Below, one piece after another: positions 1-32,532 of a stretch of DNA of 32,532 nt. The notes under the pieces are model-generated. The model was not told where the DNA came from. It ran no database searches and saw only the letters and a list, made by a program, of their open reading frames with translations. The stretch is taken from contig JBDRNT010000154.1 in the NCBI GenBank assembly GCA_043810925.1, forward strand, positions 1 to 32,532, read 5' to 3'. The translations under genes and the position numbers were made by a program. The DNA is from Candidatus Eiseniibacteriota bacterium. Lineage in GTDB: Bacteria > Arandabacterota > Arandabacteria > Arandabacterales > Arandabacteraceae. Positions within the stretch are counted from its first letter, which is position 1; the number at the start of each line of letters is the position of its first letter.

Positions 1-1
1 G

Positions 2-106
2 AATCATCGAAAAATGGAGGAAATCACCAGACAGATGCGAGAACTATCCCTCAAGATACTCGACGCCACCACAAAAGGGGTCACAAAGCGTAAGCCACGA
101 GCATGA
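2..106 (+). CDS. 3' end of a partial ORF (NHRKMEEITRQMRELSLKILDATTKGVTKRKPRA*), possibly a small IS-associated protein
   Basis: Open frame from the window edge to TGA at 104-106 with a helical, basic tail. Only 34 codons are visible; the resemblance to DUF6788-like proteins is from memory only. Confidence 0.4.
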   Translation, partial: NHRKMEEITRQMRELSLKILDATTKGVTKRKPRA

Positions 107-167
107 CTTGATCTGGTCTTAAGTTAGTGCCATTCGTGACACTCTGCTAATTTCCAGCATGAGCCCG

Positions 168-192
168 GGTAATTTGTAAGGTAATTTGTAAG
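168..192. repeat. 12-bp tandem duplication GGTAATTTGTAA x2 inside an imperfect inverted repeat (137-158 / 192-214)
   Basis: GGTAATTTGTAA at 168-179 and 180-191. TGACACTCTGCTAATTT-CCAGC is partly complementary to GCTGG-TACC-AAATTAGAGAGTCA. Confidence 0.7.
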
Positions 193-395
193 CTGGTACC
201 AAATTAGAGAGTCAGCGAATCCTCCTCGGGGGGGACTATCCATTCGGTCCCTGATCAGCCAGATTGGCTCTTAACCTGAATAGGCTCTTGCAGATCTGCA
301 GTGAGGGATGGTATCAATGTCTGGACAGGTGATGTGCGGTCAGCGTGCGTATGCTTTGCCGCGGAGTCAATCCTGAAAGGGTGGGGCCTTCGAAT

Positions 396-2786
396 ATGAG
401 CCGGAGGCGGCAGGATCCGGGTGAATCGAGCTGCAGGACGCGGCTTTGCGCTCCCTACAGGCGCAGGGTCCTGCGTCTCATAATTGCCTCGCTGGGTCTG
501 GCGGCCCTGACTGTGGTCGTCTTTATCCCTGCCATGAAAGCAGGGTTCATCTGGGACGATGATTTGCTGCTCACCGATAACGATATGATCCGCTCACCGC
601 ACGGCCTGCATGACTTCTGGCTTACGACCAAGCCGATGGACTATTTCCCCCTGAGCTCAACGACGCTGTGGCTGGAGTGGAGGCTCTGGGGCCTGGATGC
701 AACGGGCTATCACGTAGTCAATGTGATCCTGCACGCGTTATCGGCGATAGTCATCTGGCGGATACTCAGGCGGTCGGGCATGCCAGGTGCATATCTTGCT
801 GCGGCCGTCTTCGCAGTCCATCCGGTTACCGCGGCCTCGGTGGCCTGGATTGCCGAGCGGAAGAACACCCTATCAATGCTGCTCTTTGCCGTTTCGATCT
901 TGATCTACCTGCGGTTTGAAGCCAGCGGCAAGCGCTCGTCTTACGTTCTAGCGCTTGTGATGTTCTTGTTGGCACTGCTTGCCAAGACATCTGTTGTGAT
1001 GATGCCGCCGGCATTGCTGGTGCTGGCCTGGTGGCGCAGGAGACGGATCTCAAGGGTCGATATCAGACGTGCCGTCCCGTTCTTCGTGATGTCATTTGCG
1101 CTCGGATTGGTGACGGTCTACTACCAGTACCATGGAGCGATCGGCGAACAGGTTGTCCGTCCAGGCGGCTTCTTGTCGCGACTTGCGGGGTCAGGCTGGT
1201 GCGTTTGGTTCTATCTTTACAAGGCCCTCCTCCCGATCCGCCTGTCGATGGTCTATCCTCTCTGGAACGTCGACCCCGGGCAGCTCCTGGCGTGGTTACC
1301 GCTGCTGGGACTCATCCTCGTCGTGGGTCTGGCCTGGCGATACCGCTTGTCCTGGAGCCGTCCCTTGCTGGTGATGATGGCCTATTTCGTGGTGATGCTT
1401 CTGCCTGTGCTGGGCTTCTTCAACATGTCCTTCTATCGTCTTTCACTTGTCGCGGACCACCTTCAGTACGTCGCAGTGATCGGACCCATAGCCCTGGTGG
1501 TAGGGGCGGCCACCGCGCTGGGACGGCGATCGACGGCGGGAAAGCGGATAGGGATGGCCGGTGCCTGTATCACTCTTGCTCTCCTGTCAATCCTGACCTG
1601 GGAGAGGGCGGTGGTGTGCGGCAGTCAATACACTCTCTGGCAGGATACCGTCCGGAGGAACCCTCAAGCCTGGATTGCACACATCCACCTCGGGATCGCA
1701 CTGGCCGGCGACAACAGGGGTGAGGAGGCTATTCAGCATTTCCGCCAGGCTCTAAGACTGAAGCCGGACCATGTCGGTGCCCGCATTAACCTCGGTGACG
1801 CGCTGGGTTGGCTGGGCCGGACAGATGAGGCGATAAGCGTTCTTCAGGAGGCACTCAGGCTGGACCCTGCAAATCCCAAGGCCCATGTCAATCTGGCTAT
1901 GATGCTTGAGTCGAAGGGTGAGGGCGCGGAGGCGATCAAGCACTACGAGCAGGCGCTCGAGGTCGATCCTGACTTTGCAGAAGCGCATGCCAATTTCGGT
2001 AACGCCCTTTTGGCTTCAGCCAGATTGGACGAGGCGGTTTCCCACTATCGCCGGGCCCTGGAGCTCAGACCCGAGCTCTCTGTTGTCTATTTCAACCTGG
2101 GCTCCGCTCTATCATCGCAGGGCAAGCTCGAAGAGGCCGCCGTGAGCTATCGTCAAGGGCTGGCCCTTGGGCCTGACGATGCCAACGCATGGTGCAAACT
2201 CGGAATTGTGCGGGCCAGGCAGGGAGAAATCGACGAAGCGATTGGACATTTCCGTCAAGCCCTGGCCATTTCCCCCCAGCACACCTCTGCACACTACAAT
2301 CTGGGAATCTCCCTTGAGAACCGGGGCAAACCGGAGGAGGCGATCGAGCATTATCGCCGGGCGCTCCAAGGTGATCCCAACTCTGTCGGGGCGCGATACC
2401 GCATGAGTACGGCACTTGCCGCCAAAGGAGACTACGCTGAGGCGCTCGAGAGCCTGAGATTGGCTCTCAAGCAGAAACCTGACGACCCTGTCATCCTCAA
2501 CACGATTGCGTGGATGCTGGCGACCATCCCCGATGCCGGCCTCAGGCAACCCGGAGAAGCTATCCGCCTTGCCGAGCGCGCGTCGGAGCTCACGGGGCGT
2601 AAGGCGGCTGAGATCCTGGATACACTGGCTGCCGCCTACGCTGCCGGCGGAGAGTACCGGAAGGCATTGACGGAAGCGCAGGTCGCGCTGGACTTGGCCA
2701 AGACGCAAGAGGCTCATGATCTGGCCGCCGGAATAGCTGCGCGTATTGAGCTGTATCGTCAGTCAAGGCCCTACATAGAACCCTAG
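396..2786 (+). CDS. TMTC-like membrane glycosyltransferase (GT-C fold) with C-terminal TPR array
   Basis: TMTC-type motifs GFIWDD, YHVVNVILH and AVHP..SVAWIAERK, multiple TM helices, then about 9-10 TPRs (AHxNLG..A..HYRRAL). Start is uncertain (GTG 345 or ATG 396). Confidence 0.85.
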   Translation: MSRRRQDPGESSCRTRLCAPYRRRVLRLIIASLGLAALTVVVFIPAMKAGFIWDDDLLLTDNDMIRSPHGLHDFWLTTKPMDYFPLSSTTLWLEWRLWGLDATGYHVVNVILHALSAIVIWRILRRSGMPGAYLAAAVFAVHPVTAASVAWIAERKNTLSMLLFAVSILIYLRFEASGKRSSYVLALVMFLLALLAKTSVVMMPPALLVLAWWRRRRISRVDIRRAVPFFVMSFALGLVTVYYQYHGAIGEQVVRPGGFLSRLAGSGWCVWFYLYKALLPIRLSMVYPLWNVDPGQLLAWLPLLGLILVVGLAWRYRLSWSRPLLVMMAYFVVMLLPVLGFFNMSFYRLSLVADHLQYVAVIGPIALVVGAATALGRRSTAGKRIGMAGACITLALLSILTWERAVVCGSQYTLWQDTVRRNPQAWIAHIHLGIALAGDNRGEEAIQHFRQALRLKPDHVGARINLGDALGWLGRTDEAISVLQEALRLDPANPKAHVNLAMMLESKGEGAEAIKHYEQALEVDPDFAEAHANFGNALLASARLDEAVSHYRRALELRPELSVVYFNLGSALSSQGKLEEAAVSYRQGLALGPDDANAWCKLGIVRARQGEIDEAIGHFRQALAISPQHTSAHYNLGISLENRGKPEEAIEHYRRALQGDPNSVGARYRMSTALAAKGDYAEALESLRLALKQKPDDPVILNTIAWMLATIPDAGLRQPGEAIRLAERASELTGRKAAEILDTLAAAYAAGGEYRKALTEAQVALDLAKTQEAHDLAAGIAARIELYRQSRPYIEP

Positions 2787-2886
2787 CATGTACCTCCAAA
2801 CACGGTCCAACCGGCGGAACGGGCCACAGAAAGGCCAAGCAGTGGCATGACACGCCCTTTCGCAGTCCGTTTTCTCCAAAAAAAGA

Positions 2887-2915
2887 TTGACTTGTGTGCC
2901 GGGTTATGGCAGAGT
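2887..2915 (+). promoter_or_regulatory. Candidate sigma70 promoter for the 2972 gene
   Basis: TTGACT, 17-bp spacer ending in TGG (extended -10), then a weak -10 CAGAGT. A purine-rich RBS (AAGGAAAGGGGG) precedes ATG 2972. Confidence 0.4.
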
Positions 2916-2971
2916 TCGGATAAAGCAAATATGGTTGTGAATTACCGAAAAGGAAAGGGGGTGTTTCAAGC

Positions 2972-3445
2972 ATGACAAAATGGCTAACATTGGCGACCGC
3001 GCTTGTGGTGATCCTTGTGGGGATACCCGCGGCTGCCGAAGACTGCGTCAACATCAGCCTCGGCGCCGAAATTGTCCCGGGCGTACGTGGTGATGTTCTG
3101 AGTCTGTACTTCCAGGGCGGTAACTGCGGCGCCGAGCCAGGTCTGGCACAGTTCACAGCGACTGCAGCGAAGTGCGGCACGGTTGTCGGATCGGCTAAGT
3201 TCAGTGTGAATGTGCCGGCGGGTGTGCCCATCAGGCGGAGTATCGGTCTGCCTCTTCCGCCGGGAACGCCACCCGGATGTTACACGCTTTGTCTCGAAGT
3301 GGAGCTGGGCACTGCCTATGACGCATCCTGTGCAACGGTGACGGTAGGTAGTGGGTGCGAGCTACTTGGCTTTTATCCCGACGACTCAACATCGGGGGGC
3401 GTCAGCACCTGGAGTTGGGGAGAGATCAAGGCAGGGTACAAGTAG
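2972..3445 (+). CDS. Small secreted Cys-rich beta protein with C-terminal SWGEIKAGYK motif
   Basis: Signal peptide MTKWLTLATALVVILVGIPAAA, 7 Cys, a S/T/G linker, then STWSWGEIKAGYK; good RBS. Confidence 0.8.
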   Translation: MTKWLTLATALVVILVGIPAAAEDCVNISLGAEIVPGVRGDVLSLYFQGGNCGAEPGLAQFTATAAKCGTVVGSAKFSVNVPAGVPIRRSIGLPLPPGTPPGCYTLCLEVELGTAYDASCATVTVGSGCELLGFYPDDSTSGGVSTWSWGEIKAGYK

Positions 3446-3459
3446 TCGGTTTTTGTAAG

Positions 3460-4284
3460 CTATGGACGGGAGAGTGTTTGTTCGGCACTCTCCCGTATCC
3501 TTATTTTCTTCATGGTGAGCAGGGGGCCGTACATTCCCCAGACGCAGGCCCTGAACGCAGCATGGTCGGAAAAGTGCGCACTCCCGACGCGCTTGAGTCG
3601 GAATGGATCCGTCCCGGGTGGGTTGAGTCCGAACTCTACGCTTACGGCCCCTCTAAATCCTGCCTTCATCAATTGACCGATGGCCGTGTCGGTGTAGTCA
3701 CCGTAGGGGTAGGCCAGAAGATCCACTTGATGGTTGAGGTTGGTTTCGATCGCACTGCGGCTCTGCTCGAGTTCCTGCTCGATCTCCGGCGCGTCCAGAG
3801 CGGCGAGCGAGCGATGGTTGTGAGTATGGCTCTGGACATCAAAACCCGCCTCGAGCATTGCGCTGAGTTCGCTCCAGTCCATCAGAGGGGACGCGGGCAG
3901 CCCCGAGTCCATGCGCCATCCGGGGGTTTCACCGACATGGGCCGTCGGGACAAACACCGTCCCCGTGAATCCAAGCTCCTGCATCACAGGAAGTGCCTGC
4001 TCCTTGACACTTCTGAAGGCATCGTCAAAAGTGATGACCGCGACTCTGCCCGGAGAAAATCGCTTGGTACCACGATTGGCCAGGTAGTCCCTTAAGAGCA
4101 CCGTCTCGAATCCGAACTCCTTAAGGTATCTCATCTGCCAGGCGAACTCTCCGGGAGAGACCGATACCACGGAGTCACTGCTGTCAATGGAGTGATAGGT
4201 GAGGATGGGAGGGAGGGTCTTCCGCTTGATCTTCTCTCCGAATGCTCCCAGACATTTAAGTACATAACGCTCAAAACGGTTCAT
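3460..4284 (-). CDS. Polysaccharide deacetylase (CE4/NodB domain, IcaB-like)
   Basis: PILTYHS, ITFDDA, QSHTHNH and LAYPYG motifs. ATGA overlap with the upstream gene; no obvious signal peptide. Confidence 0.9.
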   Translation of the reverse strand: MNRFERYVLKCLGAFGEKIKRKTLPPILTYHSIDSSDSVVSVSPGEFAWQMRYLKEFGFETVLLRDYLANRGTKRFSPGRVAVITFDDAFRSVKEQALPVMQELGFTGTVFVPTAHVGETPGWRMDSGLPASPLMDWSELSAMLEAGFDVQSHTHNHRSLAALDAPEIEQELEQSRSAIETNLNHQVDLLAYPYGDYTDTAIGQLMKAGFRGAVSVEFGLNPPGTDPFRLKRVGSAHFSDHAAFRACVWGMYGPLLTMKKIRIRESAEQTLSRP

Positions 4285-5066
4285 CGGCTTAGTATGAGTC
4301 CCCTGTGCTTTCGATAGAAACGGGTGTAAGATCGAAAGTGCTCGACCGCCATTCTATTAAACGGGTTCCCCCTCGTGATCCCCTGAAGAAAGTGTATCCC
4401 GATGAAAGCGGGGTAACAGATTACGTCATAACCCGCCTTGATCGCTCTCGCGCAGTAGTCCGCATCCTCAAAACCGTAGAACATGCGCTCATCCAGAAGC
4501 CCGATCTCATCGATCACGCCTTTTCTTATAAGTTGAAAGGCTCCCTCGACCATGTCGACGCTTCTCGGTGCCTTTCGATCCCAATCCGCCAGGTGATGGT
4601 GCTTGAGGATCCGGCTGGTCTTGACGAGTCCGATATAAGACAACCTTCTCAGCAGAACGTGGACCGGTCTCGGGAAAGTCCTTGCCGATGGGTGAACGCA
4701 ACCGTCCTCGGCCATGAGCGTGCAGCCCGCTATCCCGACCTCTTGATGACTGTCCATGTAAGAGAGGAGGGATGGAAAGTCATCTGAAACGATCTCGACA
4801 TCCGCGTCTAATATGAGAACGTACCTCCCCCGGGCAATACGGATACCCTGGTTCCTGGCCCGGGCGACTCCCATGTTGCGCGGGTTCTCGATCAGGGTGA
4901 TCTCAGGGAACTCGCTTTTGATATGCTCACGCGTACCGTCGACGGAATTGTTGTCGATAACGATGACTTCGAAGTCGATCCCCGTCACCTTTTTGTATAG
5001 GGAGCGCAGACATCGCTCGAGGTGATGCCAGCAGTTGAAGGTGATAATGACTACTGAAACATCCAT
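4281..5066 (-). CDS. Glycosyltransferase family 2 (WbbL-like)
   Basis: MDVSVVIITFN, VIDNNSVDGT, ILDAD and GFEDAD. Start reassigned to ATG 5066, which overlaps the upstream stop (TGATG). Confidence 0.9.
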   Translation of the reverse strand: MDVSVVIITFNCWHHLERCLRSLYKKVTGIDFEVIVIDNNSVDGTREHIKSEFPEITLIENPRNMGVARARNQGIRIARGRYVLILDADVEIVSDDFPSLLSYMDSHQEVGIAGCTLMAEDGCVHPSARTFPRPVHVLLRRLSYIGLVKTSRILKHHHLADWDRKAPRSVDMVEGAFQLIRKGVIDEIGLLDERMFYGFEDADYCARAIKAGYDVICYPAFIGIHFLQGITRGNPFNRMAVEHFRSYTRFYRKHRGLILSR

Positions 5067-5710
5067 CAGGGTTCGCTTCCTCGCATTTTCGTGATGTGAC
5101 ACTTCCAGATCCCAAAGTGACGGATTCGCGTAATCTCCGCCACCGGATGCACCTCTCCGAGCCCCGTAATTCTGTAGAGCTTCTGGTAGAGCGGCCACTT
5201 CACGGAGTCCACACAGGCCATGATCTTCTGTCTCCCGTGCCGGTGGTGACAGTCGAGCGCAATCTTTGACGAGGCCGCCCTCAGAATGTTCTTGAGCTTG
5301 TATTCCGGATGGGTAAAAGCATCAAACGCGAAGCACTCGTCATCTTTGACCGGAATGGTTATCTTGAGATACGGATCGAAGAAATCATGGAAGGCCACCC
5401 ACTCGAAGTAGACGAGTTTCTCCCGGTCGAAGACCACGTACACGCGGTGCCCCGCCTTAAGCCACCGCCGCATCTCATCGAGATCTCTTCCACCGGCCAG
5501 TTCCGAAATAGCCTCAAGGTCCCGCTCTTCTCCCGGACGGAATGTGACCGGGACATCGGACGGTAGCCCTTCGGAACCGCTCCCGGCGAACCACTCGGAC
5601 TTTGCGTCATGAGTCGAGGCGGCGAAAACGTAGAGCAGCTGTCTTGTATGGACAAACCGCCTCAGCCTTCTCAGCCAGTATTCGGCAACTGCTCTCATAC
5701 GTCTGGTCAT
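5066..5710 (-). CDS. GNAT-fold acyltransferase-like protein
   Basis: FRPGEERDL and ECFAFDAFTHPEY match the GNAT motif A region, although the Gly loop is missing. Coupled to both neighbours. Confidence 0.6.
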   Translation of the reverse strand: MTRRMRAVAEYWLRRLRRFVHTRQLLYVFAASTHDAKSEWFAGSGSEGLPSDVPVTFRPGEERDLEAISELAGGRDLDEMRRWLKAGHRVYVVFDREKLVYFEWVAFHDFFDPYLKITIPVKDDECFAFDAFTHPEYKLKNILRAASSKIALDCHHRHGRQKIMACVDSVKWPLYQKLYRITGLGEVHPVAEITRIRHFGIWKCHITKMRGSEP

Positions 5711-6849
5711 CTATCGAGTCTCCGTCGCCGGGCGGCAAGCAGCCTCAGCGGGGCTATCCGCTGAAGGCACGGCTTGACCTTGTCAAACCAGATGTAAAAC
5801 CCGAGGGCCGACCTGCCCTTCCCGAAGAATGTGAATTCATAGTTGGTCCTGAAGAGATCTGTCCAGTGAGATTTGTATGCGTCCGCCCCTCTCAAGAGAT
5901 CGACCATGCTGAGGCCGTTCGCAAAGGCCTCCCTTACCACATGGTAGAGGACCATCTTGCCCGGAGAGTATCGATCCAGAGCCTGGTTATGACCATGCTG
6001 ATAGCAGTAAGCTCTTCCATTGTAACGGAACCCATAATGTATCCCGACAAAATCGCTGTCACTGTCCAATCTCAAGAACTCGAGCCACCCTCTTGACGCG
6101 AAACGCTTCCCCAGAATACTGAAAAACTCCCGGTGGGCCGGATTTTCAAGTATACTCTGTTTGCGCTTGTGAACCAATCGCTCAACGTGATGTCGGTACA
6201 GGTGGGGCAGGTTCTCCGCGATCTCTTCCGCTCCGATCCTTGTCAATGTCAATCCGCCGATCTCACCGTAGCGGTTCAGCAACCTCTTTATGTCACCTCT
6301 CATCTTGCGCTTGACCCGTCTGAACTGTTCCTCCCACGAGAGGCCCGCATCGACGGGAAGATACCGGCACGTGGCAATTGTCCGTTTCCTGCCTCGTATG
6401 CTTCTCTCCCGGGACAGAATCATGTTCAGGGCTTCGACATTGGGCGAGTCTTCAGACAACTCCGAAAGTCTTAAGAAAGGGGAGTGTTCCGTCTCGAAGA
6501 TGAACCGGATAAACTGCCCGAGCACTGCTTCCCGATCCTCGAGGATGATGAAGTCGTGATAATCAGCGTCGGGTGCACCTGCAAACTCGATACCCGCGGT
6601 CCGGCATCCCGGGATGAAGGAGCTGTGTCTCATCAGGGGGGCAAGACCGATGATGTCCTTGCCTCTCTTCGCAACAAGCAGCAAGGGATCGCGCTTGTCT
6701 CCGAACGCTTCCCACCAGCTCAGGAACCACTCGTGGGTCAGGTACGGGTTGTCGACCGCACTTCGGGCAAGCAGGCCGTTCCAGATCCCGCCGAGTTGCT
6801 TTAACCTGGGAAGATCGGATACGGCTTCTATTGTGATCTCCGGTGGCAA
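5707..6849 (-). CDS. GNAT family protein (Acetyltransf_6, CelD/BcsL-like)
   Basis: NPYLTHEWFLSWW, DADYHDFI, YSPGKMVL and DLLRGADAYKSHW signatures; TTG start. Confidence 0.85.
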   Translation of the reverse strand: MPPEITIEAVSDLPRLKQLGGIWNGLLARSAVDNPYLTHEWFLSWWEAFGDKRDPLLLVAKRGKDIIGLAPLMRHSSFIPGCRTAGIEFAGAPDADYHDFIILEDREAVLGQFIRFIFETEHSPFLRLSELSEDSPNVEALNMILSRERSIRGRKRTIATCRYLPVDAGLSWEEQFRRVKRKMRGDIKRLLNRYGEIGGLTLTRIGAEEIAENLPHLYRHHVERLVHKRKQSILENPAHREFFSILGKRFASRGWLEFLRLDSDSDFVGIHYGFRYNGRAYCYQHGHNQALDRYSPGKMVLYHVVREAFANGLSMVDLLRGADAYKSHWTDLFRTNYEFTFFGKGRSALGFYIWFDKVKPCLQRIAPLRLLAARRRRLDR

Positions 6850-6863
6850 GCCACAGGTCTCCT

Positions 6864-8531
6864 TTAACTCAGATATCCCAATCCCCGCAAGCGCTCGCGC
6901 AGCTCATTCTCATCTTCGGCGCTGAGTTGCGCCGATCTTGCCTGGGCTTTGTCGGTGGGAGCATACTCGGGCTCACGGTCGAGCGTAAACGAGTCCTCAA
7001 GTATATCCAGAGCGGCCCGGCCGTCGACATCGTCGGGGATGGGAAGTCCCATCAAGTAAAGAACGGTCGGACAGATATCGTAGACACTCAGGTGCCCCGC
7101 ATCACCTCGCTTGACAGGGCCTCCGTGCGCCACGAAGATCCCGTCCATTCTGTGGCATCCCCAGCCGAACCGTTTATCCGGCACCTCGAAGACACTGTCG
7201 GAAAGGAACATGTCCGTGCTGTACTCACAGTCTTTGATCGTTACCAGGATATCGGGCGCCCACTTGGTGAAAGGACCGGTGTAGTACTCTTCACGCTTCA
7301 CGACAGATGTGATGATAGGCTCGCCGCTGTCAGGATCCGTGAAACTCTTAAGTCTTTCGATAATCTCATCCCGCAAGTGCTCATACTGCCCGACGGGAAC
7401 GGTACCCAGCGGACTCCGGCCCTCAAGATTTATATAGATACCTGTTTGATCTGTGATCGCACTGACAAAGGCCCGCGTCCTTTTCCAATCCACACACCGG
7501 TAGAACTGGGTAAAGCGGTCCTCCAGGCCTCCAAGTCGCCGGAGAGTCCTGGCGTGGTCACCGGCCATGAGTTTTCGTCTCACCTTCCAACGGTCTGCGT
7601 ACGCCACCGCCTTCCTCAGACCCCGCCAGGATTTCTCCTTAAGGGAGGAGGTGAGATATCTGCTCCGCTTGAGTTTGAGATAGCCTTCTTCCTCAAGCCA
7701 TCTGTTCATGTGAACCTTCTTCGCCATCGCGCCGAAGCCATGGTCGGAGACGATGAGGAGGATGTCATCCCTGGTAAGACGCTCCTGAATCTCTCCGATC
7801 GTCCGATCGACATCCCGGTAGTACTCATGGATATCCGCTTCCACGGAAGGGTCCTTCTCCAGCCCCTCGGGATAGCCGCCCGGATCGAGATAATTCCAGA
7901 GAGCATGTTGAATCCGGTCGGTCCCGGTGAAGACGGTCATGAAGAAGTCCCAGGGCTTTTTTTCCATGAGGTAGAGAGCCGTCCTGCCTCGCTGCCGGTG
8001 GCAGTGTCGAAGGTCCGAGACAAGTTCCCGCGCCCTCCGAGGTCCGTAATGGGTCCATCTGACTGTAATAATGTAGTCACCGATTTCCTTCAGGATCTCC
8101 CCGGTGAGATCGCGCGGGTAGGTGAGCCCGCTCTCTACGCTCGGCGTCATAAGGCCGCTTACGACAAACCCGTTCACTTCCTGGGGCGGGTAGGATATGG
8201 GAACATTGATCACTCCCACCTTTCGATCGTGGTCGGACAGTATTTCCCAGAGCGTCTTGACCTGTATGTCCGCGGACGTGATGAGCCTCTGTCCGAGTCC
8301 GCCGGCTGAATTCTTAAGGAAATTGTATATGCCGTGCTTTCCCGGGTTTCTTCCTGTGGCTATCGAGACCCAGGCAGGGCCGGTGCTGGGCGGGAAGCAG
8401 GTGGTGAGCGGACCGCAAACCCCGCCGCTCATCAGGCGGCCAAGGTTCGGCATGATCCCGCGGTCGACCAAGGGATGGAGCAGGTCCCACGTTCCACCGT
8501 CCAGGCCGATCACGCAAACCCGGCGCATCAT
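6864..8531 (-). CDS. Alkaline phosphatase superfamily protein (NPP/phosphodiesterase type), paralog 1
   Basis: IGLDGGT, PPSTGPAW (Thr nucleophile), TDRIQH, VSDHGFG, CHRMDG and C-terminal ERLRGLGYL. Confidence 0.9.
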   Translation of the reverse strand: MMRRVCVIGLDGGTWDLLHPLVDRGIMPNLGRLMSGGVCGPLTTCFPPSTGPAWVSIATGRNPGKHGIYNFLKNSAGGLGQRLITSADIQVKTLWEILSDHDRKVGVINVPISYPPQEVNGFVVSGLMTPSVESGLTYPRDLTGEILKEIGDYIITVRWTHYGPRRARELVSDLRHCHRQRGRTALYLMEKKPWDFFMTVFTGTDRIQHALWNYLDPGGYPEGLEKDPSVEADIHEYYRDVDRTIGEIQERLTRDDILLIVSDHGFGAMAKKVHMNRWLEEEGYLKLKRSRYLTSSLKEKSWRGLRKAVAYADRWKVRRKLMAGDHARTLRRLGGLEDRFTQFYRCVDWKRTRAFVSAITDQTGIYINLEGRSPLGTVPVGQYEHLRDEIIERLKSFTDPDSGEPIITSVVKREEYYTGPFTKWAPDILVTIKDCEYSTDMFLSDSVFEVPDKRFGWGCHRMDGIFVAHGGPVKRGDAGHLSVYDICPTVLYLMGLPIPDDVDGRAALDILEDSFTLDREPEYAPTDKAQARSAQLSAEDENELRERLRGLGYLS

Positions 8532-10174
8532 GAGAGATAACCCAATGCCGAAAGCGAAGCCTTGATTTTCTCAAGCTCCTCCGGCGTGTAGACATCGTGC
8601 TCGACCAGCCGCCTGAACCGGGCAGCCGGCTCAAACGTCATCTCGTGGTCGGCCAGATGCTTCGCCTCGAAGATGGACTCGAGTACCCTTCCATCCATAT
8701 CATCCGGTATTCCAAGACCCATTTCGTAGAGTATGGTGGGCGTCATATCGATGATTTCTGCCCCGGTGATTGTTGAGCCCCGCTTCACTCCCGGTCCCCT
8801 GGCGATGAAGATCCCTTCGAGGCGATGATGGCCCGACCTGTTCGGCATGAAGAGCCGCCGGAAATAGAAGCTCCGGTTTAAGAGGTAGGAGAAGTTCCTG
8901 ATCTGGAAGAGTACATCGGGCGCCGTCTCCACATGAGGACCCGAATAGACCTCTTCCCTCCGGACGGCGATGTCGACGATCTTGTCCCCGGTCACGGGAT
9001 CACGCAGATCGTAGAGACGGGATATGATCCGGTCGCGGATTGCCTCATAGTCCTCATCCGTCTCCACGATGCCATGGCTCTCCCGGCCCTTTCTGTTGAC
9101 GTAGATCCCGAAGGAATCGAAGTAGGCAACCGTCTTGTCCCAGTCGACAACCGAGGGAGAGACTTTTCGCCGGAAGAGGGGTAACCTGACCTTCAGGCCC
9201 GCAATGGCATCCGGCAAGCGTTCTGCGAGTGCTCTCATGCCAAACCTGTTCAAGAGTCCGCGGACCGGCACCGGATGGATCGCAAAACTATAAACGTCCC
9301 TCCAGTGACCGGGTGATGGTGAAAGGAGATGGAGAAAACCGTTATCCAGAAGCCAGCGATTTGCGAAGAAGACCTTGTCGACCGCTCCAAAGCCGTGATC
9401 TGAAAGGACCACGACATGGGTTTCATCGTCGATCTCATCGAGGAGGGCTCCGACCATACGGTCGCTCAGCTCATAGGCCTCCGCAACGGAGCCGGAAAGC
9501 GACGAGGAACTGTCCAGCATCTCCCGCACCTCATTCCAGCAGAAATGCTGGATCCTGTCCGTCACACCGAAAACGATCATGGAGAGATCCCATTCATGAT
9601 TCCGGAGTAACTCCACGGCCGTCTTGAGGCGGTGCTCTTCGATGTCGAAGTAGTCCCTCAGCCACTCCTCCTTCTTGCGAGTCCCGATGTCCGTTAAGGG
9701 GTGAAAGTCCACCCGGTAACCCTCGCGGTCGATCTTCTCCTGGAGGTCCGGAGGGTGCACGAAGTGGCGGGAGTCATTCGGTGTCATCAGACCCGAGATA
9801 ACAATCCCGTTGATCGCGGGAGGAGGGTAGGTGAGGGGGATATTGATCAAGATCATCTTCTTGTTCTTGGTTGACAGGATATCCCACAGGGTCGGCACGG
9901 CGATGGAATTGTAACTGACAAGTTTGAGATCGCCGCCGGGCCCGCTCCCGGCATGATGTGCGAACTCGAATACGCCGTGCTTTGCGGGGTTCTTGCCCGT
10001 CATGAAGGATGTCCAGGCCGGAGGGGTGATCGGGGGGATGGTGGACATCAAGTTGCCGGATGTCCCACTGTCCATGAGCCGTGCCAGGTTGGGAAGCCTG
10101 CCCTCTTTAAGAAGCGGGTGGATGATATCGAATGTGGCTCCATCGAGTCCTATTACAAGCACTCTCCGAGACAT
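8528..10174 (-). CDS. Alkaline phosphatase superfamily protein (NPP/phosphodiesterase type), paralog 2
   Basis: IGLDGAT, STIPPITPPAW, TDRIQH, LSDHGFG, GHHRLEG and C-terminal LSALGYL. Confidence 0.9.
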   Translation of the reverse strand: MSRRVLVIGLDGATFDIIHPLLKEGRLPNLARLMDSGTSGNLMSTIPPITPPAWTSFMTGKNPAKHGVFEFAHHAGSGPGGDLKLVSYNSIAVPTLWDILSTKNKKMILINIPLTYPPPAINGIVISGLMTPNDSRHFVHPPDLQEKIDREGYRVDFHPLTDIGTRKKEEWLRDYFDIEEHRLKTAVELLRNHEWDLSMIVFGVTDRIQHFCWNEVREMLDSSSSLSGSVAEAYELSDRMVGALLDEIDDETHVVVLSDHGFGAVDKVFFANRWLLDNGFLHLLSPSPGHWRDVYSFAIHPVPVRGLLNRFGMRALAERLPDAIAGLKVRLPLFRRKVSPSVVDWDKTVAYFDSFGIYVNRKGRESHGIVETDEDYEAIRDRIISRLYDLRDPVTGDKIVDIAVRREEVYSGPHVETAPDVLFQIRNFSYLLNRSFYFRRLFMPNRSGHHRLEGIFIARGPGVKRGSTITGAEIIDMTPTILYEMGLGIPDDMDGRVLESIFEAKHLADHEMTFEPAARFRRLVEHDVYTPEELEKIKASLSALGYLS

Positions 10175-10203
10175 TGCTTCTCCCCTCTATAGCGGCAAAG
10201 CAC

Positions 10204-11346
10204 TCAACGTTGAATTTCGCGATAGATCTCCAGCGTCCGCCGGCCGATCGTCTCCCAGGAATATGCTTCCATTGTCTTTCTGGCCTCCGCGGCCATCGAC
10301 TCCCTCAGGGCCGGTTCCTCGAGCAGCACCAGCATCTTCCGGGCGAGCTCCTCAGCATCCGTTGGATCGGTCACTATGAGGCCGTTCTCCCCATCTCTTA
10401 AGATATCAACCGTACCCGTTCTCATGGAGGTTATTATTGGAAGCCCGCTTGACATGGCCTCGAGGTTCACGAGCGGGTACGCGTCATAGAAGCTCGGGAA
10501 AAGAAACGCGTCGGCGGCGGCGTAGTATGGTCTGGTATCAAGGGATGCTCCTGCGAAGATCACCTGCGCATCCACCCCCAGCTCCCTGGCGTAATCCTCG
10601 AATCGCACCTGGTCGACCTGGTCTTTGCCGACGACCAGCAGTCTGGCATGGGGCCGTTTGATCCGGGCCAGTGCTTCTATGGCAAAGGCAAGCCCCTTTC
10701 GCTTGAAGAAGTTTCCCACAAACAGAAAGGTGAAATCGGTTTCTGAAATCCCGTGCCGGCTCCGGGTGGGCAGCCTCAGCTCTTCGAGGCCAACCGGGTT
10801 GTATGCGGCAAGATCAACGCCGTTGGGAAGCAGTTCGACGGCGTCTTCGGGCACCTTGTAGTAGCTCAAGAGGAAATCGCGGATCTCTCTTGAGAGCGCG
10901 ATAACCTTCCTGTAGTGGCCGCGACGGTAGTTGTAGTCGGACATCGGATAGGAAAGCATGATTCTCAGCCTGTAAAGGAGCGGGACTTCTTTCCGGTGTG
11001 ACTTGCTGAGGGTCTTGATCAGGTTCATTCCGATTCGCGCAACTCCGTGGCAGGTCACGATCCCGTCATCAAAGCGGCACGGGGCGTGGAGGTGGGCGAC
11101 ATCGAACTTCTCCCGGCGAAGCAGCGCCCCGCTTCTTAAGAAGAAACTGAGGTTCCGGGTCTCGAAAGTGTATTTGACCATAGAAACGGGGTGAATCTCG
11201 TAGTCTCCATGGACGGCTTCACCGGCAGGAAGCACGATGTGAACTTCATGGCCCATCTGGTCTTTGTAGTACCTGGCCAGTTCACTGACGACCCTTCCGA
11301 CACCGCTTAAGGGGCTGAAGCTCCGGGTGACGAGGGCAATTCTCAT
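10204..11346 (-). CDS. Glycosyltransferase family 4
   Basis: MRIALV, LPNGVD, FVGNFFKRKG and FPSFYDAYPLVNLEAMSSGLP. Confidence 0.9.
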   Translation of the reverse strand: MRIALVTRSFSPLSGVGRVVSELARYYKDQMGHEVHIVLPAGEAVHGDYEIHPVSMVKYTFETRNLSFFLRSGALLRREKFDVAHLHAPCRFDDGIVTCHGVARIGMNLIKTLSKSHRKEVPLLYRLRIMLSYPMSDYNYRRGHYRKVIALSREIRDFLLSYYKVPEDAVELLPNGVDLAAYNPVGLEELRLPTRSRHGISETDFTFLFVGNFFKRKGLAFAIEALARIKRPHARLLVVGKDQVDQVRFEDYARELGVDAQVIFAGASLDTRPYYAAADAFLFPSFYDAYPLVNLEAMSSGLPIITSMRTGTVDILRDGENGLIVTDPTDAEELARKMLVLLEEPALRESMAAEARKTMEAYSWETIGRRTLEIYREIQR

Positions 11347-12218
11347 TACTGCGAATCCTCCCTGACTGCGATGACGAAGAGCTCATACTTCCGCTGAGAA
11401 ACCCGCTCCAGCCAGGACAATCCCCTGACAAGCGACTTCTCGATCTTTCTTCCCCGTGCCTTTACGAGTGGGATCGTCTTCTTCTCAAGCCGGTTGACCC
11501 TGAATCCTGCCTGCTTGAGGAGCCTCGTAATCGTTGCGGCTGAGAAATAGTACCGATGGTAGACATGATACAGCTTTCCGACAGGATAGTGAATCGCTCC
11601 ACCGCTCAGACGGTAGATCCAGTGGGCGACGTAACGCATCAGCGAGTCGGCATTCGGCGTGTCAAAGAGCAGGATTCCGTCGTCCTTGAGCACACGTCCG
11701 ATCTCAACAAGCTCTTCGAGGGGATCCTCAAAGTGCTCGACCGAATCCCAGAGTGTGATCACGTCGAAGAACCGGTCGGGGAACCGTGCATCCCGCAGGT
11801 GGCCGGTGAAGTACTCCCCATCAAAGTGCTTCTTCGCAAATTCGATGGCGAACTCGGAGACATCAACACCATAAGGCTTCCAGCCGTCGCGCCCGGCCAT
11901 CGCCGGAAAGATACCCATTGCGCAGCCCACGTCGAGGATCCGGCCCGGCTGCTTCAGGGAATTGATGATATCCAGGCCGTGTCTGAAATCCCTGATGGTC
12001 CCGTGTTCAACACCGCCCTCGGGATCGACCACGGAGTTTCGATAGTAGTAGTCGCTTCGCTCTTCATAGTAGGCCTGAGTGTAGCTATTAGCCGGGGACG
12101 AGGGGACGGCCGGACCACCGATAAAGACCAGTCCGCAGCGACGGCACTCCAGGACGTCCAGTGACGGCAGGTGGTACTTCCTGGTTATCTCCGTCGATTT
12201 GCACAGGCTACACAACAT
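11346..12218 (-). CDS. Class I SAM-dependent methyltransferase with N-terminal Zn-ribbon
   Basis: CSLC..CRRC at the N-terminus, ILDVGCAMG (motif I) and FDVITLWDSVEH. Confidence 0.9.
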   Translation of the reverse strand: MLCSLCKSTEITRKYHLPSLDVLECRRCGLVFIGGPAVPSSPANSYTQAYYEERSDYYYRNSVVDPEGGVEHGTIRDFRHGLDIINSLKQPGRILDVGCAMGIFPAMAGRDGWKPYGVDVSEFAIEFAKKHFDGEYFTGHLRDARFPDRFFDVITLWDSVEHFEDPLEELVEIGRVLKDDGILLFDTPNADSLMRYVAHWIYRLSGGAIHYPVGKLYHVYHRYYFSAATITRLLKQAGFRVNRLEKKTIPLVKARGRKIEKSLVRGLSWLERVSQRKYELFVIAVREDSQ

Positions 12219-12223
12219 CTGTT

Positions 12224-13300
12224 TTAGCCACTCTCCTCATCCGCCGAACAGGCGAGCCGACAGATCTCCGGCAGAGTCGTCTTGAGTTGAGACCTGAGCT
12301 GCCGGATCCGGGGGCCGTTCCAGATCTCCCGGAAGTCGTCCTCAAAGATATTGCCGAGTTTGATCTTGTCGGGATCAAACAGATTACAGCACGGGGTCAC
12401 GCTGCCATCCACGGTGACGTATGTGCCTGTCCACGGCCACGTGCAGATTCTGTTACGCTGCCCCGGGTCACGCCTTGCTCCCGCGAGCTGACGGTTGAGC
12501 AGCGGGCCTACGCCGAGCCGGACGTCGAGGCCCCGGGCGATCTCTCGCGCCCGGTGTATGCTTTCGAGTTCCTCACCTGATACCCGGTCGTCATTAAGCG
12601 TTGCCGTCCAGGGGATCATCCGCTTAAGCTGGAGCACGTTGACCCCCATGGAATGCACAAGCTTGACTATCTCGGGGATCTCCCCGGCGTTACGCTTTGT
12701 TACCGTGGTCACTACGCTTAAAGCCGGTGTGGTTCGTCCGCAGCGGTTGACGAGGGCGGCGAAGTTCCTGATATTCTCAACAACCTCGGCCATCTTTGCG
12801 CCCTTTCTTATGGATTCAAAGACCGCGGGGTCAGCGGCATCGATTGAAAACTTAAGCGTGGCCAGGCCGCTTTCTACAAGATCCTCAGCCAGTTTCCCCT
12901 TGAGCAGCATGGCGTTCGTAAAGAAACTCACCTGGACTTTCCTCTGACTGAGATACCGGATCATGAGAAGCAGTTCCGGATTAAGGAGGGGCTCACCGGT
13001 GCCGTTGAGACACGCCCATCGTACGTGCGGCAAGCGGGACATCACCTTCTTGAATTCATCGAACGACATGTGTCTCGACTGCTGCATCTGTGGACCCATC
13101 TCATCGATCAAGCCCCTGCACGTCTCACAGTGGAGATTGCAGTGTGTGGTGATCTCAATCTGTGCGAAGGATGGCTGATTGGGACATCTGATGGGCATTC
13201 TCTTCTGGGCGTACCTTGTCAGTACGGCATTCCAGAGGGTGCCCAACCCCCGGCTGCGTATCATTGCCGCAGCCCGCTTGACTTTTCGATAGGCGTTCAT
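12224..13300 (-). CDS. Radical SAM protein with SPASM/twitch domain
   Basis: CNLHCETC (CxxxCxxC), GTGEPLL, and C-terminal CTWPW..VDGSVTPCC..LGNI..IWNG..CRLAC. Confidence 0.9.
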   Translation of the reverse strand: MNAYRKVKRAAAMIRSRGLGTLWNAVLTRYAQKRMPIRCPNQPSFAQIEITTHCNLHCETCRGLIDEMGPQMQQSRHMSFDEFKKVMSRLPHVRWACLNGTGEPLLNPELLLMIRYLSQRKVQVSFFTNAMLLKGKLAEDLVESGLATLKFSIDAADPAVFESIRKGAKMAEVVENIRNFAALVNRCGRTTPALSVVTTVTKRNAGEIPEIVKLVHSMGVNVLQLKRMIPWTATLNDDRVSGEELESIHRAREIARGLDVRLGVGPLLNRQLAGARRDPGQRNRICTWPWTGTYVTVDGSVTPCCNLFDPDKIKLGNIFEDDFREIWNGPRIRQLRSQLKTTLPEICRLACSADEESG

Positions 13301-14235
13301 GGTTTGGCCTCAAGCCGCACCCTGTATTCGCCATCTCCCATGGTTGCCCCCCTGAAAAAGCCCGAGGCCCAGGCGCAGGCACCGACGAGATACAAAGGGG
13401 AGAGAAGCAGCGACAGTACCAGCACCTTAAGATCCCTCCGCGCCACCCTCGACACGAGCGAGCCCAGGCGGAGCACGGGTAGAAAGGCAGCGAGTGCCGG
13501 GTAGCGGACAAAGATCTGGCCGGACATGTCCGTGCATCTGAGCGCAAGGGCAAAACTCCATCCGAGTGTCCATTGATGTCTCAGGAGATAGGACAGGGAA
13601 GTCCTGTTGATATGGGTCACCTTGACGGAAGGATCGAAAAGAAGCCTTGCTCCACCGCGAAAGACCCTCCAGTTCAGGATCAGGTCCTCCGCAAGGAAAT
13701 CGTATGATGGGAAAAATCCGTGTTGTCTCAGAACATCGGCTTTGTAGCAGGCATTACAGGTGGGTATCTGCGGTACAAGCCTTTCATCCATGGACGGCAT
13801 AAAAGGACTGAACGACATCAAGTAGTCGACCCAGCCGATGGCGCTGTGCGGTGTGCCGTTAAGAATCGCGCCGCCGATCGCAGCATGCTCGCCCTGCCGG
13901 TGGCGATCGAGCATTCGTTCGAGGATGTCTTTGCCGGCGATACAGTCAGAGTCGATAAACATGATCAAGCCTGCAGCCGCACTGCCGATGCCCATATTCC
14001 TGGCGGGTCCGGGCAGCATCTTTTTCTCGGCCCTGATCAAGCGGACGCGGGGGAACTCCTCACGTATTATGTCCGGTGTGCGGTCTGTCGAGCTGTCAAC
14101 CGCGATCACTTCATAGTGATGCGGCGCGAGGGTCTGATCAAGCACCGAACTCAGGCAGTCCCTTATGGTAGATTCCGAGTTGAATGTCGGAATCACAACC
14201 GAGATTTTGGTCTTCTCCTCATTCATGCGTGTCAC
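13297..14235 (-). CDS. Glycosyltransferase family 2 with hydrophobic C-terminus
   Basis: ISVVIPTFN, ARNMG, FIDSDC and AEDL; C-terminal membrane-associated helices. Confidence 0.9.
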   Translation of the reverse strand: MTRMNEEKTKISVVIPTFNSESTIRDCLSSVLDQTLAPHHYEVIAVDSSTDRTPDIIREEFPRVRLIRAEKKMLPGPARNMGIGSAAAGLIMFIDSDCIAGKDILERMLDRHRQGEHAAIGGAILNGTPHSAIGWVDYLMSFSPFMPSMDERLVPQIPTCNACYKADVLRQHGFFPSYDFLAEDLILNWRVFRGGARLLFDPSVKVTHINRTSLSYLLRHQWTLGWSFALALRCTDMSGQIFVRYPALAAFLPVLRLGSLVSRVARRDLKVLVLSLLLSPLYLVGACAWASGFFRGATMGDGEYRVRLEAKP

Positions 14236-15908
14236 CCGAGATATCCTAGGCCCCGGAGTCTTTCGGCAATTGCCGCTTCCTCGTCCTCATTAAGACCGCC
14301 CGTGGCGGTATCCCTCGTCGACGGTCCCCTGTCCGCCGGAACGTAGTCCGGGGGATGCTCCGCCAGATAGGCCGGATCGAAAATCTCCTCAAGCACCCGG
14401 CCATCGCGATCGTCGGGGATCGGCCGGCCGAGTGTGTAAAGGATCGTTGGAAAGAGATCCAGAATATTGAGTTTCTCAACCTCCCCGGATTGCCGGATCG
14501 CCGGCCCGGCTGCGATGAAGATGCCGTCGATCCGGTGAGTTCCGGTCAGGGGATAGTCGGAGGACTCCACCTTAAGGTGACGGCCGGCAAAGAGGCTGTC
14601 GGTGTCATCCCCGGACGCGGCTTCAAGGCCCTTTTCCGTGTAAGTCGCATAGTCTCGCCAGCGGATGATGAGATCGGGGGCATGTCGGACTTGCTCCCCG
14701 GAGTATATGTCGTTTTTCCGGTAGACTCTCTCGACGATCCTCTCACCGGTCGAAGGATCCTCAATCTGCATGAGCTTATCTGATAGTTCGGAACAGAGCA
14801 TATCGTAGTCCTCAGCTGACACGGTTCCTTTGGGTTTGTCTCCCCGCAGGTTTATATAGATATTGCCGTAGTACCCTGATGAATAGGCTTTGACCCTGGA
14901 CCAGTCGACGTTCCGGGTGGCGATCAGGGTCTCAACCCGGTCGCGGGTCCCGGGCAGAGCGTAACGAAGCATCTTTTTTACCGGGACGGGCAAGTGGCGT
15001 CTGAGAAATGTCCGTGCTTTTCTTGCGAGCCCAACGAGGACACGGCCCGGCGAAAAGGTCGAGCTGGAGAAAACGAGGTAGCCTTCACGCTCGAGCCAGC
15101 GGTCAAGATAGAAAACCCGCTCGATGGGACCTGCTCCATGATCGGAGACGATCAACACAGTCGTATCGTTATCGAGTTCTTCGAGGAACTTCCCGAGATA
15201 ACCGTCGACCCGCTGGTAGGTCTCCTCAATGATCGATCTCGCCTCAGGCTCTGCCTGCCAGAAAATATGTTGGACATGGTCGGTAGAATTGAAGACCAGC
15301 ATAAAGCAATCCCAGGGGTAATTGCTCAAGAGATACCTGCCGCTCTCATACCGGAACTCGAGTGTACGCCACAGGTTCTCTTTGTACCGGGCCAGGTTGA
15401 ACCGGCGCCCGACCGGCATCGTCCAATCCATGATGTATTCCCCGAATTGACCGACGAGCGTGTCGTAGACCTCCGGGGGGCTGGCGATTTCACGTCTGGC
15501 CATTGGGGCGTCCAGACCGGAGATCATCAGTCCGTTCACCCTTTCAGGCGGGTATGTGAAAGGCAGGTTGACGGCGATGACCCGCTTGCCGTGCCTGCTG
15601 AGATAGCTCCAAAAGGTTTCTTCCCTGCAGTTAAGGGCTGTGGTCAGCCGGAATCCATAGCCCGACGGCTCGGGTGCTACGAAATCATAAACGCCATGAC
15701 GACCGGGATTCACACCGGTCATGAAGCTCGTCCACGCCGCCGGCGTGATCGGGTGTATCGTAGAGTGCAGCTTTCCCCATGATCCCTGTTTCATCAAGCG
15801 CCCCATGTTGGGGAGCTTCCCTCTCTTAACAAGAGGCCGGATCACATCGAAGGTGCCGCCATCGACAGCGAGAATGAAGGTTTTCTTATCCGGCGGAGCC
15901 GTGTTCAC
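14232..15908 (-). CDS. Alkaline phosphatase superfamily protein (NPP/phosphodiesterase type), paralog 3
   Basis: AVDGGT, STIHPITPAAW, TDHVQH, VSDHGAG, THRIDG and C-terminal ERLRGLGYL; GTG start. Confidence 0.9.
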   Translation of the reverse strand: MNTAPPDKKTFILAVDGGTFDVIRPLVKRGKLPNMGRLMKQGSWGKLHSTIHPITPAAWTSFMTGVNPGRHGVYDFVAPEPSGYGFRLTTALNCREETFWSYLSRHGKRVIAVNLPFTYPPERVNGLMISGLDAPMARREIASPPEVYDTLVGQFGEYIMDWTMPVGRRFNLARYKENLWRTLEFRYESGRYLLSNYPWDCFMLVFNSTDHVQHIFWQAEPEARSIIEETYQRVDGYLGKFLEELDNDTTVLIVSDHGAGPIERVFYLDRWLEREGYLVFSSSTFSPGRVLVGLARKARTFLRRHLPVPVKKMLRYALPGTRDRVETLIATRNVDWSRVKAYSSGYYGNIYINLRGDKPKGTVSAEDYDMLCSELSDKLMQIEDPSTGERIVERVYRKNDIYSGEQVRHAPDLIIRWRDYATYTEKGLEAASGDDTDSLFAGRHLKVESSDYPLTGTHRIDGIFIAAGPAIRQSGEVEKLNILDLFPTILYTLGRPIPDDRDGRVLEEIFDPAYLAEHPPDYVPADRGPSTRDTATGGLNEDEEAAIAERLRGLGYLG

Positions 15909-17380
15909 GCGGTCACTCCTTCGCTACTCTGCTTCTTAGAGATGGTAAGAAGAGCTGTGGATAGAGCGAAGGCGATCCAGTGTGCCTCGTGTTCAATCAG
16001 GGGATCGATACCGGCATAGAAGAAATAGCATACGACGATTGCTAGCACCGTGGCGGCCGCTCCTTTTATGAATCGGTCCTCGGATCTTCGCCAAACGCGC
16101 AATGCATTTGCTGCCGCGAAAATATAGAGACCCAGGTAGCTTAAGAAGCCGAATATGCCGTTTTCAGCCCAGGCCTGCAGGAAGCAGTTGTGTGTCCAGA
16201 GCGGGGAGCGGGGAACCGAGGCAACGATGTAGCGGTTGTATTCCGTCATAAAGTTGCCCGTGCCCACCCCCAGAAACGGATGATCCTCAATCATGGCGAT
16301 CGCCATCTTTGACAGGCCCACACGATATGTGATGGTCTCCGTCTCGGTGGCAAATGCGAAGCGCTCGTAGACCGAGGGGGGTGCGACCAGGAAGAAGAGC
16401 AGGACAAAGACCAGGACGGCCCCCCCGGCTATGGTCGCAATCATGGCTTTGTGGCGTATCCTCTGGAAGACGAGAAACACAATGAAACCCAGGGCCAGGG
16501 CGATCAGTCCGCCCCGCGCCCCGGAGGCCAGGATATTGACGAGAAAGAGAATAAAGGCGGCACATCCTGCGATTCGGACGAGCCACGATTTGCTGAGTGA
16601 GATAAAGAGGAGCAACAACATGGAGGGCATGATCATGGAATGGGCGTGGAAGTCGGGGTTACCGCTGAGCCCCAGGACCCGGTGAGTCCCCTGCTCGACT
16701 CTTGCCTTGCCGATGGCCCCCTTGAGCAGAACACGCTGGGTTAACGTCCCGAAAGCCGCTTTTTCAACTGCTTCTTTCCCCCAGCGCAGTTCGAGGATGT
16801 TGACTCCGGTGGCGACCTCGTAAACACCCATGCATCCGGCTATGACTGCCCCCACGAGTATGACGAGAAAGAGTCTCCTCATGATGCGGGCATCACGGAC
16901 CAGAGTGATCAGCAGCAGATAGAAAAGCACGAGGTTCAATCGCCTCACGTTCTGGCCGACGAAGATCAGGTATTCATGAGCACTGATTACGGAAACGAGC
17001 GAGAAAGTGAAGAAGATGTAGATCGTCACGGTCAGCGGGTTGGTATTGAAGCTCTTGAGCGGCTGCGGGTCCTTGCGCAGCAGCGTCCGCAGGACAATAA
17101 GCGTCAGCACCAGGATGATGAGCACCTTGGTCAGGGTCATGGTGCTTTCGAGGCTCAGGCGGGTCAGGTTGTCGAAGTTGAGTGAGAAGATGATGGTGTA
17201 AAGCCCGAGATTGAGCCAGAAACCAAAGAAGAAGAGGAGCGCCGCCGCAAAGAAGACGACAGCGCCGAACACAGGGTTTACCGAGAAGATGAGCGCCAGC
17301 ACAACGATGCCCAGAAGAAAGGCGCCCGCAGCCAGACGTCCGGCCATCAAACCCTTGAGTCGGTCTGTTACCTCATTCAT
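15905..17380 (-). CDS. O-antigen ligase / Wzy polymerase family membrane protein
   Basis: About 12 TM segments, GNPD, SGARGG, HPFLGVGTGNF and THNCFLQAWAENG. Likely start is ATG 17380, just after the upstream stop. Confidence 0.85.
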   Translation of the reverse strand: MNEVTDRLKGLMAGRLAAGAFLLGIVVLALIFSVNPVFGAVVFFAAALLFFFGFWLNLGLYTIIFSLNFDNLTRLSLESTMTLTKVLIILVLTLIVLRTLLRKDPQPLKSFNTNPLTVTIYIFFTFSLVSVISAHEYLIFVGQNVRRLNLVLFYLLLITLVRDARIMRRLFLVILVGAVIAGCMGVYEVATGVNILELRWGKEAVEKAAFGTLTQRVLLKGAIGKARVEQGTHRVLGLSGNPDFHAHSMIMPSMLLLLFISLSKSWLVRIAGCAAFILFLVNILASGARGGLIALALGFIVFLVFQRIRHKAMIATIAGGAVLVFVLLFFLVAPPSVYERFAFATETETITYRVGLSKMAIAMIEDHPFLGVGTGNFMTEYNRYIVASVPRSPLWTHNCFLQAWAENGIFGFLSYLGLYIFAAANALRVWRRSEDRFIKGAAATVLAIVVCYFFYAGIDPLIEHEAHWIAFALSTALLTISKKQSSEGVTA

Positions 17381-17387
17381 AACGTTG

Positions 17388-18695
17388 CTATTCCCTGGTC
17401 GTACCGCTCCTGTGGATCTCTTCAATCTCTATATTGATCGCGCGCAGCGCCTCGATCAATCGCTCTCTGGGCTCACCTTCGAAATTCACCAAACCGGCCC
17501 GGCTGTTGTTATCCTGCGGGTCGGCGTAGTTGGAAAACGGGAAGTAGTGATAACCCACTATGTAGGGTTCTGCGAAAAGCTCCGGAAGCTGCTCACTTGA
17601 TCCTGCGATGGAGATCTCAGCCCTGGCCGCCCATTCGGCCTCCCCGCCCTTGCCGTGATCCTCATTCGCACTCCATATGTTGAATTCACTGATCAGGATA
17701 GGGCCCTGAAAGAGATTCTGGATCGTCCGCAGACGATAGGTCGGTGTTTCGTCGAAATACGCATTAATCGAAAGAACATCCCAGTACCCTCTGGCTCCAC
17801 GCGCCAGCGCCTCGAAGCCTCCAAGCCGTTCCGGCATTGTGTTTCTCCAGGGGATAGGCGTGAAGAAGATCCTTGGGCCGAGAATCAGATGATTCTTGTC
17901 GTACTCCCGGATCGCGTTCGTGGTTACTTCCGCATAATGCCTGACGGCCTTCTCAACGAAGCCGTCCCTGGCCGATTCCAGGCGGCCCGCGTCCCCGGGC
18001 AGAGTGGGGGAGCCGAACGTCTCGGTCAGAAAATCCTCTGCAGCCTTTCTTCCCGGAGCGTCAGAGGGAAGATCCATGTAGGCGTCAAGAAGTGGAGGGT
18101 TCTCACCTGCCCACTTGAGTTCATTGTCCGTCCACCACCCGATCAGATATGGATCCGATGCGAGGGGCTGGACCTTCTCCTCAGCCTGTTTGAGCACCGA
18201 TTCTTCAAACTTCTCCGAGAACATGTCCGGCCAGTCTTTGCCCCGCGGACCCTTTATCGAGGCATAGGTCTTAAGAAGGTTGAGTAACTCGGCATAAGGA
18301 ATATTCGTCTGCGCTATCCTCTGGTTTCTGCCGGTACTCGACCAGGCCCCCAGGGTGTTGAATCCAAGGCCCTGGAGCCAGGCGATTACCTCCCCTTCAC
18401 TCGTGGCGGGGCACCAGAAGGCGTTCACGCCTTTGCTCAGGAAAGCATTACCCTCGGGCGTAATCAACCACAGGGCTCCATCCACCAGCTCCACCCTGAA
18501 GAAACCTGTGGCATGGCTCCGAACGACCTCCCAGCCTCCGAAGCGGTCATAGAGTTCAGGCTCGGGCAACTCGGTCTTCTCCGGAGGACGCTTCCATGTC
18601 TTGTTCTTGCCTTTCATATTGAGATCACACGTGAGCGACACGAGTACCAGCGATGCAAGACATGTGAAGGTCATGACTCTCACAATGGATTTCAT
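17388..18695 (-). CDS. Exported clan GH-A glycoside hydrolase (agarase/GH50-like)
   Basis: N-terminal hydrophobic signal with Cys, TGFFRVE..WLITPEGNAFLSKGVN, PYLIGWWTDNEL (acid/base) and PILISEF (nucleophile). Confidence 0.75.
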   Translation of the reverse strand: MKSIVRVMTFTCLASLVLVSLTCDLNMKGKNKTWKRPPEKTELPEPELYDRFGGWEVVRSHATGFFRVELVDGALWLITPEGNAFLSKGVNAFWCPATSEGEVIAWLQGLGFNTLGAWSSTGRNQRIAQTNIPYAELLNLLKTYASIKGPRGKDWPDMFSEKFEESVLKQAEEKVQPLASDPYLIGWWTDNELKWAGENPPLLDAYMDLPSDAPGRKAAEDFLTETFGSPTLPGDAGRLESARDGFVEKAVRHYAEVTTNAIREYDKNHLILGPRIFFTPIPWRNTMPERLGGFEALARGARGYWDVLSINAYFDETPTYRLRTIQNLFQGPILISEFNIWSANEDHGKGGEAEWAARAEISIAGSSEQLPELFAEPYIVGYHYFPFSNYADPQDNNSRAGLVNFEGEPRERLIEALRAINIEIEEIHRSGTTRE

Positions 18696-19846
18696 TCAGC
18701 CAACCTTCCTTTCCCGTTCATTGAAGATTCGTAAACCTCCTCGACTTCCCGGGCCGTCCGTGTGCTTGGAAACTTCTGCTCGACGACTATCTTACCCCTT
18801 CGGCCCATGTCGCGGGCAAGTTCGGGGTTCGAGAGGAGTTTATGCAGAGCGGACGCGAGGGCCTCTTCGTCGCCTGATGGAACGAGCAAACCTGTTTCGC
18901 CGTCGCTTACAACTTCGGGAATCCCTCCGACCTTGGTTGCGACAACAGGCTTGCCGAGTGCCATGGCCTCGAGTATGGTCACGCCGAGACCCTCCCAGAG
19001 GGAGGGCAGCACCAGAATGTCCATGCGGGACAGGACGGGGTAGGGGGAATCAAGCCATCCCGTGAAGATCAGTTTATCCTCCAGACCCAGCTCGCGTCCC
19101 ATCTGTTCGAGACGACCTCGCTCCTTGCCGTCTCCAACCAGCAGGAACAAGACATCGGGATGCTGCTTGACGACCGTCCGCGCAGCCAAAAGCATGAGCT
19201 TCTGGTTCTTGATCGGAGTGAATCGACCCAGTGTGCCGATGATTCGATTCTGCCCGAATCCCTCACGGAGGGAGGCGGGGAGTTTCGACGCGCCGGCTGC
19301 GAGCCGAATCCTTTCTACGTCAACGCCGTTATGAACCACGGTGATCTTCTCAATGTCGACACCCTGCTCCGCAAGATCGCGCCGCACTGCATCCGAGTTG
19401 GCTATGAGTGCGTCGCAGGCTCTGAGCGATGCCGATATCGCACGGGTGTAAATCGCCCGTTTGAGAAACGTAGTCTCCTGACTCACGAGCTCCCTCTGGA
19501 TGCTGGCATGCACATGCATTAGGAAGGAGACCCGTTTCATCCACTTTTTGATGAAGTAACCGAATATATGTGCCAGGACACTGTGCGTGTGAATCAAAGC
19601 GACATGTTCTCTCTGAAGCAGCCGGACCACGCGGCACAAAGCGATGGGTGCCGTCAGAGGGCCGGCAGGGAACACATCGGCCCTGTAACCTTTTTGCCTT
19701 GCCATCTCCGCGATGGTTGAATCGTCCAGGGTGAGGAGGATTGGACTTCCTGCCCGGCTCTGTTCTTCGAGCAACGAGAAAACCACTGTGGCTATCCCGC
19801 CCATCTCCCGCCCGCCCAGAATATGTGCAATTGCCGGTCTCATCAT
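18692..19846 (-). CDS. Glycosyltransferase family 4
   Basis: VVHNGVD, LPSLWEGLGVTILEAMALGKPVV and VGGIPEVV. Start ATG 19846 overlaps the upstream stop (ATGA). Confidence 0.9.
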   Translation of the reverse strand: MMRPAIAHILGGREMGGIATVVFSLLEEQSRAGSPILLTLDDSTIAEMARQKGYRADVFPAGPLTAPIALCRVVRLLQREHVALIHTHSVLAHIFGYFIKKWMKRVSFLMHVHASIQRELVSQETTFLKRAIYTRAISASLRACDALIANSDAVRRDLAEQGVDIEKITVVHNGVDVERIRLAAGASKLPASLREGFGQNRIIGTLGRFTPIKNQKLMLLAARTVVKQHPDVLFLLVGDGKERGRLEQMGRELGLEDKLIFTGWLDSPYPVLSRMDILVLPSLWEGLGVTILEAMALGKPVVATKVGGIPEVVSDGETGLLVPSGDEEALASALHKLLSNPELARDMGRRGKIVVEQKFPSTRTAREVEEVYESSMNGKGRLAE

Positions 19847-21435
19847 GTTATATCCAGCCTGGTTTCCGGAACGGCTCCGTTTGCTCTGCCTCTTTCCCGT
19901 CGGAGCATGCTCAGGATCTCGCCTAATTCGGAAATCCTGAGAACCTTGCACGCACCCAGGAACACTGCCGCTCCGATCACGAGGAGCAGGGCCATTCTGA
20001 TAAAACTCCAGACCTGAGAATCGGTGACCGCCAGAACGGATGAGGAGAAGAACCTCAGACCCAGAGCAATCACAACGGATGCGATAAGGACCCGGCCCAG
20101 CGAACCGACGATCTCGCGAACCGCCAGGCGGCCCATCTTTTTCTGAAGCAGCATCCAGAGAATCACGGCGCCTGATGTCATGACGATCGATGTCGACAGC
20201 GCAATGCCACCGTGGCCGAAGACCTGCATCAGCGAGTAGTCAAGAGCTACGTTGACGGCGACGAACACCGCACTTATCTTAAGCGGCGTCATCGTGTCCT
20301 GTATGGAGAAGAACGCAACCTTAAGAATCGGCAGGATCGCGTAGGCGAGAACTCCGAAAGAGTAAAAGAGAAGAGCATACGCGGTGATGCTCGTCGATTC
20401 CATGTCGAAGGCACCGCGCTGAAAGAGAAGCCCGATTATCTCCGTACGGAAGAAAATCACGAAGAGCGTAACGGGAATCGCGGCGAATCCCATGAGCCGG
20501 ATGCTCTTTGAGAGAAGTCTTCTCGCTTCAGGCCCCTCACCGCGATTCCGCTGGTCGGAAAGAACCGGGAGTATCGTCCGGCCGAGAGAACCCATGACCA
20601 TGGAGTTCGGTATTCGTAGAATCTTCTGTGCAAACGTCAGGGCGGATACATAGCCCGCACCCAGGAGCGAAGCAAACCACCTGTCTACGAGCAGGTTCAG
20701 GCCGTTAAGCGAGAAATCCAGGAGACGGGGTCCGAAGAGCCTGCCGATCTGCTTCACTCCGGGATGTCTCAAAGCGACCCGTCGACCGATTCTTATGTCG
20801 TATCTGTGAATGGCGATAAAGAGGATGACAAACTGGATCAGGGTACCAGCGACGTATCTGAGCGGGATGGAGGCGATTCCCAGCGACTTTGCCCCGAGAA
20901 CGAGAAAGGTGATCCCGCCTATCACGGGCAGAACAGCCGTTACCGCCGGTAGCAAGAACCGGTTGAGCGAATGAAAGAGCGTCGCCAGGAATGAGGACAG
21001 AAACCTTAAGAGAATGAGCGGCGTCATGATCATCAAGAGCCGGCCTGCGAGCCTCACAGTGGTGCCCGAAAACCCCGGTGCAAGACCGGTGACGACCAGA
21101 TGGGCCAGACCCAGAATAGCCAGAGCAAGCACTGTCAAGAGCGCTATTGAGGAGAAGAACACTGTGTTGGAGATGATCAGTGCTTCCTCGGTTCCCCTTG
21201 TGGTGCGGTATTCCATGAAGACCGGCAGGAACGTGTAGTTGAGAACACCCTCGGCGATCCCGCCGAAGAGGATCGGGACACTGTGCGCGACTATATAGGC
21301 ATCAGTGGAAGCGCTGATTCCGAAGAAGTAAGCCATGGCCAGGAACTGGAAGAACCCCAGAACAACCACAAGGATTCTCGCGATTAGAAGTACCAGTGTG
21401 CCGCTGACCATGCCCCGTCCGGAGAGGATGTTCAA
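19843..21435 (-). CDS. MurJ/MviN-like MOP-family flippase
   Basis: FGISASTDAY, FLPVF, VDRWFAS, LFQRGAF and QDTMTP motifs; about 14 TM; TTG start with GGAGG RBS. Confidence 0.85.
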   Translation of the reverse strand: MNILSGRGMVSGTLVLLIARILVVVLGFFQFLAMAYFFGISASTDAYIVAHSVPILFGGIAEGVLNYTFLPVFMEYRTTRGTEEALIISNTVFFSSIALLTVLALAILGLAHLVVTGLAPGFSGTTVRLAGRLLMIMTPLILLRFLSSFLATLFHSLNRFLLPAVTAVLPVIGGITFLVLGAKSLGIASIPLRYVAGTLIQFVILFIAIHRYDIRIGRRVALRHPGVKQIGRLFGPRLLDFSLNGLNLLVDRWFASLLGAGYVSALTFAQKILRIPNSMVMGSLGRTILPVLSDQRNRGEGPEARRLLSKSIRLMGFAAIPVTLFVIFFRTEIIGLLFQRGAFDMESTSITAYALLFYSFGVLAYAILPILKVAFFSIQDTMTPLKISAVFVAVNVALDYSLMQVFGHGGIALSTSIVMTSGAVILWMLLQKKMGRLAVREIVGSLGRVLIASVVIALGLRFFSSSVLAVTDSQVWSFIRMALLLVIGAAVFLGACKVLRISELGEILSMLRRERGRANGAVPETRLDIT

Positions 21436-21451
21436 GGTACTAACCTCCCGG

Positions 21452-22114
21452 TCAATCGAGATTCCATTGCCTCATGATCGCCGGAGGGATCGGACAGGTC
21501 ATCTGGCTCATGATCACACCCACGAGTTCTCCATGAGCCTCCTCGACCTTCTTCTTCACAAAAAGGGCGGAGCTCTTACTCGTGTCGAGTCGAACCAGGA
21601 GTATCACCCCATCGACAACGGTCGTTATGAAGAGTGGGAGGGGGTGTGAATAAAGACATGCGGAGTCCACAATAACGAAGTCGAAGTGTGCCTTCGCATT
21701 TTCCATGAATCCGACCGTCTTGGCCCTGTCATACAGCTCAAGACCCGAGGGTTCAGTGACTCCAAGCGAGAGCAAATTCGGTTGGGCCGGCTGGATCCCG
21801 AGGAATTGATCACCGGTGCTCAGAGATTCCCTGTAATCCTGGTCCTGCTCGAGACGCCACTTTTGAAGGTCCTTTGAGTCCGCGATCAAGAGTGTCCTTT
21901 TGCCCTCCTGTGCGAGCGCATAAGCAAGCACTGCGGCGACAGGACTCTTCTTCTGCAGAGGGCTTGCGCCCGTCATCAGGAAGGCCTTCTTCTTGGAGAC
22001 TTCAGACAAGCGCACGAAGTTGACTGCCGTCCGTTTCAAGGAAGCAGAGAACTCCGGGTCGTTGAACAAGTCAGGAACCGTTTTAACTCTGTTGTTGTTA
22101 CCCAGAAATATCAT
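21452..22114 (-). CDS. Wzc C-terminal/CapB-like BY-kinase homolog, apparently degenerate
   Basis: LAYALAQEGKRTLLI, FDFVIVDS and VDGVILLV are present. Walker A reads TGASPLQKKS and there is no C-terminal Tyr cluster. Confidence 0.7.
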   Translation of the reverse strand: MIFLGNNNRVKTVPDLFNDPEFSASLKRTAVNFVRLSEVSKKKAFLMTGASPLQKKSPVAAVLAYALAQEGKRTLLIADSKDLQKWRLEQDQDYRESLSTGDQFLGIQPAQPNLLSLGVTEPSGLELYDRAKTVGFMENAKAHFDFVIVDSACLYSHPLPLFITTVVDGVILLVRLDTSKSSALFVKKKVEEAHGELVGVIMSQMTCPIPPAIMRQWNLD

Positions 22115-23670
22115 TATACACCGTCCGCGGGAGGGATCTCCCCGATAACGGGGACACCCAGCACTTGTTCGATCTCCTGCCTTCTTCGGAAGCTATCATT
22201 CCAGTATTCGACGAACAGCGCATAGCCGATTCCTATGACTGCGCCAAAGAACAGGCTGACCACGAAATGGATCATTGACTTGGGCCAGTCGGGGTTCCGG
22301 AGAGGAGAGACATGGGCTCTTTCTATGACTCTAAGCTTATTATCATCAGTGCTCATATTGGACAGGACATTGAGCTCCTCCAGCCTGGCTCTCAGGCCTC
22401 GATCCATGACCTCATAGACCGCAACCTGGTTGCTGAGTGAGGCGAGCTCCATCTCTACTGCGGGAAGTTCCTGAAGTGCGCTCTCGCTCTCTCTGATCGT
22501 TCCGGCCAGGGCCGCCAGCCTGTCATCCGCCGTGGTGACATCGGTCTCAAGTTCGATCGAGCGATTCAAAAGCCGGTTATACGCGGACTCGGAGGATCTT
22601 GCACCACCCCTGGCAATTCTCTGGTTCTCCTCGCTCAGGAGTCTCTTGAGTCTTTCAATCTCGGCTTCCAACCGGATGACATCAGGGTGCTTTCTTGTCT
22701 TCTCTGTCAGGGCCGACGCAAGCGAGATTTCCGCCCTGCTGAGCTCGGACTGCATCTGCTGGATCGCGGGGTTATCCGAGGCCAACGGTGATGACGCTAC
22801 CGAGGGATCCCGCTTCTCAAGCTGGTTCTGGGTCTCCTCAAGCAACGCGCTCTGGATCTCCTTACCGCTCTTGGCCTGGAGATACTGGAGCCGCAAGTCC
22901 TCAATCTTCTGGATCTTCTGTTTCTTTTCCTCCTGAAGATCGCCCACCACGTTCTCTTCGAGGAACTGTCTTAACGCTACCCGGGCCTGCAGGAGCTTCT
23001 CTTCGGTCGACTCAAGCTCCTGACGAGTGCATTCATATGCAATCTGAGACTCCGACCGGGACAACTCGAGGGTCTTCTCCTGTAACAGATCCGCCATCCT
23101 GTTGGCGATATCCGTTGCGAGCTGAGGCGTCTGGCCTCGAATGGTCAGGTTGATCACCTGGGTCTGCACCTCGACCTCGATGTCCTCAGCCTTGTCGATC
23201 AGATCGTCAGCGGCCTCGTCAACCCAGTCGCGCTCCGGTGCCCTCAGAACCCTCATCGCCTGGAGTATCAGGAAGGGGCTTCTGAAGACGTCAATCAGAC
23301 CCTTCTTGAGGATGTCGCGCGGCTTATTCGGCTCTGTCTTTCGTTGTTGGAGCCGCTTGTCGAGTTCGAATTCACTCACAATCTGGTAAGCCATGTTTCG
23401 TCCGGTCAGAAGGGCCGCAAGGTTGTGGGCCTGAACCTCGGGAGAAGTGGGCGGACCGGGGGTGGAGAGCTCGGGAACACTTGTCAGCTGTCTCTTGGGA
23501 TTGGCCTCCACGAGGATGAGAGTCGTTGCCTCCCACCTCGGTGTTATCAAGTAGGTGAAGAACATCACGAAGAAAACGGTGGCCGCAAACAGCCAGATGA
23601 TGGCGCGTCTTCTTCTGAAAACGGCGTAGAAGAGATTGAAGAGCGTATCTTCTTTGGTAGACTCAGTCAA
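22114..23670 (-). CDS. Polysaccharide co-polymerase (Wzz/GumC, Wzc N-terminal part)
   Basis: Two TM helices flanking a long coiled coil; TPRWEATTLI, KHPDV and EQVLGVPVIGEIP. Confidence 0.9.
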   Translation of the reverse strand: MTESTKEDTLFNLFYAVFRRRRAIIWLFAATVFFVMFFTYLITPRWEATTLILVEANPKRQLTSVPELSTPGPPTSPEVQAHNLAALLTGRNMAYQIVSEFELDKRLQQRKTEPNKPRDILKKGLIDVFRSPFLILQAMRVLRAPERDWVDEAADDLIDKAEDIEVEVQTQVINLTIRGQTPQLATDIANRMADLLQEKTLELSRSESQIAYECTRQELESTEEKLLQARVALRQFLEENVVGDLQEEKKQKIQKIEDLRLQYLQAKSGKEIQSALLEETQNQLEKRDPSVASSPLASDNPAIQQMQSELSRAEISLASALTEKTRKHPDVIRLEAEIERLKRLLSEENQRIARGGARSSESAYNRLLNRSIELETDVTTADDRLAALAGTIRESESALQELPAVEMELASLSNQVAVYEVMDRGLRARLEELNVLSNMSTDDNKLRVIERAHVSPLRNPDWPKSMIHFVVSLFFGAVIGIGYALFVEYWNDSFRRRQEIEQVLGVPVIGEIPPADGV

Positions 23671-23685
23671 CTTTTCATCTCCCTC

Positions 23686-24930
23686 TTAGGCAAATCCTCT
23701 GAGCAGGACAACCGCATTAGCCCCGCCGAACCCGAATGAATTCGACATGGCGACACGGATCTGACCTTGCCTGCCACGATTTGGAACGAAGTCAAGATCG
23801 CATTCCGGATCCGGGATCTCGTAATTGATGGTAGGCGGCAGAAACTGGTTCTTGACCGCCATGACGGTTGTTATGATTTCCACGGCCCCGGCGGCTCCGA
23901 GGAGGTGCCCGATCATCGACTTGGTCGAGCTGACCGGGATCGATTTCGCGCGTTTGCCGAAGACGTTCTTGATTGCCTCGGTCTCCCCCTTGTCATTTGC
24001 CTGAGTAGCCGTGCCGTGTGCGTTTATATAGTCCACCTCGTCGACGGAGACGCCTCCGTCGGCAAGAGCTCCTTCGATCGCGTCGGTCTCACCCTTAACA
24101 TCGGGAAAAGTCAGATGATAAGCATCCGAATTCGCATAGTACCCGGCAATCTCCGCATAGACCGGTGCAGACCGGGCAGCCGCCGTATCCAGGCTCTCCA
24201 GAATCATCGCCCCTGATCCTTCACCCAACACCGGCCCGTCCCTGTCTTTGCTGAAAGGCCGTACCGATCTCTCGGGGTCATCGTTTCTGGTGGAAAGCAC
24301 CCGGAGTTTACACCACCCACAGAGCATGCCGGGGGTGATGCAGGCCTCCGACGCCCCTGCGATAGCGGCATCCACATAGCCGTGTTTTATGAGGCGATAG
24401 GCTTCCCCCACGGCTATGGCGCCGGAGGAGCAAGTGTTACTGATAGTGTAATTGATGCCGGTCGCTCCCGTCTCGATCGCGATGTTGGTGGACGCAGCCG
24501 CGCCCATTGCCCTGGGAAGGGTCATTGCGTCAATTGCCTTGCAGCCTTTTGAGAAGAAGACCTCATACTGCTCTTCACTTGTCGTGACTCCGGCCTCACT
24601 CGATCCCCAGATCACCGCGACGCGCTTCCTGCCGGTCTCATCAAGCGGGAGTTTGCTCTCATTTACGGCTTCTGAGGCAGCAACCAGTGCGAACTGGCTG
24701 AAACGGTCCGTTGCATAGATCTTCTGAGGCGTGAGGTGCGCAGCGGGGTCGAAGTCCTTCACCTGAGCCGCGATCCTGGTCCTGTAGGGAGAGGCGTCGA
24801 AGCTGTCGATCGCACTCACACAGGACTTGCCGTGAGAGATTGAATCCCAGAAGGCCTCTTTGCCGATGCCTGCCGGAGCCACCACTCCCATACCTGTTAT
24901 GACTACACGTCTTTTCAGATCACTATTCAT
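23686..24930 (-). CDS. fabF: Beta-ketoacyl-ACP synthase II-like ketosynthase 2
   Basis: RRVVITGMG, SNTCSSG (Cys), NAHGTAT (His), GHLLGAAG (His) and SNSFGFGG. Likely start is ATG 24930. Confidence 0.9.
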   Translation of the reverse strand: MNSDLKRRVVITGMGVVAPAGIGKEAFWDSISHGKSCVSAIDSFDASPYRTRIAAQVKDFDPAAHLTPQKIYATDRFSQFALVAASEAVNESKLPLDETGRKRVAVIWGSSEAGVTTSEEQYEVFFSKGCKAIDAMTLPRAMGAAASTNIAIETGATGINYTISNTCSSGAIAVGEAYRLIKHGYVDAAIAGASEACITPGMLCGWCKLRVLSTRNDDPERSVRPFSKDRDGPVLGEGSGAMILESLDTAAARSAPVYAEIAGYYANSDAYHLTFPDVKGETDAIEGALADGGVSVDEVDYINAHGTATQANDKGETEAIKNVFGKRAKSIPVSSTKSMIGHLLGAAGAVEIITTVMAVKNQFLPPTINYEIPDPECDLDFVPNRGRQGQIRVAMSNSFGFGGANAVVLLRGFA

Positions 24931-26176
24931 CGTCCCGCCATTTTCTTGCAATCAGAATAGCATTTGTACCGCCAAAACCGAAGGAGTTAGACATCGCTAT
25001 ATCGACCGCGGCTTCACGCCCGATGTTGGGCACATAGTCGAGATCGCACTCGGGATCGGCAACCTCGTAATTGATGGTAGGCGGTATGAAGCTCCGCTCC
25101 ATGGCCAGGAGACATGTTATCAACTCTATCGCGCCGGATGCTCCAAGAGGATGCCCGACCATTGACTTGGTCGAACTGATCGGGATCGAGTAGGCCTTGT
25201 TTCCAAAAACCTGCTTGATTGCCGCCGTCTCCACCTTGTCGTTGGCCAGAGTCGCCGTACCATGGGCGTTTATGTAATCGATCTCGCCCGGATCGATCCC
25301 CGCATCCGTCAGAGCTCCCCGCATGGCCTCGACTTCCGTGTCCAGATTGGGGTAGGTGAGATGGAACGCATCGCTGCTTGAACCGTAGCCGATGATCTCG
25401 CCCAGGATCCTCGCGGATCGGCCGAGGGCATGTTCAAGACTTTCGAGAATCACTATGCCCGCCCCTTCCCCCATAACGAGACCGTCCCGGTTCTTGCTGA
25501 ACGGCTTGATCGCCTTCTTGGGGTCGTCATTCTTGGTTGACATCGCCCGCAGCTTGTCCCAGGCGCAGAAATGGACAACCGAGATCGGCGCTTCCGCCCC
25601 ACCGGTGACCATCAAGTCCGCATAGCCGTTCTTTATCTTCTGATAGGACTCGCCGATCGCATGTGTCCCGGCAGCACAGGCCGTGGACAGGCAATAGCTT
25701 ATGCCCTTGAATCCGAACTGCATGCAGATATAGCTCGAACCGGCGTTGGGCATCACGAGCGCAACCGACAGGGGATTGAGATGCCGGTAACCTCTGACAT
25801 AGAACCCTTCCGCCGCCTCTTCGTGGGAGATGATTCCTCCGCCACCGGAACCGAGGAGTACACCGGTCTTGGCCTTGATATCGTCATCGACGTCAAGACC
25901 GCTGTCTTCAATCGCCATCGCAGTAGCCCCAATGGCCATCTGTGTAAAACGGTCCATCCGCTGGGATACCCGTGGTTCGATGAAGTCGTCGGGGTTAAAA
26001 TCTTCAACCGTGGCTGCGATCCTGGTACGGAAGGATTCGGTGTCGAACCGGGTGAGTTTTCTAACACCCGACACTCCCTTTGAAGCTGCCTGCCAGTAGG
26101 TTTCCTTACCTGAACCGATAGGCGTTATCAGCCCCATACCGGTTACGACTACCCTTCTTTGGGCCCCGTTCTTCAT
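24923..26176 (-). CDS. fabF: Beta-ketoacyl-ACP synthase II-like ketosynthase 1
   Basis: RRVVVTGMG, STACAAG (Cys), NAHGTAT, GHPLGASG and SNSFGFGG. Likely start is ATG 26176. Confidence 0.9.
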   Translation of the reverse strand: MKNGAQRRVVVTGMGLITPIGSGKETYWQAASKGVSGVRKLTRFDTESFRTRIAATVEDFNPDDFIEPRVSQRMDRFTQMAIGATAMAIEDSGLDVDDDIKAKTGVLLGSGGGGIISHEEAAEGFYVRGYRHLNPLSVALVMPNAGSSYICMQFGFKGISYCLSTACAAGTHAIGESYQKIKNGYADLMVTGGAEAPISVVHFCAWDKLRAMSTKNDDPKKAIKPFSKNRDGLVMGEGAGIVILESLEHALGRSARILGEIIGYGSSSDAFHLTYPNLDTEVEAMRGALTDAGIDPGEIDYINAHGTATLANDKVETAAIKQVFGNKAYSIPISSTKSMVGHPLGASGAIELITCLLAMERSFIPPTINYEVADPECDLDYVPNIGREAAVDIAMSNSFGFGGTNAILIARKWRDDE

Positions 26177-26192
26177 AGATCCAAGATTTCCT

Positions 26193-26438
26193 CTATTTCG
26201 TGTGTTTTCGGACCACCTCAACTGCTGTAACAAAGGAAGTGATCTTGAGCGCCTCTTCGTCGGGAATGTCGATCTCGAACTCCTGTTCGAGAGCGGCCAG
26301 GATTCCGAGGGCAGCCAGCGAGTCCCCGCCCAGGTCGGCGATCGTCGAGGTCCTCTTCACGGCGGCATCGTCGACCTGTAACACCCGCATGATCACATTC
26401 TTGACTTTCGCTTCAATCTCATCGAATTTCTCTTCCAT
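26193..26438 (-). CDS. acpP: Acyl carrier protein
   Basis: DLGGDSL phosphopantetheine site, LEQEFEIDIPDEEA; AGGAG RBS before ATG 26438. Confidence 0.9.
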   Translation of the reverse strand: MEEKFDEIEAKVKNVIMRVLQVDDAAVKRTSTIADLGGDSLAALGILAALEQEFEIDIPDEEALKITSFVTAVEVVRKHTK

Positions 26439-26465
26439 CAATTCTCCTTCTGGTGTTCTTTCCAC

Positions 26466-27206
26466 TCAGTAGAGCCCACCATCGACTCTGATTACCTGTC
26501 CCGTGATATAACTCGATTTATCTGAAGCCAGGAACACAACCAGTTGAGCCACCTCTTCCGCCGAACCGAGACGTCCCAGCGGGATAAGTTCCCGGTAGCG
26601 GGAGAGCACCTGTTCGGGCATCCCCTTCAGCATGTCGGTGTCGATGTAACCGGGTGCCACGGCGTTGACCGTGATCCCGAATGGGGCAAGCTCTCTCGAG
26701 AGCGACTTCGTGAATCCTATCACACCGGCTTTCGCTGCAGTGTAGTTGGTCTGCCCCGGGACGCCTACCATGGCACTCAGAGACGCCAGATTGACTATCC
26801 TACCCTTACCTCTTCGAACCATGGAAAACGCGATCAGCTTGGTGACGTTGAAAATACCAATCAAGTTTGTCTGGATCACATCGGTCCAGTCCTCAGGTTC
26901 CATGTTGATGAAGAACTTGTCATGGAGGATCCCGGCATTATTGACGAGAATGTCGACGGGGCCCAGCTCGTTCTTGACGGCGGCGGCCATCTTCTGGGCC
27001 GCCTCATAGTCCCCGACCGAGCATTTGATTCGCATTGCCTTTCGCCCCAGCTTGACGATCTCGCTCTCGATCTCGGCTGCCGCCTGCTCGCTGGCATTAT
27101 AGTTCACAGCCACGTCGGCGCCGTTCCTGGCCAGGAGCAACGCAATGTCACGGCCGATTCCTCTCGACGCTCCTGTCACAAGTGCAACTCTACCTGCCAG
27201 ATCCAT
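26466..27206 (-). CDS. fabG: 3-oxoacyl-ACP reductase
   Basis: TGASRGIG, NNAG, GQTNYTAAK, NAVAPG and YITGQVIRVDGG. Confidence 0.92.
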   Translation of the reverse strand: MDLAGRVALVTGASRGIGRDIALLLARNGADVAVNYNASEQAAAEIESEIVKLGRKAMRIKCSVGDYEAAQKMAAAVKNELGPVDILVNNAGILHDKFFINMEPEDWTDVIQTNLIGIFNVTKLIAFSMVRRGKGRIVNLASLSAMVGVPGQTNYTAAKAGVIGFTKSLSRELAPFGITVNAVAPGYIDTDMLKGMPEQVLSRYRELIPLGRLGSAEEVAQLVVFLASDKSSYITGQVIRVDGGLY

Positions 27207-27219
27207 GTTGCTGATTCCT

Positions 27220-27990
27220 CTACTTCGGTATGATCACAGTCACACCGGGCTGTTCCTCTCCCTTCATGACATCTTCCACCGCCGGCTCGAGTATGATACC
27301 GCGCTCGAGGGTTACAATGGGGTTGAGCATTGTCTGAAGATGGTTGAAGAACAGATCCACATTGGCCACGAAACTTGACGGGACATAAATGATGTCCCCT
27401 CGGACGAGCTCCGGGTTCTGGGATATGTCGCCCTTGTCCATGAGACGATCCACATTGTAGACCTCGCGCCGACCCTGATCGAGTCCGTCCCTGATCAGAA
27501 ACACCTTGTTCGAGTTAGCCTCGTCGGTAAAGCCACCCGCCTTGGCAATGGCTCCGATCAAGGTGGCCAATTCTCCTCCCATGTTATACAGGCCGGGTTT
27601 CTGCACTTCCCCGAGGACGTAAACCTTCCGGCTGCGATAAGCGGTGATCGTCACCCTGACGTGGGGGGCTACGAGATACTCGGAGAGGGCCTCGACGATC
27701 TCCTCTCTGAGTTCCATGGGTGTGAGATCGTAGGCATGGACCGGGCCCACAATCGGTATGAAGATATCTCCCTGCCCCTCGATTGTATATGTCCCGTCGA
27801 ATTCAGGATTCCGCCATACTGTGATCTCTATCTGGTCACCCACCCCAAGGGTCAGGCTTGAGATTGCCACCTCTTTCTCCCGATACCCCTCCGCGGGTCT
27901 TGACCCGGTAACCTCCCCCGGTGGGGGAGCGGAGCTACAGCCCAGGATCAGGGAGAGGATCGCGAAAAAGAGTAGATCGTTCCGTCTCAT
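27220..27990 (-). CDS. wza: Polysaccharide export outer-membrane lipoprotein (Wza/OPX)
   Basis: Lipobox ILGC, LGVGDQIEITVW (Poly_export), VYVLGEVQKPG (SLBB) and GDIIYVP; GGAGG RBS before ATG 27990. Confidence 0.9.
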   Translation of the reverse strand: MRRNDLLFFAILSLILGCSSAPPPGEVTGSRPAEGYREKEVAISSLTLGVGDQIEITVWRNPEFDGTYTIEGQGDIFIPIVGPVHAYDLTPMELREEIVEALSEYLVAPHVRVTITAYRSRKVYVLGEVQKPGLYNMGGELATLIGAIAKAGGFTDEANSNKVFLIRDGLDQGRREVYNVDRLMDKGDISQNPELVRGDIIYVPSSFVANVDLFFNHLQTMLNPIVTLERGIILEPAVEDVMKGEEQPGVTVIIPK

Positions 27991-28045
27991 GCTACTGCCT
28001 CCGATCATGGATATCCCCCCTCATCTGTTAAATCGGGCAATTCGG

Positions 28046-29470
28046 TTACATCCCTTGAGCTTTAAGCACTGCCGGAATAGTCCTCAAGAGGATCTTTATG
28101 TCGTTGGAGAGTTTCCAGTTATCGATATATTCCATGTCCATCCTTATCCAGTCCTCAAACGAGATCCCATTTCTCCCATTCACCTGCCATGTGCAGGTGA
28201 TTCCGGGAAGAATACTGAAACGTCTGCGCTGCCAATCCTGATTGAAACCATTGTAGTCGCGTAGCGGCAGCGGTCTCGGCCCCACAAGGCTCATGTCGCC
28301 TTTGAGAACGTTAAAGAGCTGGGGTAGCTCATCGATGCTCCACCTGCGCAGCCACCTGCCGACACTTATGATTCTGGGATCGTTTCGTATCTTAAAGACC
28401 GGGCCGTCCATTTCGTTGCGGTCTTCGAGATCCAGCTGCAACTGCTCGGCATCCTCTACCATGGTCCTGAACTTATGGAGATAGAAGACCCGCCTGTTGC
28501 GTCCCATGCGTTTCTGGTTGAAAAGCACCGGGCCCGGCGATGAGAACTTGATGGCAAGGACCGCGATCAGCATCAGAGGGGCCGTCATGACCACAATCAG
28601 AAAAGCCAGCGCCCTGTCGATCACCTGTTTCGCCAGATAGGACCAGCCGTCCCGGGGTCCGGAGGTGATCATCACGGTGGGAAGGTGCTCGAACTCCTCT
28701 GAGTGGGACTCGGCGAAGCTGGTGTCGAAAAACCGCCACAGGAACCGGATCGGGATGCCGTTCTCTTCAGCCTTTTGGACGATTCTATTGATCTCCTCAT
28801 AATGCGACTTGATCGGCAAAGCGATGAACACCTCATCCACTATCCGCTCCTGTATTATCCGGGGAAAGTCATCCAGTCTTCCGAGGAACTCCACGTTATC
28901 CCGGGGAACGTGAATCTTGTTGTCGATGAAGCCGATCAAGCGAAACCCGAGCTCCTTCTTCTCCTCAATCATGTCCGCAAACTCATAGGCTCTCTGGTTG
29001 GTCCCCGCGATCAGGATCAGCCGCAGGTTCCTGCCGTGAAGCCGGATTTTCCTGAGGATGTGCCTCAGGGCGGCGCGAAACGAGAGCGTCAAGACACTAC
29101 TCGAAAGCCAGAAAGGAAAAACGAAATAGGGTCCGAAGACCCTGAACCGGAAAGCAAGGCCCGCAAGCAGCATGAACAGACTCCCGACTGTTGTGGCCTT
29201 GAGAATATCCAGCCATTCACGACCGGCACCCCCGAGTCTTCGCGAGCGGTATAGATGAAACCGGTGAAAGACCAGATACCATGCGAGTGCCATGACCAGG
29301 AAAAGTGCGAGATTGATCACCTTGATACGCATGGCCAGGAACTCGGTCATGGGGATCCCTGCGCCATAGATGGCATTGAAAGAGGAGGCAGCAAGAAGAG
29401 ATACAATGAGAATCGTTATATCAGACAGCTTATAAAGATTCAGAAGGAGCTTTCGGCGAAATGAAATCAT
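28046..29470 (-). CDS. Priming polyprenyl-phosphate hexose-1-phosphate transferase (WcaJ-like)
   Basis: Four N-terminal TM helices, a Rossmann-like middle domain, KFRTM, SIDELPQLFNVLKGDMSLVGPRP and PGITCTWQV. Confidence 0.93.
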   Translation of the reverse strand: MISFRRKLLLNLYKLSDITILIVSLLAASSFNAIYGAGIPMTEFLAMRIKVINLALFLVMALAWYLVFHRFHLYRSRRLGGAGREWLDILKATTVGSLFMLLAGLAFRFRVFGPYFVFPFWLSSSVLTLSFRAALRHILRKIRLHGRNLRLILIAGTNQRAYEFADMIEEKKELGFRLIGFIDNKIHVPRDNVEFLGRLDDFPRIIQERIVDEVFIALPIKSHYEEINRIVQKAEENGIPIRFLWRFFDTSFAESHSEEFEHLPTVMITSGPRDGWSYLAKQVIDRALAFLIVVMTAPLMLIAVLAIKFSSPGPVLFNQKRMGRNRRVFYLHKFRTMVEDAEQLQLDLEDRNEMDGPVFKIRNDPRIISVGRWLRRWSIDELPQLFNVLKGDMSLVGPRPLPLRDYNGFNQDWQRRRFSILPGITCTWQVNGRNGISFEDWIRMDMEYIDNWKLSNDIKILLRTIPAVLKAQGM

Positions 29471-29551
29471 CGAACACAGCCACCCTTCCAGCTACCCGAG
29501 GCTATGAGGAACGCTTCTTATTGGCAGTACTGGTACACTCTTTCAACGCTA

Positions 29552-29581
29552 AGTTTATCCTAAATCTTGCTCGATAGTCAA
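29552..29581 (-). promoter_or_regulatory. Candidate sigma70 promoter of the polysaccharide operon
   Basis: Minus strand reads TTGACT-18 bp-TAAACT in an AT-rich gap about 80 nt upstream of the first ATG. Confidence 0.5.
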
Positions 29582-29658
29582 GTGAAAGTTCCGTGCGAGG
29601 TATCCGGGAATCCAGAGGGGGACATTGCCGTATGCAGGCTGGCGTGTATACTTTTACG

Positions 29659-32241
29659 TCATTTGGTACGTACAAGTTTGTGGGTAAGGGCAGAGTCGCC
29701 GGCACGCAGCCTGCAGAAGTAGACTCCTGGCGGCAGTGTATGCCCTTCGGGGTCCATGCCGTCCCAGCCGGCGGCGTATCTGCCTGCCGGATGGGAGCCC
29801 TCTAAGATCGTCCTGACGTGGCGACCTATAACGTCATAGATCTTGAGGTCGATGGGTAACCTGCCGGCACCCCCGGTTATGTCGAAGCTGATCACACACT
29901 CTGCCTGGGACGGGTTTGGTGCGACCTCTAGAAAGAGGCGTCCCCTCACGGAGATGTTGCCGTTGCGGGGCACAAGCGCATAGCACCCCACATCGCACGC
30001 GCCGATCAAACCGCATGTCGGTTGCTGGGAAGGGCTGCAGGGAGATCCCTCAAGCAAATGGTGGTCTTCGCTCTCGAGGTCACAGAAGAGCGGATCGGAC
30101 GAGAAGTTCCCGTCGATACCCTCTTGATTCGCGATACACCCGATCCAGTCCCCGCCCGTATTGCCATAGATGTCACAGCAACTCAGAGTGGGGGAGCCTC
30201 CGGCCGGGCAGCTCAGAGCCGCGCCGCCGGTATTAAAGGCCATCGTCGTCTTCTCCAGGGTGCCCGTGTTGCATTCATAGGCGATTGCCCCTCCGGTGGT
30301 AGCGGAGTTGCCGGTAAACGTACAGCCCGAGACAGTCAGCGTGCAGACCCCGGCCGCCGCCATGCCACCGCCCGCCTGAGCGGAGTTCGCAAGGAACTCG
30401 CTGTCGATGATCGTAGCGGAGCCTGTTGTATACCAGTGGCAGAGTCCGCCGCCTGCAAGCGTGGCTGAGTTACCTGTAAAGGTGCAGGCGGACACAACGA
30501 TTGAGCCGTGCAGTGTGCTTAAGACCGCACCTCCCTCCCTCGCGGAGTTGGTCTCAAAGGTACAGCCGACAAGCGTTGCGTTGGCTGTCCGGGAGTAGAT
30601 GGCGCCGCCCGATGCAGCGGTGTTGCCTGAAAACGTGCAGTTGATGAGCGTCAGTGCGGAGTAGAAGCTGTAAAGACCGCCACCTTTGGATTGGGACGGG
30701 CCGATGTCCCCGCCAGCGGAGTTATCGGAGAAGATACAATCGGTGAACGTCGGTGCGGAGAAGTCCTCGCACACAACGCCGCCACCGCGGGTCTCACAGT
30801 GGTTATCCGTGATCGCGCAATTCTCGAATGAGGGAAACGATGCACTGCAGTAGACCGCTCCCCCGAGAGAATCATGGGAGCCGCCCGTCAGCGTAAGCCC
30901 CCTGATCACGGTCGTACTGTCCACGTTGTTGCAGAGGATGACGACACCGAGCGAATCGGCATCTATGCTCGCACACGCCGCATCTGCGGTCTCACTGGTA
31001 AGCATGATACCAGACTTAATAGTGACAAAGTGTTCGTGGTAGACTCCACAGGCCACGGTCACGGTATCACCCGATGCGGCCGAATCGACTCCCGCCTGAA
31101 TCGTCGGTGCATCTCCCAACCCATCGGCGGTGATATGCCAGTTCCGGGGTGCGTCCAGACGTACACCGCTGTCGGTGTTGGACGGTGGGCCCGCTCCGGT
31201 GGCGTTGTATGCAGCAACATAGTAGGTGTGGCTTATGCCGGGTTCGACGCCCGTGTCATCCCAGAAACGCTGGTCGATGTCACTGCCCGTGAACACCGGC
31301 GAACCATCCCGGAAGACTCTAAAGCCTATACCGCAAATGCCGGTCCAATCCCAGGACACCCTTACGGCACTGTGAAGGTCGTCGGAGGCTATGAGGTTCG
31401 ATGGGGCGGTCAGGGGCGGAGAGAGGGACAGGTCGGCTCCGGCTATAACGATCTCGATTTCCTCCCCGTCGTTGGGAGGAGTTCCGTTCATGAGCCAGAG
31501 GTCGATGTGGACCCTGAGTGAGTCGGTCTCGACCGGGATATCACCGTTTTCGCCTCGGGTGAATGTACGTTCATGTATCAGCGAATCCGGATCGGGTGGT
31601 TCCTCATAGTGCCCGTTGATGCTCGTAAATGTCACGTAGTCCTGCTGCCAGTCGATGGAGTGAGTGGAGGATGTTCCGTTGAGGTGCATGGTGAACGGCT
31701 CATAGCTGCTCGAGGGAAGGCACTTATTAGGGAAGGTTACGGGGTGGATAACATATTGCGCGTTCCTGCATGCCCCCGGGTCCTTCCAGCGCGAGAATTC
31801 AATGTCGATTTCAGTGGAGTCACCTGCATAGAGGAATGGAGATGCGACCGCATTGATATCAAGACTGTCCAGGTCTCCAACCATGTAGAATCTGAACATC
31901 CCCTGTGTCGCAGGTGCCCGCGAGACCACCTCCGCGCAGTACCAGGTGCTGTCGATCTGACGTATCTTAAGATGCAGCCGGCCGCTCTCATCCACCCATA
32001 CGCTCTCATCGGTATCAGACCACAGGTTGGGCCCCGGTCCCCAGTATCCACTCTTCACTCCCCAGCGATAGCCCGCAAACGTTATCGCCCGGGCATCAAG
32101 ACTGGGTGCAAGTGCAAGCATGAGGCACAGGGCTATCCCCAAATGCAACAGCGCTACGTTGCATCTTGCGCAAATCTCAGGGAAACTGAGAAGGCGTGTT
32201 TCAGTACCGGGTACCGGAGGATTGCATTGTTTCTCGGTCAT
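29659..32241 (-). CDS. Secreted modular protein: GH16-like domain, FN3, parallel beta-helix, FlgD-Ig/T9SS-like C-terminal domain
   Basis: Signal ending DARA; EIDIEF motif; FN3 (APSNLIAS..YYVAAYN..GPPSN); TIQAGVD and repeated FxxN..GGA; tail APNP..IYDVIGRHVR..WDG..GVYFCRL. Confidence 0.85.
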   Translation of the reverse strand: MTEKQCNPPVPGTETRLLSFPEICARCNVALLHLGIALCLMLALAPSLDARAITFAGYRWGVKSGYWGPGPNLWSDTDESVWVDESGRLHLKIRQIDSTWYCAEVVSRAPATQGMFRFYMVGDLDSLDINAVASPFLYAGDSTEIDIEFSRWKDPGACRNAQYVIHPVTFPNKCLPSSSYEPFTMHLNGTSSTHSIDWQQDYVTFTSINGHYEEPPDPDSLIHERTFTRGENGDIPVETDSLRVHIDLWLMNGTPPNDGEEIEIVIAGADLSLSPPLTAPSNLIASDDLHSAVRVSWDWTGICGIGFRVFRDGSPVFTGSDIDQRFWDDTGVEPGISHTYYVAAYNATGAGPPSNTDSGVRLDAPRNWHITADGLGDAPTIQAGVDSAASGDTVTVACGVYHEHFVTIKSGIMLTSETADAACASIDADSLGVVILCNNVDSTTVIRGLTLTGGSHDSLGGAVYCSASFPSFENCAITDNHCETRGGGVVCEDFSAPTFTDCIFSDNSAGGDIGPSQSKGGGLYSFYSALTLINCTFSGNTAASGGAIYSRTANATLVGCTFETNSAREGGAVLSTLHGSIVVSACTFTGNSATLAGGGLCHWYTTGSATIIDSEFLANSAQAGGGMAAAGVCTLTVSGCTFTGNSATTGGAIAYECNTGTLEKTTMAFNTGGAALSCPAGGSPTLSCCDIYGNTGGDWIGCIANQEGIDGNFSSDPLFCDLESEDHHLLEGSPCSPSQQPTCGLIGACDVGCYALVPRNGNISVRGRLFLEVAPNPSQAECVISFDITGGAGRLPIDLKIYDVIGRHVRTILEGSHPAGRYAAGWDGMDPEGHTLPPGVYFCRLRAGDSALTHKLVRTK

Positions 32242-32285
32242 CAGCTGTAATGACCCGGGTCTGTGTGTCTGCAGCAGACTTACAA

Positions 32286-32301
32286 TGCAAGAGCCGTGCC
32301 C
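32286..32301 (-). promoter_or_regulatory. Sigma54 (-24/-12) promoter
   Basis: Minus strand GGGCACG-GCTC-TTGCA matches TGGCACG-N4-TTGCW with correct spacing, 45 nt upstream of ATG 32241. Confidence 0.7.
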
Positions 32302-32516
32302 GCATAACTCGATGACAGTTTACCAGTTCCTCCGCCCACGCCGTCCGCGCTACCCGGGGTTCCGGTTTTCAGCAGCGGGGGGTTCAAGTCCTGCCCGGGG
32401 AGAGTGCTATAACCCAGTAGGCAGGCAAAGGCAGCCTTGAAAAAGTGAGGAGGTTGCCCCAAGCTGTTGAGTCGAAGAAGTGCAGGTCTTTGGCTCAATT
32501 AGCAAGGAGGCAACCC

Positions 32517-32532
32517 ATGTATAGTAAAGCAA
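32517..32532 (+). CDS. Start of a divergent gene (MYSKA..., truncated by the window)
   Basis: AAGGAGG RBS 6 nt before ATG 32517. Confidence 0.5.

Follow-up and report, generated by a model that had tools for sequence, protein, structure and literature searches.

Positions 3460 to 29470 of the window (the whole 32,532-nt stretch of DNA that was analysed) carry 23 tightly coupled ORFs on the minus strand, read from 29470 to 3460 (Table 1). With the starts chosen by the ORF caller, neighbouring ORFs overlap or abut at 15 of the 22 junctions and are separated by gaps of 5-37 nt at the other seven, and our reading of the sequences suggests that the two big overlaps (-109 and -133) would fall to about 0 if GT4a and GT2b begin at internal Met codons. 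A Pfam family was given to 20 of the 23 ORFs, those without one encoding proteins of 220, 435 and 214 aa. The sequence-only reading described this region as a single coupled 23-gene operon, and its observation of the locus is confirmed; its interpretation overall is partly supported.

Table 1. Genes of the operon in order of transcription, with the matches on which each assignment is based.
Position	Strand	Product	Basis
28046..29470	-	Priming polyprenyl glycosylphosphotransferase, 474 aa	Bac_transf 218 bits + CoA_binding_3 (Pfam)
27220..28008	-	Short Wza/OPX outer-membrane export lipoprotein, 262 aa	Poly_export + SLBB
26466..27206	-	Dedicated 3-oxoacyl-ACP reductase, FabG paralogue, 246 aa	TIGR01830 307.7 bits (cut-off 297.75)
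26193..26465	-	Dedicated ACP, 90 aa, DSL serine motif	PP-binding 47.7 bits
24923..26233	-	KS1, FabF-type ketosynthase paralogue, 436 aa by ORF caller	TIGR03150 532 bits (cut-off 493.75)
23686..24951	-	KS2, FabF-type ketosynthase paralogue, 421 aa	TIGR03150 498.6 bits (cut-off 493.75)
22114..23670	-	Wzz/PCP-type chain-length determinant, 518 aa, 2 TM	Wzz 30.6 bits
21452..22114	-	Degenerate BY-kinase-like protein, 220 aa	TIGR01007 45.5 bits (cut-off 108)
19843..21435	-	MurJ/MOP-family flippase paralogue, 530 aa	MurJ 271.5 bits; TIGR01695 283.7 bits
18692..19951	-	GT4 glycosyltransferase (GT4a)	Glycos_transf_1 + Glyco_transf_4
17388..18695	-	Lipoprotein, glycoside-hydrolase-like TIM-barrel fold, 435 aa	Structural neighbours
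15905..17425	-	Wzy_C-domain polymerase or ligase, 506 aa, ~11 TM	Wzy_C 83.6 bits; hydrophobic segments
14232..15908	-	AP1, cytoplasmic alkaline-phosphatase (AP)-superfamily protein	Phosphodiest 160 bits; no hydrophobic segment
13297..14235	-	GT2 glycosyltransferase	Glycos_transf_2 90 bits
12224..13300	-	Radical SAM/SPASM protein	Radical_SAM + SPASM (Pfam)
11346..12218	-	Class I SAM methyltransferase, N-terminal Cys-x2-Cys pair	Methyltransf_23 94.6 bits
10204..11346	-	GT4 glycosyltransferase	Glycos_transf_1 126.6 bits
8528..10174	-	AP2, cytoplasmic AP-superfamily protein	Phosphodiest 129.9 bits
6864..8531	-	AP3, cytoplasmic AP-superfamily protein	Phosphodiest 153.8 bits
5707..6849	-	FemAB/HfsK-like GNAT, 380 aa, Arg-rich C-terminus	Acetyltransf_6 105 bits
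5066..5710	-	Small orphan GNAT-fold protein, 214 aa	AF2 model + PDB structural matches
4281..5198	-	GT2 glycosyltransferase (GT2b), true start probably near 5066	Glycos_transf_2 111 bits, from residue 48
3460..4284	-	Cytoplasmic CE4 polysaccharide deacetylase, 274 aa	Polysacc_deac_1 93.7 bits

Export machinery and accompanying genes

The priming transferase has four hydrophobic segments and passes the EPS_sugtrans model TIGR03025 (399 bits, cut-off 295.55). The Wza protein, in which an N-terminal hydrophobic segment precedes a Cys, is under the cut-offs of all four NCBIfam export models, and the Wzz-like protein, with a hydrophobic segment at each end, scores 135 bits on TIGR03007, under the cut-off of 278.85. 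The 220-aa protein appears from its sequence to be a weak relative of the tyrosine autokinases; it has no Pfam family, and inspection of its sequence revealed neither a Walker A motif (G-x4-GK[ST]) nor a C-terminal Tyr cluster. A stronger MurJ than the operon flippase is encoded elsewhere in the genome (contig C172, 434.6 bits). The Wza/Wzc/Wzy/flippase pathway listed by the sequence-only reading is present, but its “Wzc” is split into the Wzz-like protein and the separate degenerate kinase-like protein. The methyltransferase that it named is also found.

We note that the operon also holds genes that the sequence-only reading did not mention, namely the Radical SAM/SPASM gene, the three cytoplasmic AP-superfamily genes and the gene for the hydrolase-like lipoprotein. 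The Radical SAM/SPASM protein is under cut-off on all 25 NCBIfam models listed, of 40 matched, and the PDB relatives of AP1 are remote only (NPP5 and PhnA, E ~1e-4). The lipoprotein has an N-terminal hydrophobic segment, no Pfam family and a weak GH5 match (E 0.16), and its neighbours by structure in the Atlas belong to “beta-agarase family” clusters (TM 0.76-0.79).

A dedicated fabG-acp-KS1-KS2 cassette

Between wza and wzz lie fabG, acp and two ketosynthase genes, separated along this order by 13, 0, -41, -29 and 15 nt. All four products are recovered by Pfam (adh_short, PP-binding and two ketoacyl-synt), as the sequence-only reading had it. That reading also considered that these might be the only, or the housekeeping, fatty acid synthesis (FAS) genes. 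We find, however, that the housekeeping plsX-fabH-fabD-fabG-acpP-fabF-rnc cluster sits on a separate contig (C69), so that the operon genes are extra copies and form a dedicated second set. The dedicated ACP is under cut-off on all nine NCBIfam ACP models (best 66.8 versus 106), whereas the housekeeping AcpP on C69 reaches 115.4 versus 71. Both ketosynthases retain an intact catalytic Cys-His-His. At the site of Ile108 in E. coli FabF, a pocket residue that presumably limits chain length, Ile is found in all six ordinary FabFs, Gly in KS1 (2 of 2) and Glu or Gln in all 23 members of the KS2 clade. This clade is rare, with about 22 protein clusters, and in a small tree KS1 and KS2 are sisters (support 0.966) apart from the six ordinary FabFs; to judge from these comparisons, the KS2 clade is an old and separate lineage.

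A Pfam scan of the operon found no dehydratase, enoyl reductase or thioesterase, and the operon also has no KAS III starter, malonyl transferase or aminotransferase, which makes any statement on chain initiation and chain length a guess. The missing dehydratase and enoyl reductase, together with the Glu or Gln of the KS2 clade, nevertheless incline us to expect an acyl group that is short or hydroxylated.

The CE4 deacetylase and the GNAT-fold proteins

The deacetylase keeps the FDD and HTHNH (H-x-x-x-H) motifs of CE4 enzymes and matches the IcaB, PgaB and HfsH models weakly, in each case under cut-off. A Kyte-Doolittle scan found no N-terminal hydrophobic segment, in line with the earlier remark that an obvious signal peptide is lacking, and the enzyme looks cytoplasmic. 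The FemAB-like GNAT has no NCBIfam match at 1e-5 and no PDB sequence match at E<=1.

The 214-aa protein has no Pfam family at E<=5 and is recognizable by structure only. Its AF2 model (pLDDT 92.5) has 219 PDB matches at E<=0.001, and the function-named entries listed are all GNAT-fold acyl- or aminoacyl-transferases, the top matches, among them VipF and a clostridial glucosamine N-acetyltransferase, being enzymes that use acetyl-CoA. By its fold the protein is a GNAT, and the sequence-only reading was right to count two of them. Motif A is non-canonical: the R-x-x-G-x-G/A loop kept in more distant relatives is replaced in the close family by K-x-x-N-x-L, which may be a hint about the donor. 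A domain scan of 22 of 100 distant relatives found PP-binding, CE4, methyltransferase, FemAB_like and GT2 domains in one protein each, although 7 of the 22 were picked as long and the frequency of fusion is therefore not a rate. The relatives that bear fusions are remote (E 4e-5 to 8e-4), the fused CE4 domain is 32% identical to the operon CE4, and GNAT+PP-binding clusters occupy two of nine rows of Atlas structural neighbours. Such GNAT-ACP and GNAT-CE4 fusions would fit a deacetylate-then-acylate route with an ACP-borne donor. The two GNATs are the sole acyltransferase-fold proteins of the operon, in which a Pfam scan found no lipid-type acyltransferase (PlsC, LpxA/D, MBOAT or acyltransferase_3), and we regard the 214-aa protein as a candidate acyl-ACP-dependent N-acyltransferase.

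Precedents, conservation and a possible product

In rhizobia, the CE4 enzyme NodB frees an amine, a dedicated ACP, a ketosynthase and a FabG-like reductase provide a special acyl group that becomes N-linked, and a SAM methyltransferase is also part of the set. The sequence-only reading compared the operon with this system, and the comparison holds for the functional logic of NodA/B/C/E/F/G/S, although not for kinship. No member of the NodA family was found among the 27 scanned ORFs of the window or in the genome, the operon GT2s score 26-31 bits on NodC (cut-off 550) and argue against a NodC-type chitin oligosaccharide synthase, and the operon FabG scores 220 on NodG (cut-off 436). Unlike the Nod set, the operon has two ketosynthases instead of one and full Wzx/Wzy/Wza machinery, and acylation would fall on a lipid-linked repeat unit of a polymer bound for export and not on a free chitooligosaccharide. 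The pairing of a FemAB-like GNAT with CE4 is typical of XrtA/PEP-CTERM-type loci, and models of such loci (TIGR030xx) are the best or near-best NCBIfam matches, all under their curated cut-offs, of the export protein, the chain-length determinant, the kinase, the GT4 stp2/stp3 type and the O-ligase-like protein. Neither an exosortase nor a PEP-CTERM protein was found among the 27 window ORFs.

The sequence-only reading knew of no characterised cluster with this gene set, but two systems appear to be closer precedents than Nod, both partial. The Flavobacterium psychrophilum O-polysaccharide locus is a Wzy-dependent cluster whose wfpC-wfpG genes, likened to ours by description and not by sequence, encode a pair of 3-ketoacyl-ACP synthases together with a dedicated ACP, a 3-ketoacyl-ACP reductase and an acyltransferase (PMC6519341; preprint 10.64898/2026.09.14.751350). 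No dehydratase or enoyl reductase is named for these genes, and an N-3,5-dihydroxyhexanoyl group, built on ACP and passed to a sugar amine, is predicted (PMC6519341). There, however, WfpC belongs to the KAS III family (preprint 10.64898/2026.09.14.751350) whereas both operon ketosynthases are FabF-type; the acyltransferase is a PglD homologue, whereas our only candidates have a GNAT fold; and the amine comes from a PglE/PglF 4-amino-sugar route on the nucleotide sugar, whereas the operon has no aminotransferase and CE4 is the likely source. In the Caulobacter crescentus holdfast, a Wzx/Wzy-type adhesin pathway, HfsH deacetylates lipid-linked precursors and HfsK, a FemX-like tandem GNAT, is proposed to re-acylate the exposed amines; no dedicated ACP/KS/KR cassette is described for it (PMC5362036). 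The operon counterpart of HfsK, likened by description, is the Acetyltransf_6 protein with its Arg-rich C-terminus, and at 39.3 bits on the HfsH model (cut-off 400) the operon CE4 is not an HfsH equivalog.

Linkage of the fab and polysaccharide genes is kept in a congener (G001), where 19 of the 23 operon genes are syntenic at 80-94% amino acid identity as far as the contig end. Orthologues of KS2 (77%), Wzz (63%) and the small GNAT (61%), which come from the same sources, apparently lie on one more distant 40,952-nt metagenome contig. The linkage was found in 2 of 18 genomes of the phylum and not in the other 16; being confined to the genus and that one contig, its conservation is narrow.

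It is very improbable that the fab genes are redundant housekeeping paralogues that arose by duplication and make no special product. Their order mirrors the housekeeping fabG-acp-fabF, and FabG, KS1 and KS2 are above curated FabG/FabF cut-offs; nevertheless, KS1 and KS2 share just 47% and 44% identity with the housekeeping FabF and differ from it systematically in pocket residues, the dedicated ACP fails every ACP model, the separate KS2 clade has members 56-90% identical in other metagenomes, and the GC of the operon equals that of the genome, which argues against a recent sloppy insertion. The cassette might, with housekeeping FabZ/FabI, make a special long-chain fatty acyl group which, once N-linked to deacetylated sugars, would give an amphiphilic lipoglycan similar to emulsan or Nod factors, although we consider this unlikely. 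KS1 and KS2 are elongating enzymes above the FabF cut-off, and the Gly of KS1 could widen and not shrink the pocket. NodFE and AcpXL-type systems likewise draw on housekeeping enzymes, and an ACP gene followed by tandem KS genes resembles mycobacterial acpM-kasA-kasB, which extends long chains. Against this stand the lack of an operon dehydratase, enoyl reductase or thioesterase, the polar residue throughout the KS2 clade, and a dedicated FabG that is nearer the acetoacetyl-CoA reductase model than is the housekeeping FabG (277.5 versus 240.8 bits). An amphiphilic glycan, as the sequence-only reading proposed, would need a long chain, and nothing here shows one. We note too that only one published polysaccharide locus that combines two KAS with an ACP and a KR came to our attention, and its predicted product is a C6 dihydroxyacyl group (PMC6519341).

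A further possibility, to which we also give a low probability, is that the cassette and the tailoring genes are functionally separate, with CE4 producing a cationic adhesive polymer, the GNATs using acetyl-CoA or aminoacyl-tRNA, and the cassette serving a co-expressed membrane lipid or a reducing-end lipid anchor or primer. Some capsule loci do carry PKS-like genes, such as rkpA and wcbR, that make lipid carriers. PgaB-, IcaB- and HfsH-type deacetylation, where the best if sub-threshold NCBIfam matches of CE4 lie, needs no re-acylation, and the presence of CE4 would be accounted for without that step if, as with PNAG or holdfast, deacetylation serves to make an adhesive, cationic polymer. Aminoacyl-tRNA is the substrate of FemX-type enzymes (PMC5362036), and ~18 kb separate the fab cassette from the GNAT/CE4 end of the operon. 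Nevertheless, the cassette sits in translational coupling between wza and wzz and moves together with the locus, ACP and CE4 domains occur fused to relatives of the small GNAT, and the operon encodes no lipid-type acyltransferase as another user of acyl-ACP.

Since one tightly coupled gene set combines an extra dedicated cassette with a sugar deacetylase and a pair of proteins of acyltransferase fold, we consider an exchange of acetyl for a custom acyl group probable: the group made by the cassette would be placed by a GNAT on the amine that CE4 frees in the polymer. Malonate would be loaded onto the dedicated ACP by the housekeeping FabD, and one or two rounds of condensation and reduction by KS1, KS2 and the dedicated FabG would give a short- to medium-length 3-hydroxy- or 3,5-dihydroxy-acyl-ACP; chains could grow longer only if the housekeeping FabZ/FabI accept this ACP. 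In the cytoplasm, CE4 would strip N-acetyl from a HexNAc of the undecaprenyl-diphosphate-linked repeat unit, the 214-aa GNAT, possibly with the FemAB-like GNAT, would move the acyl group from ACP to the freed amine, and the methyltransferase would add a methyl group. Flipping, polymerisation and export would then be carried out by the MurJ-family flippase, the Wzy_C protein, the Wzz/kinase-like pair and the short Wza. On this reading, to which, taken whole, we give about an even chance, the Wzx/Wzy-type pathway encoded by the operon makes an exported heteropolysaccharide whose repeat unit is re-tailored in the cytoplasm.

Gene content of the polysaccharide operon

The sequence-only reading saw a Wzy-type polysaccharide operon here, and the gene set it listed is real: the Pfam and NCBIfam assignments support 23 tightly coupled minus-strand ORFs (Table). 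They run from 29470 down to 3460 on contig C154, the whole of which (32,532 nt) makes up the window. Adjacent ORFs touch or overlap at 15 of the 22 junctions, and gaps of 5-37 nt separate them at the other seven. A Pfam family could be assigned to 20 of the 23 proteins, with NCBIfam used to sharpen names. The source is a metagenome-assembled genome of an uncultured organism (3.85 Mb, 185 contigs, 91.7% complete) from a small phylum, with 18 species genomes in the collection examined, and the GC content of the operon (0.561) equals that of the genome (0.563). The operon encodes the initiating polyprenyl-phosphate step, and both a MOP-superfamily flippase and a Wzy-type protein, the pair expected of a Wzx/Wzy pathway, are recognizable from Pfam matches and hydrophobic segments. 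Scans for promoters and terminators at both operon ends gave no signal exceeding shuffled expectation.

Features of the operon, its flanks and related loci elsewhere in the genome
Feature	Coordinates	Strand	Matches and properties
813-aa membrane protein	345-2786	plus	PMT_2 (glycosyltransferase-C-like) N-terminal part, ~9 hydrophobic segments, long TPR array; converges on operon 3' end
ORF	2590-3231	minus	no family
ORF	2972-3445	plus	no family
Hairpin	3466-3496		perfect 13-bp stem, then T-rich tail on plus strand; overlaps last codons of CE4 gene
Gene 1, priming glycosylphosphotransferase		minus	TIGR03025, 399 bits (cut-off 295.55)
Gene 2, Wza-type lipoprotein		minus	short, 262 aa; Poly_export domain
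Gene 3, FabG		minus	TIGR01830, 307.7 bits (cut-off 297.75)
Gene 4, ACP		minus	90 aa; DSL serine motif
Genes 5-6, FabF-type ketosynthases KS1, KS2		minus	532 and 498.6 bits (cut-off 493.75)
Gene 7, Wzz-like protein		minus	Wzz domain
Gene 8, kinase-like protein	21452-22114	minus	220 aa
Gene 9, MurJ-family flippase		minus	MurJ, 271.5 bits
Gene 10, GT4		minus
Gene 11, lipoprotein		minus	435 aa
Gene 12, Wzy_C protein		minus	Wzy_C, 83.6 bits; ~11 hydrophobic segments; polymerase or ligase
Gene 13, alkaline-phosphatase (AP) superfamily	14232-15908	minus
Gene 14, GT2		minus
Gene 15, radical SAM/SPASM protein	12224-13300	minus
Gene 16, methyltransferase		minus	matches to generic class I families only
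Gene 17, GT4		minus
Genes 18-19, AP superfamily	8528-10174 and 6864-8531	minus
Gene 20, FemAB-like GNAT	5707-6849	minus	Acetyltransf_6, 380 aa
Gene 21, small GNAT		minus	214 aa
Gene 22, GT2		minus
Gene 23, CE4 deacetylase		minus
860-aa secreted-looking protein	29659-32241	minus	188 nt upstream of operon, same strand
MurJ elsewhere in genome	C172:3438-4961		434.6 bits
Second Wzc-like gene	C171:12477-13511		full-length, 783-aa frame

The BY-kinase-like partner of Wzz appears degenerate. It scores 45.5 bits on TIGR01007 (cut-off 108) and has no Pfam family, and on inspection neither a clear Walker A lysine motif nor a tyrosine cluster at the C-terminus is visible in its sequence. We note that, despite this degenerate look, it is 94% conserved in the sole congener genome, the highest value in the operon. 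Because a better-scoring MurJ is encoded elsewhere in the genome, the MurJ-family protein of the operon is probably a repeat-unit flippase and not the lipid II flippase. The genome also carries a full-length second Wzc-like gene, and therefore at least one further polysaccharide locus.

Several neighboring features deserve mention in their own right. The three AP-superfamily proteins are paralogous, of about 550 aa each, and lack a signal or membrane segment; they keep the Asp/Thr/Asp-His motifs of NPP-like enzymes, and their PDB relatives are remote only (NPP5, PhnA). It is possible that they transfer a phospho-substituent or carry out a pyrophosphatase step. Formylglycine maturation on them by the radical SAM protein was considered and dropped, since their motif appears to be of the Thr-type NPP-like kind and not that of a Cys/Ser sulfatase. 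The radical SAM/SPASM gene itself lies between GT2 and methyltransferase genes, and all 25 of the NCBIfam maturase models listed for its product, of 40 matched, score under their cut-offs. Both GT4s weakly match TIGR04157, a model of glycosyltransferases with a label, glyco_rSAM_CFB, that alludes to radical SAM. The secreted-looking protein upstream of the operon contains a right-handed beta-helix, PMP repeats and, at its C-terminus, a FlgD_ig-like domain; its gene is syntenic in the congener (81%), and it could be part of the locus, as a lyase, an epimerase or a surface protein. Beyond the other end, about 670 nt (2787-3500) separate the TPR gene from the CE4 gene, a region in which the only ORFs are the two overlapping ones listed in the Table.

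The acyl cassette and housekeeping fatty acid synthesis

Between wza and wzz lies a cassette of fabG, acp, KS1 and KS2, and the case for a dedicated acylation system would fail if these were the only or the housekeeping copies in the genome. They are not. Three proteins in the genome match the FabF model above its cut-off, namely the two ketosynthases of the operon and one on another contig, C69 (642 bits), which lies in a run of plsX, fabH, fabD, fabG, acpP, fabF and rnc, each scoring above its curated cut-off and with a gene order that matches that of E. coli, that is, a classical housekeeping cluster. AcpP from this canonical cluster scores 115.4 against a cut-off of 71, whereas the ACP of the operon falls under the cut-off on all nine ACP models it touches (best 66.8 versus 106). 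KS1 and KS2 share 49% identity, and their identities to the housekeeping FabF are 47% and 44%, respectively; on the acetoacetyl-CoA reductase model the cassette FabG scores 277.5 bits versus 240.8 for the FabG on C69. The fab genes of the operon are a dedicated second set and not the sole or primary fabG-acpP-fabF copy.

The possibility that one of the two ketosynthases is an inactive chain-length factor is ruled out, since the catalytic Cys-His-His triad and the catalytic Lys are kept in both KS1 and KS2, and neither would therefore be a dead partner of that type. The acyl pocket does differ. At the position of E. coli FabF Ile108, which we take to be an acyl-pocket residue that restricts chain length, all six ordinary FabFs in our alignment have the motif G-x-G-I-G-G; KS1 has Gly (2/2 sequences), and KS2 together with its 22 closest database relatives has Glu or Gln (23/23), with adjoining Phe-Phe and Gly-Phe pocket segments also differing from ordinary FabFs. 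In a FastTree phylogeny of 33 sequences, which contained only six ordinary FabFs and was rooted arbitrarily on E. coli FabF, KS2 and its relatives form a clade (support 0.992) to which KS1 is sister (support 0.966).

A cassette with two ketosynthases, an ACP and a ketoreductase within a Wzy-type locus has been described before, in the O-polysaccharide locus of Flavobacterium psychrophilum. There, two different 3-ketoacyl-ACP synthases are the products of wfpC and wfpE, wfpD supplies an ACP specific to the O-polysaccharide and wfpF a reductase, while the product of wfpG, homologous to PglD, is predicted to move 3,5-dihydroxyhexanoyl onto UDP-Qui2NAc4N (PMC6519341). A preprint implies that WfpC belongs to the KAS III family (10.64898/2026.09.14.751350), and the same acyl group is mentioned for Vibrio cholerae O100 (PMC12024518). 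The operon thus resembles wfpC-G in these four functions, but the KAS III starter, the PglD-like acyltransferase and the PglE/PglF amino-sugar route are the comparator's own: KAS III, hexapeptide-repeat acyltransferase, aminotransferase and 4,6-dehydratase families have no match among the 23 operon proteins (Pfam, NCBIfam).

Candidate acyltransferases and a proposed route

Pfam detects no hexapeptide-repeat, PlsC, LpxA/D, MBOAT or acyltransferase_3 protein in the operon, and the acyltransferase candidates are the 380-aa FemAB-like protein and the 214-aa protein. The latter is blank in Pfam even at E≤5. A structural comparison of its AlphaFold2 model (pLDDT 92.5) with the PDB gave 219 matching chains (E≤0.001); among the matches listed, those with a named function are all GNAT-fold acyl- or aminoacyl-transferases, with VipF and a glucosamine N-acetyltransferase from a clostridium at the top. 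The two GNATs that had been proposed from sequence are thus both supported, the small one by its modeled fold, which is that of a GNAT, and the larger by its Pfam domain. The canonical CoA pyrophosphate loop of GNATs reads R/Q-x-x-G-x-G/A. The small GNAT lacks the loop glycines; it and five close homologues have K/R-L-K/Q-N-I/L-L at this site, and more distant relatives have R-G-x-G. The missing glycines are at most compatible with a donor other than acyl-CoA. When the small GNAT and the ACP were modeled as a complex, the scores were 0.01 and 0.06 against a mark of 0.32, and we weigh this neither for nor against an interaction.

Distant relatives of the small GNAT are informative in this respect. 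An exhaustive phmmer search returned 100 of them at E≤0.001, eight of which reach 1e-10, and in a Pfam scan of 22 (about 15 of the best and seven picked for length) Acetyltransf_1 was found in 15. In five of the 22 a further domain is fused on, namely PP-binding, Polysacc_deac_1, methyltransferase, FemAB_like/Acetyltransf_6 or GT2, each in a single protein; the CE4 domain so fused shares 32% identity with the CE4 of the operon (E 5e-20), and the fused carrier domain has a serine-helix motif in common with the operon ACP. Two of nine rows of structural neighbors in the ESM Atlas are likewise clusters with PP-binding beside the GNAT, in 63% and 94% of members. The fusion partners found elsewhere are the same functions as those of the genes that surround the small GNAT. 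As to the FemAB-like GNAT, its C-terminus is Arg-rich, with four consecutive Arg close to the end. This recalls, by description, HfsK of Caulobacter, which binds c-di-GMP and the membrane via an Arg-containing C-terminal extension (PMC5362036).

The metal and catalytic motifs FDD and H-x-x-x-H are both present in the CE4 protein. Its N-terminus lacks a hydrophobic stretch, and the enzyme probably acts in the cytoplasm. NodB and HfsH also act there. No hydrophobic segment is present in any of the three AP proteins, in either GNAT, in the methyltransferase or in the radical SAM protein, and tailoring would therefore precede flipping. In the most likely mechanism, the cassette would build a special acyl-ACP, the CE4 enzyme would unmask the amine of a HexNAc in the lipid-linked repeat unit, and a GNAT, most likely the 214-aa one, would move the acyl group onto it, after which the unit would be flipped, polymerized and exported. 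That the operon deacetylates and then acylates with a home-made acyl group is a reasonable reading, to which the domain fusions add support. We lean towards an acyl group that is short and hydroxylated, because the cassette has a reductase and no dehydratase or enoyl reductase, because the KS2 pocket residue is polar, because the cassette FabG matches the acetoacetyl-CoA reductase model better than its housekeeping counterpart does, and because the one published case of such a four-function polysaccharide cassette has been assigned to 3,5-dihydroxyhexanoyl. Of all steps in this argument, chain length is the least secure.

A more ambitious reading, which we regard as speculative and rather unlikely, is that the small GNAT represents an unrecognized family of acyl-ACP-dependent N-acyltransferases that runs, with CE4 enzymes, a general pathway distinct from the nucleotide-sugar route of O-antigens. 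On that reading the N-acetyls of lipid-linked HexNAc would be swapped for custom acyls that a mini KS-KS-KR-ACP synthase makes on the spot, and the family elsewhere would come fused to ACP, CE4, methyltransferase, FemAB-like or GT2 domains.

Known systems and the reach of the locus

The likeness to rhizobial Nod factor synthesis that was first drawn for this operon holds as a logic and not as kinship. The NodB, NodF, NodE and NodG superfamilies are all represented in the window, but no NodB-, NodE- or NodF-specific model is among the matches, and the NodG model gives the operon FabG 220 bits against a cut-off of 436. There is no NodC, the two GT2s scoring 31.3 and 26.7 bits on TIGR04242 (cut-off 550), and the NodA N-acyltransferase (PF02474) is missing from the 27 ORFs of the window; a search of the genome, 91.7% complete, also gave no NodA match, as did control genomes, so that the sensitivity of this search is unproven. 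In the Caulobacter holdfast system, HfsK has been proposed to re-acylate amines that HfsH exposes (PMC5362036). The window encodes an Acetyltransf_6 domain, and the HfsH model gives its CE4 39.3 bits (cut-off 400); on PEP-CTERM-type models all operon scores are under the cut-offs. Our search for ACP and ketosynthase genes of Wzy, O-antigen and EPS clusters in the main texts of papers, largely from open-access journals, brought up no further example. The operon is a variation on ideas already in print and not a new kind of system.

Conservation of the linkage between fab and polysaccharide genes, on which the sequence-only reading also depended, is found within the genus and scarcely beyond it. 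In the congener, gene order is preserved for 19 of the 23 operon genes, and also for the beta-helix gene upstream, with amino acid identities of 80-94%; the count is limited by the congener's contig, which stops within the third AP gene. A KS2-type gene (E≤1e-128) occurs in 2/18 genomes of the phylum, and no close orthologue of Wzz is found in the phylum beyond these two congeners (best identity 26%). Because both are missing elsewhere in the phylum, it is the whole locus, and not the cassette alone, that is genus-specific among the genomes examined. A collection of 5.8 billion proteins holds about 22 cluster relatives of KS2 at 56-90% identity, followed by a drop to an ordinary-FabF plateau at 48-53%, and the only two MAG labels obtained for cluster members are a Nitrospirota and a Pseudomonadota bacterium. 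For the orthologues of KS2 (77%), of Wzz (63%) and of the small GNAT (61%), the longest contig listed is in each case 40,952 nt long and the two sources are the same, from which we infer that one more distant organism has the linked locus.

In wider searches among genome contigs, KS2 found 88 relatives, of which 80 loci were kept, and only the congener contig exceeded 51% identity; among metagenome contigs, an alignment of the KS2 clade matched at least 597 stretches, the best 80 of which are all at ordinary-FabF level (≤51%). When all window proteins were compared by tblastn with 160 loci, homologues of the polysaccharide operon appeared in the congener locus only, the one exception being a locus with AP-like matches alone. 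None of 401 Gemmatimonadota genomes, sampled blind with only four candidates per genome scored, had a KS2-clade match (E≤1e-132). The system is narrow in lineage, and so is its linkage.

Unusual N-acyl groups on surface polysaccharides affect antigenicity, adhesion and physical properties, and to our knowledge the enzymes that add them are mostly unknown. The acyl cassette of F. psychrophilum is itself predicted only. The operon described here unites two ideas in one transcription unit, an acyl-ACP factory and a putatively cytoplasmic deacetylase with two GNAT-fold transferases, and the domain fusions of distant relatives tie the same functions together independently. If the acyl donor of the small GNAT is indeed ACP, the protein would define a testable enzyme family and offer a route to engineered acylated glycans.

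Follow-up and report, generated by a model that had tools for sequence, protein, structure and literature searches.

Why should an operon for a surface polysaccharide carry, between two of its export genes, a reductase, an acyl carrier protein (ACP) and two ketosynthases (KS) of fatty acid type? The question is raised by a window of 32,532 nt (the whole stretch of DNA that was analysed), in which the original prediction had recognized a fabG-acp-KS-KS cassette whose product would be a 3-hydroxy or polyhydroxy acyl chain, unless the missing steps are borrowed from primary fatty acid synthesis (FAS). The genes of the window were called from the listing of open reading frames (ORFs) together with Pfam and NCBIfam searches of the 26 ORFs of at least 150 aa, plus the ACP. 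Our best explanation, which we hold with moderate confidence, is that the cassette supplies the polysaccharide of this operon with a short acyl donor, of beta-hydroxy or dihydroxy type. The minus-strand order is PGT, Wza-like OPX, FabG, ACP, KS1, KS2 and Wzz-domain PCP, and the features from the first operon gene to the putative flippase are as follows.

28046..29470, minus strand: polyprenyl-phosphate glycosylphosphotransferase (PGT), first operon gene (Bac_transf and CoA_binding_3; TIGR03025 399 bits, above 295.55)
27220..28008, minus strand: short Wza-like outer-membrane polysaccharide export (OPX) lipoprotein, 262 aa (Poly_export and SLBB; lipobox-like LILGC)
26466..27206, minus strand: FabG-type 3-oxoacyl-ACP reductase, private copy (TIGR01830 307.7 bits, cut-off 297.75)
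26193..26438, minus strand: dedicated ACP, 81 aa, with the GDSL attachment motif (PP-binding 47.7 bits)
24923..26176, minus strand: KS1, FabF-derived ketosynthase, Cys-His-His, back gate Gly/Trp (fabF model 532.1 bits, cut-off 493.75)
23686..24930, minus strand: KS2, FabF-derived ketosynthase, Cys-His-His, back gate Glu/Trp (fabF model 498.6 bits, cut-off 493.75)
22114..23670, minus strand: polysaccharide co-polymerase (PCP) of a rare type (Wzz domain, two TM segments, without kinase domain)
21452..22114, minus strand: 220-aa P-loop-like protein with weak BY-kinase resemblance (TIGR01007 45.5 bits, below the cut-off of 108)
19843..21435, minus strand: MurJ-family flippase paralogue, probable repeat-unit flippase (TIGR01695 283.7 bits; the housekeeping MurJ, on contig C172, scores 434.6 bits)

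The ORF listing, Pfam and NCBIfam confirm that the cassette separates two export genes; read from the sequence, the gaps to these neighbours are 13 and 15 nt. The first gap lies between the stop of the wza-like gene and the fabG ATG; the second, which contains GAGGGAG, runs from the KS2 stop to the TTG of the PCP gene. Inside the cassette, 27 nt separate the fabG stop from the ACP ATG and contain the ribosome site GAAGGAGA, from which the ACP start was chosen; 16 nt lead from the ACP stop to the KS1 ATG, and KS1 (coordinates after start correction) overlaps KS2 by 8 nt (ATGAATAG). The original prediction had stated co-transcription outright; we infer it from the tight gaps and the overlap, which fit. 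Promoter- and terminator-like sites in a consensus scan were not above shuffled sequence, and a promoter-like match upstream of the PGT gene (29581-29552) should be read against this level. The names first given to the flanking genes needed refinement. 'wza' is a short lipoprotein-type OPX that scores under the cut-offs of every named OPX model in NCBIfam. 'wzc' encodes a PCP without kinase domain and is followed by the gene for the 220-aa protein; for this protein Pfam at E 0.01 gave no match.

Within the phylum the cassette is rare: two of the 18 genomes carry it, and the distribution of the related PCP is likewise narrow (2 of 18). The host bacterium is uncultured. In a sister species (G001) the entire operon is collinear, with 80-94% amino-acid identity. 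The dN/dS values of the four cassette genes (0.09-0.12; FabG 0.117 against G001, KS1 0.102 and KS2 0.103) are similar to those of other operon genes and indicate purifying selection. A metagenome contig (L094) carries KS1-KS2-Wzx-AlkP-GNAT-PCP-P-loop-GT4, with the counterpart of the 220-aa protein again after the PCP. A PCP 63% identical to that of the window was found on a 40,952-bp contig, and relatives of KS1 (78%) and KS2 (77%) on a contig also of 40,952 bp. Judged from these contigs, the cassette recurs with the same rare PCP type. For KS-pair contigs of 49,417, 38,865, 17,092 and 11,700 bp, no PCP relative was seen on a contig of matching size; thus, the PCP linkage is shown for part of the KS clade only. 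These data bear on another reading, in which the cassette product is a small lipid or polyketide-like compound of its own (such as a signal, surfactant or membrane lipid), with no attachment to the polysaccharide, and the genes are mere passengers of the operon. We regard this as quite unlikely. The at least four KS-pair contigs without a related PCP of matching contig size speak for it, as does the lack of a recognized sugar acyltransferase in the window. It is opposed by the insertion between two export genes with such narrow gaps and no terminator signal above chance, by the retention of the same PCP type in G001, L094 and the 40,952-bp contig, and by the equally narrow occurrence of PCP and cassette within the phylum.

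Phylogenetic analysis placed KS1 and KS2 in sister clades of their own (SH-aLRT 99, 99 and 93), which include neither the FabF of this genome nor any of the 42 ordinary FabFs that were sampled; in this tree they are ancient sister paralogues branching apart from ordinary FabF. Aligned with FabF of E. coli K-12, both keep C163, H303, H340, K335, T305, D265 and F400, and the active-site Cys is present in all rows of KS1 (14), core KS2 (16) and outer KS2 (9). Chain-length factors (CLF) have Gln in place of this Cys. A type II polyketide synthase KS-CLF pair was rejected, since the second subunit also keeps it; KasA/KasB was rejected as well (NF005916 276 bits for KS1 and 261.7 for KS2, cut-off 560).

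The main departure from FabF concerns the back gate. F202 is replaced by Trp in all rows of KS1 (14/14), core KS2 (16/16) and outer KS2 (9/9). I108 becomes Glu in core KS2 (16/16) and Gln in outer KS2 (9/9), and in KS1 it is Gly in the cassette copy and Val in 71% of the rows. Among 77 rows of ordinary FabF, I108 is found in 84% and F202 in 94%. As described in PMC9006962, this gate sits at the C7-C8 level of the acyl chain, and an I108F change restricts elongation by FabF to C6 to C8. The rebuilt gate in both KS points to short or polar chains, on an argument that carries E. coli mutant data over to paralogues about 45% identical.

The other two proteins also differ from their housekeeping counterparts. 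The cassette FabG is 48% identical to the housekeeping FabG on contig C69. The ACP, 38% identical to housekeeping AcpP, scores under the acpP cut-off (TIGR00517 56.7 vs 70.45 bits; housekeeping copy 102.9) and far under that of the AcpM model (26.7 vs 146 bits). Its helix II keeps IPDEEA and lacks D38, E41 and E48 of E. coli AcpP. The acidic residues of this helix are used by housekeeping partners. On the enzyme side, alignment showed that KS2 lacks K65, R68, K69 and K128, and that R206 is kept in the KS. With three acidic residues lost from helix II and basic ones from KS2, the ACP-KS interface looks private. Could the cassette be plain redundancy, a spare housekeeping fabG-acpP-fabF(-fabF) set that raises ordinary fatty-acid or 3-hydroxyacyl supply during polysaccharide synthesis? 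Both KS and FabG do score above the NCBI fabF/fabG equivalog cut-offs, and the nearest solved structures are ordinary FabFs. However, the separate clades, gate residues altered in every member, an ACP below the acpP cut-offs and an occurrence in only two of the 18 phylum genomes make this highly improbable.

The missing steps were sought in the whole genome by six-frame family searches. Within the window, no ORF matched FabZ/FabA, FabI, FabD, FabH or PlsX in Pfam or NCBIfam, just as originally predicted. The absence of a separate housekeeping fab locus had been set beforehand as a possible refutation; such a locus (plsX-fabH-fabD-fabG-acpP-fabF-rnc) was found on C69, and the cassette is thus a dedicated second set. 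Genome-wide, FabD matches were confined to C69 and FabA/FabZ matches to C104, with none for FabA/FabZ on the cassette contig. The C104 match, the sole one of FabA/FabZ type, falls within a frame of 461 aa that is probably an LpxC-FabZ fusion. Only three FabG-like genes were found at E<=1e-30 (adh_short_C2), and the genome search gave no FabI, with only a partial FabK/NMO-like match. Because the genome has one FabD and one phosphopantetheinyl transferase (PPTase), some borrowing by the cassette is unavoidable. It should be noted that a module already dependent on housekeeping FabD and AcpS is incompletely insulated, so FabZ and the enoyl reductase could be used too.

A rival in line with the second half of the original prediction is an elongation module, in which acyl chains from primary FAS would be lengthened by KS1 and KS2 on the private ACP with borrowed FabZ and enoyl reductase, as by NodFE or AcpXL/FabF1XL/FabF2XL. 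A long or very long chain would result, serving as lipid anchor or N/O-acyl group, and the polymer would become a lipo-polysaccharide of emulsan or Vi-anchor type. FabD and the PPTase are borrowed already and FabZ is present in the genome; the ACP-KS-KS order also resembles mycobacterial acpM-kasA-kasB. Dedicated sets that borrow the remaining steps have a precedent in NodE/NodF/NodG (PMC9048898), and those with two FabF paralogues in the acpXL cluster (PMC5613085). Nevertheless, we consider elongation unlikely. A back-gate Trp (with Glu in KS2) at the C7-C8 position opposes long hydrophobic chains, and the acidic residues of helix II are lost. The only FabA/FabZ match lies in the probable fusion and no FabI was found. 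The KS are far under the KasA/KasB model, and Pfam and NCBIfam gave no LpxXL-, PlsC- or VexE-like acyltransferase in the window. The evidence leans to a 3-hydroxy or polyhydroxy chain rather than to borrowed steps because of the rebuilt gate in both KS, the acidic losses in helix II and the 3,5-dihydroxyhexanoyl precedent discussed below.

For such a hydroxyacyl donor, the four genes would be an acyl-building module private to the polysaccharide operon and largely insulated. The dedicated ACP would be phosphopantetheinylated by the sole PPTase and loaded with malonate by the sole FabD, both steps presumably borrowed. One of the FabF-derived KS may then form acetoacetyl-ACP, with decarboxylated malonyl-ACP or a short acyl thioester as the likely primer. 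Enzymes of FabF type as a rule extend acyl-ACP that FabH has produced, which counts against our explanation at this priming step. The private FabG would reduce acetoacetyl-ACP to 3-hydroxybutyryl-ACP, the other KS would add a further C2 unit, and a second FabG reduction would follow. With dehydratase and enoyl reductase not acting, the outcome would be a short acyl-ACP of the beta-hydroxy or 3,5-dihydroxy kind, perhaps of about C4-C8. Three genes further along the operon are candidates for what follows.

5707..6849, minus strand: FemAB/CelD-like GNAT (Acetyltransf_6), candidate acyl or aminoacyl transferase (PF13480 105 bits; no NCBIfam match)
5066..5710, minus strand: GNAT-fold protein, candidate carrier-protein-dependent acyltransferase, as a lead only (ESM Atlas look-alike; no Pfam match)
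3460..4284, minus strand: polysaccharide deacetylase, cytoplasmic, NodB/HfsH-like (PF01522 93.7 bits; without signal peptide or hydrophobic N-terminus)

A GNAT-fold enzyme of this operon might transfer the chain onto the repeat unit, where the likely acceptor would be an amine freed by the cytoplasmic deacetylase. Acylation would precede polymerization and export by the MurJ-like flippase, Wzy, PCP and OPX. The GNAT acyltransferase assignment is a lead only, drawn from model comparison: the protein at 5066..5710 resembles GNAT clusters (ESM Atlas feature score 0.97, TM 0.71-0.77), and its neighbours there include GNAT+PP-binding and GNAT+Acetyltransf_6 fusions. The GNAT of L094 has no sequence similarity to either window GNAT. 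As an acyl-ACP:sugar acyltransferase, no PglD/LpxA-type hexapeptide, NodA, MBOAT or Acyltransf_3 match was present in the window (Pfam, NCBIfam), and none of the 26 ORFs matched a PglD-like hexapeptide acyltransferase or an amino-sugar (PglE/PglF-type) pathway.

How charged, hydrophobic or antigenic a surface polysaccharide is, and how well it resists phages or enzymes, is determined by its acyl decorations, and the genes for non-acetyl decorations are mostly predicted. The FabF-based route of the cassette is compact, with four genes, and could be reconstituted in vitro. The cassette's Glu/Trp gate provides a natural test of carbon counting by elongating ketosynthases, with a use in short hydroxy acid engineering. 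Since such genes pass curated cut-offs, they will be annotated plainly as fabF, fabG or acpP, and glycan-tailoring modules stay hidden. A bolder proposal, possible but doubtful in our view, is that KS1 and KS2 are an undescribed FabF-derived pair, possibly a heterodimer, with a Trp/Glu-closed polar pocket. Joined by the private ACP and a single ketoreductase, the pair would amount to a minimal type II synthase, confined to reduction and performing exactly two condensations to a 3,5-dihydroxyhexanoyl-type chain. A carrier-protein-dependent GNAT would place this chain on a de-N-acetylated sugar of the lipid-linked repeat unit. On this view, an exopolysaccharide pathway of Wzx/Wzy type would have reinvented the logic of Nod factors (NodB, NodA, NodFE), and gene transfer would have carried it across unrelated phyla.

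Among known systems, the closest precedent appears to be the wfpC-F module of Flavobacterium psychrophilum. Its R1-group genes in the O-polysaccharide locus, as described by Cisar et al. (2019, PMC6519341), comprise two KS (wfpC/wfpE), an ACP (wfpD) and a reductase (wfpF), plus wfpG, with no dehydratase or enoyl reductase; these assignments are predictions from gene content. Both modules thus combine two KS, a dedicated ACP and a FabG-like reductase in a Wzx/Wzy-type locus. An amino sugar of that polysaccharide bears a 3,5-dihydroxyhexanoyl group, the expected outcome of two condensations and two reductions (PMC6519341). On the other hand, the wfp KS are of FabH type (KAS III, 333 and 350 aa), whereas those of the cassette are of FabF type (KAS II, about 415 aa, with ketoacyl-synt N- and C-terminal domains). 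In the wfp system, UDP-Qui2NAc4N is the substrate of a PglD-like hexapeptide transferase; our operon has no such gene and no amino-sugar aminotransferase, but a cytoplasmic deacetylase and GNAT-fold proteins instead.

NodF/NodE/NodG, with NodB and NodA, likewise use a dedicated ACP, a FabF-like KS and a FabG paralogue for glycan acylation; a PF01522-type cytoplasmic deacetylase frees the amine for N-acylation, and the remaining FAS functions are borrowed (PMC9048898, PMC9386255). However, that system as described has one KS and makes a long polyunsaturated chain, and its acceptor is a chitooligosaccharide, whereas a lipid-linked repeat unit of a Wzy-type polymer is proposed here. At 220 bits, the cassette FabG stays below the NodG model cut-off (NF009547, 436), and NodA is absent from the window (Pfam, NCBIfam).

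The rhizobial acpXL-fabZXL-fabF1XL-fabF2XL-lpxXL cluster is as originally described and agrees with PMC5613085: a dedicated ACP and tandem FabF paralogues serve an envelope glycolipid, with its own FabZ, a lipid A acyltransferase and C26-C30 chains. The cassette has neither FabZ nor LpxXL, its gate is set against long chains and it sits in an export operon. We consider the wfpC-F and NodF/E/G systems closer to it in logic. RkpA/WcbR and the carrier protein RkpF (Sinorhizobium, Burkholderia, Nitrosomonas) also place fatty-acid/polyketide-type enzymes and a special ACP in a capsule cluster (PMC3908369, PMC9386255), but as multidomain type I synthases, unlike the separate type II proteins of our Wzx/Wzy-PCP-OPX operon. 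Housekeeping FabG-AcpP-FabF share folds and catalytic residues with the cassette, which passes the fabF/fabG model cut-offs, and differ in KS clade, I108/F202 gate, the divergent ACP, patchy distribution and a setting between OPX and PCP genes instead of a plsX-fabH-fabD cluster. What is known, then, is acyl-decoration cassettes in polysaccharide loci; what is new is a condensing-enzyme pair of FabF type, unlike that of the precedent.

A single minus-strand polysaccharide operon fills nearly all of the 32.5-kb contig, as shown by ORF listing together with Pfam and NCBIfam searches; the source genome (G000) comprises 3.85 Mb in 185 contigs and is 91.7% complete. The operon and its flanks are organized as follows.

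Genes of the operon, in order of transcription, and flanking features (strand in brackets)
Operon start (-), polyprenyl-phosphate glycosylphosphotransferase
27220-28008 (-), short Wza-like OPX lipoprotein
26466-27206 (-), FabG
26193-26438 (-), ACP
24923-26176 (-), ketosynthase KS1
23686-24930 (-), ketosynthase KS2
22114-23670 (-), Wzz-domain co-polymerase (PCP)
21452-22114 (-), small P-loop-like protein
19843-21435 (-), MurJ-family flippase
Following region (-), glycosyltransferases and Wzy_C polymerase
14232-15908, 8528-10174 and 6864-8531 (-), three AlkP-superfamily paralogues of ~550 aa (PF01663)
12224-13300 and 11346-12218 (-), radical SAM/SPASM protein and class I methyltransferase, mid-operon
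5707-6849 (-), Acetyltransf_6 GNAT
5066-5710 (-), small GNAT-fold protein
Operon end (-), GT2 and polysaccharide deacetylase (the latter at 3460-4284)
29659-32241 (-), secreted beta-helix protein of 860 aa whose C terminus carries a FlgD_ig-like domain, immediately upstream of the operon
2590-3231 (-), Pro/Ala/Ser-rich ORF of 213 aa with no family match, overlapping the end of a PMT_2+TPR gene at 345-2786 (+)

The cassette coordinates and the gaps originally predicted, 13 nt between wza and fabG and 15 nt between KS2 and the PCP gene, proved correct when read from the sequence. Within the cassette, fabG and the ACP gene are separated by 27 nt, with the ACP start placed at the ATG behind a GAAGGAGA site, whereas the ACP-KS1 gap is 16 nt and KS1 and KS2 overlap by 8 nt. 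Promoter- and terminator-like matches showed no excess over shuffled sequence in a consensus scan. On the basis of this spacing and the shuffled-sequence frequency of such matches, it is reasonable to infer that the cassette and the export genes are co-transcribed. The 262-aa 'Wza' is a short OPX carrying a lipobox. No kinase domain is present in the PCP, and the 220-aa protein that follows it is weakly BY-kinase-like; by eye, its Walker A motif is degenerate and a C-terminal tyrosine cluster is missing. The window showed no outer-membrane barrel partner. The operon flippase is a MurJ paralogue scoring above the MurJ model cut-off (283.5 bits), and the housekeeping MurJ is encoded elsewhere (G000:C172:3438-4961, 434.6 bits). 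Thus, the operon recruits paralogues of housekeeping envelope proteins, namely MurJ, FabG, ACP and, twice, FabF.

The separate housekeeping fab locus that the original prediction had proposed to look for is present: tblastn searches of the genome with the four cassette proteins located a canonical plsX-fabH-fabD-fabG-acpP-fabF-rnc cluster on contig C69. The cassette is a second, dedicated set, sharing 48% (FabG), 38% (ACP), 46% (KS1) and 43% (KS2) identity with the housekeeping proteins; identity between KS1 and KS2 is 49%. It supplies its own reductase and condensing enzymes. Six-frame family searches detected one FabD and one PPTase (ACPS type) in the genome, so malonate loading and ACP activation need housekeeping enzymes. 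Three PP-binding matches were found: acpP, the cassette ACP and, more weakly, one on C118. The one FabA/FabZ-type match lies on C104, in a frame of 461 aa that probably encodes an LpxC-FabZ fusion. FabI was not found in the genome, where adh_short_C2 at E<=1e-30 matched only three FabG-like genes, and a FabK/NMO-like partial match split over two frames (G000:C52:33629-34263) was the only enoyl-reductase candidate found; therefore, the enoyl reductase of this genome is only a candidate. The FabV profile had no matches here and likewise none in the control genomes, and is thus uninformative.

We then consider the occurrence of this set in other organisms. KS2 was present at E<=1e-140 in 2 of 18 phylum genomes, the source genome and a same-genus sister species (G001); the PCP was likewise found in two of 18. 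The whole operon is collinear in the sister species, with protein identities of 80-94%. Between the two genomes, dN/dS was 0.117 for FabG, 0.093 for ACP, 0.102 for KS1 and 0.103 for KS2, with values of 0.08-0.16 for the remaining operon genes. The cassette is real and under selection. The upstream beta-helix protein is also kept in the sister species (81%) and could be a surface or polymer-modifying protein; the Pro/Ala/Ser-rich ORF is probably not a gene.

In a collection of 5.8 billion proteins, 22 cluster representatives were listed as KS2 relatives (56-90% identity), beyond which identity falls to the ordinary FabF level (<=53%), and 13 representatives as KS1 relatives (60-89%). Nine KS1/KS2 pairs had longest contigs of equal size (40,952, 5,746, 49,417, 17,092, 11,700, 38,865, 4,247, 8,143 and 9,183 bp), and these matched sizes indirectly support the two genes moving as a pair. 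A 12,622-bp contig is also among those that hold KS1/KS2 orthologues. Source labels were sparse among the KS relatives: a Nitrospirae MAG and a Deltaproteobacteria MAG. None of 401 sampled genomes from the phylum of a Nitrospirota MAG contained KS2 at E<=1e-140; nonetheless, the protein database includes a single KS2 fragment with the label Nitrospirae. A contig profile search with the full KS2 alignment, which had picked generic FabF motifs, yielded no orthologue (best of 80 loci, 51% identical), and a metagenome search with a KS2-specific sub-alignment revealed metagenome contig L094 as the sole orthologue among the 80 loci listed.

On L094, the genes after a cut KS1 (75%) and a KS2 (68%) encode, in this order, a Wzx-type flippase, an AlkP-family protein, a GNAT, a PCP (34%), a P-loop protein and a GT4. 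This PCP type is rare, with 12 proteins at E<=1e-10 including that of the window. One relative (63%) is on a 40,952-bp contig, a size common to KS1 (78%) and KS2 (77%) relatives; none was seen for contigs of 49,417, 38,865, 17,092 or 11,700 bp in a search that requires shared 5-residue words and may miss divergent relatives. The cassette belongs, as a dedicated module, to a polysaccharide system that is rare and has spread horizontally.

The relationship between the two ketosynthases was analyzed in a maximum-likelihood tree of 90 rows (27 KS2, 15 KS1, 5 intermediates, 42 ordinary FabFs, sampled by taking one in every four or five listed hits, and the FabF of the genome itself), with fragments <380 aa excluded. 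In this quick LG+G4 search with midpoint rooting only, KS1 and KS2 were each set apart by a single branch (SH-aLRT 99 for both) and grouped together, separate from ordinary FabFs (SH-aLRT 93). Sequences P0142-P0144, one of them labelled Candidatus Brocadia, form a sister group beside KS1, and P0018-P0026 form an outer subclade of KS2 in which the gate position is Gln. These two groups suggest that there may be a wider family of FabF-derived pairs.

By alignment with E. coli K-12 FabF, C163, H303, H340, K335, T305, D265 and T270, as well as the GFGG loop with F400, are retained in KS1, KS2 and all clade members. KS2 lacks K65, R68, K69 and K128, positions at which basic FabF residues contact AcpP, and helix II of the ACP lacks D38, E41 and E48. 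The ACP retains the IPDEEA stretch including D56, the partner of R206, which is also retained. As described in the review PMC9006962, I108 and F202 form the FabF gate at C7-C8 of the bound chain, position 108 is Gly in FabB, and I108F restricts FabF elongation to C6-to-C8. Ordinary FabFs (77 rows) mostly carry I (84%) and F (94%) at the gate. F202 is replaced by Trp in all KS1 (14/14), core KS2 (16/16) and outer KS2 (9/9) rows, and I108 by Glu in core KS2 (16/16) and Gln in outer KS2 (9/9); the latter position is Gly in the window KS1 and Val in 71% of KS1 rows. Numbered in the window proteins, the gate residues are Glu119 and Trp213 of KS2 and Trp206 of KS1. Further pocket-side changes are Met in place of G198 (KS2) and Leu or Pro in place of F229. 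Judging from these residues, the ACP-KS pairing may be private and the pocket could fit short or hydroxylated chains.

Three operon proteins are candidates for the transfer step. The deacetylase has no signal peptide and is hence cytoplasmic, like NodB or HfsH. Pfam identified the Acetyltransf_6 GNAT in the operon and missed the 214-aa protein, which falls among GNATs in the ESM Atlas (feature score 0.97, TM 0.71-0.77), with GNAT-carrier-protein fusions and one GNAT-Acetyltransf_6 fusion as structural neighbours. The two window genes (5066-6849, -) overlap by 4 nt, and Acetyltransf_6 also occurs in one Atlas neighbour, a 593-aa protein cluster. The structural matches suggest that the two GNATs may be fused in other bacteria. 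The L094 GNAT had no sequence relation to either of them. The 435-aa ORF at 17388-18695 (-) was rejected as the acyltransferase: its signal is of the lipoprotein type, and inspection by eye showed motifs resembling those of glycoside hydrolases (WWTDNE, ISEFN). It matched no Pfam family (Cellulase faint, E 0.16), is kept in the sister species (82%) and is probably the operon's polymer-trimming hydrolase.

The three AlkP proteins have no signal peptide or TM segment. Directly after KS-KS-Wzx, L094 encodes a 44% relative of the second one (3461-5161); the KS pair may therefore have this AlkP protein as a further conserved partner, and phospho-substituent transfer is one possibility for its role. 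The radical SAM/SPASM protein and the methyltransferase are kept in the sister species. A role of the former as formylglycine maturase of the AlkP proteins was dropped, as no Cys/Ser-x-Pro-x-Arg motif was seen in them by eye.

A possible pathway would begin with FabD placing malonate onto the private ACP. One KS would form acetoacetyl-ACP and FabG would reduce it; the other KS would then add a second C2 unit, followed by a second FabG reduction. Because no dehydratase or enoyl reductase would act, the product would be a short 3-hydroxy or 3,5-dihydroxy acyl-ACP. Transfer would proceed by de-N-acetylation and then N-acylation from the ACP, for which the operon proteins offer a lead. In this scheme, the acyl product, the way chains are primed and the identity of the transferase are all inferred.

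The best precedent, by analogy, is the wfp module in the O-polysaccharide locus of F. psychrophilum, for which PMC6519341 describes two KS (wfpC and wfpE), an ACP (wfpD), a reductase (wfpF) and a PglD-like transferase (wfpG), and a 3,5-dihydroxyhexanoyl group on Qui2NAc4N. The logic is alike, but the wfp KS are FabH-type, and both the transferase and the route to the amino sugar are different. The cassette functions like the wfp module and is not a homologous member of it. Among other systems, NodF/NodE/NodG, NodB and NodA follow the same logic as the operon in their carrier, KS, reductase and deacetylase, the acpXL cluster also has two FabF paralogues but adds its own FabZ and LpxXL, and RkpA/WcbR and RkpF represent FAS/PKS parts within capsule clusters. 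Full-text literature searches on fab, ACP and KS genes in wza/wzc, capsule and O-antigen clusters did not turn up any account of a FabF-type FabG-ACP-KS-KS set lying between wza and wzc. Glycan decoration by short hydroxyacyl groups built on a carrier protein is already known; within that kind of system, the tandem pair of FabF-derived KS with its Glu/Trp gate represents an unstudied variant.
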